Shown: piece by piece, positions 1 through 64,000 of the stretch
Layout of the letters: every line of letters begins with the position of its first letter
Numbering within the stretch: position 1 is the stretch's first letter
Sequence record: OL631257.1
Length of the DNA stretch: 64,000 bases
Source of the DNA: Escherichia phage ECCR664
Reading direction: 5' to 3' (one strand)
Program-made: the position numbers and the translations under genes
Notes under the pieces: model-generated
Told to the model about the DNA's origin: nothing
Database searches by the model: none
Seen by the model: the letters and a program-made list of their open reading frames with translations, nothing else

Positions 1-335
1 ACGGGCAGAAGGATTAGCGATACGCCTTGCAATGGCATCACGTTTCTCAATAAGTTCTTCTAATGTTAAATCAGAACGAGCAGTGTTATATTTTTCTTAA
101 CTGGGATAACATTACCTTTAATGTAGCCGATATCGTTATTAAAACGTTCTAAGGATAATTTCTCACCTTCAACAGCGTTATTGAAAGATTCACCTGAGTA
201 AGCGCAGACCTTTTGATCAAGAATGTTTTTAAGGTAATTAAAGTCTAAGTTAAAATCCTTAGAGCGTCTCTTCGCAGAAGCTCTGGTGTGGTCAAGACGA
301 CGATTGATTTTGTTAATTTTATTATTTGATAACAT
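1..335 (-). CDS. hypothetical protein; 5' part at 335, frame appears to continue past window start after a shift near 66
   Basis: ORF 66..335 (89 aa); another frame stays open over 1..65 (DLTLEELIEKRDAIARRIANPSAR). Position matches the T4 srd/dda.1 region; no motif recognised. Confidence 0.3.
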
Positions 336-562
336 AATATTTTCCTCTGTCTTACGGACGTTAGGTCATTTAGCTGATAAGCTTATAATATCATGCCCTC
401 AGATAGTGTACACTCTTTTTCATAAAATGCTTTAATTTTTATGTGTTATAATGGTTCTGAGTTCCATCCGGTTATTCCAATCCAGTCAGTAACCGACAAT
501 AGACAGATTCCAGATTGTATAACGTCCATCTTGAATAATAGAATCTACACGCAGTGTAGTCC

Positions 563-1093
563 CTATAGGGAGCATAAATTCACATTCGTCAGATATAAGT
601 CTAGCATTAGACCGTCTTGTCGCTTCAGGAAAGCTCCATTGAACTCACAAGATGGCGCAGCCAGAATCATATTAAGCATATGTTCACGGAAGTTGAAAGC
701 GAATGGTGCATCTTTGACGCAGAACATATTAAATGTTCCGTAAAAATTATACGAAGCAAAGTTACGTGCTACACCGAACACTGGGCTGAAGCTCATTACT
801 CTATCAAATTTAATAATACTACCAACATCTTTATCATCGAGTGTGGCCATAGTTTTCTTAGAGATTCCACGATACATTGTCTCAGGAACAGAAGACGTCC
901 AATTTCTACGAACGATTGAACTTAACTCCTGTTGAATACAGTCTGGCTTGTTTTCCATACACTGCCACAGTACACTTTGTTCAATGTCGCTGAATTGACT
1001 ATCAATTTCGTACTGCAATACATCTTGATATTCGGGGTTTTGAGCACGGCGAACCATTTCCTCAATTTCACATTCATTATACGGCATAAACAT
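563..1093 (-). CDS. ADP-ribosyltransferase, ModA/ModB family
   Basis: 176 aa; YRG ... SFSPVFGVA motifs in the R-S-E arrangement of T4 ModA/ModB; tandem with a paralog; position downstream of soc/56 as in T4. Confidence 0.6.
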   Translation of the reverse strand: MFMPYNECEIEEMVRRAQNPEYQDVLQYEIDSQFSDIEQSVLWQCMENKPDCIQQELSSIVRRNWTSSVPETMYRGISKKTMATLDDKDVGSIIKFDRVMSFSPVFGVARNFASYNFYGTFNMFCVKDAPFAFNFREHMLNMILAAPSCEFNGAFLKRQDGLMLDLYLTNVNLCSL

Positions 1094-1150
1094 TTAGGTT
1101 TCTCCTGTGGTTGATAAAGGTATAGTATCATCGTCGGTAGAGTTTGTACA

Positions 1151-1732
1151 CTAAAAATTCAACATTTTTAAATGAATGATTTTGTATAATCGAGATAAAG
1201 GGTCATATTCTAAGTCTTCAATTTCCACAATCTCAAATCTAGAGATACCCGAGACCATGTACTCTTGTTCAGATTCAATCATATCTAAGACGTCAACACG
1301 TGTTTCTTCCATAACGTGCTTAGGGGTCTTTCCAGCGAGTACAATGTTAACCATGTTTTGGTAGTAATCAAAAATGAATGGAGCATTCCTGAGACTAAGA
1401 ATAGTGTACGTCTGATATTCCCATCTCCCAGAGAATTGACGAGCTGTACTGAAATCAGTTGTGAACGATGTTACTCGTCCAGGAGACCAATGGCATCCAA
1501 CAGAAAGAAGGGAAAGACGTTCTACTTCTTCTGGAGTTACACCACGGTAGAGTTCTACTGGTACTGTAGAAGTCATATGCTTACGAACAAGATGGTCTAA
1601 TTCATAGTGGAAATCCGGGTCTTCCTTAGAATCGGTGCAAGCCCAGAGAATGTTTTGTTCTTGGCGGGTGAATTTGCTATCAATCAGATTTGTTAGGTAT
1701 TCGCGTTCTTGAAGTTCAGATTGACATGTCAT
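1151..1732 (-). CDS. ADP-ribosyltransferase, ModA/ModB family
   Basis: 193 aa; LYRGV ... SFTTDFSTA ... EQEYMV (R / S-x-S / E-x-E pattern); paralog of 563..1093. Confidence 0.6.
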   Translation of the reverse strand: MTCQSELQEREYLTNLIDSKFTRQEQNILWACTDSKEDPDFHYELDHLVRKHMTSTVPVELYRGVTPEEVERLSLLSVGCHWSPGRVTSFTTDFSTARQFSGRWEYQTYTILSLRNAPFIFDYYQNMVNIVLAGKTPKHVMEETRVDVLDMIESEQEYMVSGISRFEIVEIEDLEYDPLSRLYKIIHLKMLNF

Positions 1733-1947
1733 GATAGACCTCCATTTAAAGATAAGCCTATCATAACACGAGAGGAGGGAATGTAAACTACTTTTTAAGC
1801 TTTCCTACTAAAGGTCCATCAGGACCAGGTTGTTCTAACATGAATAACGATGCTTTAAAAAGCAATGTCAACCCTTTCACCATTCGATACCATATCTCAA
1901 AGTCTTTTCCTTGATTTCTAGTAAGAATTTCTCTTTAAATTTCTCTT

Positions 1948-2136
1948 TCATTTCCAAGGACTCCATGGTGGTGGGTCGTCATAATAAGAGGCAAGGTCTT
2001 TCAGGGCTTCGACAGGTAAACTAAAGCCGTGTCGTTGTATAATACTATCTAGTTCATCAACAAGTTCACTACGATGCACTTTAGGAGCCTCAACTTCAGG
2101 CTCGTCAAACATACTCATAAGGTCCATATTATTCAC
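1948..2136 (-). CDS. hypothetical protein (acidic, 62 aa)
   Basis: ORF only; T4 mrh/srh neighbourhood by position. Confidence 0.3.
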   Translation of the reverse strand: MNNMDLMSMFDEPEVEAPKVHRSELVDELDSIIQRHGFSLPVEALKDLASYYDDPPPWSPWK

Positions 2137-2231
2137 CGAGATAAAAACTAGCCGGTTCAGAAAATGTTTCTAGTGCTACACCTTTTGTCTTAAAAATTTC
2201 CAAATAGCTCGTTGCAAATGGATTAAATCTG

Positions 2232-2591
2232 CTAATGATGTAATAAAGTATTTTTGGCAAAATACTTATGGTCCCGCTTTTCAAACAGGTCTAAACGCTT
2301 TTCAGGATTCACATAAACGGCATTTTCCGTAGATTCGTACCCTAAATCCTTTATGCCTTCTTCAAGACTAAACGGAGAATTTTTAGAACGAGTAATAGCT
2401 CCAACTCGCTCTACACGAATTTTGTAACCTTTAGGAATCTGCAATTTGCAGAATTCTTCTACGATATATTGCGGATTATTTAGACTTTTGTTAATGAGAA
2501 TAGCTATTTCTAGTGGAGTCTTATCTTCTACTGGTATATGTTTAAACGACTTGGCTTCAAGCAAATACATTTTAAATAACATAGCATCCAT
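2232..2591 (-). CDS. hypothetical protein (119 aa)
   Basis: ORF abutting the next gene; no motif recognised. Confidence 0.35.
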   Translation of the reverse strand: MDAMLFKMYLLEAKSFKHIPVEDKTPLEIAILINKSLNNPQYIVEEFCKLQIPKGYKIRVERVGAITRSKNSPFSLEEGIKDLGYESTENAVYVNPEKRLDLFEKRDHKYFAKNTLLHH

Positions 2592-2797
2592 TATAATTTC
2601 CTCAATGGTTCACCCATATAAAGTTTTACAATACGTTCGCCTTCAAGTTCGACGAGCTTTTCTTCATGTTTCTGGAATTCTTTAGCCATATTCTCTTCAA
2701 GAACATCCAGCCAATCTTCTGGACCGACACCATCGTCCCAGCTTTTAAACCATTTAACTATCTTGTTCATTCGCAGCTCCCTGAGCTTGAACCACAA
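2591..2797 (-). CDS. hypothetical protein (68 aa)
   Basis: ORF abutting 2232..2591. Confidence 0.3.
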   Translation of the reverse strand: MWFKLRELRMNKIVKWFKSWDDGVGPEDWLDVLEENMAKEFQKHEEKLVELEGERIVKLYMGEPLRKL

Positions 2798-2799
2798 TC

Positions 2800-3207
2800 A
2801 GAATAACTTGACCCGGAATCACCAGGCCAAGACGATACGTATGAATGATTATAACTTGAAGAGCTTGAAGCATTAACCTGTTTTGTTTTTGGACGAACAA
2901 CTTCTTCCATCATTCCATCACCAATGTATTCCCAACTTTTTCGTGTGTATCAGGAATAGGCATCATACCTTCGCCTGGTTTAACAGCAAATAACTTCTTC
3001 AGTATCGTAAGCATTAATTGTTCCTCGAACAAAACGAACGCCACCGTCATCCCAGCGGATTTCGGCATTAAATTTGACGTCTTCACCATCCATCATGAAT
3101 GAGTGTACGACTACATCATCATAATATCCAAGACCGTATTTCAACGAAACTTCTTGAGCAATCAAAGCACCTAATGTGTTATTAGGTTTAATCCAACGAT
3201 TTAACAT
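2800..3207 (-). CDS. hypothetical protein with Ser-rich C-terminal tail, apparent frameshifts
   Basis: ORF 2980..3207 continues in two other frames over 2800..2979, ending in an SSSSSYNHSYVSSWPGDSGSSYSDCGSSSGSCE tail. Confidence 0.3.
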
Positions 3208-3270
3208 ATTGTTCTCCTCTTGAGTAAGTAAGAATATCTTAACACAGTTTTTAGTGGATGTAAACTATAG

Positions 3271-3298
3271 AAACGAAAAAGGAATCCCGAAGGATTCC
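3271..3298 (-). terminator. rho-independent terminator downstream of soc
   Basis: Hairpin GGAATCC-CGAA-GGATTCC at 3281..3298 (UUCG loop on the minus strand) followed on the minus strand by UUUUUCGUUU. Confidence 0.6.
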
Positions 3299-3307
3299 TT
3301 AAATTAT

Positions 3308-3544
3308 TTAACCACTTACTGGTGTAGGGGTAAACATTGCAGCGTTCTTAGTACGCCAATCTGCTGCGTCAGTCACCACAGTAGTGTAAGCAGCTTTTTC
3401 AGACGGGAAAGTCTGATAATGAGAATCTGCAATCCGATGTTCGTTTGAATAAATCTCAAACGGTACAGAAACTTCCATACCTTTAACTTCTTTGCCTTCA
3501 CCAGCAGGATGCGTAAAGGTTTTGATGTTTACATAACCACCCAT
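3308..3544 (-). CDS. soc: small outer capsid protein Soc
   Basis: 78 aa; GYVNIKTF ... HYQTFPSEKAAY matches T4 Soc as recalled; late promoter just upstream. Confidence 0.8.
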   Translation of the reverse strand: MGGYVNIKTFTHPAGEGKEVKGMEVSVPFEIYSNEHRIADSHYQTFPSEKAAYTTVVTDAADWRTKNAAMFTPTPVSG

Positions 3545-3575
3545 AATTAACTCCTTTGTTGTTTAATTACAGGTG

Positions 3576-3583
3576 TATTTATA
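3576..3583 (-). promoter_or_regulatory. T4-type late promoter (TATAAATA) for soc
   Basis: Plus-strand tatttata = minus TATAAATA, about 30 nt upstream of the soc start. Confidence 0.6.
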
Positions 3584-3589
3584 ACTTAA

Positions 3590-4111
3590 TTAGTAACCAT
3601 TATCCTGACGTTCAAAGTTGTGTTGATTTTTCAAGTAGTAAAGTTTAAAGATTTCTTCTGCTGTAAGACCAAGACCTTGGAACATGTTCAGAACGAAATG
3701 CAGAATATCAATCATTTCAAACTTAATTTCAAGCTGGTCTTCAGGAGACAGTTCATCGATACGACGATTTCGATATTCAGCATGTTGTGCTTTCCATGGC
3801 TTCCATACACTGCTGGCGGCTTTTTCACCATTGCTCATACCACCAAGTGAAGTCAGCAGTTCACGGAATTCATCATCAATATAATCTTTCTGATTACGCA
3901 GCCAATCAACAACATCACCAGCAGTAGCCAATTCATCAGGATGTTTGTTATGTTCAGGCTTGTCATTTGCCAGACGAACCTGTAAAGATTTCTGCATATC
4001 AAGCATTACCTGAAGTGGGTCTTTATCTTCGTGAATCAGAGCATTAAAATAAGCTTCTTCTGCTTTATCAACACCAGAAATAAGTTGTGAACATTCGTTA
4101 AAGTGTGCCAT
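3590..4111 (-). CDS. 56: dCTPase/dUTPase (MazG-like), gene 56
   Basis: MAHFNEC ... DPLQVMLDMQ ... ETAGDVV ... CIDDEFRELLTSLG ... MSPEDQLEIKFE ... EEIFKLYYLKN ... RQD.GY matches T4 gp56 as recalled; start taken at the internal ATG with RBS. Confidence 0.85.
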   Translation of the reverse strand: MAHFNECSQLISGVDKAEEAYFNALIHEDKDPLQVMLDMQKSLQVRLANDKPEHNKHPDELATAGDVVDWLRNQKDYIDDEFRELLTSLGGMSNGEKAASSVWKPWKAQHAEYRNRRIDELSPEDQLEIKFEMIDILHFVLNMFQGLGLTAEEIFKLYYLKNQHNFERQDNGY

Positions 4112-4392
4112 TATTTTTCCTTTCAATTCAGTATAAGAGAGTTAATTCTAACATTAATTTTATAAAGCGTAATAAATAATAGGTAACTAAGGAGATATTA
4201 TGTTTAAACTTACATCGTTAATCAACGCTATTAAAGGCAATAAAAGAAAACTGCTATCGCCGCAATAGTTGTAGGTGGCATTATTTCATGGAACTTCGGG
4301 ATTGCACCATTGTTAGTTGCCCATGGTATTATAGTTCCTTCTGTTCCATTGGATACTGTAGTTGATTTGGCCTTTGCTATTATAGGACTTGT

Positions 4393-5415
4393 TTAAATCT
4401 TCGAATAACGAGATAATCTCATTTTAGCATGCAACCCACTTGAAATATTCTGTTTCATATATTCTAAAATTTCTTGTGGTGTTGCATTTTCTTTCATTAC
4501 CATATCATTCACATCCTTTGATCTCCATGGAGCTCGGTCCCAGAACATAACACGTTCGCCTGCATCAACTAATCGCTTCATGCGAGCTATAGTATCCGGA
4601 TGCCTAGGTTCATTATCCATTACCCATACCCGACGTTCTTTAAATGGTACCACATCTAAATCTATTGAGCCGCCTGTGATAGCGATTGCATTGGGTATGA
4701 ATAAACTATCAATAGGGCCTTCCATTACCCAGACGTCTCCTTCCTTAACACGTTCAACACCATAAATTTTTGTTGCAGACTCAAAAGCTTTAATAGTGAT
4801 ATATTTTTGAGGAGCATCTTTGCGAAGTGCACGTCCTTGGAATGACTCGGCCTTCCCGTCTTTATTAAAAATAGGAATCACTAAACGCGGTTCGGGAATC
4901 TCTTTCTTATACGTACCAGGTTGAATCTTGTTGACCAATTTGGGCCATTCTAATGTGAACCATAATCTATTCCACGATTCTTTAGGAATACACCGAGACT
5001 TAACATATTTCACAATAGGATGCTCTTCAGGCAGCTTGTCCAGACGAGAACAAGACGGCAAAGAATTTATAGTCTTTTTCTCCGGTTCTGGTTTATGTTC
5101 AGGAACCTTTTCAATCTTTGGTTCCATTCTAGCTTTTTCTTTACGAACTTCCATTAGATACTCGCGATAAAGCTCTTCATCATACTCTTTTAAGTATCCG
5201 GAAATTGTATTGTGGTATTGACAGTTATAGCAATGTACATTACCAGGAGTACCGCCATAATACCATCCGCGAGCTTTCATTGCATCTGTCTGAGAGTCGC
5301 CACAAACTGGACAACGAAACGTTAATTTAAATGTGCTTGAATTATTGATTTGTCTAAAACGAGGTAGGTGAGAAAACGCACGATAAGCAAATTCATTATC
5401 TATCCATTCAGCCAT
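4393..5415 (-). CDS. 61: DNA primase, gene 61
   Basis: 340 aa; zinc-ribbon CPVCGDS ... CYNC; N-terminus MAEWIDNEFAYRAF as in T4 gp61; adjacent to 56 and 41. Confidence 0.9.
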   Translation of the reverse strand: MAEWIDNEFAYRAFSHLPRFRQINNSSTFKLTFRCPVCGDSQTDAMKARGWYYGGTPGNVHCYNCQYHNTISGYLKEYDEELYREYLMEVRKEKARMEPKIEKVPEHKPEPEKKTINSLPSCSRLDKLPEEHPIVKYVKSRCIPKESWNRLWFTLEWPKLVNKIQPGTYKKEIPEPRLVIPIFNKDGKAESFQGRALRKDAPQKYITIKAFESATKIYGVERVKEGDVWVMEGPIDSLFIPNAIAITGGSIDLDVVPFKERRVWVMDNEPRHPDTIARMKRLVDAGERVMFWDRAPWRSKDVNDMVMKENATPQEILEYMKQNISSGLHAKMRLSRYSKI

Positions 5416-5454
5416 AGTATTCTCCAGAGGCCTTAAATTAATAAGGCCATCATA

Positions 5455-5949
5455 TCACAACTTATTGATATTTACTTTAATTCGCTTTCTTTTCTTGGAA
5501 GGAATTTGTTCTGGACCTTTATTTACGACTGCACCTGTAGTTGTTCCTGATGCAATAGCTTGAGGGCTGCCACCTGAATCACCAGCAACCATATCCTCAA
5601 ATAAAGGGAGTTCTTTAAATATTTCTTTCTGTTGTTCTTCAGTAATGTTATAGCGTGAAGCTACAGCGCTCCAAGCAGACATCATTGAGGCCATTCCATT
5701 AAGACCCGGAACAGTGCTCATCATTCGCTTCATTGAACGAACTGAAGCATGAAAAGGTGTATAAGCCGCTTTCTCTTCAGGAGTGGAAGGACGTTTAAGA
5801 ACACTTCCACGTTCGTCGATTATTTTGGCTTCGTACGCTTTCCATTCTGTAAAAGGTTTTTGCATTAGTCGAATAAACTTATATGCGTAAACAGAATCTA
5901 TTGCAGTGTTAATAATACCCATAGGTACCTCCTGAGTATATTTAATCAA
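5455..5949 (-). CDS. hypothetical protein (61.1 position)
   Basis: 164 aa ORF; basic C-terminus KKRKRIKV. Confidence 0.35.
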   Translation of the reverse strand: MIKYTQEVPMGIINTAIDSVYAYKFIRLMQKPFTEWKAYEAKIIDERGSVLKRPSTPEEKAAYTPFHASVRSMKRMMSTVPGLNGMASMMSAWSAVASRYNITEEQQKEIFKELPLFEDMVAGDSGGSPQAIASGTTTGAVVNKGPEQIPSKKRKRIKVNINKL

Positions 5950-6139
5950 TCACAAAGATCGCTTTATCACCGTTCGCATCTGTGACTTCATATGTAGTGT
6001 CTTCATAGTGTGGAATATTCCAAATTACACCATCATTAGCTTTTACGCTAATATGGCATTGGTGTTTTGAAACAACTTCATAATCTTCAAAACTTGTAAA
6101 AACACTAATTTTAGAACCAGTGCAAATTGCAGTAGTCAT
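5942..6139 (-). CDS. hypothetical protein (65 aa)
   Basis: ORF only. Confidence 0.25.
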   Translation of the reverse strand: MTTAICTGSKISVFTSFEDYEVVSKHQCHISVKANDGVIWNIPHYEDTTYEVTDANGDKAIFVID

Positions 6140-6247
6140 TTTAACCTCGATTCATAAATGCATTAAATATTTGGTCATCAACAGAAATTTCTAATTCGAC
6201 TTCAATTGCTTCAGCCTTTTCTTCAGGTGGTAATTCGTATCCACACA

Positions 6248-6799
6248 CTACAATTTTTCATCGATATCAAAATATACAGAAGCAATACGATTAATGTTAC
6301 TTTCAGTTAAGTCTAAATCAACATCAACATCTTTTTGACCTACACTTAAAGGATAACTAATACGGGTTATTTTATTATCTTTAACAAAGAGTCCACCAAC
6401 ATACTCTGTACTACGTTTGAAGTTTACACGTTTCCGAATTGAAAGATATGATACATCTTTACCGTGAGCTCGGCTCATAGGACATAATGAATAACTAGAA
6501 TAAGAGATATCAAATCCTACGCCTTCAACATGTGCCAGAGTATCATGAGTAAACCAATTATAGTCGTATGCCAAATCCATTATATTGTAATATGTGAAAG
6601 GCACAGGATTAACATCATATGTTGTACCTTTAAAATCTGCCCAGGCAACGATTTCGTTATCTTTAACAATTACAAAAATTACACCAATATGGTATCCATT
6701 ATTATTTTCATTCGGCGTTATATTATAACATTGTGCATTAGGAAATTTACCATATTTAAACGGCGCGTTTTTGTGCATATAATAAATCATATTATTCAC
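6248..6799 (-). CDS. hypothetical protein (61.2 position)
   Basis: 183 aa ORF overlapping the sp start. Confidence 0.35.
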   Translation of the reverse strand: MNNMIYYMHKNAPFKYGKFPNAQCYNITPNENNNGYHIGVIFVIVKDNEIVAWADFKGTTYDVNPVPFTYYNIMDLAYDYNWFTHDTLAHVEGVGFDISYSSYSLCPMSRAHGKDVSYLSIRKRVNFKRSTEYVGGLFVKDNKITRISYPLSVGQKDVDVDLDLTESNINRIASVYFDIDEKL

Positions 6800-7085
6800 C
6801 TGTGATTTCGGTTACGATATCTTTGTTATCGAAATTAGGGTCACAATACAAAACATAGTTGTACTGCATGATACCGCCAGACTTAAGTTGTTCAACAACT
6901 TTATTAACCATATTAGGACGGTCTCGTTTAGTAATGTTCATGATATCAGCGAAGATTTGATGTTCAACATCTTCTTGATTTGCAGTCATTGACCACTCAC
7001 AGAGGTCTTTATCATAACCTGCCGTAACTGGAGCTGGTGCACACGATACTGCAAGTAAGATTGCTGCCAATGATAACTTTTTCAT
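6792..7085 (-). CDS. sp: spackle periplasmic protein (Sp)
   Basis: 97 aa; signal peptide MKKLSLAAILLAVSCA; GYDKDLCEWSMTA ... DIMNI.KRDRP ... LKSGG.MQYNYVLYCD matches T4 Sp as recalled. Confidence 0.7.
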   Translation of the reverse strand: MKKLSLAAILLAVSCAPAPVTAGYDKDLCEWSMTANQEDVEHQIFADIMNITKRDRPNMVNKVVEQLKSGGIMQYNYVLYCDPNFDNKDIVTEITGE

Positions 7086-7111
7086 TTTAACTCCTTAGTT
7101 GATTTGATAGG

Positions 7112-7144
7112 ACTACTATACTATAGTCCATCTATAATGTAAAC
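7112..7144 (-). promoter_or_regulatory. T4 early-type promoter upstream of sp
   Basis: Minus strand GTTTAC - 18 nt - TATAGT, then AAGGAG and ATG. Confidence 0.5.
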
Positions 7145-7148
7145 AAGT

Positions 7149-7396
7149 TTATTCTTTTTCGCGAATAATAATTACTTGTTGAGGCTGCTGAGCAGATTTC
7201 TTTTCGGCAACGATAGACCAAATTAAAGTTCCAATCCAACCAATCATCGTCCAGTTAAAGAGTAAAGATACAAAGAAGATTGCTGTTGTGCTTTTGTGCC
7301 ACGAATAAGTGCGATTACCCAAGGCAACATGTAAATGATGATTGAACCAATACCTGCGATTAAAACTGCTACTGAACTAGCTACGAATAATTCCAT
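7149..7396 (-). CDS. superinfection-immunity-family membrane protein (Imm-like), apparent frameshift
   Basis: Not in the ORF track. Translates to ...YMLPWVIALIRG / ...LLFNWTMIGWIGTLIWSI, resembling the Imm_superinfect motif (LP..IA..RGH ... GWTGIGWI.AL.WA); frame switch in the middle. Confidence 0.5.
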
Positions 7397-7457
7397 GTTA
7401 ATTTCCTCTTGATTTGTTATGTTTATAATATCTTGTTTTAACTTTGGCGTAAACCAA

Positions 7458-7826
7458 TTAATTAAATTTGTTTAAACGTTCAACACACTGGACGTAGTTA
7501 TTCGCGATTTGTTTCTGGGTAGGCTCTTTACCAGTTGTTTCAACATAGCGAATGAATGCGATTTCAGTAGCCTGTAAGCAATGTTCTTTAACGCGTTGTT
7601 CTTTTGACAATGCTACAGTATCAGAGTCACGATAACGTTGAGCATGGGCATCAGCTTGAATCATTCGATTACCTACAGTAACCGGGTCTTCTACTTCAAC
7701 TTTAGGTTGGTTGTACTGTTTAACATTCGGGTTATAAATCAATTGACCAACATTATTAGGGATAAAGCCGTGAGCACCACATCCAGTTAATCCGAATACC
7801 ATTGCTAGAGCGATTAATTTTTTCAT
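7458..7826 (-). CDS. putative lipoprotein
   Basis: 122 aa; MKKLIALAMVFGLTGCG lipobox. Confidence 0.5.
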   Translation of the reverse strand: MKKLIALAMVFGLTGCGAHGFIPNNVGQLIYNPNVKQYNQPKVEVEDPVTVGNRMIQADAHAQRYRDSDTVALSKEQRVKEHCLQATEIAFIRYVETTGKEPTQKQIANNYVQCVERLNKFN

Positions 7827-7854
7827 TTCAATTTCCTCTGTAGTTGATAAAAAG

Positions 7855-7884
7855 ATAGTAACACAGTATGTGGTGCTTGTAAAC
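7855..7884 (-). promoter_or_regulatory. T4 early-type promoter upstream of the lipoprotein gene
   Basis: Minus strand GTTTAC - 17/18 nt - TACTAT. Confidence 0.45.
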
Positions 7885-7886
7885 AG

Positions 7887-8138
7887 CTATTTTAAACTTT
7901 TGCGAAATTTGCGTTTTTCTTGACGAATCTGACGTTTAGTCGGACGTACAGCAAATTTAACGAAGTCCACTTTGCCGTGAGGAAACTTTTCAGATGCTTC
8001 ACAGTCCATCATTAGTTCCCATCCTTCCAGAATAAGAGCTTTCCATTGTGTAGTTGATGCAAATTCGTATGTTGATGGTTTAAACACAGTTGAGTACATA
8101 TTATCCTCTGAAATCAGCTTCAAAAACTTTCTCGTCAT
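7887..8138 (-). CDS. small protein with basic C-terminal VRPTKRQ tail (family member 1)
   Basis: 83 aa; C-terminus FAVRPTKRQIRQEKRKFRKSLK shared with two small ORFs near 35.9-36.6 kb. Confidence 0.35.
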   Translation of the reverse strand: MTRKFLKLISEDNMYSTVFKPSTYEFASTTQWKALILEGWELMMDCEASEKFPHGKVDFVKFAVRPTKRQIRQEKRKFRKSLK

Positions 8139-8292
8139 TAATAAATGCTTTAACTAATGCATTGTTCACTTCAGCAAGTTGTACCGCAACCCACTCGATT
8201 TCTTCACGATCACCTGATAACATGATATCTTTAGTGAACATCTCGCCGCTTTTAAACCAGCCAATAAAAGTAACTTTAGTTAATTTGCCCAT
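8101..8292 (-). CDS. dmd: Dmd (discriminator of mRNA degradation; antitoxin against RnlA/LsoA)
   Basis: FIGWFK ... MFTKDI ... EVNNALVKAFI.D.KV matches T4 Dmd (60 aa) as recalled; start taken at the internal Met. Confidence 0.8.
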   Translation of the reverse strand: MGKLTKVTFIGWFKSGEMFTKDIMLSGDREEIEWVAVQLAEVNNALVKAFINDEKVFEADFRG

Positions 8293-8605
8293 ATTTCCTC
8301 GCAAAATGCCCATTCAGCGTGATAAACTGTAGCACCTTTAGTATCATTCATTTGAACTACGTCTACCGGAGAAATTACTCGATAGAGACGTGGTTCACCT
8401 CCATAAGAGCGTGCTGCTCGTCCTGCATAAATCTTTGCTAAACCGATATCTTCAGTAAAGAATACACGATTCAAGTTTTTCTTACGTCCAATTTCAGACA
8501 GAACTCCTGTTTCTTCAGGAGGACAAAGCATATTTTCGATGTTAGCTGAACTACTTGAACCATGATAAAAATCTTAAATTCTGCTTTACAATCGATGGTT
8601 TTCAT
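8280..8605 (-). CDS. small Tpt1/KptA-like (ADP-ribosyltransferase-fold) protein, apparent frameshift
   Basis: ATG at 8605 (MKTIDCKAEFK) shifts into ...DFYHGSSSSANIEN ... RVFFTEDIGLAKIYAGRAARSYG ... PRLYRV, resembling the KptA C-terminal block (LYHGT ... HLSADEATARKVGARHG ... PVILTV). Not in T4 between dmd and 41 as I recall. Confidence 0.35.
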
Positions 8606-8631
8606 TTTGTTCTCCAGTAGTTGATAGGTCT

Positions 8632-8660
8632 ATAATAACACAACTACTGGAGAAGTAAAC
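8632..8660 (-). promoter_or_regulatory. T4 early-type promoter
   Basis: Minus strand GTTTAC - 17 nt - TATTAT, then the ATG at 8605. Confidence 0.45.
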
Positions 8661-9068
8661 TTAAAAATGTAATTTAGATATATCTGCGTTGATTTCGTTT
8701 TGGTTTGCGTCGTATGCAATTAAACGAACCGCTTTAGATGGGTCATTCAATGCATAGAAATGATGGAACATTGCTCGAACGATATCGCCATTTACAAGTT
8801 CTACCTGGATAGGAGAACCTTTTTCGAGTTGGAAATGTTCATAAGCTTTGATGGTTCGCAGATAATCAAGTTTTTGATTTCCGGCTCCAACAATTTGTAC
8901 GATACGTTTGCCCATGTTTTCCATACGAGATACAATAGTTTTAGGAGCAAGAATAACGTAGGTTGCCAGCGGAGAAACTACTTCAACAGTTGTGTTTTCG
9001 GTGATTGCAGTAAAATTGCTTGAGACATATTCATAATGTTTTCCTCTTGGTTGGTGTAAGTACATCAT
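8661..9068 (-). CDS. hypothetical protein (135 aa)
   Basis: ORF between dmd and gene 41; beta-rich; vague Sm/Hfq-like look (VELVNGDIVRAMF); start uncertain. Confidence 0.3.
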   Translation of the reverse strand: MMYLHQPRGKHYEYVSSNFTAITENTTVEVVSPLATYVILAPKTIVSRMENMGKRIVQIVGAGNQKLDYLRTIKAYEHFQLEKGSPIQVELVNGDIVRAMFHHFYALNDPSKAVRLIAYDANQNEINADISKLHF

Positions 9069-9087
9069 ATCATGCCTAGAGGAAGAT

Positions 9088-9116
9088 GTAAACCCCGAAA
9101 GGAGACCGAAGTCTCC
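9088..9116. terminator. stem-loop terminator candidate downstream of gene 41 (possibly bidirectional)
   Basis: Hairpin GGAGAC-CGAA-GTCTCC at 9101..9116; T-run on the plus side (TTTTATTAAAATTTT) and UUUCGGGGUUU on the minus side. Confidence 0.4.
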
Positions 9117-9121
9117 TTTTA

Positions 9122-10560
9122 TTAAAATTTTAACTCATTGGCTAAGCTATCTAGGTCAGCACGTGTTGCTTTGGCTTTACCTACGCGTTCCGTACGATTC
9201 ACCTCTGCCTGACGCATCTGAGCACCTGCGTTTTCATTTACTGTGTTAGGTGTGTTCATGCCTTCTTGCTCAATCTCAACCCATTTCTGATTGCCTTTAC
9301 GTACACCCATCAAGAACTTGTTCCACTTATTCTTATCACCATATCGTGATTTGATTTGTTTGATAAGTTGTTGTTCAGCTTGTGCAAGTTCTTCAGTTTC
9401 AATTACAGCCAACATGAAATCTGCCGTTGCTGGTAAACCTGCTGATTCTGCAATATCGCTCATGTTCATGTCTGAAGCATCCCATGCTGCACGTCCTACT
9501 TGAGCTGCAGTCCATAGAACTGTTTCAGATTCTACTGCTAATGCACGAAGTTCTTCTGCGATAGCTTTAACTAATGTGTAACTATTTTCAGTGTAAACTC
9601 TGATACGACAAGACCCACAAATACCTAAGTAATCGACTATAATTACAGACGGCACAAAGTTCTTCTTGAGTTTCAATTCATTAAGCAATGCACGGAATGT
9701 ATTAGCATTAGCTCCGCCAGTAGGATACTGTTTGACTACTAAACGTCCTAATGTGGATTTTGAACGCCATTTTTCCATCTTGGCTTTATATTCAGCATAA
9801 GATACGTTACCATCATCGATATCATCAAGTGATACGTCAAGCATGTTTGCATCTATACGCTTAGCACAAACTTCTTCAGCCATTTCCATGGAAATATAAA
9901 GAACATTATGTCCTGTTTGAAGATAATCTGCAGCAAGTGAACAAAGGCCTAAAGATTTACCAACGTTAACACCTGCCATTAAAACATTCAGTGTACCGGT
10001 TTCAGCACCACCTTTGGTGATTTTATTCAGAATGTTTAATTTGAACGGGACCTTACGTGCTTTATTTAGATAAGAAAGCCAGCGTGCTTCATAGTCTTCC
10101 ATCCAGTCATGACCAACATAACTATCAAACGAAATTGAAAGTGCTTGACGCATAATATCAGGAATAGCTCCTACGTCAGGCATTTTCTTGTTACGTTGTT
10201 CTGGAGGTAGTTCAGCATTAGACTGAATCTCAATGATTTTGGATGTAGCATTATACATCGCTTTTGCTGGACATATTTCTCAGTTTCTTTAACCAACCAT
10301 TCGTGGTCTTCAGGAGTGTCAGCCAATTTTTCAATTAGGTCTGAAGTTCCTTTATATTCGGCTTCAGTTAAAGAACTGTTATCTAAAGCCACCTTTAATG
10401 CATTGATAGATGGCATTGCATTATATTCGTTAACGTGGCTCTTTATAATTTTAAAGACATTTTTGCCGGTCCACGCTCAAAATACTCAGAATCCATATAA
10501 GGCCAGACCTTAGAAAAATAAGCCTGGTCGTATACGAGATGAGACAAAATAATTTCTACC
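9122..10560 (-). CDS. 41: replicative DNA helicase (DnaB-like), gene 41; two apparent frameshifts
   Basis: Fragments 9122..10258 (378 aa), 10171..10416 and 10417..10560 together match T4 gp41 almost residue-for-residue as recalled (e.g. PDVGAIPDIMRQALSISFDSYVGHDW, Walker A GVNVGKS). Confidence 0.9.
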
Positions 10561-10903
10561 ACGATAACTCCTTAAAAGAATTTAAATTTTTCTTGGTTCG
10601 TTCATTAAAAGCTTGTTGTACCTGCATTGTAACACATTTTTCAACATGTGGTGCAAGTTCTGCTTTTCTGTCCTGGTCAAGAACTGCAAAGTCCATTACG
10701 ATTTTACCATCAACCCAGTCTAGTTTTGTAATATAGACTATATGATGGGAACCGTCTTCAAGTGTAATCAGAATCTCTTGAATGACATTTTCCATTGCTG
10801 AACGGATAATTTTAAGAGATTCATTAAACACTCGTTCTTTGCGAATGTCTTCCCTTCCGAAGAAGGGGATTCATCAACGATTTCTAGATTTAAATCATCG
10901 AGA
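10556..10903 (-). CDS. 40: gene 40-like protein (head vertex assembly chaperone position)
   Basis: ORF 10556..10831 (91 aa) plus upstream extension to the uvsX stop; assigned by position between 41 and uvsX. Confidence 0.4.
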
Positions 10904-12074
10904 TTATTCATCGAAATCTTCCATTTCGTCAAGGTCGTTTTCAATATCTGCTGCAGACGGAGCATCAGAAGCTTTAACCGGAACTTTAGTTGTTGCTTTG
11001 CAATTAATAAGGTCGTTAACAGCGTCATCAACTTCTTTAATAGAAGAGATAGCACCTAGTTTATATTTAGTTTCAATTGCATCTCGGAAAGGTTTGTGTT
11101 TAAACAACGGCCCCCAGAATTCTACGCAATCAGTAGCTTTAGCACGCCATGATTTCTCTTCACGAATCATTTCACCTGTTTCTTCGTCAAGGAATTCACG
11201 AGCATACCAACCAGCTTTAGGTTTAACCACAAAACCAATTTCAGTTGCCATTTCTAACAAGCCACTGAATGGGTCAATACCGCCATCAAAATTAACCGTG
11301 ATTGGGAAAGTAGATTTCTCTTTAACTGTACGAGATTTTTCTGCTTTCAACGTGAAGTCATAACCGGTCAATTCTGTACCTTCTTTAACCTGACGTTTAG
11401 AGATAAAAATACTGTGTTAGCAGAATAAAGAATACCTGTACCACCGCCCATAATCTCTTTAGGATATAGTCCGCCGATTTCCATTGCTGTATGGTTGATT
11501 GCAACACATGGAATATCTTTAATAGTCAGATACGGGGTTACAATACGGAAAAGAGATTTAAGTGCCTTAGCACGAGACATATCACCTACGACTTTCTCGT
11601 TCAATGCATCTTCGGTTTCTTTCTTAGATGCAGTGTTACCGATTGAATCGATAAAGATAATAACTTTATCACCGCGTTCAATCGCGTCAAGCTGATTAGT
11701 CATATCAACTTTAAGTTGTTCGACGGACTGAATTGGTGTATGAACTACACGGTCTAAATCAACACCCATTGAACGGAAGTAAGATTCTGAAGCACCGAAT
11801 TCTGAGTCATAGAACAAACAGATTGCATCTTTATATTTCTTCATATACGCTGCAACCATAGTTAGTCCAAACAATGTTTTAAAATGTTTAGAAGGTGCAG
11901 CAAAATAGTCAAGCCTGATTGCAATCCTGCATTCAGAGCACCACCTAGTGCAATATTCAACATCGGAATACGAGTAGGGACTTCATCACGATTATTAAAC
12001 AGCTTAGACTTAGTCAAGTCTGCAGTCATTTTAGAAGTAGAAGCTTTAATCAGACGAGATTTTAAATCAGACAT
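10904..12074 (-). CDS. uvsX: UvsX recombinase (RecA-like); two apparent frameshifts
   Basis: Three fragments (10904..11371, 11368..11874, 11862..12074) together give about 390 aa; C-terminal block FTLKAEKSRTVKEKS.FPITVNFDGGIDPFSGLLEMATEIGFVVKPK matches T4 UvsX as recalled. Confidence 0.9.
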
Positions 12075-12173
12075 TGTATTTTTCCATAGGCATCATTATA
12101 TTTTACTCATGTTTAAAAGATAAGATGATTATATACTAAGAGTTATACAGCATTTAAAACTTTAAACAGGCTC

Positions 12174-12722
12174 TTAACGAGCCCATTTGATAATTTCTGT
12201 AATCAAATTATTACGTTCGCTTGCATTAAATCCTATAACTTTGTTAGCACCATCATGATTAAGTAATTGATACGTTTGGATTTTGTTATGAATTGCAAAC
12301 TCTTCAAAATGTGAAATGACTGTATTAAAACCGAATGAAGACAAAGTAATAAGATCGTCTTCAAAACTTTCAGTCATTTCGTTACGTGTTAAAATAATTG
12401 TGAACACATCATGGTTTTGGCAAAGACGAATATAATCCTGTTCATAAACGTCAAGAACCGAGTCCGCATCTTGTCGAATACGTCCATAAACCCAGTTACT
12501 AATATATCCACGGTCTAACAGATAAATCTTAGTAGGGTCTAAATAATTCAACATCGTTTCGAAACAGCCAACTTCATTTCGAGACTTAACATCGAAACGT
12601 CCATCAACTGTTCGTTTAGGGAAATCAATCTTTACATATCTTTCACTAATTTCCATTATGTCATTAATGAAAGTTGTTTTACCAGCATTATCCGGTCCGT
12701 CTACTAAAATAATTTTAGCCAT
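12174..12722 (-). CDS. P-loop kinase, thymidylate/dNMP-kinase-like
   Basis: 182 aa; Walker A GPDNAGKTT; LLDRGYISNWVYG resembles the TMPK DRY..S..AYQ lid motif. Sits where T4 has beta-gt. Confidence 0.55.
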   Translation of the reverse strand: MAKIILVDGPDNAGKTTFINDIMEISERYVKIDFPKRTVDGRFDVKSRNEVGCFETMLNYLDPTKIYLLDRGYISNWVYGRIRQDADSVLDVYEQDYIRLCQNHDVFTIILTRNEMTESFEDDLITLSSFGFNTVISHFEEFAIHNKIQTYQLLNHDGANKVIGFNASERNNLITEIIKWAR

Positions 12723-12723
12723 T

Positions 12724-13623
12724 TTATTCCTCGATTACGACATCTTCGTATTTAGGTATATTATACGGTGAAGAAATTAAAGCATTAAAGTAGATGAACT
12801 CACCAAGACCTGGATGGAATACTTCTTCAGGATTTTCGAAATATTGAATCTTCGGACGTCCTTTAAGAATTTGATAGTACTCAGTTTTAGTTGGATTAAA
12901 AATTCGAATCAGCGCTTCTTCGGGATACTTATTTCTGTCGAAACTATTATTTGGATCAGTTATATAAAGCGGTTGACCTAATTGAATTGCGCATTCAACC
13001 ACTTGTTCAAAACGATAGCATGGGTCACTAATTCGAAATGGATGAAAAATACCATCTAGATGAATAGGAGCCAAATCACCTACAAGACGCTGCATGACGG
13101 AAGGACGTATAACTTTCTGCGTTACGATAATCTTATTACCATCTGCACCTGCGTTAACCAGCACTTCTTTTTGACGTTCATTCAACACAGTAGTTTGAAG
13201 TGAACGATTAACCGACAACATATCGGTTTTTAAGAATTCGTCAATATAAAAACGTGGTTTATTAGGGTCTGCAGTGATATTGAAATTGAATTCCACATCA
13301 AAAGCGCCGTCATATCCGGTGATATCTGTGATTAGAAAATCACAATCATAATAAGCAATTAATGAATCAACCACAAATTCATTTTCAGACCAGAAATATT
13401 TACGAGTGTTATACGCGTTATCTTTATACCATAATGGAACAAACTTAAATTCTGGGAAAAGACGTTCACATTCTTTAATATCGGATGCATTACGTGGATA
13501 TGTAATCACATCACCTGGATTAGCACGGTGCAAATGAAGTTGGAAGTTGCCATCCTTAAGGATAGCATACTGTCCAGTTTCATAAGACCGCATACTCAAG
13601 ATTGGTACGCGGAAAATAGCCAT
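12724..13623 (-). CDS. hypothetical protein; positional candidate for the hmC-DNA glycosyltransferase
   Basis: 299 aa; no similarity to T4 beta-gt as recalled; immediately downstream of gene 42 and coupled to the P-loop kinase (1-nt gap). Confidence 0.3.
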   Translation of the reverse strand: MAIFRVPILSMRSYETGQYAILKDGNFQLHLHRANPGDVITYPRNASDIKECERLFPEFKFVPLWYKDNAYNTRKYFWSENEFVVDSLIAYYDCDFLITDITGYDGAFDVEFNFNITADPNKPRFYIDEFLKTDMLSVNRSLQTTVLNERQKEVLVNAGADGNKIIVTQKVIRPSVMQRLVGDLAPIHLDGIFHPFRISDPCYRFEQVVECAIQLGQPLYITDPNNSFDRNKYPEEALIRIFNPTKTEYYQILKGRPKIQYFENPEEVFHPGLGEFIYFNALISSPYNIPKYEDVVIEE

Positions 13624-14339
13624 TAGTCAAGGAATCCTTTAACATAATCAAAATCACGTTCAAACACATGGGCACTTACCATGGTATGAGTATAATCACC
13701 AACTTCTACACCACATTCGTTAGCGATATAATGAAGTAATTTTCCTTGGAGATAAAAATCCAACTGCATAACAACAGCACAGTTCTGAGAACGCATATGA
13801 CAGTGGGTATAAAGCTTACCATCACGAATATAATAAGTCACTGAGTCAGTACATGGATATTCAAGTGTTTCGTCCGAATCAAGCAAAGCCTGATCAGAAC
13901 TTTCTAGAATTTGGAACACAACTCTTCGAGAGTTAGGTTTCTCTTTAAGTTCTTTTAGAAGAGCTGGTAATTGGGCCACAATGCGAGGACCGTAGAAAGT
14001 GTTGAAGTTCGCCGGCAAAACATCTGATTTTGGTTTAGAAATAAATTTAGCGACATTAGGATATGCCTTAAACGCTTCTTCTGCGTTGGTACCACCAGAA
14101 ATCATAAACTTCCAGAAGTCTTCGGCATATTCATAAGAGATGCGGTTAATACGTGGGTCGGTCATTTTGAATGATGATGGAGTGTCAACAACTACTGTCA
14201 TGGACCCGATTTCATTACAACGTCCAATACGAGAATCAGTTACGAATTCGGGGTTTTCTAAAATTTCACGATTGACTGCTTTAAATGCGGCTTGAAAATC
14301 TGCGGCTTTGATATATTTCATTGTGTTATGTTTTCCCAT
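13623..14339 (-). CDS. 42: dCMP hydroxymethylase (thymidylate-synthase fold), gene 42 homolog
   Basis: 238 aa; TS-family core YPCTDSVTYYIRDGKLYTHCHMRSQNCAVVMQLDFYLQ with catalytic Cys in PC and Asp at the position that is Asn in thymidylate synthase and Asp in T4 gp42 (cytosine specificity). Diverged from T4 gp42. Confidence 0.75.
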   Translation of the reverse strand: MGKHNTMKYIKAADFQAAFKAVNREILENPEFVTDSRIGRCNEIGSMTVVVDTPSSFKMTDPRINRISYEYAEDFWKFMISGGTNAEEAFKAYPNVAKFISKPKSDVLPANFNTFYGPRIVAQLPALLKELKEKPNSRRVVFQILESSDQALLDSDETLEYPCTDSVTYYIRDGKLYTHCHMRSQNCAVVMQLDFYLQGKLLHYIANECGVEVGDYTHTMVSAHVFERDFDYVKGFLD

Positions 14340-14380
14340 GTTTACCTCAATACAATTTATTATATACTCAATTCGTAAAG

Positions 14381-14633
14381 CTTATTTGAATTTCTTGGCA
14401 ATGTTGATATAACGTAAAGCTTCAGAATCTATACTTCCAAGAACACTATGAAGGAATGCATCAGTGTAGTATTCCAATTGAACAGGTTCTTTAATCACTT
14501 TAGCCGCTTTGGTTTCAAACAGGCCCATAAGGGCCTTTTAAGAATTTGTTCGTTAGTGTTCAGTTTTATAGTCAAAATCTCTTCATTAAGTTTATAATTA
14601 AAAGTTTTTCTAGAAATCATTCCGGGTACCTCA
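14381..14633 (-). CDS. small hypothetical protein, apparent frameshift
   Basis: Not in ORF track; MISRKTFNYKLNEEILTIKLNTNEQILK then frame switch at a GGCCCTTATGGGCC palindrome. Confidence 0.25.
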
Positions 14634-14651
14634 AAGCGTCATCAGAGTTAG

Positions 14652-15774
14652 TTATATCAATAATAGATATAGAGTTTTCTGATAACCCATTTTTAGATAA
14701 CTGACGTTTATAATATCTTTCACAATATGTACACGTCGTCCCGCAGATTTCATTAGCACAATCGAAATCTGGATGTCTGAACCACCTTTTTCTAAAAAGC
14801 CATCTAACAAAGAGGTTTCAATATTTACTGTATGTGAAAACTCAGTCTCATTTTCAAGAGTGAAAATAGTCTCTAAAGGCTTCCACAGTTCTAACAAATT
14901 ACCTTCAAACTTTTCAGAAGCGTATGCTTCAAGAACTTTCAAAATGTAGTCGGTGCTACCTGTACGTCCTGAAACTTTGAATTGAGTGATACCAATATCA
15001 TTATAAAGTTTCAAATCTTGAGGACGAACAAAACGAGTTCTCAACCAGTTAAATGGGTCTGTATCACGAGCTTTAATACAGTGCTGCATAGGATATCCGT
15101 TTAAGGATTTAGCATCATCAGCTGTAACATCAGTACTATGGAAAATATAGCAAGAGTCACGATAGCTACAATGTGTTGTATACCCTTTACCAGCATTAGA
15201 ACAGAACTCATTTACAAGAACTTCAAATATTATATTGTTCTTATTGCAAAACTCTGCTGCACGCTTCAGGAAAGAAACTGAACGGTTCTTATGAATTCCG
15301 CAGCAGACTTTTTTGATGTTATATTGGTCGTGCAAGTATTTGATTTGAGTTACAGCATCAACATGTAGAATTGTTGAAACTTCAATCTCAATGTCTTTAT
15401 TGACTTCACGAACAATTTCCATAACAACAGGGTTAGCGATAGTAATACGCCATACGCCTATTGACCAAAGATACTGAACATAATCCTGAATAGCTTTCTT
15501 CTTCCACTCAACTAGTTCTCTTTTGAACCAGGATTTATCGTGTTGAGTGTATAGTTAAAGCAAATACCTAATTCGTTACAACGTTTAACGTAGTCTTCTA
15601 ACATCTTTTGTCAACGTCAGGAAGCCTAAAATCAGGTCTGGCTGCTACAAAAGCCATTTCTCTTGTAGAACCATATACTTCGTTTATCAAGCTATTAGGA
15701 TAGGTTTTATTGAGCTCTACGATTTTATCAAGAAGAGCTAAATCAAAATTCGTTCCGATTTTAAAAGTATTCAT
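14652..15774 (-). CDS. peptidase-U32-family protein (RlhA/TrhP/UbiU-like TIM-barrel fold), apparent frameshift
   Basis: ORF 14652..15422 plus N-terminal extension from ATG at 15774. Blocks align to U32 proteins by eye: ELGICFNYTLNTI (YVALNTL), ANPVVMEIVREVNKDIEIEVSTI (DLGLLRLIRE..ELHAST), EVLVNEFCSNAGKGYTTHCSYRDSC (Cys-rich FVHGALC..SGRC region). Confidence 0.5.
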
Positions 15775-15828
15775 TTTTGCATCTCGCGTTAATTGATGCG
15801 ATGGTTTTTGCAGGTCTTACTTAAATTA

Positions 15829-16230
15829 TTATAGATTCGGTTTATACGATTTAAATGTTTCGAATTCGCCTTTATTCATAAGAGCTTTGAATTCGTCAGG
15901 ACGCATAGCTTTGTCGTCGATAATCCAATCATATACTGGTTTATGTGTTAGCAAATTATGGTACTTCAAACCAATGTTTTCCAAGTTCTGAATCAGACTT
16001 GGGAGAATGTCAATTGCTATACGACCAGGACCTACCGACTTCATACCACGAGCCGTGTAAAGCGTTATGGTATGCCCTGCATCATACAGGGCATTAATGG
16101 CGGACACCATTTCGACGTCTGGTTTGAAGTTCACGTAATCACGATTGTTATTCCACTCTGTTATACAATCATCGACATCAAAACAAAGATTAAGCATGTT
16201 TTCTACACGGTGCATTAGATTCGTTCCCAT
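15829..16230 (-). CDS. HAD-superfamily phosphatase (KdsC/GmhB-like small sugar-phosphate phosphatase)
   Basis: 133 aa; HAD motif I CFDVDDCITEW (DxDx[T/V]); TARG motif; true start may be the internal Met at about 16197. Confidence 0.6.
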   Translation of the reverse strand: MGTNLMHRVENMLNLCFDVDDCITEWNNNRDYVNFKPDVEMVSAINALYDAGHTITLYTARGMKSVGPGRIAIDILPSLIQNLENIGLKYHNLLTHKPVYDWIIDDKAMRPDEFKALMNKGEFETFKSYKPNL

Positions 16231-16285
16231 TGATGAGTGATATCGCCACCGATTGGACGATAGGAAACACCAGTTTCTTTATCAG

Positions 16286-17104
16286 TTAGTACCCATTTAC
16301 CAGGATTTTTGTAATCAGAGTAGCCGTTACAGGTTCTGCTACGTCATAACTAATAGAGCCGTCCTGAAGTACACGGCCCATGTTACGTAATTGCTTAGTC
16401 AGAAGTTCCATGCCTTTATAATATGCGGCTACCGCTTTAAGTGGATTATTCTTGAAATAACCACCTAATGCAATCCAGATAATTGCTACTGCCAAATGAT
16501 GATACTCGTTAAACGAACTCATCTTTCCATATTTGTAAACTAGTGGATTGATGTTAATAGTCACATTACAAGTTGTTTCATCAATAATAAACTGGCCCCA
16601 GGTCGGATTAGCGTTGAATTCATCATAACCTGAAACAGCATAAAGCACTTTAGCTTCATCATACAATTTTGGCCCGTAAATCTTGGTTTCACCAAAATAT
16701 CCACGAGGGTCGATAAACTTGACTTCGCCGTTATCAGTAATCATGGTATTACTGAAGTTCGGGTCACCGTGAATAACAGAGTACTGTCCCTGAGAACGGT
16801 TATGATAACGAATAAGGTGTTCTAAAGCTTGTTTCAACATTGGCTTCAGACGTCCAATCTTAGTGTAGTTCACACGTGTGATTTTACCAAATGAATCAAT
16901 CAATGGTTGAATGCTTTCACAACGATCAATAACTTTCGTATAGAATTCTTTAGTGAAATCACGACGAACAGTTTCAGGACTTACAAAATAAGCGTCTGTG
17001 CTGAATTTCAGTGCATCTAAAATTGCATCAACAATTTGTGGACGAGCAAGACTTGATTTGGATTTAATATATTCAAATGCTGGCTTACCTTTAATACGTT
17101 CCAT
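16286..17104 (-). CDS. APH/choline-kinase-fold sugar kinase (anomeric sugar-1-kinase-like)
   Basis: 272 aa; catalytic-loop HGDPNFSNTMI and metal-binding FIDPRGYFGE, as in APH-fold kinases (AmgK/NahK/KdkA type). Confidence 0.65.
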   Translation of the reverse strand: MERIKGKPAFEYIKSKSSLARPQIVDAILDALKFSTDAYFVSPETVRRDFTKEFYTKVIDRCESIQPLIDSFGKITRVNYTKIGRLKPMLKQALEHLIRYHNRSQGQYSVIHGDPNFSNTMITDNGEVKFIDPRGYFGETKIYGPKLYDEAKVLYAVSGYDEFNANPTWGQFIIDETTCNVTININPLVYKYGKMSSFNEYHHLAVAIIWIALGGYFKNNPLKAVAAYYKGMELLTKQLRNMGRVLQDGSISYDVAEPVTATLITKILVNGY

Positions 17105-17130
17105 AATAAAGTGGCCGCCAGGATGATAAC

Positions 17131-17900
17131 TTACAATCCGTGGAACTGAATCTGATTTAACTTTCTTATACCAATTGACTTCATCTTTTGAAGTGCAACG
17201 CCCTGTTCTGTTAAAGCAATCTTTGTTACCGTTTCTTCGCCAATTTCAACTGCATTAAAACTACGATTAAGTTCACGAACTTCATGAGCTTTTTCAAGTT
17301 TAGGCATATCACCAAGGTCGATGATATTCATAAGCTCTGATTTATTGAATGCGCCGCTGTAAAGGAATTCTACAAAATCACGTCCTTTGCAGTATTCGTG
17401 AATTTCCTCATCAGTAGAACCCATGTAGAATTCCCAGTCTTTGAACTGATAAATTCCTACAACATTACCGCCTGTTGAACCTACGTTAGTGATATTTTCA
17501 CCATCGAAATTATATCGACATTCATCACCTTTAACATAGATTGCGTTAACATTCCAAGACCATGAACCAAAATCAGGAATAATATCACACCAGTTAACAA
17601 CTACGTTATGGCCGTCTAAATCTTTATGTAATTTAGCAAGAGCATAAGCAGAACCATACGCTTCATCAACTGTACGAATAGTCACATTGAACCCTTCTTG
17701 CTCACAATAAGCTCGAACGGTTTCAGCAAATTTTGAATGAACTACTACAATAATTTCATCTGCGCCAAGGTCAGAATAAATTGTGTACAAATTGCTCAGA
17801 ATAGTGTCTTGTTTATAGTTCACAAGAACTTTTGGAATATGGTGAGTAATTGGATATAAACGAGTTGCCAATCCAGCACCAAGAATAACAGCTTTTTCAT
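17131..17900 (-). CDS. sugar-1-phosphate nucleotidyltransferase (NDP-sugar pyrophosphorylase), apparent frameshift near the start
   Basis: ORF 17131..17871 plus ATG at 17900; restoring one base in an A-run gives MKKAVILGAGLATRLYPIT..PKVLV, the G-x-G-T-R-L signature. Confidence 0.7.
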
Positions 17901-17941
17901 GTTGAAGTCCTCATTGGTAAGTAGGTGTATTGTACACTATT

Positions 17942-18085
17942 CTAGTTAAAGCATTCATACTTTGCCTGTAGACCAATCATAATCCATCCAATTACAAGTG
18001 TTGGAATCATTACTGGAGCCGTTAAGCTCCAGTAGATAGTCATGACAAGCATCAATAGTAAAAGTCCTATTGTTATTGCTTTCAT
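17942..18085 (-). CDS. small membrane protein (47 aa)
   Basis: Not in ORF track; MKAITIGLLLLMLVMTIYWSL ... VIGWIMIGL; start overlaps the upstream stop (ATGA). Confidence 0.3.
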   Translation of the reverse strand: MKAITIGLLLLMLVMTIYWSLTAPVMIPTLVIGWIMIGLQAKYECFN

Positions 18086-18716
18086 TGTTCGCCTCGTAAC
18101 ATGGCACCTAGTGCACCGCCAGGGTGGAACTTAAGGAAGTCATTAGAGGTAAATCCACGTTCAGACGAAAGGTTGATAGCGAACGTATCGATAAGCGCTA
18201 ACAACAATGTAGTGGACATTGTCGGAGCTAAAGAGTTCTCGTCGACTTCCACCGCGATACCGGTACAGAACGTATAATCAAAAGAGCTTCGTATTCTTGC
18301 GGAATGTCAGGGTTACAATGTAACAGAATCTGTTTAACCTGAGGACGAATCATACGAAGATGTTTAGCAACACCTATCATTTCTTCAGTCTTACCAGAAC
18401 GACTAATATGAATCAACACATCATTAGGCGCAATGAATCCTGCATCACCGTGAGAATAATGCCCGGTGTTCAAGTACATACTCGGGATACCGAGTGAAGC
18501 AAATGTCTCAGAAGCTTTAGTTGCGATATTAGCGTTCTTACCAACACCTGTAATAATTACACGACTTTCATAATTACTCAGTCCAGGGCGTCGAAGAGTT
18601 TCTAGAATAGCATTATAACGAGCAGGGTTTTGACTAATTACTTTAGCCATGGTGGCAAGAGATGAAGCTTGTTTTACGATTGCGTCAATAGCGATAGTGA
18701 TTGGTGTAGTTTTCAT
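18082..18716 (-). CDS. D-arabinose-5-phosphate isomerase-like SIS-domain protein (KdsD/KpsF-type, no CBS domains), apparent frameshift
   Basis: ORF 18228..18716 carries the SIS core ITGVGKNANIATKASETFASLGIP ... HGDAGFIAPNDVLIHISRSGKTEEM; the shifted C-terminal extension ends DFLKFHPGGALGAML (KdsD-like FHPGGxLG). Confidence 0.7.
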
Positions 18717-18756
18717 ATTTCTCTCATTTAATTAGTTGGCCGTCCTTGGCATTATA

Positions 18757-21466
18757 TCAAAAATCGAACATATCGAACAGAGATGCTTTCTTCTCGTAAT
18801 CGAGTTTCGCTGCTGATGTGAATCCTTCAAGTGGTTTAATAAATGTCTTCTCAAGGAGAACCGTGTAGTCCATCCAATGAAGTACGTCGTCTTTAATTAA
18901 ATCTGTGATTTCAGTACCAGAAGGCCATGCGATACATTTATCACCGAATGGGTTTCCTTCACGTAAAGGCAGAACATATACTTTTTCACCTTCTACAACT
19001 TGTGGTGCATCAATATTACCTTTAATAGCCCGGTTATACGTCAGAATTCCACGAATATGGAACGGGCATTTGGGACCAGGGAATCCACCAACGTCATATT
19101 TAGCAATGTTATTCGCAGAAGATACCGACGCAATGCTAATATAATTCAATTGACGGAATTCTTTTTCAAACTCTTTAAAATATTCTTGTAATGATTCTTC
19201 ACCTTCTTGAAGCATACGACGAATACATTCTTTAAGAGCTTTCTGTACCGCTTTAGGAGTTGAAGATTTCTGTGTTTCGAGACCCATGATTTTGAGTTTA
19301 GGCTCAGCGTAACGAGTACCTTCCATATCCCACACGTTTAATGCATAACGTTTCTTACCAGTCCAGAATCCGCCAATACCTTTAGAACCGAGCGGAGGAC
19401 CAGCGATAGCTTCTCGGTCCATGAACATCAAATGTTGCTTATTATTCATGTATTCGCACATTTCACGGAAACCTCTATCAATAGCTGGTTCCATACGTTC
19501 ACGTGCAAACTTATCTAAGAAGTCTACCCAATGGTTGGTATCACGGAATTTAGATTCACCAACCTTATCAATAATTTTATCAGCAGATACGTAAATAGAG
19601 TCTGTATCACCATAAAGAACGAAAGCTTCACCTTCTGTACCACAAACTTCATTCAGATATTCATTAACTTTACGTTCAATCCACTGTAAAGCCATTTGAC
19701 CAAATGTTGTGATTGCAGTAGCATTACGCAAATCGTAATAACGGAACCAAACGTTGCCAAGTGCACCATAAAGTGAGTTGATAAGCAATTTACGGTTAAT
19801 TTGTGCAGTCATACCTGCAACTTCAGTACGTTGAGCTCTAAACAACATTTCATTAAGAGATTTAGCAGACAACTTTTTAATCTTTTCTTTAATCTCATCA
19901 GTGAAGTCGAAACGATAATCAACATCTAATGGTTCGTCAACAGAAAGATTAGGATTATGCAATGCCTCTTTAATTATTTCACCATTACGTTGAGCTGCAA
20001 GCATGTAACCTTTATGTTCTTTACGTTGATTAAAGACCTTAGTGATTTCAGTTGGAACTACACCGTCACGGTCTTTATAATACATCATGCCGTTAGGAGA
20101 GCAACTGTACACATCAGAAGGACGTTCAGCAACAGCGTTAATATAATCATGCAGTGGAGCTACTTTAAACGTTCCTGCTATTGTTTCTGGGCTAATATTC
20201 ACTTGGCGAATAATACTTGGATACAGAGATGTAAGGTCGAAACTCATTACATATTTGTATCGATTTGGAATAGGTTCCTTAACAAAAGCGCCAGGATAAG
20301 GTTGAACCGGGTGAGAACGACCTTGTGGAATCACCTTGTTTTGTTCTTTAAGGCTATTAAAAATAATAGCATCCCATGTTTTAATTGGGCTAAACACAGA
20401 TTGAATCTGTATCTTAGCATAATAACCCATGTCCAAACTCAAGTTGATGAACTGACGCTTAGCATCAATTTGCAATACACGATACACGTCGATAATGTTA
20501 TAAGAAATATATCGTTGGTGATTGCTTTCACGAAGCTTAGAAATAGGACCGTCATATTTCAGTTTACCGACATTCAATTCAAATTCTGAAATGTAATCCA
20601 GAGAATACGACGGTTGATTGGTAAAGAGAATTTTTGTAAAGGTCAATGTAATCAAGAACAGAGATACCGAACAATGTAATGATTTCACGAGAACCATACA
20701 TGTTTTCGATAACTTTAACACGAGTTTTACGATGTGGTGATAAACGTTTCGCAGTAGATTCGCCAAAAATATTTTTGATTCGGTTATACACATATGGAAT
20801 ATCAAATGACTCAACGTTCCATCCAGTCAAAATGACAGGAGTTTTCTGTTGCCAGAAGTTGAGATATTCCATCAACAATTCTTTTTCGTTATCGAACGGC
20901 ATATAAATGATTTTATCAATAATTTCGGATGGAACTTCATCACCACCTTGTTCTTGAAGCTTAGCTGCAATTTCGATAGACCATTCTTCTACATTACCAT
21001 ATGGAGAATTCAATAGATCAAATACGTAGAACCTGTCGTCAATTGAGTCATAATGGGTGATAGCATCAATCGGATGTTTTGCTTGTGACGGCTCAGGAAA
21101 CCCATCCGGAGATGTTACTTCGATGTCGAAGTTAGCCACACGAATTTTTGTATGGACGTATTTGATTTCATAGTTATAAGTGTCAGACAAATACGCTAAT
21201 TTGAAATCGTCCATGCCAAGTGCTTCAAGTCCGATATCTTCCATGCGTTTAATCCATTGGGAGGCATCACGCATATTAGCGAACAACTTACGAGTACATG
21301 GCTTACCGTAGATATCGAAATATTTCGTAGCCTGACTTTCCGGACAATGAGCAAACAGTGATGGTTTATATTCTACTTCACGAGTACGTTCACGGCCATT
21401 AGAATCGATGTAACGTTCAAAAATTGAATCACCAATCTGTTCAACCGTTAAGTAAAATTCTTTCAT
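18757..21466 (-). CDS. 43: DNA polymerase, gene 43 (family B); one apparent frameshift
   Basis: N-terminal 295-aa ORF (MKEFYLTVEQIGD...) and C-terminal ORF (YGDTDS, ...KKRYALNVWDMEG...) match T4 gp43 as recalled. Junction is a one-base loss in the T5 run at 20630..20634; restoring it gives ...LDYIDLYKKILFTNQPSYSL... Confidence 0.95.
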
Positions 21467-21525
21467 TTAATTTCCTTTAGACGAGTTATTGTCTTTTGTT
21501 TGTTGATGAACTTATTATACTCCAA

Positions 21526-21543
21526 ATGGGACCGAAGTCCCAT
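21526..21543 (-). promoter_or_regulatory. intergenic stem-loop between regA and gene 43
   Basis: Hairpin ATGGGAC-CGAA-GTCCCAT 5 nt after the regA stop, followed on the minus strand by UUUGGAG-TATAAT; function not resolved (terminator/attenuator or RNA-binding site). Confidence 0.4.
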
Positions 21544-21547
21544 TGCT

Positions 21548-21925
21548 TTAATTACCAATTGTATATTTTGCTTTCAAAGTCCAGTCATCTTTCTGTTTAA
21601 AAGAGATAACACGGAAGTTATTAGTCAAGCCAAACAGATCTTCACGAGCAGAGTCTTCAATAACAATTAATCCCCAGTCTTCAAGCAACTGAGCGATCGA
21701 ATCACGTCGCTGATAGTCTTCACCATCGATATCAACTTGTCGTCCGTCCATACGCAGCATTTCTTTAAAGTGGACGATGTAGTATTTACCTTGCTTTTGG
21801 AGGATATGACAGGACTGATAAAGAACTTTATCCTTGTTATTAGCGATGCCCATACGGGTCAAAGTCTCTTTGACTTTCAGAAAATCTTCAGGGTTCTTCA
21901 ATTTAATTTCAATCATTTTTACCAT
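21548..21925 (-). CDS. regA: translational repressor RegA
   Basis: PEDFLKVKETLTRMGIANNKDKVLYQSCHILQK ... HFKEMLRMDGRQV ... LTNNFRVISFKQK matches T4 RegA as recalled; true start probably the second ATG (MIEIKL). Confidence 0.9.
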   Translation of the reverse strand: MVKMIEIKLKNPEDFLKVKETLTRMGIANNKDKVLYQSCHILQKQGKYYIVHFKEMLRMDGRQVDIDGEDYQRRDSIAQLLEDWGLIVIEDSAREDLFGLTNNFRVISFKQKDDWTLKAKYTIGN

Positions 21926-21939
21926 TCCAATGCTAATTT

Positions 21940-22480
21940 TTAAATTGTTTTTGTTCTTTTACGTTTTTAGTAACTTCTTTGAGAAACTCATCAGTGACCA
22001 TGGCCTTCAGTTCTTTAAGGACTATTGGCAACTTGTTATTTTTTCAAGGAGCCGCTTATACTCGGTAGCATCATTCATGTTGATTGTGTAATGTTTCATC
22101 AACAGTTTGATAACTAGTAACTCTGAAGTGTCTTCGACTAGTTTAGCCCATTTAGAGAATCGACGACCACGCGGAATTGCCGCCATCATATAGTTGAAGT
22201 GCGCTTCATCACTTAATTCAGAACCGACTAAGTTCATCATGTAAACGGCTGGCATACATTCTGGGAACTGGGATAGTGAGTTCTCAACCATAAATTTTGA
22301 GTAGTCGACCTGAGCAATTGACATAGATTTCTTTTCATTAATAGCATTAATGATTTTAAAGAATTCATTCTCAGGTTTTTCTTTAAACATATCAGCACAT
22401 TTTTGAATCGCATCAGCGTCATTAGACTTCCATGCAATTTGGTGCTCGTTAAGCTGGACGTCATCATCGAATAAGTTCAT
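21940..22480 (-). CDS. 62: clamp-loader small subunit, gene 62; apparent frameshift near the 3' end
   Basis: ORF 22022..22480 (152 aa) plus shifted C-terminal tail; adjacent to gene 44 with a 1-nt gap. Confidence 0.75.
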
Positions 22481-22481
22481 A

Positions 22482-23444
22482 TTATTTCCAAGTCAGTTCG
22501 CAGGTCAGTTGAAGAAGCATATACATAACATGTAATTCAATATTACTTGCTAGTCCATGAAACTTATTATTTTCGCCTGCAATTTCGTAAAGCGAAATAA
22601 TACTTTTACCAGGTGCAACTTGGTCATAACATTCTGAAACTAATTTATCGATGAACCACGAATAATCTGCAGCATATTTTGGAGCTAATGCACGAAGCTG
22701 TTTGATATCTTTGTTCTTCATTGCTTCGATAACATCAGAGACTGTTCCACGGTCATTAGTTACGATAGACAGAATACCTGCATCAAGAACACCTTTAGAC
22801 GAGTACTGGTCTAATTGGCCAATTGTACGACGAAAGTCTGGGAAGTTCTTTTTAACCAGAGCTGCAACAACTTTCATATCAGCGATTTCGATATTTTCGT
22901 TCTTACAGATTTCAACCATACGATGAATCATTTTCTTCATCATCGAGATTTTATCTTCTTCAGTCGGACGACCGAATTCGATAACTCGACAACGGCTACG
23001 TAATGGTTCAATAATTCCGTCAATGTTGTTAGCAGTGATAATAATAGAGCAGTTACTAGAGAATTCTTCCATAAACGTACGAAGGTGACGTTGTGATTCG
23101 GCGAGGCCACTACGGTCAAATTCATCAATAACAATAACTTTAGGCTTGCCTTCCATTGAGACTGAACGAGCGAATGCAGTTAACGGACCACGCACAAAAT
23201 CAATCTTACAATCAGAACCGTTGACGAACATCATTTCGGCATTGATATCATTACATAATGCTTTTGCTACGGTTGTTTTACCTGTACCAGGAGAAGGAGA
23301 GTGCAAAATAATATGAGGAAGTTTTCCTTTAGATACTAAAGACTTGAATGTTTCGTGGTCATACGCAGGCAGAATACATTCGTCAATGGAAGAAGGACGA
23401 TATTTTTGTTCTAGAATGTGTTCTTTGGAATTGATAGTAATCAT
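22482..23444 (-). CDS. 44: clamp-loader ATPase, gene 44
   Basis: 320 aa; [27 protein letters not shown] ... [15 protein letters not shown] (Walker A) matches T4 gp44 as recalled. Confidence 0.9.
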
Positions 23445-23519
23445 GTAATTTTCCTCATTATCATTAAACTGGAGGATTTCTCCTCCATAATCGTACTACA
23501 TTAAACGTAAAGCTTTGAC

Positions 23520-24206
23520 TTAGAAGTCGTGAGTAGAATCGGCTTCCATTGCAATAACATAACTTACTTGAGAGCTTTCAAACTTGGCTGCAACTTTATC
23601 ACCAGCTCCCCACAACATTACTTTATAGTTACCTGGCTGGATTTTCATATTAGCCATATTGATTACAAAGTTAAAGTTATTAGAACCATCATAATCGGTA
23701 AGAGTCAAAGAATACTTAGGACGAGTCAAGCCAGAATCTTCAACTTTATTGTAACCATTGATAACAATTTTACCATCTTTATTTGTAATAGCAATTGTAT
23801 CAATCTGGAGACCACGTGAAACTCGAAGCAATTGTTGAAGGTCTTCAGCTTTAATTTCAGTAATCACAGAAGCCACTGGGAATTGAATTGGCTTATTAGG
23901 AAAAACAATGGTGCTCTTGTCGGCGGCAGGCCAATAAACCGTGGAACGTGTATCTGCAATTTTAATATTGCCATCAGTGTGCATTGAAATTTCAGCATCA
24001 TCAGACACTAGACTCAAAATGCTTAAGAAGCTATTCAAATCATAAAGTGCTACGTCAAAATCAATTTCATCAGAGATATTTGCTTCCGCATAAGTGGTGC
24101 CATTAACTGCACGAGTCATAATAAATTTACCTTGACTCAGCAGAATACCGGAGTTAATAGAGGCAAAGTTTTTCAGAATAGCGATAGTATCTTTAGACAG
24201 TTTCAT
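23520..24206 (-). CDS. 45: sliding clamp, gene 45
   Basis: MKLSKDT ... FIMTRAVNGTTYAEANISD ... LQQLLRVSRGLQIDTIAIT ... ADSTHDF matches T4 gp45 as recalled; start at the internal Met. Confidence 0.9.
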   Translation of the reverse strand: MKLSKDTIAILKNFASINSGILLSQGKFIMTRAVNGTTYAEANISDEIDFDVALYDLNSFLSILSLVSDDAEISMHTDGNIKIADTRSTVYWPAADKSTIVFPNKPIQFPVASVITEIKAEDLQQLLRVSRGLQIDTIAITNKDGKIVINGYNKVEDSGLTRPKYSLTLTDYDGSNNFNFVINMANMKIQPGNYKVMLWGAGDKVAAKFESSQVSYVIAMEADSTHDF

Positions 24207-24248
24207 TTTATTTCCTTTCAAGACAATTCAAAGTTTATAACAAATTTA

Positions 24249-24656
24249 TTATGCAGCAACCATCTGCTTTTTAATAGCTTCAGGCAGTGATTCAATATAT
24301 TCTGGAATTTTAGAAGCAACAATTTCGCCAGCTGCAATTAATTGTTCGTCGGCATCAACACAGTATAAATCTTCCAGACGCTCAGAACCATCTTTATCAA
24401 GAACGATTTTTCCACCTGCTTCAATAGAATCTTTATAGTGCTTACGCATCAGATGAATCCACATATCAGATACATCGTTATCAATAAAACCATAAATCAT
24501 AAAACGAGTTTCTTGTGGCAAAGATTGAAGCTTTTAGCACTTGCGTCATCACAATGCAGGACCCATGCTTTACGAACACGATTATGGTTATGCGGGTTAG
24601 CGTCAGTACGGATAGAAGTAACTTTCAGATCAGCAGCAGTGAAACCTTTAGCAGTA
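24249..24656 (-). CDS. rpbA: RNA polymerase-binding protein RpbA; apparent frameshift
   Basis: N-terminal frame MFTTAKGFTAADLKVTSIRTD ... RVRKAWVLHCDD joins ORF 24249..24521 after a shift near 24525. Confidence 0.65.
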
Positions 24657-24664
24657 GTAAACAT

Positions 24665-24850
24665 ATTATTTCTCTCTTATTCGTAGAAGTCAGTAACTGT
24701 CCATGCGGAATTGCGATTAGACATTATTTTATTATACTCATCTTTAAAAGCAGATTTGAGCATTTGTTCAGTAACAATATGTTCTTCACCTGAAAACGTA
24801 TTGGTCAAAACATATTTTTAATTTCAGGGACAACAAGAAGATGTTGTCCG
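24665..24850 (-). CDS. small protein (T4 45.2 position), apparent frameshift
   Basis: Not in ORF track; MENNMEYSTGQHLLVVPEIKNMF ... SGEEHIVTEQMLKSAFKDEYNKIMSNRNSAWTVTDFYE. Confidence 0.35.
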
Positions 24851-24918
24851 GTTGAATACTCCATGTTGTTCTCCATTTAATTTGATGTGGTCATTATAAC
24901 CACATCGTGTTAAAGCGT

Positions 24919-26603
24919 TTATGAAACAGTCATCACAGTAAATCGTCCAACTTTACTCATCTGAAGATGTTGTCCATAACGTTGAGGGTCATGGTCTCGA
25001 TGAGAGATAATAAACACATTAGTATTTTGTAAACTTCCAAGAATGGTATCTATAGCCTTAACAGCCTCAGAATCGACAGCCCCATCAAAACCTCATCAAG
25101 AATCAACGTGTTGATTTTAACACCAGAAACTTTTTCAGCAATATCTCGCCATGTAAACAACAATGCGATATCGATACGTGCCTTTTCACCTTGACTAAAT
25201 GAAGCATAACTAAAATCTTCACGACCACGTGATTTTATAGATTCATTGAATTCTTCGTCAATAGAAAACACATAATCAGCTTCCATGATTTTAAGGTAAT
25301 GGTTAATCTGCTTGTTGAACAGAGGCACATATTTTTAATGATAGCACCTTTAATACCAGAATCTTTTAACATATCTGTTATAATACCACGATGGTATTTT
25401 TCAAGAACGATATCCGATTTTGTTTTAATGATTTTATCAAGTTCTTTTGAAGCAAAGCTATCTCATCGGCATGGTCGATAAATTCCGCCGAGGCTTGTTC
25501 TATTGCAGCTTTAACTTTCTTAGCTTTATCAATAGTGGCAATCATTGCTTGTTTCTTGGTACGAATATCAGATGCAAGGTCCTGTTTAGTCTTAACATTA
25601 GCTCTATATTCGTCCACTAGGACACTCAGATTATCTCTGTGACAGGTAAGTTGCTCGAATGAGTGATTACATTCATGAAGCTTATCGGTAATCTTAGAGA
25701 CAATAGGATCACCCTGGTGCAACTGTGATGCACAAGTAGGACATGTGCCACCGTCATGATACATCTTAATAACTTTGTTATATGAGTCAATTTTAGATTT
25801 AATCAAGAATGCTTCTTGACCGATCTTGTTGAATGCCTCAGTAGGGTCTTCGTCAAGAACGATATTAAGTAGACGCTCGTTAGCTTCTTCAATTTCTGCT
25901 TTTAATGAACGAGCTTCTTTGGCTAGGTCGTCATACATATTCTGTAGACGCGCTACATTATCGCCAGATAATTTCTTTTGACGTTCGATATTCTCGTTAT
26001 AAATCTTAATTTGTTGGATAATACCATCTTTCTTGGCATCGAGAACTTGTCCCTGGGAATTAAGTTCTCGAACTTGAGACTTATTGATTTTATCCATTTC
26101 AGCGAGTGTTCCAACTTCTAATAAGTCTTCAACAAGCTTTCTGCGAGCAGGGGTGCTAAGAGCCATGAAAGGGGTATACCCTGCCGTCCCAAGCACAACG
26201 ATCTGTTTAAAAGACGCGTATGACATTCCGATGCTACGTTCAAATTCTTCTTGGAAGTCACGACTGCTGGCAGATTCATCAAGACGAACACCGTCAACGG
26301 AGATTTCGAAAATATTGGGCTTTTGGCCACGTTTAATGAAGTATTTTTATCATCGAATTCCATCCAAAGCTCAACTAAGAGCTCTTTCTTGTTCGTGCTA
26401 TTAATGATTTGTCCTTTCTTAACATCACGAAATGGTTTACCGAAAAGTCCGAAAGTAATGGCTTCTAACATCGTAGATTTACCACCGCCATTTTTACCAG
26501 TGATTAATGTCTTTTGGACTTTATCTAATTGGATATCGATAGGATTCCCACCTACCGACATGATATTTTGATAACGAACACGATTTAATTTAAATGATTT
26601 CAT
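24919..26603 (-). CDS. 46: recombination endonuclease subunit (Rad50/SbcC-like), gene 46; at least three apparent frameshifts
   Basis: Fragments 26118..26603 (Walker A GKNGGGKST), 25378..26226, 25050..25328 and 24919..25090 concatenate to about 561 aa matching T4 gp46 as recalled. Confidence 0.85.
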
Positions 26604-26848
26604 ATGTATTCTCTTCGAATGAAGTCCTCTACATATTTTAACATGTCATCTCTATCAGCAAAATACTCATCTAGTTCTGCATACATAACAACACCCGGTG
26701 CGTACTCACAGGTAACATACATTGTTCCAAAGAAACGAGGAGTTGATTCCTCGTAATTCTCAGTCCATTCAACGATACCAATATAACCGTCACCAATACT
26801 AAATTCATGACGATGGATTTCATAATCAGTCTTCGTCATTATACGCAT
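26600..26848 (-). CDS. hypothetical protein (46.1 position)
   Basis: 82 aa ORF overlapping the gene 46 start. Confidence 0.35.
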   Translation of the reverse strand: MRIMTKTDYEIHRHEFSIGDGYIGIVEWTENYEESTPRFFGTMYVTCEYAPGVVMYAELDEYFADRDDMLKYVEDFIRREYI

Positions 26849-27083
26849 CCTCGATACATGCTTCAGTCATTTTAAGAATAGAGCCAGGAGTATCGTTGTC
26901 CATTATATTAAAGCTAAATTCAATAGCCCAGTCGGTACAGACATGAACAGCTTTAACTTCGTTGCCTTCAACGCGTAATGGCTCAATCCAATACTTGATA
27001 GTGTTCTCGAATCCATCATCATCTTTAACATCTATTTCAACTTCAAGACCGAGCCCAGCATTGTTAAATTCATCTAAAGTCAT
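26826..27083 (-). CDS. hypothetical acidic protein (46.2 position)
   Basis: 85 aa ORF. Confidence 0.35.
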   Translation of the reverse strand: MTLDEFNNAGLGLEVEIDVKDDDGFENTIKYWIEPLRVEGNEVKAVHVCTDWAIEFSFNIMDNDTPGSILKMTEACIEDAYNDED

Positions 27084-28099
27084 TGTGTTGCCTCAATATA
27101 AAGTTCGTTGGAATATTTGACCAGCGCTTCTCTGTCTTCGTCTGAGATATCTGGAATCGCGTCAATATATTCTTTAATGATATCTTGAAGTGATTTAATC
27201 TCGATTTCCTGGTCGTCATCAGATTCAACACTGTTATCAACTTTAGAAACCATACGAAGAGAGTGAACTACTTTTTCAAGTTCAGATTCAAACTTAGTCA
27301 ACTCTGAATCAATTTCTGATACTATAACACGTACGGCTAGATTAGTATAATCAGAATAATTGATTTTGCCTTTAAATGGATAAGTGATTCGTCGATGCCA
27401 TGTTGTTTCATTAGGAATAAATTCCATACGTTCAACATCAGTGTCAAATACCCAGAATCCGCGAGGGTCGTTCTCATCGCCTGCAGTAAGGGTCCACGGT
27501 GTCCCAATATATTTGACGTTAGCAGCTTCAGAGATTGTGTGGAAGTGGCCGGACCAGACTTGTTTATAGGTCTTTAAGAAATCAGGTTCAAGCCCGTGAG
27601 ACTTCATTCCTTTATAGAAATAGAAGCCATTTAATTCCCAGTGCCCAACACAATACGATGCAGAAGAAGTCTTGATATGCTCTAAGATTTCACCTGTATT
27701 TTCTTCACACATCCATGGAACGATATCAATCAGACATCCGTCAAAATCTACAGTAGTTGGATGTTCGTAAATAGTAAAGTTTTCAAATTGAGTTAACAAT
27801 TCAGAAACAGTGTTAGGTGTTATTGTATTCTTAAACGCCATGTCATGGTTTCCTATCGTGACATGAACGTGAATGCCTGCTTTAGAAATCATATCAACGA
27901 TTTCACGATTGAATTCCATCGTACGATGTGTAATTGCTTTACGGACGTCAAACCAATCACCGTATTGAATCCAAGTTTTAATCCCGTGTTTCTTAGAGTA
28001 TTCAATTGCTTGACGAATACCATCACGTTGAATATCTTGAACCCATGGGTCGTCTTGTTTGACTCCGATATGGAAGTCTCCTAAGTGCAAAATTTTCAT
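27080..28099 (-). CDS. 47: recombination endonuclease subunit (Mre11/SbcD-like phosphoesterase), gene 47
   Basis: 339 aa; calcineurin-like motifs LHLGDFH, GDWFD, GNHD, GHWE. Confidence 0.9.
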   Translation of the reverse strand: MKILHLGDFHIGVKQDDPWVQDIQRDGIRQAIEYSKKHGIKTWIQYGDWFDVRKAITHRTMEFNREIVDMISKAGIHVHVTIGNHDMAFKNTITPNTVSELLTQFENFTIYEHPTTVDFDGCLIDIVPWMCEENTGEILEHIKTSSASYCVGHWELNGFYFYKGMKSHGLEPDFLKTYKQVWSGHFHTISEAANVKYIGTPWTLTAGDENDPRGFWVFDTDVERMEFIPNETTWHRRITYPFKGKINYSDYTNLAVRVIVSEIDSELTKFESELEKVVHSLRMVSKVDNSVESDDDQEIEIKSLQDIIKEYIDAIPDISDEDREALVKYSNELYIEATQ

Positions 28100-28140
28100 A
28101 TTATTTCCTCATTAGTTAATTCATTCTATCATCCGTTTAT

Positions 28141-28168
28141 AAAGCAAAAAGGAACTCCGAAGAGTTCC
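28141..28168 (-). terminator. rho-independent terminator upstream of gene 47
   Basis: Hairpin GGAACTC-CGAA-GAGTTCC at 28151..28168 followed on the minus strand by UUUUUGCUUU. Confidence 0.6.
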
Positions 28169-28175
28169 TATCCAC

Positions 28176-28349
28176 ATAGTACACCGTACAGAGGCTCATT
28201 TGAACTTTTAAATCGAATGGGCTTGTACGTAATAGTTCCTTCGGCTTTAGCTTTATCATAAGACTCTTTAAAACGTCTCATTCTTTCTGCTTTGCCTTTA
28301 CGGATTTTATCGAAATTTTCAGAAGTCGGGATGTTCGTCATGCATAAGC
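28176..28349 (-). CDS. small hypothetical protein (57 aa)
   Basis: Not in ORF track; MTNIPTSENFDKIRKGKAERMRRFKESYDKAKAEGTITYKPIRFKSSNEPLYGVLCG. Confidence 0.25.
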
Positions 28350-28380
28350 ACCTCTCAGAAAATGCCTAAATCGATTTCTC

Positions 28381-28602
28381 TCATCGTTTCCACCATTTCT
28401 TAACTTGAAATGAATCAACCCACACGAGTTGTTTTGGGTCTGCCTTTACAATAGGCGGACAAATTTCTGTAATAGAACCGTCGTGATATTCCTTTTCAGA
28501 AATTTTAACACAAAGAGGACCTCCCAATTTAAGGGTGAACCCTGCGTTCAGATTCAGACGTTTAAACTTTGTTTGAACTAGCGCCATTAATAATGTCCTC
28601 AA
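28381..28602 (-). CDS. hypothetical protein (73 aa)
   Basis: ORF in the 47-55 gap, where T4 carries alpha-gt. Confidence 0.3.
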   Translation of the reverse strand: MRTLLMALVQTKFKRLNLNAGFTLKLGGPLCVKISEKEYHDGSITEICPPIVKADPKQLVWVDSFQVKKWWKR

Positions 28603-28884
28603 TAGCCTGACGAGTAGTAACCCACTGGATTTTAATTAACTTGTCATTATATGGTTGTCGTAGAATATCCCGAGATTTCTTAATAGCATATTCGTAAGCT
28701 TCGAAGTTGTTTTGAATTGCTGCTTCTTGAGCATGAGCATAAAGTCGATTTAGTTCGAAACGATTCTTTTAAGAATCTTTTCAGATTTTTACGTGCTTCA
28801 GCTTCATTTTTCTTTTGTATTTCTTGTAGCATTTTAGCTACTGCATCTTCTGCTTCTTTATTTTCAATAATCTCGGTAGTCATA

Positions 28885-29639
28885 TTATCTCATTAAATTA
28901 AAATAAAAACGTCCGTCCTCTTCAATACAGAACTCGTACTCAACTGGAGTCCCATTTATTGAAAATGACACGTCATGTGGGTTCAAAGGGTCGATGTCAA
29001 AATTAATTTTAAATTCTCGACCCAACAGTTTTACCAAATAAGGGATTGCTTCGTCAAAAGGTTCTTCTAAGTAGTTAGAGATGTCAATTGTCATCCTCAT
29101 ATAAAAATCCAAACTAGGTGAATCGCTAACAACTTCCTTCTTTTCAGCCCCAGGAGCTTTATAAGCGGATTCTTCATAATGCGTCATTTTATCGTAGATG
29201 TCTTGAATAAACGTTTCATCTACCAACGCTACCATATCATCGTCATGACTGTCGTAGACGTTATGAACGAAGTAACTATATTTCTTTGCAACTTCCTTAC
29301 GTTCTTTTTGATACGTTGGACAAAAGCATTAAAACAAGCTCGAGTTATGTATGCATGTGGGTTATTGTACTTAGTTTCGTCGAAATTATGAAGTCCCTTA
29401 ATAGAGGCTTCAATCCCATCTGCAATCATCTCCTGCTTCCAAGACTGGGTATATCCTGAAAAGTTGAAACGTTTGGACAGGCCTTCGGCGATAAGCATAA
29501 TTGCTAAACCGATGGTATCATTCTGACGAATAATTTTGTTTGGGTCTTTATTATTTAAGAGCTCCTTTTTCCACTCGATTATAGCAGCGAGAAGCTCTTT
29601 ATTATTCACATAGTTATTTTTAGGTTTTTGTTCAGTCAT
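28885..29639 (-). CDS. 55: late-transcription sigma factor, gene 55; apparent frameshift and possible read-through into a downstream small ORF
   Basis: N-terminal ORF ([11 protein letters not shown] ... DPNK ... [54 protein letters not shown] ... AFVQRIKK) and C-terminal ORF ([23 protein letters not shown]...) match T4 gp55 as recalled; the last roughly 70 aa may belong to a separate gene. Confidence 0.8.
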
Positions 29640-29975
29640 AAGTACCTCTTAGCTCAATTCATAGGTCTATTATATCATAATATTTAGAGACCTATCTTAA
29701 AGCACGAGATACTATCGGAGCAAACAATACGCCTGGAATACTTTTTCCATTAAACGTTTGAACTCATGGATATCGATATAAAGCTCAGTAAGACCGGCAT
29801 TATAAAGAAAATCTAAAAGTTCTCATGTGTTTCGTTATAGTCGCCTTCGTTTAATTGAGATACATGAGTTTCCCAAAACCGACACCTTTAACGAATGGAA
29901 AATACGTAACTTTCATAAAGTTGTCGACGTAAAATTCGCCCAGCTTTTCTTCAGTTATACTGATTCGAGTTAATT

Positions 29976-30203
29976 TCATTCTAGTTCCTTTGCCGCTTCA
30001 AGAGCAGCATCCAGCGAATCAAATTGGTCAACGAAATCAATATTCAACGCATCGTCATCCGTAGCATATAACCACCATTGTTTGAATTCGTATTCTAGAA
30101 TAAATCCAAGCCCTTCAATCTGAGAAAGACCTAGACTATTTGTACCAACTTCGTAACCAGCTAGACGCAGGTCATTAATCAAAGCTTCTGTTAATACGCT
30201 CAT
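29976..30203 (-). CDS. hypothetical acidic protein (75 aa)
   Basis: ORF only. Confidence 0.3.
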   Translation of the reverse strand: MSVLTEALINDLRLAGYEVGTNSLGLSQIEGLGFILEYEFKQWWLYATDDDALNIDFVDQFDSLDAALEAAKELE

Positions 30204-30222
30204 TTTACCGCCTTAACAATTT

Positions 30223-30531
30223 TCAGGTCAACGAATTTTTCTTACGTTGATTTTTCATACGACGGATAGTCTTTTCAGAGATTTCATGTTTCTGATAAGC
30301 TTTAGATTCAACACCAAATGCAGCAACGTCAAATTCAGAAAGAATATATTGTACTAGAATTTCACGAATAGAATTACGTCCAATTTTCTGGTCGTGTTTT
30401 TGCATGATTTCATAAAGATGGAATTCCCAGGCGTCAAGAACTTGAGGAGTAACAATATTGCCAGATTCCAGAAGAGCAACAACTTTATCGAAAGCGAAAG
30501 AATTAACTACGTTTTTGATTTTAGTAGACAT
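30223..30531 (-). CDS. hypothetical protein
   Basis: ORF 30223..30579; likely start at the internal ATG 30531 (MSTKIKNVV) downstream of a promoter. Confidence 0.35.
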   Translation of the reverse strand: MSTKIKNVVNSFAFDKVVALLESGNIVTPQVLDAWEFHLYEIMQKHDQKIGRNSIREILVQYILSEFDVAAFGVESKAYQKHEISEKTIRRMKNQRKKNSLT

Positions 30532-30568
30532 ATTATTTTCCTCGGTTATTTTATTATCCAACGAGAGA

Positions 30569-30597
30569 ATTATACTCATCTCTCAAGAGTTTGTATA
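30569..30597 (-). promoter_or_regulatory. early-type promoter
   Basis: Minus strand -10 TATAAT inside a conserved block TTATCCAACGAGAG..TATACTC that recurs at 60400..60453. Confidence 0.4.
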
Positions 30598-31182
30598 TTA
30601 TTTTTAAGCATGAAAAGTAAGTAATTTGTATCACGTGGAGTAATATCAACACCCATATCAAAGATGCCTTTATAGATTGGGTATTTGTTTTCGGTTGTAT
30701 CGAAGCTGAAACTATTTCCATCACAACTAACAGTAATAGCATCTGTTAAAATGTCATACTCAATCCTAACGGTTGAATCGCCAATTTTAACGTCGAGGTG
30801 TTTTTGAATTTGATAAAATCTAATTCTTGGGCCATGATATTTTCCTCATTTTAAGACGATAGGAAGATAATAACATGTCTTCCTATCGTTGTACATTATT
30901 AACCGAACTTTTAGCGCCTTTCCAGCCTTCGTACATAGCTGCACAAGTCAGTAGTACAGCGTGCTGGCATTCTTTGTATTTGTAAATCCAGAACCAGCGT
31001 AAAAGTCTTCGTCCTCAACGCCGTTGAGTTTCATGTTGGCAAAGAATTTGGCACGTTCTTCACGAAGTTGCCATGACACAATATTTTCAGGATTCATTTT
31101 GTGTTCCACGCCCCATTTTCATCGATGAACTTAATCCAGTCATTTACGGACCATTTAGTTGTATCGCCCTTTGGATTAACAT

Positions 31183-31554
31183 TTAAAGTATATAATCCCT
31201 GCTTAAAAGCATTCGTTTAATATTCATAATTTCCTCAACTGTAACGATAACATTCGTTAGCTTTACGTTTGGCTTCAGTATGAGAAGTATTATAATCATA
31301 CTCTTCTTTACTGTAAACATCTTTTTCAACTTACGAACTTCTTTGCGGAGTTGTCGATTCATTTCGTTCTTGACTTCAGAATCAACACCTTTCATACGTT
31401 TCCATTTATCTGAGCGGAAGATGTTTTCAACCATGTCTTTGTGGCTAACACCATCAGGAGCTTTACGCTTACCAAAATAGTCGTAATCGCGAACTTTCAA
31501 ATCTTTACGACGATATGTTTTACCCATAAGTACCTCAGAGGTTGATTGATACAA
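31183..31554 (-). CDS. hypothetical basic protein
   Basis: 123 aa ORF; KR-rich. Confidence 0.3.
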   Translation of the reverse strand: MYQSTSEVLMGKTYRRKDLKVRDYDYFGKRKAPDGVSHKDMVENIFRSDKWKRMKGVDSEVKNEMNRQLRKEVRKLKKMFTVKKSMIIILLILKPNVKLTNVIVTVEEIMNIKRMLLSRDYIL

Positions 31555-31783
31555 TGCGTTTGATAAAATTCACTTCACTTACTGAAAGGTCTTTAAGACC
31601 GATTGATTCTAAACGCTGAGTAAGCGTCAACATCGGGATATAGTCCCAATGAGTTTTATTTGCTTGATAAGTACGAACGCCATTAGCAATTTCAACATGC
31701 AAATCTGAAATGGTAACGAATACCAGACGCTCATCATTAACTTTAAGGGTTAGAACAACTTTCTTTGAATCTAAACTAATCAT
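31535..31783 (-). CDS. hypothetical protein (82 aa)
   Basis: ORF only. Confidence 0.3.
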   Translation of the reverse strand: MISLDSKKVVLTLKVNDERLVFVTISDLHVEIANGVRTYQANKTHWDYIPMLTLTQRLESIGLKDLSVSEVNFIKRIVSINL

Positions 31784-32055
31784 AGTTTAATTTCCTTCGC
31801 GATTGAACAGAAGATACCACGGTCACAAAGCATTTCACCAATTTCTGGATATTTGATTGAACGATACCAAACATCTAGGCTTGAAACTCTGGTTATCCGT
31901 ACTGCATTACCGTTGACAGAATAGTACTGGTCGATATTAATTTCTTTATCTTCAATTGTCATTTTATTTTCCTCTATAGCAGTTTGTTTAATCTTAACAC
32001 ATCTATCGAGGATGTAAACTGTTTTATGAAAATATTTTTGATTTGAGAGGGGCAC
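31780..32055 (-). CDS. hypothetical protein (91 aa)
   Basis: ORF only. Confidence 0.3.
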   Translation of the reverse strand: MPLSNQKYFHKTVYILDRCVKIKQTAIEENKMTIEDKEINIDQYYSVNGNAVRITRVSSLDVWYRSIKYPEIGEMLCDRGIFCSIAKEIKL

Positions 32056-32127
32056 AAGGAGATAGTGAAGTGAAGATTCTAATGGATTATATTAGAAATA
32101 GGATAAAGAAGACCAGGCGGCACCTGG

Positions 32128-32440
32128 TCAATCTTCTATGATATCAGAGTCGTATCCTAATGAAATCAAGGACTTTTTAAACTCTGCAATATTCTTTTGT
32201 TTCTTATCATTTAAAAATATGACAGGATAACGAATATTAAGTGAAGTGAATCCTGCACGTTTAGCAAGAGATACGATTAAAGGACGGTCATATTCAATCT
32301 TACCATTATTAGTGAGGACTTTATAAAATGTATAAGGAGCATTGAGCTCCTTTAAAAGTTTTGTAACAGTATAACATCCTGGACAACGTCCAACTTCTTC
32401 AGGGATGCCATAGATTTCAATCTTGTTCTTTAAGTTCGAG
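32128..32440 (-). CDS. nrdH: glutaredoxin-like protein (NrdH-type)
   Basis: KIEIYGIPEEVGRCPGCYTVTKLL: thioredoxin-fold C-P-G-C motif; upstream of nrdG/nrdD; start not resolved (GTG or shift from the 32417..32752 frame). Confidence 0.5.
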
Positions 32441-32752
32441 TTTTGTTCCACGAGAAATAATTCCTTGGTAAGCCCAATAAGGAGGATTAACAGAATCCTC
32501 ACCAGAGTTTTCTTCAGGAAAATAAACCTGGATAACAAATCCAGATGCATCAAATGTAAAATAAACTGTAGGCAGTTCACCTAACAATTCGGCACGAGCA
32601 TTAATTTCTTCAAGATCTCGTTCACGTCCAGCCCAAAAACTAGGATTTAGACTACATTCATAGAAATAATAGTCATTACCGAACATATCAAAACCCTTCC
32701 AACTCTCTACCACGTACCGCTCAAAACTAATCATAATTAAGCCTTTTATCAA
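32417..32752 (-). CDS. hypothetical protein (111 aa)
   Basis: ORF overlapping the nrdH-like frame; may be fused by an indel. Confidence 0.3.
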   Translation of the reverse strand: MIKGLIMISFERYVVESWKGFDMFGNDYYFYECSLNPSFWAGRERDLEEINARAELLGELPTVYFTFDASGFVIQVYFPEENSGEDSVNPPYWAYQGIISRGTKLELKEQD

Positions 32753-32958
32753 GAACAGAATTCAGTTTGTTAGTAATTTTATCCAGACGCTCATTGAACT
32801 CACTAGAAGATAAGCCCTTTTCTGGAGAAATTAAACTAATCACGAAAAATACACCAGTAAAAGGAATAAGAAAAATAGCTCCAACTGCCATAAACAAAAG
32901 AACGTTACAGTTGTAAGAAAATCAGCTAAACCTTTACGAAATTTATACATATTTACCC

Positions 32959-33530
32959 TTAATTAATTAACCAAGCATTGATAAGCAAACCATATTGCGA
33001 ATAAAATTCTGGACCAAAACGAAAAATCATATCATTTATAGTATCCATAATGTAGTTCAATTTAATCATGTTTCCACACCCCATCGGTATTTGACCAAAG
33101 TCGCTGATTATCTGATCCTCGCCACAGCTTTTTGGTCGGAAGATTTTCTCATACTTCCCATCAATAATAACATCAACATATTTAAGCATTTCTAGTTGTT
33201 TAATATCTTCAAACTTGTATCCTGTCCACAACCAAATGCTTTTATTGGGATAAAGATTTTTGCTGTTTGAACAATGCAATGAATAACATCTCGGTTGTCA
33301 GGATAGAGAGGGTCTCCTCCGGTTATAGTCAATCCTTCTATATAATCATTATTCAAGCATTCAATTAATTGTTCTAGTGTTTCACCGGTGAATGGAATAC
33401 CATTTCTAGCGTTCCATGTTGATTTATTATAACACCCTTCGCATTTATGCAAACAACCTGTAACGAAAAGAACGACCCTGCAACCAGGGCCATTCACAAA
33501 ATCGCAAGGATAAAATCTATCATAATTCAT
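32959..33530 (-). CDS. nrdG: anaerobic ribonucleotide reductase activase NrdG (radical SAM); apparent frameshift
   Basis: MNYDR.YPCDFVNGPGCRVVLFVTGCLHKCEGCYN.STWNARNG ... TGGDPLYP matches T4 NrdG as recalled; second fragment carries WLWTGYKFEDIKQLEMLKYVDVIIDGKYEK. Confidence 0.85.
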
Positions 33531-35343
33531 TGGTGTTTAACCCTATGCATGATTTCTTTATTTTTACCGAGATTAAATCCGCGTTCGTTCGGATTTCCAA
33601 GATAACCGCATGTTCTTCTTATAGTGTTCATCTTTTTAGGATCAGTTTCTCCACAAACTGAACAAACAAATCCGTTTTCAGTAGGAGTCATTTCATGAGT
33701 ACTTCCGCATGTAAAACATTTATCCACTGGCATATTAACACCAAAATAATCTAAATGTTGTGCAGCATAATCCCAGACAGCCTCAAGACCCTTTAAGTTA
33801 TTTTTCATATCAGGAAGTTCAACATAAGAAATGTGACCACCTGTCGCAATGAAATGATATGGCGCTTCACGAGAAATCTTTTCAAACGGAGTAATATTTT
33901 CTTCTACTGAAACGTGGAAACTATTAGTGTACCAGCCTTTATCGGTAACATCTTTTACGCTTCCATATTTTTCTGTATCAAGTTTACAGAAGCGATAACA
34001 AAGGTTTTCAGCAGGAGTAGAATATAAACTAAAAGCAAATCCAGTTCTTTCAGTCCACTGTTTAAGATGAGCATTCATTTTAGTTAAAATTTCTTGCCCA
34101 ATATCACGACCAACAAGAATATTCAATTCATGAATACCAATGTATCCTAAAGACACTGAACTTCTACCGTTTTTAAATAACTCAATTATATCGTCGTCAG
34201 GTTTAAGACGAACCCCGAATGCACCTTCTTGGTAAAGAATAGGAGCAACAGTCGCTTTAACTCCTTTTAAGGAACTAATTCTACACATCAAAGCTTCAAA
34301 ACATAAATCCATTCGTTCATTGAACAATTCGATAAATTTCTGTTCATTGAATTGTGTTCCAATATAAGAATCTAATGCGATACGAGGAAGATTCAGTGTT
34401 ACAACACCGAGATTATTACGTCCATCAAGAATTTCATTACCGGTTGAATCTTTCCATACGCTCAAGAAACTACGACAACCCATTGGAGAAACAGGAATAG
34501 ATGAGCCAGTGATAGCTTTATTGTTCTTAGCTGAAATAATATCAGGATACATTCTTTTGCTTGCACACTCTAGAGCGAGTTGCTTAATATCATAGTTCGG
34601 ATCATCTTTATAAAGATTAACACCTTCTTCAACAAACATAACAAGTTTAGGAAAAATAGGAGTTATCCCATCACGTCCAAGACCTTTAATGCGGTTTTTA
34701 AGAATTGCCTTCTGAATCATTCGTTCAGTCCAATCAGTTCCTGTTCCAAATGTTATAGTAACAAAAGGAGTTTGTCCGTTTGAACTAAAAAGAGTATTTA
34801 CTTCATATTCATAAGCTTGGAATGCATCGTATACGTCTTTTTCTGTTTTAGATTGAGCATAATTCAACGCATCAGCGATTTGCCATTTTCTGCATCTTCA
34901 ACATGTTTAGCGTATGTACGTTTAACATAAGGAGAAAGAACTTTATCGACATTTGCAAATGTAGTTCCGCCATACTGATGTGAAGCAACTTGTGCAGTAA
35001 TTTGTGCCATAATTGCAGTAGCAACACCAATCGATTTAGGCGTTTCGATTTGAGCATTGCCTAATTTAAATCCATTCTCAAGCATCCCCTTTAAATCGAC
35101 TAAACAGCAATTAGTAAACGGAAGAGCAGGAGAATAATCAATATCATGCATGTGGATAATTCCACTTTCATGCGCATTCATAATAAAAGACGGGACCATA
35201 TTTTTGGCAATGTGCTTAGACACAATACCAGCCATAAGGTCCCGTTGAGTTGGAAAAACACGAGAATCTTTATTAGCATTCTCGTTCAAAAGATCTTTAT
35301 TAGTTTTATAAATTAATCCTTCAATTTCTTTTTCAATTTTCAT
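33527..35343 (-). CDS. nrdD: anaerobic ribonucleoside-triphosphate reductase NrdD; one apparent frameshift, no intron
   Basis: Fragments 34864..35343 and 33527..34867 total about 605 aa; C-terminal Cys cluster and glycyl-radical region RRTCGYLG; frame junction near 34865. Confidence 0.9.
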
Positions 35344-35344
35344 T

Positions 35345-35812
35345 TTAAACTCTTTCTAAGCTGCTTTTGAATGAAGCTATTAATTGTGTTTTAGTATCAG
35401 ATTCATTATATTCAAATCCTCTTTGAAGCATCTCAGTCATCATTTCCTCTTTACCTAGTCTTGAGAACTCTTTAGTTTTGTCTGGAACAAAATTAGGATG
35501 GATATTATTATCAGAATAATCTTGTTTCAAATAAGCAAGAAGAGCTTCAAGCCATTCGAGGTAATCAACGTTTTGACCTTTAAGACCAGAACGGTTGAAC
35601 TTATGCTTCATTTGACCTTCTGCTGCATTGCACAGGTTACATAGTAAACCACGAACCTTACCAGCTTTTGGCCCGTTTAATTCATGGTCGTGGTCAAGAT
35701 GGTTACCTTGAACATCAGGGTCTAATTCACGGTGGCAAATAGGACACTTACCGTTCTGTGCATCATAAAATTTTTGTTTTTCTTCTTTATATTTTGCGCC
35801 TGATAATAACAT
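35345..35812 (-). CDS. 49: endonuclease VII (Holliday-junction resolvase), gene 49
   Basis: 155 aa; KEEKQKFYDAQNGKC.IC.REL.PDVQ.NHLDHDHELNGPKAGKVRGLLCNLCNAAEGQMKHKFNRSGLKGQ.VDYLEWLE matches T4 gp49 as recalled. Confidence 0.9.
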   Translation of the reverse strand: MLLSGAKYKEEKQKFYDAQNGKCPICHRELDPDVQGNHLDHDHELNGPKAGKVRGLLCNLCNAAEGQMKHKFNRSGLKGQNVDYLEWLEALLAYLKQDYSDNNIHPNFVPDKTKEFSRLGKEEMMTEMLQRGFEYNESDTKTQLIASFKSSLERV

Positions 35813-35841
35813 GATAAACCCTTACCTTAAATAGATAAGGG

Positions 35842-35849
35842 TATTTATA
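35842..35849 (-). promoter_or_regulatory. T4-type late promoter (TATAAATA) upstream of gene 49
   Basis: Plus tatttata at 35842..35849. Confidence 0.55.
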
Positions 35850-35851
35850 AT

Positions 35852-36030
35852 TTAGTAAACGTTATAAAAGTCACGATGAAAACGTTTATATTGACGAATC
35901 ATTTTCTTAGTAGGACGTGTTACTGAAATAATTGAAGTCCTCATATTTGGATTGTTTGGGGCCCCAATCATAATAAATTTCCAGGATTTTTGCCCATTTT
36001 TCTTTCACCATAAAATAATTCAGTTTTCAT
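35852..36030 (-). CDS. small protein with basic VRPTK tail (family member 2), apparent frameshift
   Basis: Not in ORF track; MKTELFYGERKMGKNPGN ... ISVTRPTKKMIRQYKRFHRDFYNVY. Confidence 0.3.
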
Positions 36031-36039
36031 AATAAACCT

Positions 36040-36453
36040 TTAACTTAAACGTCTTTCTAAATATTCAATGTATTCCGCTGCGGCTTGCATCAGATTACCT
36101 TCATAACCGTCATTATTTTCTTGGGCGGCTAATTTAGCTAAAGCATAAGAAATACGTTCACCTTCGAATTTGCCAAGTTCACTGTCACAAACTACTTGGT
36201 CAATTTCTTCGAGTTCATCTATTGAATGGGATTCCCAGAAGCACCAAAGACAAGTATCACGGTCATAGATGCAAAGTTTCTCACCTGTGTTCAACATCAC
36301 TTCGATAATGCCATGGTCGCCATAACCATCTTCGGTAGTAGTACCAATTACCTTGATGATTGTTCCTTTCTTTAATTCAGGAAACTTGACTTGTAGTTCT
36401 TCATCTTCTTTAACAATCTTGAACCATTTACCGCGAGTTTCAGAAATATTCAT
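36040..36453 (-). CDS. hypothetical protein
   Basis: ORF 36040..36570; likely start MNISETRGKWFKIVKED at 36453; Cys-containing, acidic C-terminus. Confidence 0.35.
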   Translation of the reverse strand: MNISETRGKWFKIVKEDEELQVKFPELKKGTIIKVIGTTTEDGYGDHGIIEVMLNTGEKLCIYDRDTCLWCFWESHSIDELEEIDQVVCDSELGKFEGERISYALAKLAAQENNDGYEGNLMQAAAEYIEYLERRLS

Positions 36454-36454
36454 A

Positions 36455-36592
36455 TCAATATTCTCTATAAAAGTTACGATGAGAACGTTTAGCTTTGCGA
36501 AGCTGACGTTTAGTAGGACGAACTGTAAATGGTTGCCCAGAGAAAAATTCGGATCGGTTTTAATAAGCAAATACCAATCGTGCTTGCCATTT
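36455..36592 (-). CDS. small protein with basic VRPTK tail (family member 3), apparent frameshift
   Basis: Not in ORF track; MASTIGICLLKPIRI ... FSGQPFTVRPTKRQLRKAKRSHRNFYREY. Confidence 0.3.
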
Positions 36593-36751
36593 TTAATAAA
36601 CGGTACAATAATTTAACTTGCATAATAATCTCTTCCCATCTCCATATCAATTAATTCATTTATTGAAGGTTCATCATAACATGTTTCTTCGTCGTTGTAA
36701 ACTGTTTCGACGTCTGGCTCGACAGTCTCCCATCGAGCAGAATACCACGGT

Positions 36752-37108
36752 TTAACCCCGGAGTTTATTGAGCTCTTCATAATCAATCCAGGATTCTAGC
36801 CCTGACGGCAGGTCACATTCAATGTTCCACAGAAGCTCTTCAATGGCTTGCAGGCGATTATATTCTTCAACGGTAATGGTAACCATTGGTGCAACCGGTT
36901 CTGCCTTTTTAACCATCATATCGTTCATCAGGACGTAAAGGTCATCACGAACGACAGTGTCGTTCCAACCCCATGATTTGGCTTCGTAAGCTAATGATGA
37001 AGGGAGCACATTTAAAACTTCAATAATAGTTGGAGCATCAGGACCAAGTTCATTGGCACAAACTTCGTATACATCTTGGAAATCTTTAAGATTTAATGAA
37101 TATGTCAT
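36752..37108 (-). CDS. hypothetical acidic protein (118 aa)
   Basis: ORF only. Confidence 0.3.
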   Translation of the reverse strand: MTYSLNLKDFQDVYEVCANELGPDAPTIIEVLNVLPSSLAYEAKSWGWNDTVVRDDLYVLMNDMMVKKAEPVAPMVTITVEEYNRLQAIEELLWNIECDLPSGLESWIDYEELNKLRG

Positions 37109-37367
37109 TTAAAATATTCTCGTAGTTGGTCAAAGCCACCGATCGAAGTTCCATCAGGAGCAAACACTTGAGGCATAGTCAATCCGACTTGTGATTCACG
37201 TCCAAGCTTAACAAGAAGCTCAGCAATTTTCTCATCATCGAACACACCTTTTCTGGCATAACATTAATGAATTCAAATGGCTGTTTCTTAACAGTCAGCA
37301 GTCGTTTCGCATTGTCGCAATAAATGCATTTATGAATAGTAGAGTCGTACCCGTACACTTTAAACAT
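37107..37367 (-). CDS. nrdC: thioredoxin/glutaredoxin NrdC; apparent frameshift
   Basis: MFKVYGYDS.IHKC.YCDNAKRLLTVKKQPFEFIN.MPEK matches T4 NrdC as recalled; frame is lost after about 45 aa. Confidence 0.75.
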
Positions 37368-37773
37368 TATTTTTCCTTTCATCGATTAAATATGCAACGC
37401 CAAATACAATACATGTAATAAAACCTGTGATACAGATAGAAACCAACAACACTGTACCAAAGAACCAAATCAAGTTATCTTTAGTAGTTTGTTTGATATC
37501 CATCTCACGAATTTCTATAGCTATCGTATCACCTTTATTCAGAAGCGTATAAAACGACGGTGATACATGCCTGTCAAAAACTCGACCTTGTTCATCTTTA
37601 TAGACTGCAATAAATTCTAATTTAGAATATTTTCCTGTAGATTGACCTGAAATTAATTCCACTACCTCCACAGGAATTACTTTAGTTTCCATGTAAGTAT
37701 TCTGGCTGTTCCAAATGAACGGAATAATGGCAAAAACTAAAGCTGCGATAAAACAACGAAGGCTATATCTCAT
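37360..37773 (-). CDS. membrane protein (137 aa)
   Basis: N-terminal and C-terminal hydrophobic segments. Confidence 0.35.
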   Translation of the reverse strand: MRYSLRCFIAALVFAIIPFIWNSQNTYMETKVIPVEVVELISGQSTGKYSKLEFIAVYKDEQGRVFDRHVSPSFYTLLNKGDTIAIEIREMDIKQTTKDNLIWFFGTVLLVSICITGFITCIVFGVAYLIDERKNNV

Positions 37774-38078
37774 TATAATGTTCTCTCAAATTTGTGGAAG
37801 CATTTACGGCATTTCAATTTCAAGTTATCAGTGGTCCAGTTAACCAGTTGGACTTGGATAGTTCCACATTCTGGACATGGATGTTTTGCTGCCGATTTGG
37901 CAGCATTTTCACGTCGTTCAACCATTTTCATTATTTCGTTCCATGCCGGAGGAACGAACTCTTCTTCACCGTGGATTTTATCTCGCTGAACAAATTCAAT
38001 CTTTGAACTATCGTCAATAAACTTAACCAAGCCATGATTAGTGCTCATATCAATATCCTCTAGAAGACGTAGTTTCAT
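37773..38078 (-). CDS. zinc-ribbon protein (101 aa)
   Basis: CPECG ... CRKC pair of Cys-x2-Cys. Confidence 0.35.
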   Translation of the reverse strand: MKLRLLEDIDMSTNHGLVKFIDDSSKIEFVQRDKIHGEEEFVPPAWNEIMKMVERRENAAKSAAKHPCPECGTIQVQLVNWTTDNLKLKCRKCFHKFERTL

Positions 38079-39027
38079 TATAACACCTCAATGGCATTTC
38101 GTAAACCATCCGCTTTCGCATTCAGAACTTTTAACGATTTAGTTTGTTCTGCAATCTGGGCTTCGACTTCTTTCAGACGAGATTTGAGGTACTCACGTTC
38201 TTCTCTTAAATTATCAACTTTTTCTACTTTAGGTTCTTTAATAGGCTTAAGTTTATACATATTAGGGTTCTTCAGTTTAATTTGAATTCGAGAACTGAAT
38301 AACATTGAACCGTTATCTTCAGTTTCGCTGAACATTTCAACAACATCCATAGTCTGTAACATCATACGAAGTTTATAAGACAGCGAACGAACGGTTTTGT
38401 TGTGCTTATTAATTTCTTCAGCTTTCATGGTACCGAGATTACGTGAGTAGTAATAAGGAACCTGGATATCAATTGATAATGATGCGTTACCATTACCGGT
38501 TGGTTTGAATACTGCAGTAACCCAATCTTTAACATGAACTTTATTTGTACGACCATCACCGCCAGTGAATAATTTACGAGAATGTTTAAAAAGCATATTC
38601 ACTTGGTTATTGAATTCACAAGCAAATTTATCAGCAAATTTAGTTTCAGGAATTGTAGATAACCAATCAGCTAAATGAGTCTTTTAACATCGTTAATAAT
38701 AGTAAATTCAACCAAATCGGTTTTAGATGTCACAGATTTAATAAAGCTCGGTTTCATAAAGTTTTTAATGTTATCGCGAGCTACAGTAGAAGATAATAAA
38801 CGAGAACGTTTGAACCATTGAAGCAGCGTCCCTAATGAATGAGAATATGCATTTTGAGTATCTTTACAGATATGATTTTCTTGGCCGGTATATGTACCAA
38901 AATCGCGAAGAATACCACTTACTACATCTCGGTGTGGAACATCAAATCCTAATGAACCAGAAGCACGTTGGGCATGAACATTAGCGATAAGACCTGCAAA
39001 ATAATCAATGTAATGTGAACGTGTCAT
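38078..39027 (-). CDS. hypothetical protein with C-terminal coiled coil; apparent frameshift
   Basis: ORFs 38671..39027 and 38078..38602 join through a shift near 38610; heptad-rich C-terminus. Confidence 0.3.
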
Positions 39028-39055
39028 AATATTTTCCTCTCGTTAAGATAGATTC

Positions 39056-39085
39056 ATTATACTCTAACCATCCTTGGTTGTAAAC
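39056..39085 (-). promoter_or_regulatory. early-type promoter
   Basis: Minus strand GTTTAC - spacer containing CCAAGGATGG - TATAAT. Confidence 0.45.
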
Positions 39086-39089
39086 TGAT

Positions 39090-40047
39090 TTATGATTTTA
39101 ATGCATTCATTGCGTTAAAAAGTTTAGAGTACTGCAACTGGAGATTGGTAACTACTTGTTGAGCATCACGAAGCTTAGCTTGTGCTTTGTCAAGTTCAAC
39201 AGACAGTTGGTCCATAGTGGCCTTGATTTGATTGTAATGGTAATCTTCGGCCGGAAGAAGGTCATTAGAAACATTTAGTTTTACTGCAGACAGTTTGCAC
39301 ACATTTGGCAAACCTTTAAACATTGATTTACCCGAAGTAGAATAAGCACTTAAGACTTCGGCCTGTTCAATTGGGGTCCCAGTAAGCGATGCTTCAAACA
39401 ATGCATTTTCCTTTTAAGATTTTGATAGTATTCAGAGTCTTTGTGCCACCATGGCGCAGGAACCTTTTACCAATAGATACACGAGCCTGGATAGCGATAT
39501 GGCCCTTATTCTTAATAGGGTTGATAATATTAAGCTCACGAGAATAAATCGCTTTAATCTGGTGGATATTATCACCTAAAACTTCCAACGCTTGGTGGAA
39601 TACACGAGCAACGTTATCATTCTTAGGTTTATACGTAAGAGTGAACTCATTCTCACTGATAACCATGATTTCTAACTTATCGTAAGTATATTTCAAATGT
39701 TTCATGTTAATTGCTTGAGGACGAATACGAGAAGCAATGGCCATCAGATTGTTAAGGTTATTTCGGAACTGTTTAGCGAAATATTGTCCTTCACCGCCGA
39801 TACAAAAATTACGAAGTTTCTGTTTGGCTAATAAACGGCTGAACTCACCATTTTTAATGAACTCTTTAACGGGTGTGTTAGTAACGCATTCAAATTGAGT
39901 AAACTTACGAGAAGTAATCCCATAATATGAACAGATTTCCTCAATCTCTTCAGGAGTCTTTACAGGCATACGGATAGGATTAGGTCCTGGAGTATATGCG
40001 TTCGAGGTAAATTCTTTGATAAGTTCTCTACGTGTAATAAAAGCCAT
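39090..40047 (-). CDS. hypothetical protein with C-terminal coiled coil; apparent frameshift
   Basis: ORFs 39394..40047 and 39090..39401 in tandem with an 8-nt overlap. Confidence 0.3.
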
Positions 40048-40073
40048 TTTATATTCCTCATGTTGAAAAATTT

Positions 40074-40103
40074 ATTATACTCCAACCATCCTTGGTTGTA
40101 CAT
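40074..40103 (-). promoter_or_regulatory. early-type promoter
   Basis: Minus strand ATGTAC - 18 nt containing CCAAGGATGG - TATAAT. Confidence 0.45.
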
Positions 40104-41098
40104 CATTCCTTAAGAAGTTTTACTACTTGAATAAGATTAGCTCGTTCTGTTTTATTTTTACCATTTAAGCCTGCTAATCGTGAGATTTCATCGTCAGTCT
40201 GTTGAATAGTTACATTAAGTTCGTTAATCAAAGCTTCAAAGTATTTGATTTGCTCAGCATGTTTTGATTCAAATTTCTGAACCGGAATAACGTCTTGGTT
40301 TAGTTCGTCAATAAGGTCTTTAAGAGCATCTTCTTGGTTGATATCGTATTCAACTTCTTTTATTTCTTCAACTAGCTCGTCTTTATATCTAACGTCTTTT
40401 AGTCCTGGTGCTGGTCCTGAAATCTCTTCTTTAAGAGTACAAACATACCCAATACGGTATCCAGTGTCGTCTCGCTTGATATCAACTTCGTCGATAAATC
40501 CACAATGTTTGAGACCAGAGCCGATTAGGTCAAAATATCCTTGACGACGTCCTTCAAACGTTACACGAACTACTAAGACAGTTTTGCCTGCAATCTTTTG
40601 AAGCTCACATTTATAAAAGTCAGTTGAACCTGAATAACGTGGATGAGTTTTAAAGTTCATCTGTCGATCTAGGCCCATTTGTAAACGTGCTGTTACGGCC
40701 ATAAAACGTGTTTGGTTCTCGTTAAGATGAGCAACAATCCATTTCAAAGGCATTTTACACTGTTCACGACCGAACAAATCAGTACGTCCTAGATTACGCA
40801 GGATGTTGTTAGAGTTAATCATCGACAGAACGTTAAGTTTATTCAGCGCGCTGAAGATTCCATCAGCCATTGATTTTCCGTAGCCTTTACACGCTTTAAT
40901 AAGCGCTCGCGGTAGATTAGTATAGATTTCAGACGGCATATGAAAATCAAATTTACTAACCAGTAATTGATGAACTTGGATAGCAATTCGTTCATAATTA
41001 AGCGCTCTGCGATCATTATGGTCTTTAAACCACACTTTAATCTGTGAAGCACATAAACCGTTAATTTCATGTTTTATCGCATCAGATGTAATGCTCAT
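40103..41098 (-). CDS. hypothetical protein (331 aa) with acidic coiled-coil C-terminus
   Basis: ORF; no catalytic motif recognised. Confidence 0.35.
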   Translation of the reverse strand: MSITSDAIKHEINGLCASQIKVWFKDHNDRRALNYERIAIQVHQLLVSKFDFHMPSEIYTNLPRALIKACKGYGKSMADGIFSALNKLNVLSMINSNNILRNLGRTDLFGREQCKMPLKWIVAHLNENQTRFMAVTARLQMGLDRQMNFKTHPRYSGSTDFYKCELQKIAGKTVLVVRVTFEGRRQGYFDLIGSGLKHCGFIDEVDIKRDDTGYRIGYVCTLKEEISGPAPGLKDVRYKDELVEEIKEVEYDINQEDALKDLIDELNQDVIPVQKFESKHAEQIKYFEALINELNVTIQQTDDEISRLAGLNGKNKTERANLIQVVKLLKE

Positions 41099-41160
41099 AA
41101 CTATTTCCTCAGATTGAATTGGAACTCAAAACCATTATAACCCGTCCTTGGGTAAAGCGT

Positions 41161-41373
41161 TTATGCGTGAACCGTCTTTAAACGTTCTTCAAATTTCCGA
41201 AGAGTACTAATACGTTCTGCTTTCTGTTTTGTATAGTTTGCAATACGTTCTGAAGTGAGAGCGTATCGTTCGTTTACTGTTTCTTTCATGAAGTCAGGGA
41301 TTTCACGAGAAGCTTTAATTTCATCAAACTTATCGAGTACTGCCTGGTCTTCAGCGATTAAATTTTCGTACAT
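41161..41373 (-). CDS. hypothetical coiled-coil protein (70 aa)
   Basis: ORF only. Confidence 0.3.
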   Translation of the reverse strand: MYENLIAEDQAVLDKFDEIKASREIPDFMKETVNERYALTSERIANYTKQKAERISTLRKFEERLKTVHA

Positions 41374-41434
41374 CTCGATATCTTTCTTAATGAAGTCGAT
41401 ATCTTCCTGTGTTACTTTGGATAAACGAGATGCT

Positions 41435-41686
41435 TTATCCTTTTGTACTGCTCGTTAGTTTCACGAGACCAGAATAATGTACGTTTTTGTTAGTGTTTTT
41501 GTAGACTTCCACAATTCCAACTGAATCGATGATAACAATCCAATTCCAGCGAGATTTGAAAATCTGACCTCCATCCACGGTAATCTCATTACCATAAGCA
41601 ACGTCATTAAAGAACTTGCTTTGTGCTTCAGATTTAAATTTACCGTCGTTATAATTTACCAGGTTGAAAATATCTTTAGCGTTCAT
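41435..41686 (-). CDS. hypothetical protein (83 aa)
   Basis: ORF downstream of an early-type promoter. Confidence 0.35.
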   Translation of the reverse strand: MNAKDIFNLVNYNDGKFKSEAQSKFFNDVAYGNEITVDGGQIFKSRWNWIVIIDSVGIVEVYKNTNKNVHYSGLVKLTSSTKG

Positions 41687-41712
41687 GTTTTACCTCCAGT
41701 AGTTGATAGGTC

Positions 41713-41742
41713 TATAATAACATAATCATAGACCTTGTAAAC
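41713..41742 (-). promoter_or_regulatory. T4 early-type promoter
   Basis: Minus strand GTTTAC - 17 nt - TATTAT with the palindrome AGGTCTAT/ATAGACCT. Confidence 0.5.
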
Positions 41743-41744
41743 AA

Positions 41745-42056
41745 CTAAAAGAAACTTTTTCGGTATTTTTCCACTGAACCAAACCGACTTCGGGATTTTT
41801 GTAATTTTTCAGATTTAAGTTTCTCTTCCTGTTCTTTCTTATATACACCCTTGTCGTACTGGAGCATCTCTATGGCATTCTTTTGCAAACGATCTAAGGT
41901 AATTAAGGCTTTAGTTTTTCCTTTCAAGGAAGAGTCCTGGCGAACCTCCTCGCTATATTGCATTGTAGAACTAACCATACGATGAGCATAGAGTTCGACT
42001 GCTGCTTTGATTTTTGCATAAAATCCATAACATATCCTCTTTGATTTGTACATCAT
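41745..42056 (-). CDS. hypothetical basic protein (103 aa)
   Basis: ORF only. Confidence 0.3.
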   Translation of the reverse strand: MMYKSKRICYGFYAKIKAAVELYAHRMVSSTMQYSEEVRQDSSLKGKTKALITLDRLQKNAIEMLQYDKGVYKKEQEEKLKSEKLQKSRSRFGSVEKYRKSFF

Positions 42057-42166
42057 TATTTTTAAATATTTCTATGCCCTCAGTAGGTTCCTGGTGTCCT
42101 TCTTTGAGGTAAGCCATATGATTATTCATCTTTATGGCTTTTGTTACCTCAGAACTTCCTATAAGC

Positions 42167-43145
42167 TTATTTCAGTAAAGTTACTTCGGAGATTTCCTCC
42201 CAACCATCTTTATCAGTTGAAATAAAATCTGCTACATAAAGAGCCGTACGTAATGATACATTGCGAAGACGAGATACGTTAGCCTTCATCCAGGACAATG
42301 CTTTGTACGTTTCAGCATCAGTCAGACCACGTTTCTGCATCATGTCAGTAGATAATATTACATCTTCAACTCGAACCATAATCTCTTCATTAGAGTGTAC
42401 TCCAAGGTCGAGATACACTGAACGAGATACTAAAGCTTGAAGGTGTGGAGCAAGTTTCGAACCACGTTCTAACTCTTTATCGATATCAACGTTTGTAATG
42501 AAAACGATAGTACCTTCAAACTCAAATTCTTTATCAATACCCTTATCATCAAGATAAGATGACGCAGTGCTCCAACAAACTTTGCGTTTATCTCCGGTAT
42601 CTAATGCTGCTTTAAGAAGGTTCAAGATATCCATATCAGAGAATACATCAACATCGTCGATTAAGAGAACGCTGTCTGCATCACGGTTGAGCCAAAGTTG
42701 TTCGTAAAGGCCAATACCAGAGATTTTACCATTAATGCTTTTGTATTTGATGAAGCCATTATCATTAGCACTATTAAGTGCTTTATCCAGAGAATACGTC
42801 TTACCAATACCGGCTGCACCTGAAATAATGAGTGAACGAATTTTGCCATCGATAATGCCATTCGTCATCATGTTCATTACTTTAAAGCGTTTGTTGATGC
42901 GAGTTTTCATATCTTCAGTGCTTTCAACAACTGCAACTGGTGATGTCTCAACTCCTTCCATTACGATGTCTGATTTGAAGACCCATACTCCACGTTCAGA
43001 ACCATCAATCATAACGAAAATTTTACCATCACCTAAGTGGGAACATTCAGGATTAAGCTTTGCTGGGAACCAGGTCTTTGTGGCGACATAAGAACCAGAG
43101 ATTTCGTTATTACGATAGATACCTTTTGATTTGAACGTTGAACAT
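42167..43145 (-). CDS. AAA+/P-loop ATPase; apparent frameshift near the N-terminus
   Basis: ORF 42167..43012 with Walker A GAAGIGKTY and Walker B VLLIDDVD; N-terminal extension from ATG 43145 in another frame. Confidence 0.55.
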
Positions 43146-43180
43146 TTTATTCTCCAATTTACTCATTTCGTTTCGATAGG

Positions 43181-43212
43181 TCTATAATAACATATCCTAA
43201 AAGCATGTACAC
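43181..43212 (-). promoter_or_regulatory. promoter with MotA-box-like element (possible middle promoter)
   Basis: Minus strand GTGTAC-ATGCTTTTA ... TATTAT; ATGCTTTTA resembles the T4 MotA box placed about 12 nt before the -10. Confidence 0.4.
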
Positions 43213-43230
43213 TACTTTTTAAAAATATTT

Positions 43231-43257
43231 TAACCCCTAAAGGGACCCGAAGGTCCC
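43231..43257 (-). terminator. rho-independent terminator
   Basis: Hairpin GGGACC-CGAA-GGTCCC at 43242..43257 followed on the minus strand by UUUAGGGGUU; near-identical element at 61647..61671. Confidence 0.55.
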
Positions 43258-43262
43258 CACAT

Positions 43263-43544
43263 TTACTTATCGCACTTAGCAACATAATTAGGCATATCAC
43301 AGAATACGGAGCGAGTAACTACTCGACCCTTTGACCATGCTTCAGTTGCTTGTCCGGCAGTGCTATTAATATAGCTTGATTTGATATTCTCAATACCCTG
43401 AGAATGTGATGCATTTACCGAACCGTTGGAAGGCCCAGAAGACTGGTTACCACCAGCTCCTGCACTACCGCTGGCTGCACCCGTGGTAGCACCAACAGAG
43501 AACGCCATCATTACTGCGAATAAACCAATTACTAATTTTTTCAT
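43263..43544 (-). CDS. secreted Gly/Ser-rich small protein
   Basis: 93 aa; signal peptide MKKLVIGLFAVMMAFSVGA; low-complexity GAASGSAGAGGNQSSGPSNGS; late promoter upstream. Confidence 0.4.
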   Translation of the reverse strand: MKKLVIGLFAVMMAFSVGATTGAASGSAGAGGNQSSGPSNGSVNASHSQGIENIKSSYINSTAGQATEAWSKGRVVTRSVFCDMPNYVAKCDK

Positions 43545-43572
43545 ATTTACCTCAAGTGAATGGTTATTTATC

Positions 43573-43580
43573 TATTTATA
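43573..43580 (-). promoter_or_regulatory. T4-type late promoter (TATAAATA)
   Basis: Plus tatttata about 29 nt upstream of the ATG at 43544. Confidence 0.5.
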
Positions 43581-43639
43581 GTAAGAATTATGATTTTCGA
43601 GATAGACTTGCTCAAGGAAATCATCCCAGAAACTCATAT

Positions 43640-44560
43640 CTACTTTTGTTGCATACCGTTCTTAGCGGCTTGTTCTGATGCTTGTTCAACTTGGTCAACG
43701 ATATCTTCTAGGAATTCTTGTACAGTTTTAAACGTATGTTTACCAAGCTTAACATCAAGAATAAATGGAGCATCCTGAAGCGGGTAAACCAGGTCACCGG
43801 TTTTGTAAATTTCCAATAATTGAAGTCCACCACGACATGCATGACTCAATGCTTTCCAGTCAATACCTTCGTTGGCTTCCGCCTTACGAGCACGTTCACC
43901 ATAGTTCTCTTCCAGTTTAACCAGGATGGCATTGAACTCTTTATTGGTTAACGTGTCTTGGAATTTACGGTCTAATAGATTATAGAATGTTTGCTTACCT
44001 GTTTTCTCGTTTTCGGTTTCAACCCATGAAGCAAATTCACCTACAGGCAGAACATTCTTCATATGTGATAAACGAATTACCGCACCATTATCAAAGTATT
44101 GTCCCCATTCATTAGAACGTTTAAGGGCTTGACGAAGAACAGCCAGTCGAGAACCCTTGACACCATATTTAGAAGCTTGCTTACGGACATACCCTAAATA
44201 AGATTTCATGTTAGTGGTATAGAAACGAGACCTGTTATCTTGAATATACTTCCATACATCAGGCAAATCAGATTTAACTACTAGACTTGGTGGGGTGTGA
44301 AGCATATCTAATGCGACGGTTTCACCATCTGCAGCTAGTTTAAAGAAATATTTGAGACTATACAACTCGTGGTCCACGTCGTCTTTTGTGTTCTTAGAAG
44401 CAGTGTTGTTAGTGTTCTTGCTCATGTGTTCTTTAACGTTACCGGTCAAGATATCACGAGCATGAGGGACATAAATTTCTTTAAAATCGACGTCAGATTC
44501 AGGAGTAGACGTTCCATAAAGGTGGCTACCAAAGTAGCCTTTCATAATTGTTTTCATCAT
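43640..44560 (-). CDS. Pol-beta-superfamily nucleotidyltransferase (ANT/MNT-like N-terminal domain plus helical C-terminal domain)
   Basis: 306 aa; KGYFGSHLYGTSTPESDVDFKEIYVP fits the G-S-x(9-13)-D-x-D signature; start overlaps the stop of the upstream membrane protein (ATGA). Confidence 0.55.
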   Translation of the reverse strand: MMKTIMKGYFGSHLYGTSTPESDVDFKEIYVPHARDILTGNVKEHMSKNTNNTASKNTKDDVDHELYSLKYFFKLAADGETVALDMLHTPPSLVVKSDLPDVWKYIQDNRSRFYTTNMKSYLGYVRKQASKYGVKGSRLAVLRQALKRSNEWGQYFDNGAVIRLSHMKNVLPVGEFASWVETENEKTGKQTFYNLLDRKFQDTLTNKEFNAILVKLEENYGERARKAEANEGIDWKALSHACRGGLQLLEIYKTGDLVYPLQDAPFILDVKLGKHTFKTVQEFLEDIVDQVEQASEQAAKNGMQQK

Positions 44561-45030
44561 TTAGCCTTATATTCAAGAGTAGGACAGACTTTTTCTTTAC
44601 GAGCTTTAAGGTATTCACCTATTAATGATTTCTTACGTTCAATAGGCTCAAGTCCATTTTTAATTCGTTCTTGGTTTTGTGCAATGAGCTCAATTTCTTT
44701 ATAATATTTTCTGTCGTTATATTTGTCTAATAACCAAGATGGACCAATTACCGCCCCGACAGCAATAAGAACCATTACTGATATTGTTAAAATGCCTATA
44801 CCAATTGAAGCAGGAACTAATGTCCATAAACTACTAAAGACAAAGAATTTAGTTAAAATTTCTTGGCCAATGATTGCGGCACCTGCTAAAGTTGCAAATC
44901 CAACAATTGAAACAGCCAATACCGGAATAAACGTTTTCCAAAAATAAGCACATAATGTTTTCGGACGATTCCACGTACTATTGAACGTGGCATAAATTTT
45001 AAAGTGCCAAGAGTTTTCATTGATAATCAT
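44557..45030 (-). CDS. membrane protein, translationally coupled to the nucleotidyltransferase
   Basis: 157 aa; three predicted TM segments (FIPVLAVSIVGFATLAGAAIIG, FVFSSLWTLVPASIGIGILTISVMVLIAVGAVIG). Confidence 0.45.
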   Translation of the reverse strand: MIINENSWHFKIYATFNSTWNRPKTLCAYFWKTFIPVLAVSIVGFATLAGAAIIGQEILTKFFVFSSLWTLVPASIGIGILTISVMVLIAVGAVIGPSWLLDKYNDRKYYKEIELIAQNQERIKNGLEPIERKKSLIGEYLKARKEKVCPTLEYKAK

Positions 45031-45182
45031 AATAATTCCTTATTTCAAAGTCGGGATAATAGAATCGAGATAAGCTTTAAGAGCAACTGCTTCATCTTTG
45101 TCTAATGTAATGATATGTTGACGAAGGTCATCAATTTGGCGAATAACTACAACATCACCGTCTTCATAAGAAGGATTAACGC

Positions 45183-45581
45183 TCAGGACTGTTGTATAGT
45201 CAGGGTTGTCCTGATTTGTAATAAAAGCATTACGACATTTAGCCCATTGAAGTTTGGCCTTTTGGCTGTTTCAGATTCCATGAATTCTTTCACTTTAGCG
45301 ACGAATGTTTTCCAATTATTAATAGAAAAACATTCGTCTTCTGTTTCGATATTAACCCCACTATAAAGTCCGTGATAAAAACGAACTTGAAGGTCTTCAT
45401 CAATGTTAATTACAGATGCATGGCCTGGTGGATTGAGTTTCAAAATCTTGTCCAGTTCCATAGGAAGAATAGTAACAGCATCATCTTCTTGCGTCAGAAC
45501 GTAAGCATAACCGCGTTTTTCAATACATAAATCACCGAACAACTCTGTTGTTTCAATTACAGTTTTCATATTATTCACCAA
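45183..45581 (-). CDS. hypothetical protein (132 aa)
   Basis: ORF only. Confidence 0.3.
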   Translation of the reverse strand: MVNNMKTVIETTELFGDLCIEKRGYAYVLTQEDDAVTILPMELDKILKLNPPGHASVINIDEDLQVRFYHGLYSGVNIETEDECFSINNWKTFVAKVKEFMESETAKRPNFNGLNVVMLLLQIRTTLTIQQS

Positions 45582-45589
45582 TTAAAGTT

Positions 45590-45857
45590 TCAACAAAATT
45601 CACCAAAGCATTCTGGCAAGCGTCAACCTGATTTTCATAAAAGTCTACGTTATCATTTACCGCATGATAAGCTACATCATTCAAATCTGAATCGGCTTCA
45701 CGTAAGTCATGGATAAGGTCCATCAATTTATTAGCTTGTTCACGGGTCATTTTACCATACTCGTTTCAATAAGATTCACTATGCCGTTTACCATGTTATA
45801 AGTAAACATCGGATAATTGTATTGTACTACAACATAAGCGATAAGCAAAAGTTTCAT
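45590..45857 (-). CDS. small hypothetical protein, apparent frameshift
   Basis: Not in ORF track; MKLLLIAYVVVQYNYPMF ... MTREQANKLMDLIHDLREADSDLNDVAYHAVNDNVDFYENQVDACQNALVNFVETLIGE. Confidence 0.3.
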
Positions 45858-45885
45858 TTTGTTCTCCGTTCGTTTTGATAGGACT

Positions 45886-45915
45886 ACTATAACATAGTCC
45901 TATCAAGTTGTAAAC
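45886..45915 (-). promoter_or_regulatory. T4 early-type promoter
   Basis: Minus strand GTTTAC - 17 nt - TTATAGT with palindrome GATAGGACT/AGTCCTATC. Confidence 0.5.
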
Positions 45916-46151
45916 TACCGATTGTGTTTTAAATGTTGATAAAGTTCTTCAACTTGTTTAGGGTCCAAAACAATTAAGTCATTTTCTTGACGAAGATAAA
46001 TCCATCCCTTATCCCCAGGGCCATTTTTACAAAACATCACCGTCGTCATATCGTCATCTTCAGCGCTTTCAGGTAAAAGTTCAAGTACACCGTCTTCAGA
46101 TTTTCCAGTATAATCGTAAAGCATAATATCCTCACATAATCTCGTTAACAT
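45915..46151 (-). CDS. hypothetical acidic protein (78 aa)
   Basis: ORF only. Confidence 0.3.
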   Translation of the reverse strand: MLTRLCEDIMLYDYTGKSEDGVLELLPESAEDDDMTTVMFCKNGPGDKGWIYLRQENDLIVLDPKQVEELYQHLKHNR

Positions 46152-46311
46152 ACATTTGCAATTCGGTGTGCGTATCAGCCATCTTTTTCATAGCTCTGTT
46201 AATGTCGATGTCTCCATCTTCGCAACCATGAGCATTTTCCCAATCAGATACCGCATTAGCGTACTCTTCAATCAAAAACATTAACTTAGAAATTTTTTCT
46301 TTACGTGTCAT
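46132..46311 (-). CDS. hypothetical protein (about 59 aa)
   Basis: ORF 46132..46389; likely start MTRKEKISKL at 46311 below the promoter. Confidence 0.3.
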   Translation of the reverse strand: MTRKEKISKLMFLIEEYANAVSDWENAHGCEDGDIDINRAMKKMADTHTELQMYVNEIM

Positions 46312-46337
46312 AATGTTCTCCTCTAGTAAGTAAAGAC

Positions 46338-46367
46338 TACTATAACACAACCTGAGGAAAAGTAAAC
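46338..46367 (-). promoter_or_regulatory. T4 early-type promoter
   Basis: Minus strand GTTTAC - 17 nt - TTATAGT, immediately after the rI terminator. Confidence 0.5.
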
Positions 46368-46378
46368 TGCTAAATGCC

Positions 46379-46404
46379 AAAAGCCCCAACCTTTCGGAAG
46401 GGGC
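46379..46404 (-). terminator. rho-independent terminator downstream of rI
   Basis: Hairpin GCCCC..CCTTTCGGAAGG..GGGGC at 46383..46404 followed on the minus strand by UUUU; identical element at 62340..62367. Confidence 0.6.
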
Positions 46405-46411
46405 TATTAAA

Positions 46412-46713
46412 TTAGATAGATGTAGGCTCTAATTTTATTTTCATGAACTCAGCAAATTGTCTGGCGGTTTTTATGCCTTGTTCATGACATTCAAATGCAT
46501 CATCACAGGGACTATTTTTGTAATGCTTTGCCATATACTTATAGAATTTTTCAGAATTCTCGACATTTTGAATTTCAAACAAAGTATATACGTTTTTAAT
46601 CCCTGATTCCATAAAGTTATCAAAATATGGGTCGATATGTGCAGTACCAACGATAGGAGTTGTTGCTGCAAAAACCCCAGCATCGCTATGACAGCTATCG
46701 CTCTTAAGGCCAT
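46412..46713 (-). CDS. rI: lysis-inhibition regulator RI (membrane-anchored periplasmic); apparent frameshift
   Basis: N-terminal frame MALRAIAVIAMLG and C-terminal frame ...KFYKYMAKHYKNSPCDDAFECHEQG...EFMKIKLE match T4 RI as recalled. Confidence 0.7.
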
Positions 46714-46725
46714 ATAGGCCTCCTG

Positions 46726-46938
46726 TTAATTTTGGCCAGTATTTATTTTTCGCCTTTGGACGGCCTTAACATCTGTGAGGTATTTTTCCAGCTTGCGCTT
46801 GCGTGTATAATCAGCTTTAGAACCAGTTTGACGGATATCCTCATTTAAATGAGAAATAGAATGTCCTAATTCTCTTCGGATTTCATCCAATTGGGTTACA
46901 GTAAGATTACGAAGTTGTCTTTCGTTTAATTGCTGCAT
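46726..46938 (-). CDS. hypothetical protein (rI.1 position)
   Basis: 70 aa ORF with a late-promoter motif upstream. Confidence 0.35.
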
Positions 46939-46962
46939 ATATACCTCTTGGTTAGATATTAG

Positions 46963-46970
46963 TATTTATA
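46963..46970 (-). promoter_or_regulatory. T4-type late promoter (TATAAATA)
   Basis: Plus tatttata about 25 nt upstream of the ATG at 46938; overlaps the tk stop. Confidence 0.5.
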
Positions 46971-47545
46971 ACAACCCTGTCAAATCATTCCAATGCTTCC
47001 GGCATAATGACACGTATCTATCAGTATCACCAATTTCAATTTGACTGCCATCTGTAATTGGAAGTCCGTCTTCCGTGACTCTAGCTACCATTGTGGCCTT
47101 TTACCACAATGACAGACACCTTTAAGTTCAACAAGCTTATCGGCAATAGCCATTAATGCTTGAGAACCTTCAAATAGATTACCTTTAAAATCTGTTCGTA
47201 GTCCATATGCCATTACTGGCACATTGTATACGTCAACAATACGACTAAGTTGATACACCTTTTCAGTAGTTAAGAACTGAGCTTCGTCAACAAATACACA
47301 ATGAATATCCTTTGTGCTGCAGCCCATTTATAGAATTCAAAGATGTCCATGTCTTTTGTAATTATATTGGCATCCTGACGAATACCAATACGAGAGACTA
47401 TTTCACCTTTTGAATCACGAGTATCAATAGCCGGTTTAAGAACTAATACACCCATGCCACGTTCTTTATAGTTATGTGCGGCAGTAAGTAATGAAGCAGA
47501 CTTACCAGCATTCATAGCGGCATATGTAAAAATTAAACTAGCCAT
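46966..47545 (-). CDS. tk: thymidine kinase; two apparent frameshifts
   Basis: Walker [13 protein letters not shown]; [13 protein letters not shown]; CHCGK ... Zn ribbon. One junction verified as a one-base loss in an A-run (caaaggat versus expected caaaaggat). Confidence 0.85.
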
Positions 47546-47554
47546 AAGAGTCCC

Positions 47555-47737
47555 TTATAGTGAATTCACGTAGTCAATGAGTTCTTGTTCTTTCCTGTCA
47601 AATGATTCCATCAATGCGTGATATTCTTCGTCCGTCAAAGGAGCATATTCATCGTACGCATTGGTGGCTGCTTGTTCATCCAATAGGTCATGGATAAGTT
47701 CGAACAGTTTAGCTTTCTCTTCTTTAGTCAATTTCAT
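47555..47737 (-). CDS. hypothetical acidic protein (60 aa)
   Basis: ORF only. Confidence 0.3.
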   Translation of the reverse strand: MKLTKEEKAKLFELIHDLLDEQAATNAYDEYAPLTDEEYHALMESFDRKEQELIDYVNSL

Positions 47738-47946
47738 TTAGGTTCACCTTCTTTAACGAAATCTGGGTAAGGGTAAAATCCTGAGTAAAACCCTTCACCT
47801 TTATGATTACTACAACCTTTGTTCGAACAGTAACACCAATAATCAAAATCACAAGCCATTTCGTCATTGCATAAAGCAAAAACTACAGGCCATTCGCATT
47901 TTTCGCATTTAGCGCCTGTAAGAATTTTTGTTTGGCTCATAACCAT
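47734..47946 (-). CDS. Cys-rich small protein (putative Zn-binding)
   Basis: 70 aa; CEKCEW ... CNDEMACDFDYWCYCSNKGC. Confidence 0.35.
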   Translation of the reverse strand: MVMSQTKILTGAKCEKCEWPVVFALCNDEMACDFDYWCYCSNKGCSNHKGEGFYSGFYPYPDFVKEGEPK

Positions 47947-48164
47947 GTCACCTTTAAGCAGTATTCTTCTACATGCTGTTTACGACCTTTCTTATCAATA
48001 AAGGTATATTCAACGAATGTTCCAATGTAGTCTTTATCTACATCATGTGGACTATTAATTGGACATTTAGTACGACAAATGCGTTCCCATTGACGAATAA
48101 TTACTGCCTTATTCTTTGGGTCGTATGGATGTGGATAATGTATATTCATAATAATGGTTCCCAA
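47937..48164 (-). CDS. hypothetical protein (75 aa)
   Basis: ORF only. Confidence 0.3.
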   Translation of the reverse strand: MGTIIMNIHYPHPYDPKNKAVIIRQWERICRTKCPINSPHDVDKDYIGTFVEYTFIDKKGRKQHVEEYCLKVTWL

Positions 48165-48643
48165 TCAACAATCACAATTTCTAGTTTAGTGGAATACGTA
48201 TCTAAAATCTCTTCGATGATATCCCAGTTTCCGCCACCGATACCAGCACCAATTCTTGGCATATAAATTAAAGGCTTTGTTATCTTATTCTTTCCGAATT
48301 TATTTAATTCTATTATACAATTCATTAAAGCAGAGTACTCAAAATTAGGTCCAGGCTCAAACTGTGTATAAAGATTAAAGCAATAAGCTTTATGGGTCTT
48401 AAAATATTTTTCATAAACCGAATAAGTCCCGAGTTTAGATTCGTCTCCGAATTCGGTTTGAAGTTTATCGGCTTCCAGAATTTTTGGATAAGCCTTTGCT
48501 AATTGACCTGCTACACCAGCGCCCATTGTATGAAAACAATTGCACCCATGAGCAATATTATTACCTTTAGAAAACAGGGCGACAATATCGCCCTTGATAT
48601 AGTTTTTAATCACTTGCTGCAAGTCCTCTAGTATAAGAGTCAA
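48146..48643 (-). CDS. macro-domain protein (ADP-ribose binding/hydrolase fold)
   Basis: 165 aa; IAHGCNCFHTMGAGVAGQLAKAYP and IGAGIGGGNWD resemble macrodomain Gly-rich loops; T4 tk.4 position. Confidence 0.5.
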   Translation of the reverse strand: MTLILEDLQQVIKNYIKGDIVALFSKGNNIAHGCNCFHTMGAGVAGQLAKAYPKILEADKLQTEFGDESKLGTYSVYEKYFKTHKAYCFNLYTQFEPGPNFEYSALMNCIIELNKFGKNKITKPLIYMPRIGAGIGGGNWDIIEEILDTYSTKLEIVIVDWEPLL

Positions 48644-48953
48644 CTAGACGGTCCACCATAGAATTGCATGCTGCCTTATCTTTAGGTTCCGCCACCGAGC
48701 ATTCTAATATTTGCCATTTTTTATAGTATCTTTTAATTAAGGTAGACGCCTTGAACCTACTAGACGCCCCATCTTTTTCTCCGTCTTTATACGCATATAA
48801 CAATTTTTGTGAAAAATCTACTTTACACTCTTGACTTTTACCACAATAATCAGACGCCGTTCTGTTTGTATACTCCGTTACATCAGTATATGTAGTATTA
48901 GCAAGAGCGTTAAATGAAACCAAGCCAACTATTAAAGCTAACATTTTGGTCAT
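48606..48953 (-). CDS. secreted protein (Vs position)
   Basis: 115 aa; signal peptide MTKMLALIVGLVSFNALA; same length as T4 Vs; residue similarity not confirmed. Confidence 0.4.
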   Translation of the reverse strand: MTKMLALIVGLVSFNALANTTYTDVTEYTNRTASDYCGKSQECKVDFSQKLLYAYKDGEKDGASSRFKASTLIKRYYKKWQILECSVAEPKDKAACNSMVDRLVDSYTRGLAASD

Positions 48954-49492
48954 TCTTTTATTTCCAGTAGTTTATTTGATTTAAGGTAATTAGCCTTTTC
49001 TAGGACTTCAGAAGCATATTTACTTCCAGCACTTGTCTTCCATCCCGCATTATATGAGGATATAGCTTTTCTTATATCCCCGTTATGTATATTTAACCAA
49101 TAAGAAAATTCGATATAAGCCCATCTGGCTGAATTAGACCGCTTAGATAGCATTTTCTTAATTTGGGCATCAGTCATATTATAACCAAGCTGGTTAATTC
49201 TTGCCCTCATTGTTGGTAGATAGTTTTGGAACATTCCATACGCATGGTGACCTTTCTTATCTTTAAGATTAATACCTGCGGATGATTCTTGCCATAGTAT
49301 TGCGGCCATTATGTATCCAAGTCCTTTCTTATGCATATTTTCATGCGTTTTAAATTTTCCGTCCTTAGAAAACTGTTCCCCAAACTGATAAGCATAATTC
49401 AAGTTATCGAGTTGGACATTACTAAAAGTATGCTCGGAGCTATGTGCTGATAACGAAAGAGCAAATAGACCAGCGAGTAGTGCTTTTCTCAT
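48950..49492 (-). CDS. periplasmic lytic-transglycosylase-like (SLT-domain) protein
   Basis: 180 aa; signal peptide; AAILWQESS ... AYGMFQ resembles the SLT catalytic E-S and GLMQ motifs; T4 vs.1 position. Confidence 0.5.
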   Translation of the reverse strand: MRKALLAGLFALSLSAHSSEHTFSNVQLDNLNYAYQFGEQFSKDGKFKTHENMHKKGLGYIMAAILWQESSAGINLKDKKGHHAYGMFQNYLPTMRARINQLGYNMTDAQIKKMLSKRSNSARWAYIEFSYWLNIHNGDIRKAISSYNAGWKTSAGSKYASEVLEKANYLKSNKLLEIKE

Positions 49493-49500
49493 GTTTACCT

Positions 49501-49957
49501 CTAGATTTTAATCACTGCTTTAGAAGCTTTTCCTGGTAGTCGTTTACTGTTAATAATAGCCATTCTGCATTGAAGAGTCTTCATTTTGAATGCTGGATTT
49601 TCGCGACAGACTGTAAGTCCTAACCAAAGATTTCCGTCAGTTATTTCTAAACGGCCTGGGCGATATTCGACACCTTCGACAAAATCTTCATCAACATCTG
49701 GACGTGCCGGCATTGATAAAAATTCTGCAACTTCTTTAACATGATTTTTACTTTATGAAATAATTCAAAACGTAATTCTCATCTATTTCTCTCTGGATGG
49801 CACGATCTAAGAGATGTTGAGAATACTTGATATGAAAGCCTGGTAGTCCAAGAGACTTTGCAGCATCTTTTATACCGGCATTTATTTTGCGGAACTCCGT
49901 TTCAAAGATTCGACGGAGTTTATTACGGCGGATAAAAACGTCAGAATTGATAGTCAT
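49501..49957 (-). CDS. regB: endoribonuclease RegB; apparent frameshift
   Basis: N fragment MTIN..VFIRRNKLRR.FE.EFR.IN ... KYSQHLLDRAIQREIDE and C fragment RPD.DEDF.GVEYRPGRLEITDGNLWLG.TVC ... CRMAIINS.RLPGKASKAVIK match T4 RegB as recalled. Confidence 0.8.
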
Positions 49958-49986
49958 TTTTGATTTCTCCTCTAGTTGACAGGTCT

Positions 49987-50015
49987 ATAGTAACACATCT
50001 AGAGGAGAAGTAAAC
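49987..50015 (-). promoter_or_regulatory. T4 early-type promoter upstream of regB
   Basis: Minus strand GTTTAC - 17 nt - TACTAT. Confidence 0.5.
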
Positions 50016-50019
50016 TACT

Positions 50020-50235
50020 TTATTGATAAAATGGAGTTAAAGCCCAAGATTCTTTAGATACCATATTGGCGAAATGCCTCATCTCTTCGATTTGGCGACG
50101 ACGCTGGTCAGCATAGTCTTCTTCACCTTCTTCCTTACAATCTTCAAGGTCTTCTTCAAGATACTTTAAGTATTCACTACAAATTTTGTTGACCTTTTCT
50201 TGAAAGTCCAATAACCCGGTAATAGTAGAAGCCAT
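50020..50235 (-). CDS. hypothetical acidic protein (71 aa)
   Basis: ORF only. Confidence 0.3.
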   Translation of the reverse strand: MASTITGLLDFQEKVNKICSEYLKYLEEDLEDCKEEGEEDYADQRRRQIEEMRHFANMVSKESWALTPFYQ

Positions 50236-50669
50236 TAGTATTTTTCCTCAGGTCGAAATACTGCACGACATGCCCACATACTGGCTTCTTTTAGATGTTG
50301 CTTAGCATACTTAAGAGCCTGCACTGCATCCATATCTTCTTTGGTTTGTTGCTCTGATTCATTTTCTTTCAAGATATATGCTTCTTCAATCAGAGCATCA
50401 AACATCAATCCAAGACGGACTTCGGCGTCTTTAATAGCGTTCACTTTACTGATTTTATCATCGGTATGCGGCTTGTAGCCTTTGATGTCTTCAATCGACA
50501 TAAGGAATTTCCTCATCGGTGGCAAGGTCATATTCGACCAATTGGATAGGCTCATTAATACCATATCCACGTACAGTGATATCGGTTGACGGATATTTTC
50601 CAGTAATATCACCCGTTCTAAATGCTTCAATGAATGATTGCTCGCCTGAGCAACTAAACCAGGCGGCAA
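50235..50669 (-). CDS. hypothetical protein (144 aa)
   Basis: ORF; start uncertain. Confidence 0.3.
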   Translation of the reverse strand: MPPGLVAQASNHSLKHLERVILLENIRQPISLYVDMVLMSLSNWSNMTLPPMRKFLMSIEDIKGYKPHTDDKISKVNAIKDAEVRLGLMFDALIEEAYILKENESEQQTKEDMDAVQALKYAKQHLKEASMWACRAVFRPEEKY

Positions 50670-50715
50670 AACATTTTAAAACATCTTCAGACCCTTCTAT
50701 AATCAATTTAGCCAT
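50491..50715 (-). CDS. hypothetical protein (74 aa)
   Basis: ORF overlapping 50235..50669 in another frame; one of the two may be spurious or they are joined by an indel. Confidence 0.25.
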   Translation of the reverse strand: MAKLIIEGSEDVLKCFAAWFSCSGEQSFIEAFRTGDITGKYPSTDITVRGYGINEPIQLVEYDLATDEEIPYVD

Positions 50716-51077
50716 TATAAACTCTCAGTAAAGGTACGAGCGATAACGTCGCGCTGCTGTTCCGGAGTCAGAGAGTTAAAGCGAACTGCATAACCGGATA
50801 CACGAATGGTCAGCTGTGGATATTTTTCCGGATGCTTAACTGCATCTTCCAGAGTTTCACGACGCAGAACGTTAACGTTCAGGTGCTGACCACCTTCAAT
50901 TTTAACTTTAGGTTGATGTTCAATTTCAATTTCACGAGCATTCAAACCGTAGAAAATTTCTGGGTCTACAATAGCGTCTTCTTTAAAAGTCTTAGAGACA
51001 ATAATCCGGGCTTGAGTACCGTCTTCAAAATAAATAGTGCCTTTATGTTCACCTTCAAGAATTTGATATGCTTTCAT
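50715..51077 (-). CDS. grcA: autonomous glycyl-radical cofactor (GrcA/YfiD-like)
   Basis: 120 aa; C-terminal [59 protein letters not shown] contains the RVSGY glycyl-radical motif and matches E. coli GrcA as recalled; N-terminal half diverged. Confidence 0.8.
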
Positions 51078-51100
51078 ATAACCTCAATTAGAAAATAAAT

Positions 51101-51925
51101 TTATCCAAGATTTTCTTTAATCAAAAATGGGTCGGAATTAAACGCCATTAAACTTTGAGTGATTAATCCCTTAAATGGCCCATCAATAAATTCCATTTTG
51201 AAATGCGGAATACTAGTCATCAACCGTGCATTAGGAGCAGTACAAAGAACCTGCTGACCTGCGAACGGACCTTTAGTCAAACGATATCGTTTAGGTTTAA
51301 AATGGTAGATCTCGTAATTTTCTACAAGAGCCCTTTTATTGCATACTGGACTGTTATAACAATACTCAAAAACTTCAATAGTGGTCATCATTGCATTCCA
51401 ATCACAAAAATTGAGGACGAGCAGTACCGCCTATGCAATATTTGCTTTTGCAGCAGTGCTGTACTGATTTAATATGGACATTGTAAATCTTATCCATATC
51501 AGGAGCTTTAATAGGCTCGTCAATTATGTATAGAATACGAGAAAGCGTTAATCCACGGAATTTAGAACCTTCATTGCCAATAAAACTACGGACAGAATCA
51601 GTAAATAAACGGAATCGAATATCATCGCTAGAATAACGAGAAAATTCTTTTTAATGTTGCCAGCAGAAATTTTAGCATAAGCTGAAGTATTAGAAAGAAC
51701 AATAACTGTTCCATCGTCGTGCAGCCAATTAGCAGCAAAATTAGTTACTGCAGTGGATTTACCTGATTGTCTGCCACCGTCTAAACGAAGTGTACAGTAC
51801 TGCTTGAGTATGTCTTCAAATGGTGGGACATAACCATTCTTACAAATTTCTTCTACTCTAGCATCAGAATGGTGTGTAAAAGCATTCATCAGGGATAGAT
51901 AAGGTCCAGTTAAAAATGTTTTCAT
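51101..51925 (-). CDS. P-loop NTPase-like protein; apparent frameshift(s)
   Basis: ORF 51548..51973 (MKTFLTGPY ... LDGGRQSGKSTAVTNFA) plus ORF 51101..51391; junction not resolved. Confidence 0.35.
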
Positions 51926-52165
51926 TTTGTTCTCTCTAAGTTTGGGCCATTCCATGGCACATGAATTGTCCATTTCTGTATTTACCCATTACCGCACTTG
52001 GGCTCGACCTTATTACAGGTTGGCGGGAATCCCTCATAGAATCATGAGGTCCAGCTTGTTCCCATGTTATTTGAATGTAAATATTTTTGCCTTAATACTT
52101 ATACCAGTGTGGCTTCATTAAAATTTTTTCATCGAGTCATTTTACCTCTCCAAGTAATTATGATT

Positions 52166-52195
52166 ATACTATCACAATTCTAGGAGAAAGTAAAC
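52166..52195 (-). promoter_or_regulatory. T4 early-type promoter with unusually long leader
   Basis: Minus strand GTTTAC - about 18 nt - TAGTAT(AAT); the next ATG with a good fit is at 51925, leaving a structured leader of about 230 nt. Confidence 0.4.
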
Positions 52196-52197
52196 TG

Positions 52198-52500
52198 TTA
52201 TTTACCTTTAATTACTTTAGCTGCTTCGATAGCCGCTTGCTGAAGGTCATCCATAGACATACCGAATTTAGAAGCAAAGTTATCAATTTTCTTTTCAACA
52301 GCATTCAAAGGCTTGGCCTGTTTACCTTCATTAGCGCCAGGAAGAGCGAGAATACGCTCTTTGTCAATATAAAGGCTTACAAGTTTCTTACGGTCTTTAT
52401 CGGACAAATCGTGAAATGAATGGGCCTTTTTATTTATAGCGGCTTCTAATTTACCTGCACTCACTCGCGCTTCAGTAATAAATTCTTGATATGTTTTCAT
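52198..52500 (-). CDS. internal protein (capsid-targeted; IPII/IPIII-like)
   Basis: 100 aa; N-terminal capsid targeting sequence MKTYQEFITEAR, as in T4 internal proteins (MKTYQEFIAEA). Confidence 0.55.
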   Translation of the reverse strand: MKTYQEFITEARVSAGKLEAAINKKAHSFHDLSDKDRKKLVSLYIDKERILALPGANEGKQAKPLNAVEKKIDNFASKFGMSMDDLQQAAIEAAKVIKGK

Positions 52501-52587
52501 TTTTGTTTCCTTGTTTGTTTTGATAGAGTAATTATACCATATTAATACTTAAGCGTAAACTGTTTAAGCTTTACCATCGCAACCTTT

Positions 52588-53004
52588 TTCCTTAGTAAAT
52601 TGATTTACCATAGTATTTGTACCAAGTAGGACGTTGAGCAATTTTTTCATCTAAACGAGCTTGACTTATCGCAATGGACGCTTCGGTCGGGACATAATTA
52701 TTACGAAATTCGGCAGGGATGTCGGAAATATCTTGGACAGTCGTGTCCTTGATTTTGAAACCACGTTTCAAGCATTCAGCGATTAGCTCGATTTGACGTA
52801 AACGTAAAAATTCGAGTTTGTCGTAAAGAATGTTACATGACCTGTGCCTAAGATAAATGTCGGGGAGATTTTAAAATCCTTTACACGTTTACCGTTTTGA
52901 ACATGTTTACGGACTGCACCAAATATGCGTGGTAATTCACGATACTCAGCCATAAGATGTTGGTCGGTCAGTTCAGAAACAAGTGTTAAATTGATACGAG
53001 TCAT
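52588..53004 (-). CDS. denV: endonuclease V (pyrimidine-dimer DNA glycosylase) DenV; apparent frameshift
   Basis: [55 protein letters not shown] matches T4 DenV as recalled; frame lost after about 70 aa. Confidence 0.85.
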
Positions 53005-53031
53005 AATTTCCTCCAAGTAGTTGATGAATGT

Positions 53032-53061
53032 ATAGTATCAAAACCCTTGGAGGAAGTAAAC
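53032..53061 (-). promoter_or_regulatory. T4 early-type promoter upstream of denV
   Basis: Minus strand GTTTAC - 18 nt - TACTAT. Confidence 0.5.
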
Positions 53062-53062
53062 A

Positions 53063-53344
53063 CTATTTTTCTGAAGCGCCTGAAATATATTTTTCAAGAC
53101 GTTGTTTCATCAGCGAGCCGTTCTTAGCGATTTCTTCCGGTTTATCACACATACGCAACAAGGCTTCAAGCTTAACGATATCACTGGTGCGCTCAAATTT
53201 GCGAGTATCTATCTTACTAGCAAGTTCAGAAATACGTGCTAATAGACTTTCAGCTTCAACCAAAGCTGCACCTAGCTTAGTTGCAAATGTGTCAGTAGCT
53301 TCGTTAAGAATAGATTCTGATAAAAATTCACTATATGTTTTCAT
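53063..53344 (-). CDS. internal protein (capsid-targeted)
   Basis: ORF 53063..53359; internal start [10 protein letters not shown] resembles the T4 IP capsid targeting sequence. Confidence 0.5.
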
Positions 53345-53829
53345 ATATACGCTTTCCAAGTTCCTGTTTTAAATGTTGAGATTACGCGTTTCGCGCGATT
53401 AGGTGTCTGACGATACCATTTAGATTGGGCTAGATTTACTGCCGCTTCATCCCAACGTTTCTGTTGAAGCATACGAAGAGAATTAGTAAAACCGGCGACG
53501 CCTGCTACTCCCATTTGGAAGACCATATTGACCAATGCACATCGACGAACCGCGTCTAAAGAATCATACACCGGTTTAAGTTTAGCATTACCCAAGATTC
53601 CGCGAACGGCTTTATCAACATCTTCATTAAATAGCTTTTCAGCCTCATCAAGGGTAATTGTACCGTTACATTTACGGCCGACCATTCTGTCAAGTTCAGC
53701 TTTAGCTACGGCTAAAGACGGGTTCTTTGTTACCAAATGGCCTATGCCAATAGTCCAAAAGCCTTCGGTGTCTTTGTATAAAGACAGTCTAAGACCTTCG
53801 TCATTACGAAGCATTTCAAATATATTCAT
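53341..53829 (-). CDS. e: endolysin (T4 lysozyme), gene e
   Basis: [37 protein letters not shown] ... RCALINMVFQMG ... [21 protein letters not shown] matches T4 lysozyme as recalled. Confidence 0.9.
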
Positions 53830-53832
53830 AAT

Positions 53833-53854
53833 ACCTCCCACGTTTATAGGAGGT
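53833..53854 (-). promoter_or_regulatory. RBS-sequestering hairpin at the lysozyme start
   Basis: ACCTCC (53833..53838) pairs with GGAGGT (53849..53854); on the minus strand the GGAGGT Shine-Dalgarno lies 3 nt before the ATG and forms the 3' arm; loop contains TATAAACG (late-promoter-like). Confidence 0.5.
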
Positions 53855-53863
53855 ATTTATTAC

Positions 53864-54322
53864 TTATAGGAGGGTAGTGAGCACCTTATATAATGATTTG
53901 CCCATTACATATTCCCATTGAGAAGGTTTAATTAAAGCGAATGCATCAAATTCAGGAATCTGACGTCCGTCTGGGAATGTATGATAGGAATTACAAACAC
54001 TGTTTCTGAATTGCTCGTGCTCTACAGGGATGGTATATAGGAACAGATGAATATTCTTATTGTCTGAGTAATGATGTTCACCTAGGTCTTTCAGGAAGGC
54101 AGGGTCATATTGTGTAAACCCAGTTTCTTCTTCGCATTCACGAATAGCGGCTTCAATAGGAGATTCGCCAGGTTCGACACGGCCTTTAGGAATATCCCAC
54201 CGATGAGCTAAAGAACCTTTAGGACGAGAACCAGTTACACGTCCCATGAATAATTCTTTATCTTTTGTCATGAAGATAATACCGGCTGATAGTTCTTTCA
54301 CTTTATTTTTCTTACTCATCAT
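53864..54322 (-). CDS. nudE: Nudix hydrolase NudE
   Basis: 152 aa; Nudix box GRVEPGESPIEAAIRECEEETG (G-x5-E-x7-REUxEExGU). Confidence 0.75.
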   Translation of the reverse strand: MMSKKNKVKELSAGIIFMTKDKELFMGRVTGSRPKGSLAHRWDIPKGRVEPGESPIEAAIRECEEETGFTQYDPAFLKDLGEHHYSDNKNIHLFLYTIPVEHEQFRNSVCNSYHTFPDGRQIPEFDAFALIKPSQWEYVMGKSLYKVLTTLL

Positions 54323-54343
54323 CTCGGTCCCATGATTTGGCCA

Positions 54344-54562
54344 TTAATTCGGACATAAATTCTTCAATACGCGTTTCTTTAGATGGACTTTCACTATTAG
54401 AGACCGCGAGTTTGTAATCTGCAATAGGACGGAACAAATCAAGGTCCATATTAAGATCGTCTTTGATTTTTCTTCTGACACATCTTTATCATATGTGTAC
54501 AGATAACTATCACACGATTCTGATTTAATGTAAATTGCTATACTCATCTCAAATTCCTGCAT
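54344..54562 (-). CDS. hypothetical protein (72 aa)
   Basis: ORF only. Confidence 0.3.
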   Translation of the reverse strand: MQEFEMSIAIYIKSESCDSYLYTYDKDVSEEKSKTILIWTLICSVLLQITNSRSLIVKVHLKKRVLKNLCPN

Positions 54563-55035
54563 TCAGTTATAAAACGTTCAACTTCATTATTCTTGGCCTT
54601 TATCTTGTCTTTACGTTCCTGTAAACTACTTTTAACAAGATTAATAATGATGGCGGCGGTACCGCCGCCAATGATGCCACCAACAACACTTATGATACTA
54701 GATGCTAATAAGATAGCAATAATATCAACAAAACCGAAAGAACTAACCTTAGTACTAAAAAACCATACCGACGGTACAAATATAATCCATCCTGTTATCC
54801 ATTGGCACTTATTGAAAAACTTTTCAAGCTCAGCTTGAGTTGTTCGTATTACTTCATCGATAGGTTGATATCCATTAATGTATCTGTTCACGATAATACC
54901 TGCTGGCTGGTCGATTTTAAATTCTTGACAAATACGTTTCACTAAGTAGGATGGACATCCTGTCCAATCCACTGAATAGTACGAAATACCTTCATTGTCA
55001 TCGTCAATATTAGACCAATATGTTTTGTTAATCAT
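54544..55035 (-). CDS. membrane protein (163 aa)
   Basis: Two C-terminal hydrophobic segments with a Gly-rich IGGGTAAII stretch. Confidence 0.35.
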   Translation of the reverse strand: MINKTYWSNIDDDNEGISYYSVDWTGCPSYLVKRICQEFKIDQPAGIIVNRYINGYQPIDEVIRTTQAELEKFFNKCQWITGWIIFVPSVWFFSTKVSSFGFVDIIAILLASSIISVVGGIIGGGTAAIIINLVKSSLQERKDKIKAKNNEVERFITECRNLR

Positions 55036-55720
55036 TACCAGCCTTCCATAGGGAATTCCAGATAAACTTGGGCATTGACACGAATTTCATTGGTAATCTT
55101 TTTAACTCGGTCTGTATTACGAGATACACGTCCGAACCAACGCCATCCATTACTAATTGCACGAGAACCAGTGTGCCATGTTTGCCAATCGAACTGAAGA
55201 AGAGTACGGTCTGGAGCTTCCCATTTCTCTAGTTCACCTTTTTCAATTTTTCGAGGACTTCTTTGTGCCATTGGCGATAGATAAGTTCGCCATCAGGAAT
55301 CTGGCTGAACTCTGCAGTTCCTGTTGCAAAATGAGTAGGACACACATCAGCGTTAACAAGGCCAAGAATATGTTCAGACAAATAGCGAGGATTGTCATAG
55401 TCGGGTTGTCCTGCAGTAATAAAGTGTTGACCAACCGGAATATCCGGGCGTGGTACATCGTCATGGTGATAACCTGGGATAGCAGGGTACCAACCAGGCA
55501 TCAGCATGTGGACTCGTGAATCAAATACAACCTGGTCGGTGTTCCAATCATCTGGCAAGTTCATAATGAAGCTGCGAGTAATAGGACCGCCGTTATTATA
55601 AGCAAATTCTAAACTACAGTTGAAGAACATAGGCTCGTTCTTGATTTTATCATTAGAAATACCGCCGGCAAAACCACCTACTGCACGAGCTTGACTATTA
55701 AACACTTTAGAACTATTCAT
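55035..55720 (-). CDS. hypothetical protein; apparent frameshift
   Basis: ORFs 55229..55720 and 55035..55271 overlap in different frames; probably one gene of about 228 aa. Confidence 0.3.
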
Positions 55721-55754
55721 ATTATTTTCCTCGACATTCTTTAATGAAATTTTC

Positions 55755-56026
55755 TAGATTGGTAGATTCAATAGCTTTTTACGAGCTTCTGAGTGTTCTT
55801 CTTCTGACAATTTACGTTTATAATTGACCCAGACATTATGGTCGAAACCAGTCGTGGCATATAATAACAATGCTCCAACGAATAGCAAAAACGGCGATAA
55901 GAATACAAAACCAGGAACACCATCCATATCGTAAGCCTTTTGTAATACTGCAACAGAAAGAGTTACGTAAAAGGTGATGCAAGTATTGTTAAAAGACCAA
56001 TTCGGTTGGTTTCTGTTAATTTCATA
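55755..56026 (-). CDS. small membrane protein; apparent frameshift
   Basis: ATG at 56026 (MKLTETNRIGLLTILAS) downstream of a promoter; joins ORF 55768..55953. Confidence 0.3.
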
Positions 56027-56050
56027 ATATTCTCCTCATGTTTTAATAGG

Positions 56051-56083
56051 ACTACTATAATATAGCCCTATCAGTTTGTACAC
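56051..56083 (-). promoter_or_regulatory. early-type promoter
   Basis: Minus strand GTGTAC - spacer - TTATAGT with palindrome ATAGGGCT/AGTCCTAT. Confidence 0.45.
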
Positions 56084-56284
56084 TTATTTTGACATTTCTT
56101 CGATGTCACGACGATACCCATCACGAACTTCACGAAGAGCTTCAAGGCCACACATAGGCTCGATACCAGTAATGTGAACTTGATTAATCTGATACTCTAC
56201 ATCTTCTAACTGAGCGAAAACATAACGACGTTCTGCTGCACAACCAGGTTTAGCTTTACCGAAACGTTTATTCAAAGTAGTCAT
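56084..56284 (-). CDS. hypothetical protein (about 66 aa)
   Basis: ORF 56084..56302; likely start MTTLNKRF at 56284. Confidence 0.3.
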   Translation of the reverse strand: MTTLNKRFGKAKPGCAAERRYVFAQLEDVEYQINQVHITGIEPMCGLEALREVRDGYRRDIEEMSK

Positions 56285-56322
56285 TTTTATATCTCCATTC
56301 ACTCATTTGTTTTGATAGGTCT

Positions 56323-56352
56323 ATAGTATCAACAACTACAGACCTTGTAAAC
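56323..56352 (-). promoter_or_regulatory. T4 early-type promoter
   Basis: Minus strand GTTTAC - 18 nt - TACTAT. Confidence 0.5.
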
Positions 56353-56364
56353 AGTTTTGTGAAA

Positions 56365-56901
56365 TTATTTGAAAGGTTTTACCATATGGAAATTTTGTTT
56401 GAAACGTTTTACGTAATCGTCATGTCCTAAGCTTTGGTACATACTTACTACTTTGCTGTAGTTTTCCCAGGCGTATTCACGGAACCAACCGGAGGTGATG
56501 CTTGTGCAGACTTTTTCTAATGCCATCATGAAACTGGCTTCAGGGTTAATTTCAAAGTTATTAGGAATCTGAGAACGTTCTAATGCTAGTACACATGATT
56601 CTTCGTATACACCGGCCAATTTGACCATTTCTGGTAATGATTCGAACTTCTCGCGTGAGGTCATGACTTCAGAACCATCTTTCATGTAAAACGTATAAGC
56701 AGGGCGGTCTGTTAGTGCAATGGCTTCGTGAATAGTATCATGGTCATATGTATAGATGTCATCTTTAAAGAATGCGCTTTTAGAAGTGTCAAGAACCGGG
56801 TGAGCATAGTTCAAGGTTTCTTTCTGGCGTTTCAGCATAATTTCAGTAAGTTCATCGTTCAGTGTAACACCTTTACCACGAAGATACTGAATATGGTTCA
56901 T
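56365..56901 (-). CDS. hypothetical protein, possibly the C-terminal domain of the upstream nucleotidyltransferase
   Basis: 178 aa ORF starting 5 nt after the stop of 56907..57320 in another frame. Confidence 0.35.
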   Translation of the reverse strand: MNHIQYLRGKGVTLNDELTEIMLKRQKETLNYAHPVLDTSKSAFFKDDIYTYDHDTIHEAIALTDRPAYTFYMKDGSEVMTSREKFESLPEMVKLAGVYEESCVLALERSQIPNNFEINPEASFMMALEKVCTSITSGWFREYAWENYSKVVSMYQSLGHDDYVKRFKQNFHMVKPFK

Positions 56902-56906
56902 AGTCT

Positions 56907-57320
56907 TTAAAAGAATGGATTATTTTTCTTGAAACGATGGGACATCTTAATTGCAAGACACATCTCAGGAGTTGCCCAGTAAAACCCGTTCAAACGGTCT
57001 TTAGTCAAATTTTTCTTGGCATATTTTAAAAGGTCATAAGAAGACGTGAAATCTTCAGGAGTGAGTTCACCGACTAATTCACGGACATTAGTGATTGCCG
57101 GAACAATATATGCTTCAAAATGAGTTTCGCGTCCATTATGGAAGCATTTGAAAACTTGGACATCAGGGTTATCTTGGTGGACATATACACCCATCATTTG
57201 ATTTTTGAATGCATTCCAAGAACCTTGGTCTGCAATAAAGTCCCAGTCACTATTTTTGATAGCGTTAGAATCAATAAGTCCGTGATAGTGAAGTGCACGA
57301 GAACCAATAACTAACATCAT
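56907..57320 (-). CDS. Pol-beta-superfamily nucleotidyltransferase-fold protein
   Basis: 137 aa; VIGSRALHYHGLIDSNAIKNSDWDFIAD fits G-S-x(n)-D-x-D. Confidence 0.45.
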   Translation of the reverse strand: MMLVIGSRALHYHGLIDSNAIKNSDWDFIADQGSWNAFKNQMMGVYVHQDNPDVQVFKCFHNGRETHFEAYIVPAITNVRELVGELTPEDFTSSYDLLKYAKKNLTKDRLNGFYWATPEMCLAIKMSHRFKKNNPFF

Positions 57321-57344
57321 AATATTTTCCTCGGATTAATTAAC

Positions 57345-57595
57345 TTAAATTTCGCGACATGCGATATTATATTCATCCCAGAGGTCGTCATGTGAAGCCT
57401 CTACCAATGGAACGATTGTACCGTTTATGTCTTCATTATAAGGACAAATTGTACAGTGCGCATCTTCGAATCGGATGCCTTTGTGTTCAGATTTTTATAA
57501 CGCATATCGAATATCTTTGCAAACTTTTCACGAGTAATGGTTTTAGCAACCACTTTAGTTCCGATACTTTCGTAATAAATCATTGTGGACTCCAT
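57345..57595 (-). CDS. small hypothetical protein; apparent frameshift
   Basis: ATG at 57595 (MESTMIYYESIGTKVVAK) downstream of a promoter. Confidence 0.3.
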
Positions 57596-57611
57596 TTAAT
57601 TTGATAGGACT

Positions 57612-57641
57612 ACTATAACATAGCCCTATCTTGTTGTAAAC
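57612..57641 (-). promoter_or_regulatory. T4 early-type promoter
   Basis: Minus strand GTTTAC - 17 nt - TTATAGT with palindrome ATAGGGCT/AGTCCTAT. Confidence 0.5.
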
Positions 57642-57645
57642 TGTT

Positions 57646-57843
57646 TTAGCAAGAATAACTAGATGATACCCAGCCTTGAACAGTAATACTATTATTTGAT
57701 ACCGAGATTGCGTTCTGGAGATTCAGACCTGCGTTATCTTCAATCCATAATGTAACTTCTTCGCGTTCTTCTGTTGCAATTTGGAACAGGTTTTCCAGGG
57801 CAGCTACTGCCGTACGTACAGCACAATCTAATTCACGAGACAT
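57646..57843 (-). CDS. small acidic protein with GWVSSSxxC tail (paralog 3 of 3)
   Basis: 65 aa; C-terminus QGWVSSSYSC; N-terminus MSRE... Confidence 0.4.
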   Translation of the reverse strand: MSRELDCAVRTAVAALENLFQIATEEREEVTLWIEDNAGLNLQNAISVSNNSITVQGWVSSSYSC

Positions 57844-57852
57844 ATGATTTCC

Positions 57853-58124
57853 TTAGCAAGTGTGAGAAGATGCAACCCAACCACCAGTTTCGAGGCTCAG
57901 GTTATAGTCGTATTGGTAAACGTCGGCCCATTCAGCATAGCCGTTTTTGTACAACGTTCAAGATCGGCTTTAAGATGTCCTGGCGAATGATAGGTTCCAC
58001 CCATACCATAAGCTGGATACAAGTCGAATGTTGTGTTTTGTTTATCAGCAATTTCTTTGGCAGCCTCAATAGCTGCATAGATTTTTGCTACGGCTTCAGC
58101 CAGTTCGGTTTGTTCTTTAGACAT
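57853..58124 (-). CDS. small acidic protein with GWVSSSxxC-like tail (paralog 2 of 3); apparent frameshift
   Basis: ORF 57897..58124 (MSKEQTELAEAVAKIYAAIEAAKEIADKQ...); shifted C-terminus ends GGWVASSHTC. Confidence 0.4.
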
Positions 58125-58133
58125 AATGATTCC

Positions 58134-58439
58134 TTAGCACAACGCAGAAGACGAAACCCAAGCACCTTCAGTAATAACGTAACCATTACCTTCACGCTTA
58201 ACATCGCCACCATTATTTTCAATTTCATTTTTCATCCATTGGGATACGATTTCACCCTTAGGATAATAAGTACGACCGCTACCATAATCACCTACAGAAA
58301 ATGATACGGCATATTGGTCTGCGATCTTTGTTGCTTCTTCTTCGATACGTTCAGCTTGATTCAGAAGTTTATAAATTGCATCTGAAGCGGATTTGGCATC
58401 ATTAAACTCTGGTACTTTAATTTCAATAATCTTACTCAT
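58134..58439 (-). CDS. small acidic protein with GWVSSSxxC tail (paralog 1 of 3)
   Basis: 101 aa; C-terminus GAWVSSSALC; N-terminus MSKIIEI... Confidence 0.4.
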   Translation of the reverse strand: MSKIIEIKVPEFNDAKSASDAIYKLLNQAERIEEEATKIADQYAVSFSVGDYGSGRTYYPKGEIVSQWMKNEIENNGGDVKREGNGYVITEGAWVSSSALC

Positions 58440-58795
58440 TTTCTACATTCCTTAATAAAGTTTTCTATTGTTTCATTTTCACGTCTAGCTAGGAGTTCAT
58501 TATAACTAATCATTTGAGAAGCGTAAACCTTTTTATTTTTCTTGTTATGGTTTATAAAATCGTAGTAAAAATAGACTACAGTACAAAAGGATGCGATGGA
58601 TGCAAAGGCTTGGGTGTACCGTAAGTCCTGCCATTGGTCTGTGAATCCACCGGTGTTCCCTATAAATCCTAACACAACCCCGTCAATAAGAAATCCAACT
58701 AATCCAAAGGCAAATCCCATGCCAATACTCATAATAAAAATTAGAATGTTCTCACCAAGAGACGGCCATACGGTTAAGAGTTGAGGCTTTTGCAT
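58436..58795 (-). CDS. membrane protein (119 aa)
   Basis: Two TM segments; Gly-rich GFLIDGVVLGFIGNTGG. Confidence 0.4.
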   Translation of the reverse strand: MQKPQLLTVWPSLGENILIFIMSIGMGFAFGLVGFLIDGVVLGFIGNTGGFTDQWQDLRYTQAFASIASFCTVVYFYYDFINHNKKNKKVYASQMISYNELLARRENETIENFIKECRK

Positions 58796-59199
58796 CTTAT
58801 TTCCTTAACGAATTCCATAGCTTCTTCATATTCATACTTTTTAACAGCTTCGTCATACTGAGCTTGGGCTTTTGCGCACTGAACTTTCCACTCACGAACT
58901 CGAGCTCTGTGATGACGTCCTTGGTACCAATATCCCACCCAGTTAATAGGCATTAATAAAAACGGTACAATAAGTGGTGCGACGAACATTAATGAAAATG
59001 CTGCATCAGACGATATAACTTCACTAGAATCTAAAACAGCTCCTATAATCATAAAGATTAAAAATGCTAAAGCCAAAATAGGGCCAAATAGTACTTCGTT
59101 TGGGATTAATTTACGTTTGTATTCGTATGCCCAGGGCTTACTCGGCATGTATAGGGTTGGCTTTGACATATTCTCTACATTCCATAATAAATTGCTCAA
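58774..59199 (-). CDS. membrane protein (141 aa)
   Basis: Two TM segments then basic/coiled C-terminus. Confidence 0.4.
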   Translation of the reverse strand: MSNLLWNVENMSKPTLYMPSKPWAYEYKRKLIPNEVLFGPILALAFLIFMIIGAVLDSSEVISSDAAFSLMFVAPLIVPFLLMPINWVGYWYQGRHHRARVREWKVQCAKAQAQYDEAVKKYEYEEAMEFVKEIRCKSLNS

Positions 59200-59322
59200 G
59201 GATTAAATTGTTAGTGAAATTAGGACTAACAACCATAGTTTCATAAAGCGCATCAATAGCACTTAAAGCATCAACTCTTTTAAGCAAAGGCTTGCCTTCA
59301 TACATAGTTTCAGAATCGACGA

Positions 59323-59760
59323 TTAACGTAAAGTAATATTTTTATTATCGACTAGAACTTCTGTGTCAATATAAAACATATTAGACCTCAGAAGCTTATC
59401 TCTAAAACCGTAATAATCTTCTGAACGTTCACTGATATATTCCCATTCAGTGTTTAAACAACAAACAGACCACGTAGGAGCAACGAAATCAGTGAATCTA
59501 ATATCATGGTCTGCAACTAGTTTAGCAATAGCTCCGATATCATGAATCATAATACCTGGGGCTAATAAAGATTTTCTGCTATGGCTAGCCGTTTTCTCGG
59601 TGGTCTCATAAGAAGACGACCAGTACCATTTACGTCCAGTTGCAACATATCGTAATGAATCAACTAAAGACGTAGGTGGATTTACCTTATCTCGGAACTC
59701 TTCGAACATTGAGTCAATATCATTATTTTGGTTTCGCATGTTAACTCCTTTATTATCCAA
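59323..59760 (-). CDS. hypothetical protein (145 aa)
   Basis: ORF directly after a terminator. Confidence 0.3.
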   Translation of the reverse strand: MDNKGVNMRNQNNDIDSMFEEFRDKVNPPTSLVDSLRYVATGRKWYWSSSYETTEKTASHSRKSLLAPGIMIHDIGAIAKLVADHDIRFTDFVAPTWSVCCLNTEWEYISERSEDYYGFRDKLLRSNMFYIDTEVLVDNKNITLR

Positions 59761-59780
59761 AAGGAGGACCGGAGTCCTCC
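59759..59780 (-). terminator. rho-independent terminator
   Basis: Hairpin GGAGGAC-CGGA-GTCCTCC at 59763..59780 followed on the minus strand by UUUU. Confidence 0.55.
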
Positions 59781-59788
59781 GTATTATT

Positions 59789-60382
59789 TTATTTCAAAGA
59801 GTTAATATATTCTTGTACATCGGCAGAAGTGGTTTCGACACCGGCTGGAGTACCATTGAACGTTTCAACACGAGTCAGAGTGTCTTCGATATCAACCTTA
59901 GTCAGTGCAGCAATTTCAATCACATCATCAGCCGTAGAGATACCAAGGGCATTGGCTGCTCGAGTTTCACGAATGTATTCGAGTTTGATTGCCAGATTCT
60001 GACGAGCATCATCAAGTTCAACCACCTTACGAGCAATTTCAATTCGCATAGCGGCATACCCGTCAGCTTTTGTATTAAGTTGTTCGGCAGTTCGACGATA
60101 CAAAAGACCAAGCTTAGCATGCATGGTAACATCTTGTCCTTCAGCCAGGAGCTTACGAATTTCACGTTCCTTAGAAGCGGCTTGCTTATTCTTTTCAATA
60201 ACAAGTTCGCGAATACGTTTTTCTTCATTAATAGATTTAACAGAAGCCGTTTTTAGTTCTTTGATTTGGGTAATCAACTTATCTGCAGCTGCGTTATACT
60301 GTTCTTCGACAGTCAGATTTTTAGCCATAGCAGTACCCAGTTTAGTGCGGATGAATTCAACAAGTTTCTTCAGTGTGTTCAT
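59789..60382 (-). CDS. PspA/IM30-like coiled-coil protein
   Basis: ORF 59789..60397, start at ATG 60382; about 197 aa of heptad-rich sequence with the periodicity of PspA/Vipp1 proteins; by-eye only. Confidence 0.4.
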
Positions 60383-60423
60383 ATTATTACCTTTCAATTG
60401 GTGGTTTATTATCCAACGAGAGT

Positions 60424-60453
60424 ATTATACTCTGCTCTAAAGAGTTTGTACAC
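60424..60453 (-). promoter_or_regulatory. early-type promoter
   Basis: Minus strand GTGTAC - spacer - TATAAT inside the conserved block also seen at 30551..30597. Confidence 0.45.
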
Positions 60454-60701
60454 TTATTTGTACGAATTAATAATCTCTTCCATTTTATCCAGAACATGGA
60501 TATCGATTATACGAGGAAGTGCCGAAAGATTAGAACCGTCGAAAGATTTAAGGTCTTCCAAAATAATATTTTCAATGGCCTTTAAAGCTTCCGCAGATTC
60601 TGACGCAGAATTAAATTCAGGAATTTCTCCAAAAGACGTAAGAATGAACCAAAGTATTCTGCGGCGATTTCTTTAGCTTGTTCGATATCAGACTTAAACA
60701 T
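60454..60701 (-). CDS. small hypothetical protein; apparent frameshift
   Basis: Not in ORF track as one piece; ATG at 60701 with RBS GAGGAAA (MFKSDIEQAKEIAAEYF...). Confidence 0.3.
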
Positions 60702-60728
60702 TTTGTTTTCCTCATTTGTTGGTGGAGT

Positions 60729-60759
60729 AATCATATCACCATCCTTGGCGTTTGTACAT
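60729..60759 (-). promoter_or_regulatory. early-type promoter
   Basis: Minus strand ATGTAC - spacer containing CCAAGGATGG - TATGAT. Confidence 0.4.
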
Positions 60760-60985
60760 TATTTTTAATCAAGTTGACATAAAATTCTGCATCTTCAGGG
60801 TGCATGCCTTCACAGTATTCTTCAACCATGAACTTCTTAACAGCTTCATAAGGACCACTCAGATTAAGCTCAGTTGTCCAGAACTTGGAATCTTGGACCG
60901 AATCGATACGAACGTCAGGGTGACGGTTGCGAATAACTTCTTCGGTGTATTCATAATCAACGACATCAATACTAACTGTAGCCAT
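60731..60985 (-). CDS. hypothetical acidic protein (84 aa)
   Basis: ORF only. Confidence 0.3.
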   Translation of the reverse strand: MATVSIDVVDYEYTEEVIRNRHPDVRIDSVQDSKFWTTELNLSGPYEAVKKFMVEEYCEGMHPEDAEFYVNLIKNNVQTPRMVI

Positions 60986-61032
60986 TTTGTTTTCCTCTTG
61001 ATTTGATGTGATTACTATAACATAAACTTACT

Positions 61033-61196
61033 TAGATGTAAATTATTTCAACGTCACCTTTAGCGGCTTTATAACCTTCAGCCCAAGATACAACAGAGTT
61101 TTTATCTGAGGATTCAAATTCAGGCATTGGACTTTCACCAATATTCACACAGTATGTTTCTTCATTTTCATCGAACCAAATAATTAAAGTAGTCAT
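61033..61196 (-). CDS. small hypothetical protein (about 54 aa)
   Basis: Not in ORF track; MTTLIIWFDENEETYCVNIGESPMPEFESSDKNSVVSWAEGYKAAKGDVE... Confidence 0.3.
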
Positions 61197-61215
61197 TTTG
61201 TTTACTCCTTTGTAG

Positions 61216-61245
61216 TTGATAAGTCTATAGTATCACCATCCTTGG
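61216..61245 (-). promoter_or_regulatory. early-type promoter
   Basis: Minus strand ATGTAC - spacer containing CCAAGGATGG - TACTAT. Confidence 0.45.
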
Positions 61246-61277
61246 TGCTTGTACATCATTATTTTAATTTTTCCAAC

Positions 61278-61567
61278 TTAACAACTTGTAGTATCCTTCA
61301 TTCGTACGTGGTTTATCCCAAAAATACTAATATATGATTCGCTGTCAATAGAAGTCGCCGGGTTTTTCTCTACCGTAAGACCTTCACTTTCCAGCCATTC
61401 AATAGTATTTGCGCATAAATCAGAAGAACACCTCATCGGGAACCGGCAAGATTTTTCACCTTTAGCTGCAGTGTTATACATCTTTTCTAAAATACGCTTT
61501 TGCACGTTTTTAAAAATAGTTTCAGCAGATTCTTCAGATTTTTATTCAGTTCAGTGTAAAGACTCAT
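61278..61567 (-). CDS. hypothetical protein; apparent frameshift
   Basis: ATG at 61567 (MSLYTELNK...) joins ORF 61278..61505. Confidence 0.3.
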
Positions 61568-61594
61568 ACTATTCTCCTCATGTTTTAATAGGAC

Positions 61595-61624
61595 TATAGT
61601 AACACATCCAGGGAAGAAGTAAAC
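61595..61624 (-). promoter_or_regulatory. T4 early-type promoter
   Basis: Minus strand GTTTAC - 18 nt - TACTAT. Confidence 0.5.
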
Positions 61625-61646
61625 AACTTTTTCAGTAAGTTATAGA

Positions 61647-61671
61647 CCCCTAAAGGGGCCCGAAGGTCCCC
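61647..61671 (-). terminator. rho-independent terminator
   Basis: Hairpin GGGGCC-CGAA-GGTCCC(C) followed on the minus strand by UUUAGGGG; sister element at 43231..43257. Confidence 0.55.
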
Positions 61672-61679
61672 ATTCTTTA

Positions 61680-62295
61680 CTTACGAGTTTTTGCATACTG
61701 AGCAGCGTCAGCAGCCAAACGACCTGCCTGACGAAGTTTTTCTTTAATCGCATCGTGAAGTGGTTGAGTATACTTCAAACCTTCGATAGTCAAATAAAGA
61801 CGATAAAGGTCTGGGGTATCAAGGTTGTTGATATGTTGGCCATTACGAAGACTGTTGAATTCACGAACGAGTGAAGATGTATCGGATTCAATATCACGAA
61901 CAAGCGAAGATAGTTGTTTATATTTTTTTCCAGGCTAGAAGTATCAAACTTAAGAGCAGGAGCTTTAGGAGTTGCTTTTACTTCCGGCTTAGGCTCAGGT
62001 TTTGCTTTAGGGGCCGCAGGTTTAGGAACGGTAGGAGCAGGTTTTACTTTAGGCGAACCCGATTTAGCAGAAACACCACCACTAACAATATCTTTGAATG
62101 CTTTAGAAGCTCTGTAATATTCTTTTGGGTGGAAGTGTCGATACCGTACATGGCTTGAACGTTTTTGAAAAACTCTGTACTAGTTTTTGTACCAGAAATA
62201 GCATCGTAAGCAGCTTGCCATTTCTCTTTTGTCATACGTACACCGGCTTCGGTGATTACTTCCGTTTCGGCTAAAAATTCATTAAAAGTATACAT
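61680..62295 (-). CDS. internal-protein-like capsid-targeted protein with Pro/Ala/Lys-rich linker; apparent frameshift
   Basis: ORF 62044..62295 starts MYTFNEFLAETEV (capsid-targeting-sequence-like); continues in another frame through PKVKPAPTVPKPAAPKAKPEPKPEVKATPKAP to a structured C-terminus; late promoter upstream. Confidence 0.45.
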
Positions 62296-62330
62296 TGATG
62301 GTCCTTAGAAAGTGGGTTTATTGTTTACTA

Positions 62331-62338
62331 TATTTATA
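62331..62338 (-). promoter_or_regulatory. T4-type late promoter (TATAAATA)
   Basis: Plus tatttata about 36 nt upstream of the ATG at 62295, abutting the terminator U-run. Confidence 0.55.
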
Positions 62339-62339
62339 C

Positions 62340-62367
62340 AAAAAGCCCCAACCTTTCGGAAGGGGCT
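62340..62367 (-). terminator. rho-independent terminator closing the tRNA/small-RNA transcription unit
   Basis: Same hairpin as at 46383..46404 followed on the minus strand by UUUUU. Confidence 0.6.
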
Positions 62368-62369
62368 AT

Positions 62370-62665
62370 ATACCTTGTCGGGGTTTCCACCTACTAAGGC
62401 AAGTGTTTGTACGAAACGCCGGGATTCGAACCCGGTTATTAAGCAGTTGACGCTACTCAATATTTTTAAAGGCCATATCTCGACCATATCCGAACGTTCC
62501 GTCAAAAACGCTACTCGGCTTACGGCAAAGATATTTCCTCGAATCGATAATTCTGTGCGCCGTTTCTGCTGTGATGTAAGGGGATATTAACGAATCATAA
62601 AGATTTATTAAGACCAGTCCTTACTCAGGGAACATCAGTCCGACGACTTGCCGGTAGCGACCCGG
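62370..62665 (-). ncRNA. candidate stable small RNA(s) with tRNA-like 3' T-arm (T4 rnaC/rnaD position)
   Basis: About 290 nt with no credible ORF, between a tRNA-adjacent ORF and the terminator; 3' part contains CCGGGTTCGAATCCCGG (T-stem/loop) but no complete cloverleaf could be drawn. Confidence 0.35.
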
Positions 62666-62669
62666 CTTC

Positions 62670-63014
62670 TTATTTTGACATATCATCAATTTGTTCTCTA
62701 CGTCTACGCCATAGATTAATTACTTCATCAACACATTCGGCGTTTGATATATGACGGCAATAATATAATGATTCGCGTTTCTGGAACCGATGTTGCAATG
62801 GGATTTCGTTTAAAAGGTCTTTACGGTCAAAGTATTCAAAACTAGTTAACCCAGAACGGTTTTTAAGGAACTTCCAATGACCAAATTCATTTTGAACATA
62901 GACGTAATCGGCATGCTGATACAGCGAATTAATTAACCTATCGGAAATAACTGTTTCACGTTCGTTAAAATAAAACGTTAAATCATGAACTACCAGATAA
63001 ACATTGCCTTTCAT
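62670..63014 (-). CDS. hypothetical protein inside the tRNA region
   Basis: ORF 62670..63062 uses a TTG that overlaps tRNA-Arg; likely start ATG 63014 with RBS GAGGAAA (MKGNVYLVVHD...); no GIY-YIG or HNH motif. Confidence 0.35.
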   Translation of the reverse strand: MKGNVYLVVHDLTFYFNERETVISDRLINSLYQHADYVYVQNEFGHWKFLKNRSGLTSFEYFDRKDLLNEIPLQHRFQKRESLYYCRHISNAECVDEVINLWRRRREQIDDMSK

Positions 63015-63032
63015 ATTTTCCTCACTTAAAGT

Positions 63033-63109
<77 letters not shown>

Positions 63110-63115
63110 AATATA

Positions 63116-63189
63116 TGACCCAGACCAGATTCGAACTGGTAACCTTTCCCTTATGAGGGGACTGCTGCTAACCATTGAGCTACAGGGCC
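63116..63189 (-). tRNA. tRNA with CAT anticodon (Ile2/Met-type); irregular D-arm
   Basis: GGCCCTGTAGCTCAATGGTTAGCAGCAGTCCCCTCATAAGGGAAAGGTTACCAGTTCGAATCTGGTCTGGGTCA: T-arm ACCAG-TTCGAAT-CTGGT and anticodon loop CTCATAA are clear; D-stem 3' strand reads GCAG instead of GAGC and the acceptor has one mismatch, so possibly a sequence error or a degenerate gene. Confidence 0.55.
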
Positions 63190-63423
63190 TAAATAACTTT
63201 CTATTATGAAAGGCACTTTAGAGCACCTTTGGTAATAGAGGATATGAATTAATAATAACACATAATTCTTAAAGCAAATCAACCATTTTAACGGTCGGCA
63301 AAACGATTTCTTCTTCAATATAAGCAAATTCGACACGTTCAACTACACGCAAGAAATCGTAATCGTAGTATTCAGAAGCGTAGCCAAGAATATCAATAAG
63401 ACCTTGAGATATCTCATCGCCTT

Positions 63424-63783
63424 TCACAAAGAACAGGTCGAATACACGTGATTCATCTTCTTCAGATTTATTACCGAGGTCGACTTCGATACCAAAGACC
63501 TTTTAATGAATTCCGGATAAAGCTGGTCTGAGAACAGTCCTTCAACCAAGTATTCATAGATTAAAAGCGAGCAATCACTGAATGGTGTATTACCACAATA
63601 ACGTTCGGCTTTGGTGCTAGAATGACGGCTCTTAAATTTCTTCAAGAGATATTTAAACTGTTGGAGCTCATGCTCTTCCACTTCAAACAATGTTTTGGTT
63701 TTATAGTTGTCACCATCATTTTCATAGGTAGTGACATCAATTACGTAACCCTTAGGAATTGTACTGCCTAAACAAATATTCAT
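63424..63783 (-). CDS. hypothetical protein (119 aa)
   Basis: ORF only; not examined in detail. Confidence 0.25.
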   Translation of the reverse strand: MNICLGSTIPKGYVIDVTTYENDGDNYKTKTLFEVEEHELQQFKYLLKKFKSRHSSTKAERYCGNTPFSDCSLLIYEYLVEGLFSDQLYPEFIKRSLVSKSTSVINLKKMNHVYSTCSL

Positions 63784-63787
63784 TTAC

Positions 63788-63988
63788 TCACCGTACCATA
63801 TTAATGTAATTATATTCAATGCAACGTAATTTCAAAGGATTCTTGAAAATATCATATTCAAGAGGACCTTTTTCTGTTTCAATAAAGAAATCAAAGTTCA
63901 CACTATTAAATTTGCGGTCTTCCCAAAGTAATTTAACCTGTGAAGATGAACGGTCGATGTAAACCTTTTCAACTTCAAAGTGGGTCAA
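63788..63988 (-). CDS. hypothetical protein (66 aa)
   Basis: ORF only. Confidence 0.25.
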   Translation of the reverse strand: MTHFEVEKVYIDRSSSQVKLLWEDRKFNSVNFDFFIETEKGPLEYDIFKNPLKLRCIEYNYINMVR

Positions 63989-64000
63989 AATACCATAGTA

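Follow-up and report, generated by a model that had tools for sequence, protein, structure and literature searches.

The three short genes with a similar basic C-terminal tail in the 64,000-nt window, by which we mean the whole stretch of Escherichia phage ECCR664 DNA analyzed here, are most probably (at about 0.85) paralogs of one small phage family, TifA/Pfam DUF7279, with the tail as its RNA-binding helix. The first copy is then TifA itself, the second and third are minimal-core members, to which we refer as mini-TifAs, and the frameshifts within these two are sequencing errors. The function of the tail motif is on record, as this helix is the part of the ToxN inhibitor TifA that binds RNA. 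In the literature that we searched, we found neither a report of RB69-like phages with three TifA-family members rather than one, nor one of minimal 56-59-aa cores without what we take to be the predicted ToxN-occluding loop.

A shared domain at three loci

The preliminary description had pointed out three dispersed genes with similar basic tails, and this observation is borne out. The genes lie on the minus strand and end at positions 7887, 35852 and 36455 (stop codons 7889-7887, 35854-35852 and 36457-36455). Their products share the tail V/T-RPTK(R/K)..R..KR..R and terminate in FAVRPTKRQIRQEKRKFRKSLK, SVTRPTKKMIRQYKRFHRDFYNVY and FTVRPTKRQLRKAKRSHRNFYREY, respectively, each followed by the stop. 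In a six-frame translation of the 64-kb window, RPTK[RK] occurs exactly three times, and a six-frame HMM search of the window recovers these three loci and no others. At the DNA level, the tails are ~74-76% identical between loci.

The motif had not been recognized in the preliminary description, but it does match a known domain, an outcome which that description had named as refuting its reading. The domain is Pfam PF23945 (DUF7279), and in TifA the motif corresponds to the 'PT motif plus basic cluster'. All three proteins score well above the gathering score of this 53-position profile (24.5 bits): TifA with 71.7 bits (E = 4.7e-20, positions 2-52), the second copy, of the RB69ORF087c type, with 53.7 bits (E = 2e-14, positions 1-53), and the third, of the RB69ORF089c type, with 54.5 bits (E = 1.1e-14, positions 1-53). 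Likewise, PHROG 3272 and PHROG 2375 match one another. W17/W27, R-P-T-K, R46, K49-R50 and R53 are invariant in all three proteins, and the segment R-P-T-K-(R/K)-x-x-R, a Pro-Thr cap followed by a basic cluster (the equivalents of P53, T54, K55, R56 and R59), is present in three of three.

AlphaFold2 (AF2) predicts a beta-beta-beta-alpha core for both a mini form and the window TifA, in agreement with the published AlphaFold description (PMC10853763). According to these models, the three proteins have one small domain in common, and the tail is the helix at its C-terminus. In the ORF087-type model (pLDDT 86.5), the strands span residues 2-9, 15-22 and 31-36 and the helix residues 42-58; in the window TifA model (pLDDT 75.7), the strands span 2-6, 27-33 and 43-49 and the helix 55-69, with a low-confidence excursion at 7-26.

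A word-indexed protein search returned just 19 close relatives. When 1.84 billion representatives were scanned exhaustively with HMMER, only 24 clusters emerged, all of small proteins (41-161 aa) without an informative fused domain, so that domain architecture gives no clue to function. A search of NCBIfam gave no match. Fold searches brought up no informative structural relative: Foldseek against BFVD returned nothing at E <= 0.001, the best hits (E 0.02-0.06) being uncharacterized small proteins of T4-like phages.

TifA beside dmd

The first locus comprises the following features:

7887-8099, minus strand: tifA (gp61.4), 70 codons plus stop; matches PF23945, named by identity to RB69 gp61.4
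7890-7946, minus strand: TifA tail R52-K70, the RNA-binding basic alpha-helix (AF2 helix 55-69; published mutants)
7943-7938, minus strand: helix cap P53/T54
7937-7932, minus strand: K55 and R56
7925-7923, minus strand: R59
8101-8292, minus strand: dmd, which encodes an antitoxin against RnlA/LsoA; precedes tifA directly and is co-operonic with it

The product is identical to RB69 gp61.4 (NP_861728) at 70 of 70 residues. Its ATG at 8099 is preceded by GAGGA, and the dmd stop lies 2 nt earlier. An alternative 83-aa reading frame starting at 8138 was rejected; it overlaps dmd, and its start is neither the annotated nor the published one of tifA. Since dmd lies directly upstream and is co-operonic, this copy falls within the published 'anti-TA island'. 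It is the only one of the three found immediately downstream of dmd, the other two being located around pin, upstream of gene 49.

Gene 61.4 has been identified as tifA, which inhibits ToxN (PMC9391042), and RB69 TifA co-precipitates with ToxN and neutralizes its toxicity (PMC9391042, PMC10853763). The RB69 protein binds RNA through its Pro-Thr-capped basic C-terminal helix and with little sequence specificity; the exchanges P53A/T54A or K55A/R56A/R59A abolish both RNA binding or co-purification and ToxN inhibition (PMC10853763). Furthermore, 16S rRNA is enriched in the ToxN ribonucleoprotein complex, and the basic helix is needed for trapping (PMC10853763). Upon infection, the endoribonuclease ToxN is freed from its toxI RNA antitoxin; TifA then binds ToxN together with RNA, so that the toxin is trapped in an inactive ribonucleoprotein complex and phage transcripts are spared. 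The experimental evidence for this mechanism comes from RB69 TifA, the sequence of which equals that of the window copy (PMC10853763). Accordingly, the suggestion in the preliminary description that the tail is a nucleic-acid-binding module carried by variable heads, perhaps with a tie to the ribosome, stands as far as RNA binding and the link to 16S rRNA are concerned (PMC10853763), but not with regard to the heads, which belong with the tail to one domain.

A loop of TifA was predicted by the authors of that study to occlude the ToxN active site, and the specificity residue 41 lies in the beta2-beta3 loop region (PMC10853763). The AF2 model of the window copy has both elements of this predicted ToxN interface, a protruding loop of ~20 residues and the residue-41 loop. 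In the published screen, six long TifA homologs from other clusters neutralized no tested ToxN or TenpN (PMC10853763); family membership is thus no predictor of the target.

Mini-TifA genes around pin

The second and third copies bracket pin as direct repeats with ~600-bp spacing:

35852-36030, minus strand: mini-TifA of the RB69ORF087c type, located between gene 49 and pin, with 59 aa in its intact form; PF23945, PHROG 3272
35855-35917, minus strand: ORF087-type tail (RPTKKMIRQYKRFHRDFYNVY), one copy of direct repeat D1
36040-36453, minus strand: pin (PinA, inhibitor of the host Lon protease), 137 aa; RB69 annotation, PF10465
36455-36623, minus strand: mini-TifA of the RB69ORF089c / p000y AYN56520 type, with 56 aa in its intact form, directly upstream of pin
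36458-36520, minus strand: ORF089-type tail (RPTKRQLRKAKRSHRNFYREY)
35855-35917 region with 36466-36520: direct repeat D1, tails, 55 nt, 76% identity
35994-36035 (ORF087 type) with 36587-36628 (ORF089 type): direct repeat D2, 42 nt, 74% identity

Both mini genes are frameshifted in the window, as had been noted before. The ORF087-type copy has lost one A of an A6 run at plus-strand position ~36002, and the ORF089-type copy carries 1-nt deletions in an A6 run (~36595) and a T6 run (~36548). Compared with its closest relative, phage p000y, the window shows 152 single-base indels. At 124 of these the window is one base short, in nearly every case within an A/T run of at least 5, and gp43, uvsX, gp41, gp46 and nrdD are each broken over 2-5 frames. 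Judged by this sequence-wide pattern, the frameshifts in both mini genes are homopolymer sequencing errors of the assembly. That they are instead real, reflecting pseudogenes, phase variation, programmed frameshifting or transcriptional slippage at A-runs, might be suggested by the A6 run at homologous K-N-G codons of both mini genes and by its varying length among records, RB69 ORF089c having A7 at this point, where the extra A truncates the gene in the RB69 reference. Yet the same one-base loss recurs at ~124 homopolymers of the window and disrupts essential genes, and the frame is intact in at least 140 other genomes, which makes a biological origin extremely unlikely. As the homopolymer losses are spread genome-wide, neither slippage nor programmed frameshifting at A6 runs was retained as an explanation. 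Given such pervasive errors, any finding of a 'frameshifted gene' from this window should be discounted.

Homopolymer errors aside, both mini-TifAs are real genes, because the ORF087 type is present in 355 records and has dN/dS values of 0.05-0.26 across three genera, and because the 56-aa reading frame of the ORF089 type runs without interruption in at least 140 phage records (about 145), 73 of them at 100% identity. An IMG/VR search for the locus gave 11 loci, which were used for synteny and dN/dS and showed only pin and gene 49 as context. The start of the ORF089-type gene overlaps the end of a 49.1 homolog. In some lineages the mini genes are dispensable: T4 has neither, phiE142 has both, fused to one another, and in the RB69 reference ORF089c is truncated.

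After repair of the reading frames, the two proteins show 38% full-length identity. Moreover, D2 spans the 5' end and start-codon region of both genes, and the heads are therefore homologous as well. The earlier impression that the N-terminal halves differ holds only in part, given the full-length identity, the 42-nt repeat D2 and the fact that all three proteins span PF23945.

These relationships bear on the reading originally put forward, here taken to mean that unrelated heads carry the tail as a portable module for targeting or binding. The case for it comes from pin. The unrelated Pin protein of Tequatrovirus has part of the tail at its C-terminus, in the form ...SFSD(R/Q)(M/K)I(Q/R)QYKRLHQMFYNT, and this stretch lies outside the Pfam PinA domain; at least one transfer of the tail to another head has therefore taken place. 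This graft, however, has no RPTK cap and seems to be a by-product of recombination, and the Pin of the 64-kb window, which matches PF10465 (Inhibitor_I24) over positions 2-136 of 136 (E = 4.7e-49), does not carry the tail. With the alignment of all three window proteins to the whole DUF7279 profile, the direct DNA repeat in the heads of the second and third copies, and the same predicted fold for the mini form and TifA, we regard a portable module as very improbable and retain the paralogy of whole domains.

Possible roles and known relatives

A literature search on DUF7279, RB69ORF087c and RB69ORF089c turned up nothing relevant, and the mini forms were not part of the published homolog panel against ToxN/TenpN. 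From the conserved cap and basic cluster, we infer that they may also bind RNA through their helix. What sets them apart from TifA is the surface. In the AF2 comparison they are without its ~20-residue beta1-beta2 excursion, which we take to be the predicted ToxN-occluding loop of TifA, and their beta2-beta3 loop is unrelated in sequence to that of TifA. This divergent sheet and loop surface would engage a partner different from ToxN, the likeliest one being another host RNase toxin or defense effector, and the mini-TifA-pin-mini-TifA block would then constitute a second counter-defense cassette. As a tentative reading, it is possible that the mini-TifAs are stripped-down RNA-tethering inhibitors of non-ToxN RNase toxins or defense effectors, that they form with Pin a second, direct-repeat-bracketed counter-defense cassette, and that the repeats drive gain, loss and fusion, as phiE142 and T4 Pin would illustrate.

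Alternatively, the mini-TifAs might act on ToxN just as TifA does, as redundant or back-up inhibitors. They keep the Pro-Thr cap and the three basic residues needed for ToxN inhibition by TifA, and RB69-type tifA seems to be missing from about half of the Mosigvirus records, which nevertheless keep the mini genes (TifA at >=95% identity in 68 records, the ORF089 type in ~145); in p000y, for instance, the interval between dmd and imm.1 contains no tifA. We nevertheless consider a shared target quite unlikely, in view of the missing excursion, the unrelated loop in the region of TifA residue 41 and the specificity of the published TifA-ToxN pairing, in which the six long homologs failed on all tested toxins (PMC10853763).

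Another scenario makes the mini-TifAs general RNA- or ribosome-binding early proteins, such as modulators of translation or mRNA stability, with no part in counter-defense. TifA's RNA binding with little sequence specificity and its association with 16S rRNA fit this idea (PMC10853763), as does the fact that the mini forms comprise little beyond the RNA-binding core. Their genes also lie in the early-gene region, with sigma-70-like promoter matches upstream (36701-36673 and 36650-36622), in promoter and terminator scans that did not rise above shuffled expectation. Still, several lineages have lost or fused the mini genes with no evident harm, a patchiness expected of accessory or counter-defense genes more than of core regulators. 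The pairing of a conserved helix and a variable loop also recalls the arms-race pattern reported for TifA, and we deem such a general role unlikely. Should the tentative counter-defense reading be true and the mini forms neutralize other RNase toxins, the principle of 'trap the toxin on RNA' would extend beyond ToxIN, and the pin neighborhood would be a second anti-defense locus in T4-like phages. In addition, the putative repeat-mediated deletions and fusions in phiE142 and T4 Pin would provide an example of paralogous tails reshaping accessory loci.

Among known systems, TifA (T4/RB69 gp61.4; DUF7279) is the closest, and the copy beside dmd is TifA. The two mini-TifAs share with it the predicted beta-beta-beta-alpha core, the invariant beta2 Trp, the R/K-P-T-K cap, the basic helix and the match to PF23945. 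They differ in length (56-59 aa versus 70-100 aa), in the absence of the ~20-residue excursion or a C-terminal extension, in their beta2-beta3 loop and in their position around pin, upstream of gene 49, instead of beside dmd. Dmd (T4 gp61.5) resembles TifA in being a small early phage protein directed against a host RNase toxin and in being co-operonic with tifA, but it is unrelated in sequence and fold; it is a protein antitoxin mimic that inhibits RnlA/LsoA by direct protein-protein contact, not by RNA tethering. PinA (Inhibitor_I24) adjoins the mini-TifAs and in Tequatrovirus carries a partial tail at its C-terminus, yet its domain, PF10465, is unrelated and the window Pin has no tail. Lastly, in arginine-rich alpha-helical RNA-binding motifs, such as lambda N and the HIV Rev/Tat ARM peptides, a short solvent-exposed basic helix likewise confers RNA affinity. 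Unlike these, the TifA helix is packed on the beta-sheet of a folded domain and has low sequence specificity, and the likeness implies no homology.

A shared tail in three members of the TifA family

The window belongs to an RB69-like Mosigvirus: its segment 35800-36800 is 99.5% identical to p000y and 97.5% identical to RB69, and its segment 7700-8400 is 97.3% identical to RB69. Three minus-strand ORFs, with stops at 7887, 35852 and 36455, end in a similar basic motif, two of them on either side of the Lon inhibitor gene pin.

Genes with the shared tail, and pin (tail, last ~20 codons)
7887-8099 (-), copy 1, tifA (gene 61.4); tail AVRPTKRQIRQEKRKFRKSLK
35852-36030 (-), copy 2, RB69ORF087c type; tail VTRPTKKMIRQYKRFHRDFYNVY; repaired gene 59 aa, MKTELFYGERKNGQKSWKFIMIGAPNNPNMRTSIISVTRPTKKMIRQYKRFHRDFYNVY
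36040-36453 (-), pin
36455-36623 (-), copy 3, p000y AYN56520 / RB69ORF089c type; tail TVRPTKRQLRKAKRSHRNFYREY; repaired gene 56 aa, MQVKLLYRLLKNGKHDWYLLIKTDPNFFSGQPFTVRPTKRQLRKAKRSHRNFYREY

A six-frame translation of the window contains exactly three RPTK[RK] matches, a six-frame HMM search of the window found no fourth tail copy, and the tails are 74-76% identical at the DNA level. Judged from the sequence, the tail reported in the preliminary description is thus confirmed as real, and a chance match is excluded.

The same description set the tail on differing N-terminal heads and did not recognize the motif. The heads do differ, but they are not unrelated, since all three proteins match the 53-position profile of DUF7279 (PF23945), the TifA family, from end to end (E = 2e-14 for copy 2, 1.1e-14 for copy 3 and 4.7e-20 for copy 1). 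Their PHROG assignments are 3272 and 2375, two groups with reciprocal cross-hits. Full-length alignment of copies 2 and 3 gives 38% identity, and their genes share, besides a 55-nt tail repeat, a direct repeat of 42 nt (74% identical) at their 5' ends. The R-P-T-K cap, a tryptophan of strand 2 and a number of basic positions do not vary among the three proteins. Several distant DUF7279 members (P0023, P0026, P0029, P0031 and P0037) carry a second conserved C-terminal motif, (E/N)SWEGIHCD(I/V)xG(L/M), after the basic helix, which is absent from all three window copies.

The tail as the RNA-binding helix of TifA

Copy 1, located 2 nt downstream of dmd and preceded by a GAGGA ribosome-binding site, is identical to RB69 gp61.4 at 70 of 70 residues. 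The name tifA was given to gene 61.4 after amplification of dmd-tifA was found to let T4 escape ToxIN abortive infection, and RB69 TifA is the stronger ToxN inhibitor (PMC9391042). TifA is predicted to form a three-stranded sheet followed by a C-terminal basic helix with a conserved Pro-Thr cap, and binds RNA with a KD of 0.36-2.3 uM (Guegler et al. 2023; PMC10853763). The substitutions P53A/T54A or K55A/R56A/R59A abolish RNA co-purification, ToxN neutralization and ToxN co-immunoprecipitation alike, and ToxN and TifA together form a high-molecular-weight RNP in which 16S rRNA is enriched (PMC10853763). All five substituted residues lie in the RPTKR..R stretch of the shared tail (window 7943-7923). 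The early suggestion of a nucleic-acid-binding module, even one associated with ribosomes, was therefore on target. The motif itself is the known RNA-binding helix of TifA, already described and catalogued under DUF7279.

Homopolymer under-calling and the intact genes

Two of the three genes had been noted as frameshifted. In an alignment of window segment 35800-36800 to RB69 and p000y, an A6 run is one A short in the gene ending at 35852, and the gene ending at 36455 has lost one A from an A6 run and one T from a T6 run. The frameshifts are thus present in the window, but they are assembly artefacts: among 152 single-base indels between the whole window and p000y, the base is absent from the window in 124, with few exceptions within A/T runs of at least 5 (e.g. 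at 9121, 10266, 11408, 11906, 20623, 34890 and 35369), and the three indels fit this pattern. The genes for gp43 DNA polymerase, UvsX, gp41 helicase, gp46 and NrdD are each broken into 2-5 reading frames, which no viable phage could tolerate; the assembly therefore under-calls homopolymers systematically. Any frameshifted or missing ORF in the window should consequently be presumed artefactual until the phage is re-sequenced.

Both small genes are genuine protein-coding genes, since the 56-aa ORF is intact in at least 140 phage records (100% identical in 73) and 355 records spanning Mosigvirus, Tequatrovirus and Dhakavirus carry the 59-aa type, whose dN/dS is 0.05-0.26. In the RB69 reference (L001 1257-1373), ORF089c has an A7 run where p000y and 140 or more further genomes have A6; for this reason its annotation is a 38-aa fragment with a TTG start. 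Either a genuine lesion or an early sequencing error in the reference could explain the extra A. The RB69ORF040c homolog (8280-8605, -), directly upstream of dmd and inside the published 'anti-TA island', is likewise interrupted, through loss of a homopolymer base at ~8572; for its intact 105-aa form, we found no Pfam match and no functional annotation.

Minimal paralogs around pin

Copies 2 and 3 bracket pin, whose product matches PF10465 (E = 4.7e-49), as direct repeats ~600 bp apart, while Dhakavirus-type genomes have a single mini gene immediately upstream of gene 49. Between the ORF087-type stop and the start of gene 49 lies an inverted repeat, ACCCTTA...TAAGGGT (35815-35850, -), presumably the hairpin reported to regulate T4 gene 49 translation. 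The ATK47 annotation lists it as a terminator.

Members of the family are missing or fused in some lineages. Although p000y is the closest relative across most of the window, it lacks tifA, with a gap of only ~70 bp between dmd and imm.1 (L005 24333-24961 versus window 7826-8101). RB69-type TifA is found in only 68 records, compared to ~145 with the ORF089-type gene, so that it is a variable accessory gene, present in about half of the Mosigvirus records. In phiE142 (L017 2974-3168 versus window 35852-36623), a single hybrid gene joins an ORF089-type head to an ORF087-type 3' end (...HRNFYNVY); the crossover falls within ACTTTTATA, common to both tails, and removed pin together with the greater part of the ORF087-type gene, so that the paralogous tails serve as substrates for recombination. 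Tequatrovirus Pin proteins (T4 pin, L006 1898-2383; L013 ~2580-3264) end, outside the Pfam PinA domain, in a partial tail copy, ...SFSDQKIRQYKRLHQMFYNT, with the pattern SFSD(R/Q)(M/K)I(Q/R)QYKRLHQMFYNT, and in some Tequatroviruses a complete mini-TifA follows Pin directly. In T4 this mini gene is gone, lost between two ~51-bp repeats, and the classic 161-aa T4 Pin therefore carries a remnant of a TifA-family helix.

The AlphaFold2 model of the 59-aa form (cluster representative P0002; pLDDT 86.5) has β-strands at 2-9, 15-22 and 31-36 and a helix at 42-58; that of window TifA (pLDDT 75.7) has strands at 2-6, 27-33 and 43-49, a helix at 55-69 and a low-confidence excursion at 7-26. Exactly this excursion is missing from the mini forms in the alignment. 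We take it to be the protruding, lower-confidence loop of ~20 residues that, by prediction, covers part of the ToxN active site with its tip (PMC10853763). The β2-β3 loop, where specificity residue 41 of TifA lies (PMC10853763), also differs in the mini forms and varies more among orthologs than any other part. Of the residues that TifA requires, copies 2 and 3 retain the PT cap as well as all three basic ones. From these features, we infer that they are probably minimal RNA-binding cores with a different partner specificity. Two alternatives are also viable: the mini-TifAs may be back-up ToxN inhibitors or general RNA/ribosome binders. The published neutralization panel comprises only long TifA orthologs of 73-100 aa, and the 56-59 aa forms fall outside it; we found no mention of them as paralogs in the searchable literature.

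The novelty is confined to these two uncharacterized minimal paralogs around pin. Lon inhibitors such as T7 Gp4.5 reportedly counter toxin-antitoxin-mediated abortive infection, and by analogy a counter-defense cassette centered on pin is plausible.

Follow-up and report, generated by a model that had tools for sequence, protein, structure and literature searches.

A predicted small ADP-ribosyltransferase related to Arr is encoded upstream of dmd and tifA in an RB69-like Escherichia phage

The T4 proteins Alt, ModA and ModB are early ADP-ribosyltransferases (ARTs) that modify host components, as described in the sections of Iyer et al. (2022, Viruses 14:1977; PMC9503650) on which we draw here. 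The same sections interpret giant polyvalent proteins as effectors injected into the host, mention some Klebsiella phages in which a Mod-like ART adjoins Dmd, and propose the 'p0068-family ART + Dmd' pair as a toxin–antitoxin system (section 3.7.1); the p0068 family is assigned there to the H-Y-[EDQ] clade. Dmd is an antitoxin against the RNase toxins RnlA and LsoA, and the TifA protein of RB69 inhibits ToxN. Together with adfA (61.2), dmd and tifA are the validated anti-toxin factors of their locus, whose transcription in T4 starts from an early promoter ahead of dmd (PMC9391042). In the literature on phage ARTs, including that on counter-defence in Tevenvirinae, we found no experimental work on the protein described below.

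The window, i.e., the whole stretch of 64,000 nucleotides analyzed (Escherichia phage ECCR664, sequence record OL631257.1), carries an ART-fold gene at 8280..8605 on the minus strand, as noticed in the original prediction. According to the ORF translations, it starts with ATG at 8605-8603 and ends with TAA at 8282-8280. The gene is RB69ORF040c of an RB69-like T4-type phage and is not new, having already been predicted in the literature; it is probably the 'p0068-like' ART in the cited part of Iyer et al. (2022), a match by description and not by accession. Homologues of the gene already carry the annotation 'putative ADP-ribosyl transferase'. The identity to RB69 is 98% in the DNA alignment and 97–98% at the protein level, and the protein matches PHROG 2110 (E 1.8e-59). 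In the window, the reading frame is broken into a 44-amino-acid frame (8471..8605) and an 83-amino-acid frame (8280..8531). The sole break is the loss of a single base from a homopolymer: the alignment shows A5 at 8567..8571 (T5 on the coding strand) versus A6 in RB69 and its relatives. Approximately 17 single-base deletions, nearly all at homopolymer runs, were found in 9.4 kb aligned with RB69. Because such losses also break the essential genes 41, 40, and uvsX, the frameshift was judged to be a sequencing artefact, and a programmed frameshift or a pseudogene was ruled out. The corrected product reads MKTIDCKAEFKIFYHGSSSS...RVFFTEDIGLAKIYAGRAARSYGG...EEIWAN and comprises 108 codons, compared to 105 amino acids in RB69; the three additional residues result from the change of the RB69 stop codon TGA to TGG, and the 3' end of the gene overlaps dmd by 13 nt in the window. 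The structure model and the deep searches were made on the protein P0001, which is 97% identical to the frameshift-corrected window product.

According to the AF2 model of P0001 (pLDDT 85.4, pTM 0.75), the RB69ORF040c product is a stand-alone single ART domain. Structure comparison recognized the split beta-sheet ART core in this model, with only 12 residues ahead of strand 1, which agrees with the N-terminal RNA-binding domain having been predicted to be missing. The loop 31-40, bearing E38, was modeled with low confidence (block pLDDT 59). In a Foldseek search of the PDB, the check proposed for the fold, Arr ranked first (2hw2 and 9iaf, probability 1.00), the top match being Arr with rifampin bound; RES and MbcT were also among the fold matches. 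The search of BFVD returned a protein from an uncultured siphovirus that is annotated as 'Rifampin ADP-ribosyl transferase' (37% identity, E 5.5e-7).

The corrected window product contains YHGS at 14-17, VFFTED at 48-53, and AKIYAGRAA at 57-65, and hence the complete pattern (YHG[ST], hydrophobic-T/S-x-D/E, A..YAGRAA) from which an ART had been suspected. These motifs are not due to chance. Conservation was counted over 110 diverse representatives of the family. H15 and G16 are invariant, position 17 is T or S in 110/110, and E38, R41, F49, T51, A57, and Y60 are 96–99% conserved. The aromatic residue of the second motif is Phe, not Tyr or His (position 49: F 106, Y 4), followed at position 51 by T (107) or S (3); Y60 is located 11 residues past F49. 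The polar loop residues E38, R41, K43, and N44 are conserved across very distant phages. ARTs of the H-Y-[EDQ] and R-S-E clades carry a catalytic Glu, Asp, or Gln at the start of strand 5. No conserved acidic residue was detected at residues 88–99 in the 110 representatives. Position 93, mapped as the strand-5 catalytic site from the secondary structure of the model and not by residue-level superposition, is T in 59, E in 18, S in 15, and N in 6 of them. Since the acid before strand 5 is not conserved, a classical transfer to protein side chains is not assured.

At the sequence level, the relationship to Arr emerged through intermediates. The window protein scored 13.7 bits (E 0.076) against Pfam Arr-ms (PF12120), which does not reach the gathering threshold of 25 bits; no other Pfam family was matched at E<=10, and NCBIfam gave no match. 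Among the close family members, 6 of 36 matched Arr-ms at E<=1. The distant members P0124, P0126, P0128, P0141, and P0150, which are retrieved by the ART family profile at E ~1e-30, reached 26.9–31.5 bits, and because they exceed the threshold, homology to Arr is supported transitively. A PDB profile search with the narrow T4-like alignment yielded no match, and with a broadened alignment the only match was Arr (E 0.053). All Arr-ms matches end at profile position 59-67 of 99. In the alignment, H15 corresponds to the His of HGT and F49 to the Tyr of 'IYIT', and the E-x-G-R motifs pair up. The His-Tyr-Asp residues of Arr-ms are reportedly numbered H19, Y49, and D84 by Baysarowich et al. (2008), the first two of which we take to be those aligned with H15 and F49; the alignment stops short of D84, and no conserved Asp follows downstream in the ART family. 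By these profile comparisons, the nearest characterized family is Arr and not Tpt1. The likeness to Tpt1/KptA proposed originally stands for the fold and fails for the family.

The gene lies behind a promoter of the T4 early type, (G)TTTACT-16-TATTAT with TG, which the promoter scan located at 8632..8659 (minus strand), directly past the stop codon of the preceding ORF041c. Early-type promoters are present ahead of the ART gene in four other lineages; the arrangement GTTTAC...TAnnAT was shown for JS98, Konradin, and 44RR2.8t and is also found upstream of dmd in T4. RNA folding revealed a perfect 14-bp hairpin at 8610..8654 (minus strand; arms 8610-8623 and 8641-8654), whose 3' arm holds the Shine–Dalgarno sequence GGAG (8612-8615) and whose loop contains the promoter −10 box. 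Its dG is −21.9 kcal/mol (z −4.74), none of 200 shuffled sequences was equally stable (0/200), and it is conserved in RB69. The second cistron, dmd (8101..8292, minus strand, 63 amino acids; Pfam Dmd E 8e-21, RB69 annotation, PMC9391042), has its start codon within the last part of the ART reading frame, the ART stop codon overlapping the dmd start, and no promoter-like site was detected between the two in the promoter scan. The third is the gene 61.4/tifA homologue at 7887..8099 on the minus strand (70 amino acids; Pfam DUF7279 E 4.7e-20, gp61.4 in the RB69 annotation). The ART gene is the first cistron of an ART-dmd-tifA (61.4) operon behind an early-type promoter.

The gene upstream of this operon is the RB69ORF041c homologue (PHROG 10668, RB69 comparison; 8661..9034, minus strand), for which the promoter scan indicates an early-type promoter of its own at 9092..9064. 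It had been described as a 135-amino-acid ORF at 8661..9068 and, together with the ART gene, as an insertion. The insertion holds, but not the length: a homopolymer deletion at 9011 causes a frameshift in the window, and the real protein has 124 amino acids and starts from 9034. ORF041c is found in 134 phage records, RB69-like apart from two distant matches, and is Mosigvirus-specific. In T4, dmd was correctly given as the neighbor of gene 41, from which it is separated by a 58-bp gap, and comparison of this interval showed that the ART is absent from it in T4 and is not a conserved T4 protein. In RB69-like phages, ORF041c and the ART gene are located between gene 41 and dmd. Because dmd directly follows gene 41 in T4, the two extra ORFs represent an insertion relative to T4.

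The ART family was found in 609 phage records with hosts including E. coli, Klebsiella (116 records), Acinetobacter (68), Aeromonas (62), Enterobacter (29), Cronobacter (14), and Vibrio (14). Giant polyvalent proteins contain the domain as a module too, beside ART-PolyVal, NUDIX, CHAP, and GNAT+Toprim. The neighboring genes vary between lineages. In Pseudotevenvirus and Slopekvirus, RNA ligase 2 is encoded approximately 2 kb downstream of the ART gene, and one T4-like metagenomic contig shows the order AlkB-like - ART - Thg1-like. No universally conserved neighbor was found across the lineages compared. An ORF of 250–290 amino acids (PHROG 7439/7204) near the ART gene is common to three lineages only; it has no Pfam match, and its PDB match is insignificant (E 0.0099, outer-membrane protein). 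Because the neighbors differ between lineages, the proximity of dmd and tifA can serve as a functional clue for Mosigvirus and Dhakavirus only. The PADLOC defence models gave no match at E<=1 for the window ART, P0126, or P0119.

The best explanation, which we consider probable on balance, is a minimal NAD+-dependent ADP-ribosyltransferase related to Arr that serves as an early host-directed effector. Its gene has its own T4-early-type promoter and would be transcribed as soon as infection begins, ahead of dmd and tifA. In the model, strand 1 (Y14-H15-G16-S/T17), strand 2 (F49-F50-T51), and Y60 are the putative NAD+-binding elements, the aromatic-x10-Tyr spacing resembling that of PARP and diphtheria toxin. 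The conserved basic loop S37-E38-x-G-R41-K-K43-N44, of which E-x-G-R is shared with Arr, may complete the active or acceptor site. The enzyme would act in trans and transfer ADP-ribose onto a host macromolecule, thereby aiding takeover or counter-defence. From the context, an RNA-linked acceptor is weakly suggested as the most likely one; it could be the end of an RNA, a defence toxin of the RNase type, or the partner of such a toxin. The putative role as an anti-defence or RNA-repair factor that had been put forward gains strength from the dmd/tifA operon and the polyvalent modules. Because the ART gene is promoter-proximal to Dmd and TifA, validated inhibitors of RNase toxins, its product is a well-placed candidate anti-defence or host-takeover factor. 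A more speculative version, for which we see only a limited chance, is that the mini-ART is the third, enzymatic counter-defence factor of the operon and ADP-ribosylates either RNA ends or a protein, namely an RNase-type toxin or a component of a defence system. In that case, it would neutralize an RNA-targeting abortive-infection system outside the coverage of Dmd and TifA, mobile elements would be using the module, when built into injected polyvalent proteins, as a general weapon against the immunity of the host, and an ART with a conserved E38/R41 loop and no strand-5 acid would have an unusual chemistry. Conservation of the gene extends to over 600 sequenced T4-type phages, and giant injected proteins contain it repeatedly as a module; its acceptor, once identified, would add a substrate class to phage ADP-ribosylation biology.

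Two alternatives follow from the relatives of the fold. In a Tpt1-like RNA repair, ADP-ribose would be transferred onto the terminal 2'- or 5'-phosphate of RNA, so that 2'-phosphates are removed, or 5'-phosphate ends capped, where anticodon nucleases of the host or RNase toxins have cut. Tpt1 enzymes do ADP-ribosylate 5'-phosphate RNA ends (PMC8883491), and the missing catalytic acid, as in the H-H-h clade, the conserved basic GRKKN loop, and neighbors such as Thg1-like, AlkB-like, RNA ligase 2, and Dmd genes are in accordance with it. We nevertheless regard it as unlikely. Tpt1 chains have 177-206 amino acids and carry HGT around residue 100, and their N-terminal winged-helix RNA lobe bears Arg-His-Arg of the catalytic tetrad Arg-His-Arg-Arg, so that three of the four residues are missing here along with the lobe; on inspection, the N-terminal extensions of longer ART homologues are unlike this lobe as well. 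Pfam PTS_2-RNA did not match the ART at E<=10, and in the H-H-h pattern H15 is the first His, but the second (V-H-L-S) aligns with F49. The hhalign comparison with four Tpt1 C-lobes (probability 4.7%, score 19.4) is too weak to claim homology. If the activity were Arr-like and modified an RNA-polymerase inhibitor of the rifamycin type, or some other diffusible compound, it would shield the RNA polymerase of the host, which T4-type phages need. Arr is the sole relative at the sequence level and, with bound rifampin, the top structural match. Arr enzymes have a broad substrate tolerance (PMC8883491), and the cited part of PMC9503650 lists Arr-family ARTs in actinophages. The matches are, however, confined to about positions 1-66 of 99 in Arr-ms, and the Arr C-terminal part is absent or different in the shorter phage protein. 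This part helps to form the rifampin pocket in Arr. With Phe in place of Y49, no conserved counterpart of D84, and an embedding in injected polyvalent proteins that fits a macromolecular target better, such a detoxifying role is improbable.

Two further readings concern what the fold is used for and with which partner. The domain might be an NAD+ glycohydrolase, an NAD+/ADP-ribose sponge, or a catalytically dead binder, considering its very small size, the absence of a conserved acid before strand 5, and NADases or phosphorylases among other ART-fold proteins (RES and MbcT). Since H-G-[ST], aromatic-x-[ST], and the E38/R41/K43/N44 loop are strictly conserved even in very distant phages, catalysis on a defined substrate is favored over simple binding, and we consider a non-transferase function highly improbable. 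In the other reading, the ART would be the toxin and Dmd the cognate antitoxin of a phage type II system, acting, for example, in superinfection exclusion or addiction, as proposed in the cited section of Iyer, Burroughs, Anantharaman and Aravind 2022 (PMC9503650). The two genes lie side by side in RB69-like phages, where their translation is coupled, and they also neighbor each other in JS98, but the distributions of the 609 ART and 798 Dmd records barely overlap. Klebsiella, Acinetobacter, Aeromonas, Enterobacter, Cronobacter, and Vibrio are absent from the groups listed for the Dmd records, 571 of which have <60% identity to the query, like T4 and T2, and are taken to be Tequatrovirus without the ART; T4 itself has dmd without it. 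Of 9 phage lineages sampled with a Dmd HMM, 7 had no Dmd-like ORF (E<=10) within 2.5–3 kb of the ART, and neither had the metagenomic ART loci. The domain is furthermore embedded in polyvalent proteins without Dmd, which already has an independent role against host RnlA/LsoA (PMC9391042). Distributions of this kind speak against an obligate pair, and there is little to recommend a toxin–antitoxin function over the early effector related to Arr.

Compared with the described systems, the predicted ART adjoining Dmd has the same setting as the pair reported in the cited section of Iyer et al. (2022) for Escherichia and Shigella T4-type phages and almost certainly belongs to that pair. The authors read it as a toxin–antitoxin system; the present distribution does not support an obligate pairing. 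Alt, ModA, and ModB are larger and belong to the R-S-E clade; the small ART has an H-type strand 1 and no R-S-E signature. Among counter-defence enzymes, AcrF11 (PDB 6KYF) is also a small stand-alone phage ART, an anti-CRISPR reported by Niu et al. (2020) to ADP-ribosylate Cas8f. It differs in phage group and genomic context and was absent from the PDB profile matches of the ART at E<=10. The NAD+ lobe of the RNA 2'-phosphotransferase Tpt1/KptA (PDB 9LD3, 7KW9, 6E3A) displays the same register YHGT / hydrophobic-x-[ST]-x-D / A..G.R and likewise has no catalytic Glu, but without the N-terminal RNA-binding lobe and the Arg-His-Arg-Arg tetrad the phage protein is Tpt1-like at the fold level only and not a member of that family. 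Arr (PF12120; PDB 2HW2, 9IAF, 9IBA) is likewise a small single-domain ART and shares with it the Y/F-H-G-T of strand 1, the E-x-G-R loop, the aromatic-x-T of strand 2, and the next helix with strand 3. With 105 amino acids compared to 138-151 in Arr chains, the phage ART is about 35-40 residues shorter and lacks the C-terminal third; it has Phe for Tyr at the second motif, no conserved equivalent of the Asp, and an additional basic K-K-N insertion in the loop. Arr is a bacterial resistance gene, whereas the ART described here comes from lytic T4-type phages and from polyvalent proteins.

The ART gene (mini-ART) at window positions 8280..8605 (−) reads as two partial frames, one of 44 aa at 8471..8605 and one of 83 aa at 8280..8531. 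RB69 and more than 120 other Mosigvirus genomes show 98% identity across 1.4 kb around ART, and by the RB69 annotation of this interval the ORF is RB69ORF040c, an intact ORF of 105 aa in RB69. The sole disruptive difference from RB69 is a stretch of five A (8567-8571) instead of six, one base short. The TGA stop codon of RB69 is TGG here, which extends the frame by three codons into dmd (8280-8292); the EIWAN* end lies 13 nt inside dmd, instead of the ATGA stop/start overlap of RB69. Compared to RB69, about 17 single-base deletions were found within 9.4 kb (3815-13191), nearly all in homopolymer (A/T/C) runs (e.g., at 10261, 10459, 10586, 11404, and 11901). Because these losses also shift the reading frames of the essential genes 41, 40, and uvsX, besides those of several small ORFs, the pattern reads as a signature of homopolymer under-calling and the ART frameshift as a sequencing artefact. 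Gene decay was rejected, since the deletion pattern fits under-calling. The window stems from an error-prone assembly, and any "pseudogene" call within it is therefore suspect.

The neighboring ORF, given as 135 aa (8661..9068) in the original prediction, had to be corrected, because a deletion at 9011 distorts its frame. The true product, the RB69ORF041c homologue (8661-9034, −; PHROG 10668), starts at 9034, comprises 124 aa, and is an ORFan without a match in Pfam, NCBIfam, or PADLOC. The RB69 annotation gives the order uvsX - 40 - 41 - RB69ORF041c - RB69ORF040c - dmd - 61.4 - imm.1 - imm - sp - 61.2 in the direction of transcription, and the T4 record uvsX - 40 - 41 - dmd - 61.4 - sp - 61.2 - 61.1 - 61. 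As originally predicted, dmd of T4 is located directly beside gene 41, with a gap of 58 bp, and RB69-like phages carry two additional genes in this interval. The two inserted genes are independent, because RB69ORF041c is restricted to RB69-like phages (134 records) and absent from JS98 (Dhakavirus), which harbors ART alone. The counter-defence role of this locus is proven, as it encodes inhibitors of RnlA/LsoA (Dmd), ToxN (TifA, 61.4, also in its RB69 version), and DarT (AdfA, 61.2) (PMC9391042).

A T4-early-type promoter of ART (8659..8632, −; (G)TTTACT-16-TATTAT with TG) is located directly 3' of the ORF041c stop codon. Since no promoter-like site separates ART from dmd in the promoter scan and the stop of ART overlaps with the start of dmd, ART, dmd, and 61.4 form one transcription unit. 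In T4, an equivalent early promoter lies directly upstream of dmd (PMC9391042), in agreement with the T4 record. Early-type promoters also precede ART in JS98, Acinetobacter phage Konradin, and Aeromonas phage 44RR2.8t. In the window, a further one (9092..9064, −; TTTACA-17-TATGAT), which would drive ORF041c, follows a GC-rich hairpin (9098-9119, −) directly after the gene 41 stop, and a third (7883..7855, −) is located upstream of imm.1. The ART promoter overlaps a perfect 14-bp hairpin (8610-8623 with 8641-8654, −; dG −21.9 kcal/mol, z −4.7), in which the Shine-Dalgarno sequence GGAG is paired with its upstream complement and the −10 box is positioned in the loop. In read-through transcripts from gene 41 or ORF041c, the ribosome-binding site would therefore be sequestered; transcripts from ART's own promoter would not include the 5' arm. 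The T4 genes e, soc, and 49 show the same hairpin-sequestered arrangement, which by analogy may apply to ART. A 15-bp hairpin of T4 over the early promoter in front of dmd (L011:4045-4112 of the T4 comparison locus, z −4.85) is analogous, with the Shine-Dalgarno sequence not covered.

The frameshift-corrected ART protein matches PHROG 2110 (function unannotated; E 1.8e-59). Its match to Pfam Arr-ms, the rifampin ADP-ribosyltransferase family, is sub-threshold (13.7 bits, E 0.076, profile positions 1-61 of 99). A word-indexed search retrieved about 120 clusters of T4-type phage proteins; for a few (Pantoea phage Phynn, Acinetobacter phage Konradin), the name "ADP-ribosyl transferase" is already in use. 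The exhaustive profile search gave 260 family representatives at 50% identity; several of these exceed the Arr-ms gathering score on their own (26.9-31.5 bits), which supports the homology of ART and Arr transitively. In the PDB, Arr was the only match of the broadened family profile (E 0.053). The AlphaFold2 model of P0001, a family protein 97% identical to the corrected product, was based on an alignment of 35 sequences and is confident (pLDDT 85.4, pTM 0.75). Foldseek ranked Arr first (2hw2, 9iaf; probability 1.00, TM 0.63) and, among viral models, retrieved a "Rifampin ADP-ribosyl transferase" of an uncultured siphovirus (37% identity, E 5.5e-7). The observation behind the original prediction is confirmed, and the structural comparison proposed with it supported its fold-level reading: ART is an ART-fold protein.

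Conservation was counted over 110 full-length domain representatives. H15 and G16 are invariant; nearly invariant are T/S17, P29, P30, T33, E38 (108/110), R41 (107/110), K43, N44, F49 (106/110, plus four Y), T51 (107/110), A57, Y60 (107/110), R/K63, G69, G70, P79, G91, and A100. In the alignment of the family profile with Arr, H15 corresponds to the HGT histidine, the E38-x-G-R41 loop to E-A-G-R, and F49 to the tyrosine of "IYIT"; we take the paired residues of H15 and F49 to be H19 and Y49 of Arr. In PARP1 and diphtheria toxin, nicotinamide is stacked by two tyrosines, and the spacing of F49 and Y60 (11 residues) mirrors theirs. No conserved acidic residue precedes strand 5 in the 110 representatives (position 93 is T in 59, E in 18, and S in 15). 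The family therefore retains the NAD+-binding signature of ARTs without the classical catalytic Glu. Apart from the NAD+ motifs, the conserved polar residues are located in the basic loop S-E-x-G-R-K-K-N, which was modeled at lower confidence (block pLDDT 59).

By tblastn, ART was detected in 609 of 50,697 phage records (Escherichia 215, Klebsiella 116, Acinetobacter 68, Aeromonas 62, Enterobacter 29, Shigella 17, Cronobacter 14, Vibrio 14, plus others). Dmd was found in 798, mostly from Escherichia, Shigella, Yersinia, and Salmonella phages; 571 of these, like the T4 and T2 matches, share less than 60% identity with the query and are taken to be Tequatrovirus. Other hyperplastic regions contain ART in Konradin, 44RR2.8t, Aeromonas phage 65.2, Klebsiella Kpn35c1, Cronobacter GAP161, Proteus phiP4-3, and Vibrio 501E54-1; in these seven phages, the Dmd HMM (E<=10) detected no Dmd-like ORF within 2.5-3 kb of ART. 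No universal neighbor gene emerged across the lineages compared. An ORF of 250-290 aa (PHROG 7439/7204) directly upstream of ART in Biquartavirus, Slopekvirus, and Pseudotevenvirus (comparison loci L004:1680-2441, L005:1593-2468, and L014:2095-2964) could be a functional partner. Its Aeromonas and Klebsiella versions share 26% identity (E 5e-13), and no homologue was found in the window. RNA ligase 2 is encoded about 2 kb downstream of ART in two lineages. The gene string gp23, AlkB-like 2OG-Fe(II) oxygenase, ART (C-terminal in a 248-aa protein), and Thg1-like tRNA-His guanylyltransferase on a T4-like metagenomic contig (Logan SRR25018332, L006:4016-6282) points to a cassette for RNA or tRNA repair. 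A "putative nucleotidyltransferase" (DUF7277 + DUF7275) is encoded two genes upstream of ART in Konradin; its homologue in the window (56398-57314, −; 53% identity over 173 aa) is located about 48 kb from ART.

Many representatives are long proteins (250-3,900 aa) with an internal or C-terminal ART domain. The polyvalent P0139 (1955 aa) holds two different ART domains, ART-PolyVal (1501-1617) and mini-ART (1714-1802), followed by NUDIX (1832-1929). Mini-ART is combined with ART-PolyVal in the polyvalent P0132 (3735 aa), with CHAP in the polyvalent P0145 (2892 aa), with GNAT and Toprim in P0165 (1046 aa), and with DUF7178 in other representatives. The genes of further long phage representatives neighbor those of ribonucleotide reductase and thymidylate synthase. 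The N-terminal extensions are diverse and, on inspection, show no likeness to the Tpt1 N-lobe. In PMC9503650, polyvalent proteins are read as effectors that are delivered to recipient cells.

ART is already known as a prediction, and no experimental study of the protein was found in the literature searched. The passages of Iyer et al. (2022; PMC9503650) on a p0068-family ART and Dmd, almost certainly the pair of this locus, propose a toxin-antitoxin system and speculate on RNA substrates. ART and Dmd have largely disjoint distributions, which weakens the toxin-antitoxin reading. The best-supported reading is that ART would act early as a stand-alone, NAD+-dependent ADP-ribosylating effector on a host component, because selection is strongly purifying, the NAD+ motifs are retained, several lineages have early promoters, ART comes first in an operon with two anti-toxin factors, and injected polyvalent proteins reuse the domain. 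An Arr-like small-molecule role is less plausible given the missing C-terminal third and the polyvalent-protein context, and so is a true Tpt1 reaction, as RNA lobe and tetrad are absent. For the host-directed effector, we lean towards an RNA-linked acceptor, either the ends of RNA or a defence protein of the RNase type, because the core is Tpt1-like and devoid of a catalytic acid, the loop is basic, and RNA-related genes are neighbors. ART is an ordinary, widely conserved, previously predicted phage ART and a reasonable experimental target.

Among known systems, the R-S-E enzymes Alt, ModA, and ModB have motifs unrelated to those of ART. The proposed likeness to Tpt1/KptA holds for the ART fold and the motif register, which was kept in hhalign comparisons with Tpt1 NAD lobes from PDB alignments, albeit statistically weak (probability 4.7%). 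Membership features are absent: ART has no Tpt1/KptA Pfam match, and the second His is Phe. Tpt1/KptA identity was rejected because ART possesses neither the Arg-His-Arg-Arg tetrad nor the N-terminal RNA lobe, whose absence had been correctly predicted. ART is related to Arr without being a genuine Arr: its Pfam score is sub-threshold with the C-terminal third of Arr-ms unmatched, Arr is about 35-40 residues longer, and the Arr Tyr is Phe in ART. With Tpt1, and in part with Arr, the ART family shares an NAD+-binding signature that is kept without the classical catalytic Glu.

Follow-up and report, generated by a model that had tools for sequence, protein, structure and literature searches.

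Escherichia phage ECCR664 carries an intact gene of the U32 family, whose product is the orthologue of RB69 gp50 (RB69p050, NP_861740). Judging from its sequence and genomic company, this protein on balance probably provides a route to 5-hydroxycytosine nucleotides that is independent of O2 and draws on prephenate. The gene occupies positions 14617..15774 on the minus strand of the window, the 64,000-nucleotide stretch of phage DNA (OL631257.1) that was analysed, and was defined by reading-frame repair, PF01136 and hhalign matches and identity to RB69. According to our proposal, gp50 would be a divergent single-polypeptide U32 iron-sulfur enzyme that adds a hydroxyl group to C5 of a cytosine deoxynucleotide independently of O2. 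Its probable substrate would be dCMP, with cytosine in finished DNA a less likely one, and the oxygen atom would be drawn from prephenate, as in TrhP, RlhA and UbiU/UbiV. The phage would then have a second, anaerobic supply of 5-hydroxycytosine, the product that gp48 yields with O2 and flavin, and this base would be phosphorylated, built into DNA and arabinosylated.

Gene structure and reading-frame repair

The U32 coding sequence contains three -1 frameshifts (at approximately 15609/10, 15524/5 and 14791/2), each representing one A missing from an A5/A6 run, and a fourth difference, also of one base, is located at about 15778, upstream of the probable start methionine at 15774. The repaired product has 386 amino acids from this methionine, or 389 if the upstream ATG of the ATK47/RB69 annotation is counted. 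The original prediction had ended the gene at 14652, which is the stop of the frameshifted frame (the true stop is at 14617), and had assumed a single frameshift at 15420..15440, where none was found; the three frameshifts lie at other sites.

A reading frame broken three times could indicate a decaying pseudogene with genuine frameshifts, but we consider this highly improbable in phage ECCR664. Each break is a -1 change within an A/T run, and a 14-kb stretch contains about 35 comparable -1 homopolymer changes, some of them in the essential genes gp41, uvsX and gp43. Because the same changes strike these essential genes, the deletions in the U32 gene are sequencing or assembly errors spread through the whole window, and the gene is not a pseudogene. 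Moreover, its 12 nucleotide differences from the U32 gene of phage ATK47 are all synonymous (12 of 12, with 0 non-synonymous), so that the repaired protein is identical to the ATK47 protein. It also shares 388 of 389 residues with RB69 gp50, and the gene order (HAD phosphatase, U32, ORF049c/gp48) is as in RB69. RB69 gp50 (phrog_5757, "peptidase") is the same gene with no substantive difference, and the one published remark on it that came to light, in a table of a 2026 NAR paper, reads "sugar or heterocycle reductase".

Family membership and fold

Membership of the phage gene in the U32 family, which had been proposed from a by-eye alignment, was confirmed with a match far beyond chance. The PF01136 HMM search suggested at that time gave, on the repaired frame, 42.2 bits (E 7e-11, gathering cut-off 22.4), similar to the 38.3 bits of UbiV, a proven hydroxylase component, and the longest unbroken ORF in the window (14652..15422) alone scored 25 bits. 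An hhalign comparison with E. coli TrhP/RlhA/UbiU/UbiV returned a probability of 96.8% (E 2.5e-10, 211 columns). Profile methods alone connect these proteins, as BLASTP with the phage protein found no significant similarity to any of the four from E. coli; a sequence search of the PDB likewise gave no significant match. For fold prediction, an orthologue with 87% identity was modelled with AlphaFold (pLDDT 92.5). The model has a U32-type barrel, and its top Foldseek match in the PDB was the U32 protein Mk0906 from Methanopyrus kandleri (5D88; E 2e-7, TM 0.67 on the target), which comprises the barrel alone (247 aa) and has 12% identity. Selection on the gene is indicated by the synonymous differences from ATK47 and by conservation across T4-like genera, where the U32 protein shows 82-89% sequence identity and the synthase encoded nearby 71-83%.

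Active-site motif and domain architecture

E. coli TrhP (YegQ) and RlhA (YdcP) are prephenate-dependent RNA C5-pyrimidine hydroxylation factors (PMC6599085), whereas UbiU and UbiV, which contain one [4Fe-4S] cluster each, act on a small molecule with prephenate as oxygen donor and serve as a back-up to flavin/O2 monooxygenases. These proteins bear out the earlier description of characterised U32 proteins as O2-independent C5 hydroxylases, and in U32 hydroxylations prephenate is the oxygen donor or a required metabolite (PMC10990095, PMC6599085).

The phage protein shares with TrhP and RlhA the U32 domain and the essential E/C/C motif. This motif lies in the core region at approximately 15133..15213 (minus strand), which was delimited by invariant columns and alignment to TrhP. 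In the repaired-protein numbering, E188, C206 and C212 align by hhalign with E162, C170 and C177 of TrhP, and each is conserved in at least 90%, if not all, of 77 homologues. The TrhP residues and their RlhA counterparts (E161, C169 and C176) are essential for ho5U/ho5C formation (PMC6599085). The phage protein also carries KVSGR, a KIEGR-like motif, and, unlike TrhP and RlhA, has a CX5C instead of a CX6C spacing and a 10-residue insert with an extra invariant cysteine. Of the four canonical cluster cysteines, only two could be aligned, positions three and four falling in a gapped region. Phage-type U32 proteins have additional family-invariant cysteines (C161, C195 and C236), and their invariance makes C195, C236 and C161 conceivable alternative cluster ligands.

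In place of the RNA-associated C-terminal domains of TrhP (Peptidase_U32_C) and RlhA (DUF3656), the phage protein, which in Pfam matches PF01136 alone, ends in a CX4CX3CX2C motif (C343, C348, C352 and C355; approximately 14715..14755, minus strand). This tail is invariant in the subfamily, being found in 60 of 63 close homologues (at least 44% identity) versus 2 of 25 distant ones, and possibly represents a second Fe-S site. The short U32-only architecture of the phage protein resembles that of UbiU/UbiV, but the latter form a heterodimer with the SCP2 accessory protein UbiT, whereas the phage has a single U32 gene, with neither an SCP2/UbiT-like neighbour nor a second U32 gene at the locus. 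Also unlike UbiU/UbiV, the phage protein has two cysteine clusters, and it scored 18.4 bits against the NCBIfam UbiU model (cut-off 440).

Genomic neighbourhood

The U32 stop codon overlaps the ATG (ATGA) of a small RB69ORF049c-like ORF of 79 amino acids (14382..14620, minus strand; phrog_8601). This ORF, which has an artefactual frameshift near 14535, separates the U32 gene from a ThyA-like gene. ORF049c was considered as a divergent chorismate mutase and rejected, since it has no Pfam (CM_2) match, aligns poorly and forms a separate family, and in Yersinia phages and PM2 an ORF049c-like gene coexists with one for chorismate mutase. The ThyA-family gene (13623..14339, minus strand; Pfam Thymidylat_synt) encodes a protein with 234 of 238 residues identical to RB69 gp48. 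Work from 2026 showed gp48 to be a 5-hydroxy-dCMP synthase that requires O2 and flavin and feeds arabinosyl-5-hydroxycytosine DNA (PMC13326640). Aerobically, gp48 and a kinase suffice for 5-hydroxycytosine in E. coli DNA (PMC13326640), which counts against the role proposed for gp50. The original prediction was therefore right about the closeness of this gene, but the "dCMP hydroxymethylase" it named is a 5-hydroxy-dCMP synthase. Phage ECCR664 is an RB69-like phage (Mosigvirus), not T4, and its DNA base is arabinosyl-5-hydroxycytosine, not hydroxymethylcytosine.

The other neighbours, all on the minus strand, agree with the DNA-modification neighbourhood recognised initially. They include a glycosyltransferase of the RB69 gp46:47 family, a putative DNA arabinosyltransferase 1 (12724..13623), and a thymidylate-kinase-like nucleotide kinase of the RB69 gp45 family (12174..12722). 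On the other side of the U32 gene are a HAD-type phosphatase (RB69 gp51/AfhF-like, 15829..16230), a bifunctional nucleotidyltransferase/kinase split by artefactual frameshifts (RB69 gp52:53/AfhE-like, 16286..17871) and an arabinose-5-phosphate isomerase of the RB69 gp55 family (18228..18716), whose 5' end lies upstream and whose 3' end is lost through a frameshift near 18279.

Two functions had been suggested for the U32 protein, a second base-modification step and manipulation of host RNA. We retain base modification, but since gp48 already performs C5 hydroxylation with O2 and flavin, gp50 is likelier to provide a parallel O2-independent first step than a second one. Pairs of O2-dependent and O2-independent routes to one hydroxylation are known from TrhO/TrhP (ho5U in tRNA) and UbiI/H/F versus UbiU/V (ubiquinone). 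The gp48 and gp50 proteins would follow the same logic of an O2 enzyme and a U32 enzyme, but unlike these pairs they are encoded in one viral operon and the product would be a DNA precursor.

Possible prephenate supply and distribution of phage U32 genes

Prephenate is made by chorismate mutase, and a chorismate mutase recognised by Pfam (38-45 bits, cut-off 27) is encoded between the U32 gene and the synthase in 15 of 18 T4-like loci, where it overlaps the U32 gene end or follows after one or two small ORFs. This arrangement occurs in Karam-, Winkler-, Kanagawa- and Tegunavirus and others. Overall, a chorismate mutase gene adjoins U32 in 26 of 52 loci of other phages; among unrelated viral loci, it stands beside U32 in 11 of 34, and at least six of the 11 enzymes are fusions to a DAHP-synthase-like domain. 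These domains scored 125-163 bits against DAHP synthase models and 50-67 bits against models of KDO8P synthases, which are arabinose-5-phosphate users. Assignment to the latter was rejected, the DAHP synthase scores being about three times higher, though below curated cut-offs. Six-frame ORFs of the 64-kb window gave no chorismate mutase match, and Mosigvirus, the genus of phage ECCR664, is without this gene, so the link to prephenate is borrowed from sister genera. Literature searches joining U32, chorismate mutase or prephenate to these phages returned no match.

All 221 phage records with this U32 gene are RB69-like or other non-T4 Straboviridae, which upholds the initial remark that T4 has no such gene. 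In unrelated large phages, many of them from anaerobic gut samples, U32 stands beside arabinose-activation, glycosyltransferase and nucleotide kinase genes. The genes next to U32 in non-T4 phage-like loci are homologues of the RB69 arabinose set and include 12 full-length AfhE-like genes, 11 arabinose-5-phosphate isomerases and about 10 gp46:47-like glycosyltransferases, as well as HAD phosphatases and thymidylate-kinase-like and MazG/dUTPase-like genes. A jackhmmer search for ThyA-family homologues within 10 kb on either side of U32 in these metagenomic phages found one in 1 of 47 non-T4 loci, and this one is a canonical ThyA (L029). Thus, U32 appears to substitute for the 5-hydroxy-dCMP synthase in the non-T4 loci.

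Phage records with the synthase gene include 57 from Acinetobacter and 20 from Rhizobium, both names being missing from the U32 list; these hosts are aerobic, Acinetobacter strictly so. In Acinetobacter phage Maestro, the HAD phosphatase gene directly abuts the synthase gene with no cassette between them. The U32-only clusters come from contigs binned with gut anaerobes (Romboutsia, Oscillospiraceae, Gastranaerophilaceae and Erysipelotrichales), host assignment by MAG binning being weak. Against the proposed role, Dhakaviruses of E. coli (Bp7, for example) possess the synthase but lack U32, although their host is facultatively anaerobic. The host pattern of U32 versus synthase is confounded by phylogeny.

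The associations described above suggest, tentatively and with confidence falling a little short of even, that hydroxylation of DNA precursors by a U32 enzyme has its first example in the phage-type proteins. Phages of strict anaerobes would depend on these proteins alone for 5-hydroxypyrimidine, and RB69-like phages would pair them with an O2/flavin enzyme. In the former, the 5-hydroxypyrimidine would serve for glycosylated, perhaps 5-methoxy, DNA, and these phages would bring their own DAHP synthase and chorismate mutase for making the oxygen donor. In the RB69-like phages of facultative anaerobes, the pair would allow DNA hypermodification across the whole oxygen range.

Alternative functions

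Several other activities were weighed against the proposed hydroxylation of a cytosine deoxynucleotide. RefSeq and PHROGs (phrog_5757) name the protein a peptidase, as do more than 200 phage genomes. However, these names go back to the label of the family, the E. coli U32 members characterised so far are hydroxylation factors with Fe-S clusters, and nucleotide and sugar metabolism genes are found all around the phage gene, which leaves a genuine peptidase of the collagenase/PrtC-like kind scarcely credible. Hydroxylation of host or phage RNA (tRNA U34 or rRNA C2501) as a means of tuning translation during infection is also improbable, if less so. The characterised pyrimidine-directed U32 proteins all act on RNA, and T4-like phages encode their own tRNAs; on the other hand, TrhP and RlhA are already present in E. 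coli, and the gene is absent from T4-type phages with equal translational needs. We therefore do not favour the manipulation of host RNA raised in the original prediction, given that the phage protein is without the C-terminal domains of TrhP and RlhA (Peptidase_U32_C or DUF3656). It travels instead with nucleotide kinase, dCTPase-like, deaminase, glycosyltransferase and arabinose-activation genes, and its synteny with DNA-precursor enzymes is kept in unrelated phages.

An assignment of gp50 to the sugar branch, as a reductase or tailoring enzyme acting on the arabinose donor or the attached sugars, is unlikely. It would fit the company of arabinose-activation and glycosyltransferase genes that U32 always keeps, in T4-like as in unrelated phages, the GenBank label of the phage Bas47 protein ("putative enzyme involved in UDP-arabinose biosynthesis"), the reductase label in the NAR table and the resemblance of the TIM-barrel fold, at lower Foldseek rank, to sugar-acting enzymes. 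However, AfhE and AfhF alone reconstitute UDP-arabinose formation from A5P (PMC13326640), and Acinetobacter phages and Dhakaviruses hold the remaining gene set without U32; arabinosylated 5-hydroxycytosine has been reported for DLP3 and Maestro. A role in the sugar branch also leaves unexplained the kept hydroxylase motif, the chorismate mutase and DAHP-synthase partners, and those U32 loci that lack arabinose genes and contain a dCMP deaminase, methyltransferase or kinase gene. A nucleic-acid substrate other than dCMP, namely cytosine in DNA (patching unmodified sites), dUMP or dCTP, is slightly more plausible than a sugar, though still doubtful. RlhA and TrhP act on polymers, and some U32 homologues adjoin SAM methyltransferases, suggesting hydroxy-then-methoxy chemistry. 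In three loci (L004, L005 and L052), the homologue comes directly after a dCMP deaminase, which indicates a uracil nucleotide in those phages. Against this, the T4-like and arabinose clusters have a dCTPase-like or MazG enzyme, a monophosphate kinase and a glycosyltransferase; these partners follow the logic of a pre-replicative dCMP pathway, without firm discrimination between the substrates. For gp50, we prefer C5 hydroxylation of dCMP, a deoxynucleotide in place of the RNA on which TrhP and RlhA act, and a chemistry matching the 5-hydroxycytidine product of RlhA.

Implications

Arabinosyl-5-hydroxycytosine DNA, a modification that guards against restriction and CRISPR, was worked out in 2025-2026, and the single known hydroxylase is O2-dependent. 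Phages of this kind live in guts and sewage on facultatively anaerobic hosts, and a prephenate-dependent route, if true, would account for synthesis of the modification when oxygen is absent. It would also extend the U32 family beyond RNA and quinones to DNA precursors and viruses, and it would mean that viruses rewire the shikimate pathway for an oxygen donor. Hydroxylation has been reconstituted in vitro for no U32 protein to date (PMC10990095), and a single-subunit enzyme that acts on a soluble nucleotide would offer the first tractable in vitro assay of U32/prephenate chemistry.

Reading frame of the U32 gene and sequence errors

The region around the U32 gene resembles RB69-like T-even phages (Mosigvirus), with phage ATK47 as the closest relative (98.6% identity). 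The gene, on the minus strand, is the counterpart of ATK47 gp142 and RB69 gp50 (389 codons, annotated "peptidase, similar to RB69ORF050c"). Its reading frame is disrupted in the window. Alignment with ATK47 revealed 12 substitutions and four single-base gaps, every gap being one A missing from an A5 or A6 run. Restoring the four bases yields a protein identical to that of ATK47, so all 12 substitutions are synonymous, and identical to RB69 gp50 at 388 of 389 positions. Since about 35 such −1 homopolymer changes occur in 14 kb and affect the essential genes gp41, uvsX and gp43, the frame breaks are attributed to sequencing or assembly errors rather than decay. Homologue alignments start at MNxFK, and the gene most likely begins with the ATG at 15774; it ends at the stop at 14617. 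The original prediction placed a single frameshift at 15420-15440, which is merely where the longest ORF starts, and the gene contains three artefactual frameshifts elsewhere.

In 8300-22300, and apparently in the entire window, A/T homopolymers are systematically one base short relative to close relatives. These losses split almost all long genes (among them gp41, uvsX, gp43, the AfhE-like gene and the arabinose-5-phosphate (A5P) isomerase gene), and only two ORFs in the 64-kb window exceed 400 aa.

DNA-modification neighbourhood

RB69 DNA contains arabinosylated 5-hydroxycytosine, not hydroxymethylcytosine, and dCMP is converted to 5-hydroxy-dCMP by the "dCMP hydroxymethylase" homologue gp48, a flavin-carrying enzyme whose product oxygen was traced to 18O2 (Lee et al., NAR 2026, PMC13326640). 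The product of the neighbouring gene (13623-14339, minus strand), previously taken for a dCMP hydroxymethylase, is identical to this 5-hydroxy-dCMP synthase at 234 of 238 positions. All remaining cluster genes were found in the window, namely those for a thymidylate-kinase-like kinase, a glycosyltransferase, a HAD phosphatase, the AfhE-like bifunctional nucleotidyltransferase/kinase and the A5P isomerase. The RB69 study gives gp50 one table row, as "sugar or heterocycle reductase", makes no mention of U32, prephenate, TrhP, RlhA or chorismate, and regards RNA hydroxylation pathways as unrelated in its discussion (PMC13326640). A short segment of the AfhE-like gene (17129-17221), within the linker joining its nucleotidyltransferase and kinase halves, is strongly divergent from ATK47 with many small indels, and the rest of that gene is ~95% identical.

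Family assignment and conserved residues

The repaired protein scored 42.2 bits against Pfam Peptidase_U32 (cut-off 22.4), which upholds the predicted family membership and is comparable to the score of UbiV, a validated hydroxylase subunit (38.3 bits). The relationship is very distant: BLASTP against the four E. coli U32 proteins gave no significant match, and profile-profile comparison aligned 211 columns with these proteins at a probability of 96.8% (E 2.5e-10). In the profile-profile alignment, E188, C206 and C212 of the phage protein pair with TrhP E162, C170 and C177, which are essential in vivo together with their RlhA equivalents (PMC6599085); the three phage residues show little or no variation among 77 homologues. 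The KIEGR motif takes the form KVSGR. The canonical cysteine motif aligns only in part, and the extra C-terminal domain of TrhP and RlhA is absent. An orthologue with 87% identity was modelled confidently by AlphaFold (pLDDT 92.5), and the top PDB match of the model was the U32 protein 5D88. An invariant, subfamily-specific CX4CX3CX2C tail is present in 60 of 63 close members versus 2 of 25 distant ones. An exhaustive profile search retrieved 487 cluster representatives with E ≤ 1e-30, and 1705 with E ≤ 1e-3; these proteins form a distinct branch of the family, of modest size.

In Clostridia and Bacteroidales, distant paralogues (L073-L088, 23-32% identity) that lack the cysteine tail lie, often as tandem pairs, within NRPS/PKS clusters alongside B12-radical-SAM enzymes. 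They may hydroxylate natural products anaerobically.

U32 and chorismate mutase in T4-like phages

The U32 gene was found in 221 phage records, each at 80% identity or more, and homologues of the 5-hydroxy-dCMP synthase in 373. It behaves as a cassette, optionally present between the genes for the HAD phosphatase and the synthase. This interval contains neither U32 nor chorismate mutase in Acinetobacter phage Maestro, where the synthase directly abuts the phosphatase, or in E. coli Dhakavirus Bp7, where a kinase alone separates them. The synthase records include 57 from phages of Acinetobacter and 20 from phages of Rhizobium, both aerobes, and neither group appears in the U32 list. In Winklerviruses, a Seg-like homing endonuclease has been inserted at the junction of the phosphatase and U32 genes (L003 5352-5990, L058 3015-3653).

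A type II chorismate mutase (Pfam CM_2, 38.5 and 44.6 bits, cut-off 27) is encoded by a small ORF between U32 and the synthase in 15 of the 18 T4-like loci examined; tblastn found this protein in 48 phage records. The ORF overlaps the U32 gene end in Karam-, Winkler- and Kanagawavirus, and is separated from it by one or two small ORFs in Tegunavirus, PM2 and Proteus phages. Chorismate mutase produces prephenate, which TrhP and RlhA need and which serves UbiU/UbiV as oxygen donor (PMC6599085, PMC10990095).

In Mosigvirus, including the window, this slot is filled by ORF049c (79 aa; phrog_8601; 14382-14620, minus strand), whose start overlaps the U32 stop codon and which sequence comparison showed to be unrelated to chorismate mutase. 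No chorismate mutase was found in the whole 64-kb window, so the phage would depend on host PheA and TyrA. ORF049c and chorismate mutase occur together in Tegunaviruses and PM2, and Marfa has neither. ORF049c belongs to a conserved small-protein family (YYxDAFxHSxxGxIxxExxRxINxxKR) with members in Mosigvirus, Tegunavirus, PM2 and Serratia phage 92A1, and might assist the U32 enzyme.

U32 loci in unrelated phages and other genomes

Homologues with 45-58% identity are plentiful in metagenomes, where they occur on phage-like contigs reaching 466 kb in length. ORFs of 34 unrelated viral loci were called and clustered. Direct BLASTP identified RB69 arabinose-set homologues adjoining U32 (12 full-length AfhE-like proteins, 11 A5P isomerases and ~10 glycosyltransferases of the RB69 gp46:47 family). 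Further neighbours are HAD phosphatases of the KdsC type and genes resembling thymidylate kinase and MazG/dUTPase. Chorismate mutase is present in 11 of the 34 loci, at least six of which have DAHP-synthase-like fusions. With DAHP synthase models the DAHP-synthase-like domain scores 150-220 bits, compared with 50-67 bits for KDO8P synthase models, all below curated cut-offs. Such proteins, mostly with a C-terminal chorismate mutase (L039 7317-8357, L046 11097-12194, L028 9384-10130), suggest viral boosting of the shikimate pathway.

Only one of 47 non-T4 loci has a ThyA-family gene within 10 kb, a canonical ThyA (L029). No ThyA-family gene accompanies U32 in clusters such as those of L031 (MazG, kinase, glycosyltransferase) and L039 (glycosyltransferase, isomerase, AfhE-like, kinase, DAHP synthase-chorismate mutase, HAD), and these companions are the gene set surrounding the ThyA-like synthase in RB69. 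Several contigs with clusters of this kind were assigned by binning to gut anaerobes (Romboutsia, Oscillospiraceae, Gastranaerophilaceae, Erysipelotrichales).

Further homologues directly follow dCMP deaminase (L004, L005, L052) or occur with SAM methyltransferases and nucleotide kinases, again nucleotide contexts. In viral contig L052 (7613-11101), the order kinase/glycosyltransferase-like, SAM methyltransferase, dCMP deaminase, U32 is suggestive of uracil-based modification of the 5-hydroxy or 5-methoxy type. In a very large phage (L004, a 466-kb contig, and L005), U32 immediately follows the deaminase, without arabinose genes, near split or UDG-fused DNA polymerase III alpha, MazG-like, thymidylate kinase, radical SAM/SPASM and Thg1 genes. 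Gut bacterial and archaeal genomes (L063-L065, L068-L072; for example, L071 3224-7137 of a Phocaeicola faecalis isolate) carry a conserved module of four genes. These encode a GP88-family protein (PF17338), a fusion of guanylate kinase with a SAM methyltransferase, a protein of 267 aa with weak similarity to the archaeal 8-oxoguanine glycosylase 1XQO (E 0.0035), and a U32 protein that shares 44-50% identity with that of the phage. The module may serve to modify DNA with hydroxy- or methoxy-pyrimidines.

Proposed role of gp50

The simplest account of the family assignment, donor-making partners, travelling genes and oxygen distribution is an O2-independent hydroxylase. We slightly favour a prephenate-dependent enzyme of this kind supplying 5-hydroxycytosine nucleotides. 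This reading is weakened by the Mosigvirus genus lacking the prephenate (chorismate mutase) link, by E. coli Dhakaviruses doing without U32, and by the partly aligned cysteine motif; the substitution evidence covers ±10 kb of the metagenomic genomes, and the host pattern is confounded by phylogeny.

A substrate other than dCMP (dUMP, dCTP or DNA) is rather unlikely. So, to a slightly greater degree, is a sugar-pathway enzyme. Modification of host RNA is improbable, and a genuine peptidase, as annotated, or a pseudogene would each be highly surprising. The sugar-pathway, host-RNA, peptidase and pseudogene explanations fit the data less well than an O2-independent hydroxylase.

The U32 gene itself has been known since RB69 genome sequencing. 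Within the literature searched, the assignment of gp50 to the hydroxylase branch, the partnership of phage U32 with chorismate mutase and DAHP synthase, and the apparent substitution of U32 for the ThyA-like synthase in other phages appear to be new. As a hydroxylase-type U32 enzyme, gp50 would receive its oxygen from a donor made by partner genes, and would travel with genes that phosphorylate, incorporate and glycosylate a 5-hydroxypyrimidine. It would be found where O2 may be lacking and not where O2 is always present. Dispensable beside gp48 in air and required without it, gp50 would form with gp48 a pair mirroring TrhO/TrhP and UbiIHF/UbiUV.

Follow-up and report, generated by a model that had tools for sequence, protein, structure and literature searches.

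The Mosigvirus nrdC.3–nrdC.10 region: orthologues of T4 nrdC.x genes, with a proposed paralogous superfamily and candidate counter-defence proteins

Introduction

Hyperplastic regions of T4-like phages carry PeSL, repeated early-promoter units that flank accessory ORFs (Arbiol 2010, PMC2839356; Comeau 2014, PMC4122927), and both terminator activity and recombination between PeSL copies have been described experimentally in RB49 and phi1 (PMC2839356). In T4, deletion of nrdC.1–6 is viable (PMC9825161), and nrdC.5 supplied in trans from a plasmid restored infection by a deletion phage of a host carrying Dsr1, the defence of E. coli ECOR17 that T4 NrdC.5 counters (Srikant et al. 2022, PMC9391042). 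DSAD1, which SPbeta-like Bacillus phages direct against DSR2, likewise neutralizes a defence-associated sirtuin NADase; it belongs to another phage lineage and is a functional analogue only.

Here we describe a six-gene block within a 64,000-nucleotide stretch of Escherichia phage ECCR664 (OL631257.1; hereafter the window). An earlier note, made from the sequence alone, had characterized it as an accessory block of poorly characterized proteins with an AAA+ ATPase, a fair description in that Pfam, NCBIfam and PADLOC give its products no functional assignment.

Results

The source phage is a Mosigvirus, an RB69-like phage of the T4 type, and at the nucleotide level the block is 98% identical to p000y and 95–96% identical to RB69. 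A query spanning 37000–44700, which contains the block, matched 728 phage records, 144 of which covered at least 80% of it, with p000y as the best match (98.2%). The block (38078–43145) is a compact run of six genes, all on the minus strand, bounded at 38078 by the stop codon of the nrdC.3 homologue. At its other end, position 43145, the ATG of the nrdC.10 homologue starts, with a GGAG Shine-Dalgarno sequence 8 nt upstream. The genes, designated A to F, are as follows.

38078–39027, minus strand: A, nrdC.3 orthologue; 316 aa after correction of a 1-nt deletion at 38681 (raw ORFs, 174 and 118 aa)
39090–40047, minus strand: B, nrdC.5 orthologue; 319 aa after correction of deletions at 39411 and 39464 (raw ORFs, 103 and 217 aa)
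40103–41098, minus strand: C, nrdC.6 orthologue; 331 aa, the only large ORF unbroken in the raw window
41161–41686, minus strand: D, nrdC.8 orthologue; 175 aa after correction of deletions at 41440 and 41483 (raw ORFs, 70 and 83 aa)
41745–42028, minus strand: E, nrdC.9 orthologue; 95 aa after correction of four deletions, at 41755, 41765, 41795 and 42010
42167–43145, minus strand: F, nrdC.10 orthologue, AAA+ ATPase; 326 aa after correction of a 2-nt deletion at 43123 (raw ORF, 281 aa)

Reciprocal best protein hits (E from 5e-9 to 0) pair A–F with T4 nrdC.3,.5,.6,.8,.9 and.10, with which they are collinear, on the same strand and between nrdC/nrdC.2 and nrdC.11. The gene order matches both the T4 and the RB69 records (23 further loci were also compared), and the proteins are 92–99% identical to RB69 genes that bear nrdC.x names in the curated RB69 record, where order, strand and sizes are the same and only the present copy has the homopolymer deletions. 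T4 differs from this block in that nrdC.4 is absent here, a homologue of nrdC.7 adjoins nrdC here, and the NrdC.5 and NrdC.6 proteins are only 25–29% identical; gene content of the nrdC.3–.10 slot likewise differs between genera. By sequence and gene order, the block is thus the Mosigvirus (RB69-type) version of the T4-like nrdC–mobD hyperplastic region. It is already known: more than 140 phage genomes on deposit contain it at 95–99% identity, and its genes bear nrdC.x names in RB69. What the present analysis adds is the relationship among A, B and C, the membership of B in the same Pfam family as T4 NrdC.5, and the genuine AAA+ fold of NrdC.10. The earlier note had held the block to be uncharacterized unless all its products were orthologues of conserved T4 nrdC.x genes, and that is what all six of them are. 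Nor does the block adjoin rI: nrdC.11, a membrane protein gene, mobD.1 and others intervene.

In the raw window nrdC.6 (40103–41098) is the sole intact gene of the six, the other five being interrupted by deletions of 1–2 nt in runs of five or six T. All relatives have one more base in the T5/T6 run at 38681, 39411, 39464, 41440, 41483, 41755, 41765, 41795 and 42010, and two more at 43123. Filling these deletions yields ORFs of 316, 319, 331, 175, 95 and 326 aa, the sizes found in relatives. The three proteins of the 300-aa class previously described therefore exist at full size (316, 319 and 331 aa) after correction, although the raw window holds only one of them (331 aa) as an intact ORF.

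A is 57% identical to T4 NrdC.3 over its full length (E 3e-120, reciprocal best hit), is 94% identical to RB69 NrdC.3, and matches phrog_1435. C is a reciprocal best hit of T4 NrdC.6 at 29% identity (E 8e-18), is 96% identical to RB69 NrdC.6, and matches phrog_2257; an exhaustive phmmer search with C against 1.84 billion proteins returned only six cluster representatives, all of nrdC.6 type. B, whose RB69 orthologue bears the name NrdC.5, is 25% identical to T4 NrdC.5 (E 5e-9, reciprocal best hit), and both are full-length members of Pfam DUF7235 (for B, 414.1 bits with a cut-off of 30 and a match over positions 1–307 of the 307-position profile; 420.6 bits for the T4 protein). D matches phrog_2274; it had no Pfam match, and a PDB sequence search with it gave coiled-coil noise only. 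E, which is 35% identical to T4 NrdC.9, belongs to Pfam DUF7203 (80.9 bits, cut-off 27). The earlier view that no product carries an assignable motif thus holds for function, in Pfam, NCBIfam and PADLOC alike, and fails for the families of B and E. PADLOC and NCBIfam searches of the block proteins gave nothing meaningful, and PADLOC and the other libraries lack anti-defence models. The thioredoxin or glutaredoxin label that several GenBank records attach to nrdC.x genes found no corresponding Pfam match in any of A–F and is a propagated name.

Heptad periodicity at the C-terminus is significant in A and B (shuffle p<0.005) and borderline in C (p≈0.06), so the coiled-coil C-termini previously ascribed to all three proteins are well supported in the first two only. 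In B, the AF2 model contains a confident 52-residue terminal helix (residues 267–318); that helix is the only confident part of the model, which scores pLDDT 40.9 overall and derives from an alignment of 13 sequences, close Mosigvirus relatives and members of a remote subfamily being the only admissible ones.

Together with T4 NrdC.3,.4,.5 and.6, the A, B and C proteins appear to form one fast-diverging paralogous superfamily, which we propose here. In a leave-one-family-out hhalign run with the C-terminal 70 aa removed, the nrdC.3/.4/A family was recovered at 94.8% (P=5e-8), the nrdC.6/C family at 87.9% (P=3e-6), and the nrdC.5/B family, the weakest link, at 65.6% (P=6e-5); outside the coiled coil, the leave-one-out P values spanned 5.8e-5 to 3.8e-9. 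Controls behaved otherwise, with P values of at least 0.27 throughout: reversed alignments gave 0.27–0.77, the highest probability among 30 block-shuffles was 0.9%, and P was 0.58 for an unrelated family of 260 aa that occupies this slot. In the layout that they share, the N-terminus is variable and is followed by a conserved, putatively alpha/beta core, in which the motifs 'SR.LS...A...L.NFG' and 'F..N...IL..[AG]SRL..G..RQ..FK' recur. A linker then leads to the C-terminal coiled coil, some 50 residues long, whose helix is conserved among the paralogues and ends in 'L..A[ILM]..L'. Judged by identity to T4 (57%, 25% and 29% for A, B and C, as compared with 83% for D and 78% for F), the paralogues are evolving fast relative to their neighbors.

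Upstream of the genes we identified the following elements.

39056–39084, minus strand: early promoter of A, GTTTACA-N17-TATAAT, with an embedded 5-bp hairpin AACCA-AGGA-TGGTT; 11/12 consensus, PeSL-like
40074–40102, minus strand: early promoter of B, TGTACA-N17-TATAAT, with the same hairpin
41134–41158, minus strand: degenerate A/B cassette upstream of C, GCTTTAC-CCAAGGACGGGT-TATAAT
41714–41741, minus strand: early promoter of D, with the phage's extended −10 consensus ATGTTATTATAGACCTATC
43184–43211, minus strand: early promoter of F, with the same extended −10 consensus
43242–43257, minus strand: GC-rich hairpin GGGACC-TTCG-GGTCCC after the upstream 93-aa gene, terminator-like with a weak T tract, at the upstream border of the block

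The A and B cassettes (39056–39084 and 40074–40102) share 26 of 27 nt (the copy lies at 40074–40100; none expected by chance), and the minus strand of the window carries nine copies of the extended −10 consensus, where 0.03 would be expected. Promoter-like sites as a whole do not exceed chance (25 found, 28.8 expected), and it is their placement that is informative: each of A, B, D and F is preceded, within a short gap, by a good T4-early-type −35/−10 pair. These motifs suggest that the block is transcribed early. The claim that each gene has its own early-type promoter is accordingly right for those four, whereas the site before C is degenerate with a short spacer and the sequence upstream of E (nrdC.9) contains no promoter of its own. 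Because of that short spacer and a resemblance to the MotA box, the C promoter is possibly of the middle type. As for the terminators said to frame the block, one terminator-like hairpin (43242–43257) does stand upstream; downstream there is no terminator, and nrdC.3 runs into the start of nrdC.2. An Rfam search over 36500–45500 gave no match.

The A and B cassettes combine an early promoter consensus with a stem-loop and are repeated beside accessory ORFs, as PeSL are. The promoter fits the T4/PST-type consensus TTTACW-N17-TAYWAT accompanied by a small stem-loop, with the difference that here the 5-bp stem with its AGGA loop sits within the promoter spacer. Comparison with other phages shows compensatory variants of the N5-AGGA-N5' hairpin (AACCA/TGGTT, CACCA/TGGTG, ATCCA/TGGAT and CCACA/TGTGG). 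The promoter cassettes of A, B and C are homologous, which suggests duplication of promoter-plus-gene units.

That the block contains an AAA+ ATPase was borne out. Taking GxxGxGK[ST] as Walker A and hhhhD[DE] as Walker B, we found G110-AAGIGKT-117 and L161-LIDD-165 in NrdC.10 to be invariant in 30 homologues down to 53% identity, and the protein has the alpha-beta-alpha core and helical lid of the AAA+ fold, plus an extra small N-terminal beta domain. N219, following strand 213–218, and R242 ('SRS'), preceding strand 244–247, are likewise invariant and occupy the positions expected of sensor 1 and the arginine finger. No AAA Pfam scores above its cut-off (the best, AAA_22, reaches 22.2 bits against 27) because the family is too divergent for sequence models, and a PDB sequence search found only weak P-loop likeness to HerA and Cdc6 (E of at least 0.15). 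The closest known counterparts are AAA+ proteins with a pre-sensor-1 beta-hairpin, among them the MoxR proteins NorQ and CbbQ and NtrC-type enhancer-binding proteins; the combination that would mark a MoxR-type protein, MoxR as closest structural clade together with a partner VWA-domain protein, was looked for and not found. About 520 relatives occur in T4-like phages of many host genera. An obligatory pairing with NrdC.11 was also rejected, the two genes being neighbors in T4, RB69 and ZZ1, whereas in Aeromonas phage B614 they are not.

Discussion

Taken as a whole, the block is in our judgment probably best explained as an RB69-type nrdC.3–.10 region, with frameshifts that are assembly artefacts, paralogous A, B and C acting as counter-defence proteins, and a conserved AAA+ NrdC.10. 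Its genes are most likely early, dispensable host-range or counter-defence genes. Proteins of the A/B/C type would be dispensable in laboratory growth, and they would most likely form oligomers that inhibit host anti-phage systems or act as decoys for them, presumably by direct binding. B shares with T4 NrdC.5 the DUF7235 family, syntenic position, length class and C-terminal coiled coil, and we infer that it is a candidate that would neutralize Dsr1-type SIR2 NADase defence. However, neutralization of Dsr1 is known for the T4 protein alone (PMC9391042), the only superfamily member with an experimental phenotype, and because B is only 25% identical to it, B may differ in its specificity for Dsr1 or lack it altogether. 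For A and C we propose targets other than that of B. The strong conservation of NrdC.8 and NrdC.10 does not fit an arms-race pattern, and these two may instead serve a housekeeping-like phage function; NrdC.10 is probably a ring-forming ATPase whose N-terminal beta domain could bind a substrate or adaptor.

For therapeutic phages of the T-even and RB69 types, the apparent paralogy with T4 NrdC.5 provides a short list of candidate anti-defence genes that would be cheap to test. More speculatively, and with the balance of our judgment against it, NrdC.3,.4,.5 and.6 and the unassigned ORFs of 260–390 aa that occupy this slot in other T4-like genera could all belong to one diversifying family of coiled-coil-tailed counter-defence proteins, spread as PeSL promoter-plus-gene cassettes and each directed at a different host immune system, with Mosigvirus NrdC.5 tuned to another Dsr1 allele than that of T4.

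The paralogues might instead be general modulators of host takeover or metabolism, with host transcription, the nucleoid or nucleotide metabolism as their targets, so that the effect of T4 NrdC.5 on Dsr1 would be indirect. They are early genes lying beside nrd genes, many T4 early ORFs alter host physiology, and the mechanism of NrdC.5 against Dsr1 is unpublished. Yet the paralogues have no enzymatic or DNA-binding motifs, and their extreme divergence and presence/absence variation among closely related genera fit arms-race targets better than conserved host machinery, which makes this reading improbable.

Somewhat less probable still is that NrdC.10 and the coiled-coil paralogues form one machine, in which the common C-terminal helix docks variable adaptors on a motor that remodels or unfolds captured host targets. 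The genes do occur together in T4, Mosigvirus, Karamvirus-like and Acinetobacter phage loci, the conserved C-terminal helix is common to the paralogues, and the extra beta domain of NrdC.10 could bind a partner. However, in Aeromonas phage B614 NrdC.10 lies elsewhere, with neither an adjacent RlaP gene (nrdC.11) nor a flanking ORF of about 300 aa (flanking ORFs were compared by size), and T4 nrdC.5 alone on a plasmid rescued the deletion phage on Dsr1, although that phage may still carry nrdC.10.

Fragmentation of the block genes is an artefact of homopolymer under-calling in the assembly and not gene decay, because the same error recurs about 108 times across 64 kb, essential genes included. 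Compared with p000y over that length, the window has 161 indels of 1–2 nt, 108 of which fall in homopolymers of at least 4 bases, and such indels also strike the essential genes for gp41 (helicase) and gp62 (clamp loader), whereas the ORFs of the block are intact in all relatives. Genuine frameshifts that have left most of these accessory genes as pseudogenes in this phage might seem plausible given five interrupted genes of six in the sequence as given and the dispensability of T4 nrdC.1–6, but we regard this as very unlikely, since the lesion is of that same recurrent kind, the loss of a single base in a T/A run of at least four, deletions in the window far exceed insertions (127 as compared with 34), and relatives at 95–98% identity all have unbroken ORFs. 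These systematic errors make an ORF-based reading of the whole window unreliable, and flagging them in this assembly is of practical value. The frameshifts in most of the ORFs as given had escaped the reader who made the earlier note.

Identity of the genes

The block (38078-43145, minus strand) is the known nrdC.3-nrdC.10 accessory region of an RB69-like phage, real but ordinary. Its edges coincide with gene edges: nrdC.3, whose stop overlaps the start of nrdC.2, ends at 38078, and the ATG of nrdC.10, with a GGAG 8 nt upstream of it, begins at 43145. The six products, corrected for frameshifts and designated A to F, were compared with the translated T4 genes by BLASTP.

T4 matches of the corrected products (product; T4 protein; identity; E value)
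A; NrdC.3; 57%; 3e-120
B; NrdC.5; 25% over 304 aa; 5e-9
C; NrdC.6; 29%; 8e-18
D; NrdC.8; 83%; 1e-108
E; NrdC.9; 35%; 4e-7
F; NrdC.10; 77.5%; 0

The same pairs were reproduced in the reverse search, with the T4 genes as queries. The RB69 record gives the order nrdC, nrdC.7, nrdC.2, nrdC.3, nrdC.5, nrdC.6, nrdC.8, nrdC.9, nrdC.10, ORF102c, nrdC.11, and the block is 95-96% identical in DNA and 92-99% identical in protein to the matching RB69 genes. Because A to F find their best T4 matches among the nrdC.x genes in both directions and share the names and order of RB69, all six are orthologues of T4 nrdC.3,.5,.6,.8,.9 and.10, the outcome that an earlier note had named as refuting its reading of the block. 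Compared with T4, nrdC.4 has no counterpart in the block and the nrdC.7 homologue adjoins nrdC (37360-37773).

Source phage and assembly

Window positions 37000-44700 matched 728 phage records by megablast, 144 of them at 80% query coverage or more, all T4-like Straboviridae. Since the top matches are Mosigvirus (p000y, 98.2%; O157 typing phages, ST0 and mar005P1, ∼96-97%), the window is that of an RB69-type phage.

Every gene in and around the block is carried on the minus strand. The only intact large ORF of the block in the raw window is 40103-41098 (331 aa); its neighbours are each split in two (174+118, 103+217 and 70+83 aa), and the ATPase is left with 281 aa. The frameshift sites were located by aligning the window with its relatives p000y, O157 typing phage 3 and S143_2: it is one base short in a T5 or T6 run relative to all three at 38681, 39411, 39464, 41440, 41483, 41755, 41765, 41795 and 42010, and two bases short at 43123. 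With these gaps filled, the ORFs encode 316, 319, 331, 175, 95 and 326 aa, the sizes annotated in the relatives. The three 300-aa-class proteins described earlier are therefore present after correction (316, 319 and 331 aa), but only the 331-aa ORF is whole in the raw list. Over the 64 kb, the window differs from p000y by 161 indels of 1-2 nt: in 127 of them the bases are missing from the window, and 108 fall within homopolymers of at least 4 bases. Small indels also hit nrdC and the essential genes for the gp41 helicase (∼10262, ∼10460) and gp62 clamp loader (∼21937, ∼22039). Gene decay is made very unlikely by these like losses throughout the window, essential genes included; the broken ORFs are due to systematic homopolymer under-calling in the assembly. 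The block was thus known genes in broken form, read from an error-prone assembly, and fragmentation is to be expected in any ORF-based reading of the window. The glutaredoxin gene nrdC (37105-37382) lacks a T at 37248, which splits it into 67 and 46 aa; once corrected, it encodes 92 aa, matching relatives.

Family assignments and the AAA+ ATPase

Pfam assigns B to DUF7235 over its full length (414 bits), as it does T4 NrdC.5 (421 bits), and E to DUF7203 (80.9 bits); no Pfam family matches A, C or D, and F matches P-loop models below threshold only. The view that no product carries an assignable motif thus fits A, C and D but not B or E. PHROGs places every protein of the block in a family without known function, and PADLOC and NCBIfam returned no matches for them. 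Many Mosigvirus and other T4-like genomes in GenBank/NR label the nrdC.3-nrdC.10 homologues "thioredoxin"; because Pfam finds no thioredoxin domain in the block products, this label has spread from the name "nrdC.x". The AAA+ protein is called "clamp loader", "RarA" or "XRE-type DNA-binding protein" there, with domain support for none of these.

F (NrdC.10), reported in 2006 as a weak AAA match (PMC1524935), has 520 homologues at E<=1e-3; those with a named source come from T4-like phages of Escherichia, Enterobacter, Serratia, Salmonella, Yersinia, Erwinia, Acinetobacter, Aeromonas and Vibrio, down to 53% identity. BFVD adds relatives at 24-36% identity in non-T4 phages, e.g., Roseobacter phage RDJL Phi 1. 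Walker A, Walker B, N219, R242 of "SRS" and several C-terminal arginines are invariant. An AF2 model (30 sequences, pLDDT 82.3) comprises a beta-domain (1-64), a linker, an alpha/beta core that has additional strands lying between Walker B and sensor 1, and a helical lid. The invariant Walker motifs and this modeled layout bear out the AAA+ ATPase noted earlier and assign NrdC.10 to AAA+, probably within the pre-sensor-1-hairpin superclade, but to no specific clade.

In T4, RB69 and Acinetobacter phage ZZ1, NrdC.10 is encoded near the RlaP-type nucleotidyltransferase gene nrdC.11, with at most one small ORF between; this proximity is absent in Aeromonas phage B614. The nrdC.11 orthologue here (43572-44560; RlaP family, "RNA repair pathway"; 78% identity to the T4 protein) loses part of its raw ORF to a deletion at 43643. 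Between the two genes, at 43263-43544, is the gene of a 93-aa protein that has a signal peptide, is rich in Gly/Ser over one region and matches phrog_2243 and, weakly, YbgS. It corresponds to RB69 ORF102c by position alone and has no T4 homologue in the region. Neither p000y nor O157 typing phage 3 has the 15 nt that are inserted in frame here at 43460.

A proposed paralogous superfamily

Only two points go beyond existing annotation, and both are ones we infer: a paralogous superfamily and the duplication of cassettes resembling PeSLs (promoter-stem-loop cassettes). Nineteen further loci were taken from IMG/VR with NrdC.10 as the anchor. In every locus, two to four ORFs of ∼260-390 aa occupy the slot from nrdC.9 to nrdC.2, and their BLAST families vary by genus. 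Clustering gave seven families, one of which contains T4 NrdC.3, T4 NrdC.4 and A, and comparison by eye found four features common to all families but one:

motif SR.LS...A..L.NFG
helix F..N...IL..[AG]SRL..G..RQ..FK
beta-rich segment, then a second helix ending MD[VF][VI]
terminal helix ending L..A[ILM]..L

A merged profile matched the nrdC.6/C family by hhalign at 91.7% (P=8e-7, 90 columns). Leave-one-family-out runs were made with the last 70 residues cut off to guard against scoring of coiled-coil composition.

Leave-one-family-out hhalign (family; hhalign probability; P)
nrdC.3/.4/A; 94.8%; 5e-8
nrdC.6/C; 87.9%; 3e-6
nrdC.5/B; 65.6%; 6e-5
cluster 4; 70.8%; 4e-5
cluster 5; 96.0%; 4e-9

Among the controls, reversed alignments gave P of 0.27-0.77, 30 block-shuffles reached a top probability of 0.9%, and an unrelated ∼260-aa family from the same slot gave P=0.58. 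Independently of hhalign, the terminal coiled coil, and no other part, gives two subfamilies a match to Pfam DUF7235. Heptad periodicity is significant in A and B but borderline in C, so that the coiled-coil C-termini noted for all three are supported in A and B. The AF2 model of B (pLDDT 41) is confident only in helix 267-318. The C family is phage-restricted and tiny (6 representatives in 1.84 billion proteins). Judged from these sequence comparisons, the three large proteins appear to be paralogues of one superfamily. Acinetobacter phage ZZ1 fills the equivalent slot with a 386-aa ORF (12221-13381) whose coiled-coil end has the same terminal pattern ("…DIQALESALSILR"), which suggests that the family reaches Acinetobacter T4-like phages.

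T4 NrdC.6 has 275 aa and an unrelated tail ("…EELIFLFNNMMMKFSDYLD"), and in the relatives P0188, P0190, P0191 and P0192 the protein runs on into the family coiled coil ("…EELNISIQQYDDEIFRLSGLSSKAKSEREKLIKIVDLLKS"); the 3' end of the T4 reference gene looks frameshifted or shortened.

Promoters and cassettes

Upstream of A and of B lies (G)T[TG]TACA-N17-TATAAT, with 26 of 27 nt common to both sites; copies of the cassette are at 39056-39084, 40074-40102, 41134-41158 and ∼61255. Within the -35/-10 spacer of the A and B promoters is a hairpin, AACCA-AGGA-TGGTT (general form N5-AGGA-N5'), whose stem is kept by compensatory changes upstream of T4 nrdC.3 and nrdC.4 (AGCCA/TGGCT and CCACA/TGTGG), in compared locus L013 (ATCCA/TGGAT) and at window 61255 (CACCA/TGGTG). 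The copy upstream of C is degenerate: its spacer is shortened, and it has a GCTTTA resembling a MotA box. Published PeSLs shuffle accessory ORFs in hyperplastic regions of T4-like phages (PMC2839356, PMC4122927), and the cassettes of A, B and C fit this concept of an early promoter and stem-loop beside accessory ORFs. The hairpin promoter cassette may thus be a PeSL-like marker of promoter-plus-gene duplication or shuffling units, and its homologous copies suggest that A, B and C were duplicated in this form.

D and F are preceded by the general early-promoter consensus of the phage, ATGTTATTATAGACCTATC, an extended -10 consensus that occurs 9 times (<=3 mismatches; 8623-57621; 0.03 expected), always on the minus strand, and that could be used to map early transcription units of the phage. 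E has no promoter of its own in its upstream sequence. An early-type promoter for each gene, as previously described, is accordingly found for A, B, D and F, in degenerate form for C, and not for E. Likewise, a putative terminator frames the block on one side only: the sequence upstream of the F promoter forms a GC-rich hairpin with a TTCG loop, and the downstream end has no terminator. Rfam gave no match in the block region. In S143_2, an extra 89-aa ORF is carried by a 278-bp insertion (window 43190) that separates the nrdC.10 promoter from the gene upstream; the insertion joins at the -10 element of this early promoter, as cassette-type indels would be expected to do.

Functional reading

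A T4 clone lacking a genome segment cannot infect cells carrying ECOR17 dsr1 (Srikant et al. 2022, PMC9391042), and infection is regained on expression of T4 nrdC.5 (PMC9391042); our literature search found no later paper on the mechanism of NrdC.5 against Dsr1. A genome-reduction study obtained viable T4 without nrdC.1-6 and, separately, without nrdC.11-mobD.3 (PMC9825161). The best-supported functional reading is that the block consists of early, dispensable host-range or counter-defence genes. As a member of the NrdC.5 family, B is a candidate Dsr1 antagonist, of which A and C would be paralogues.
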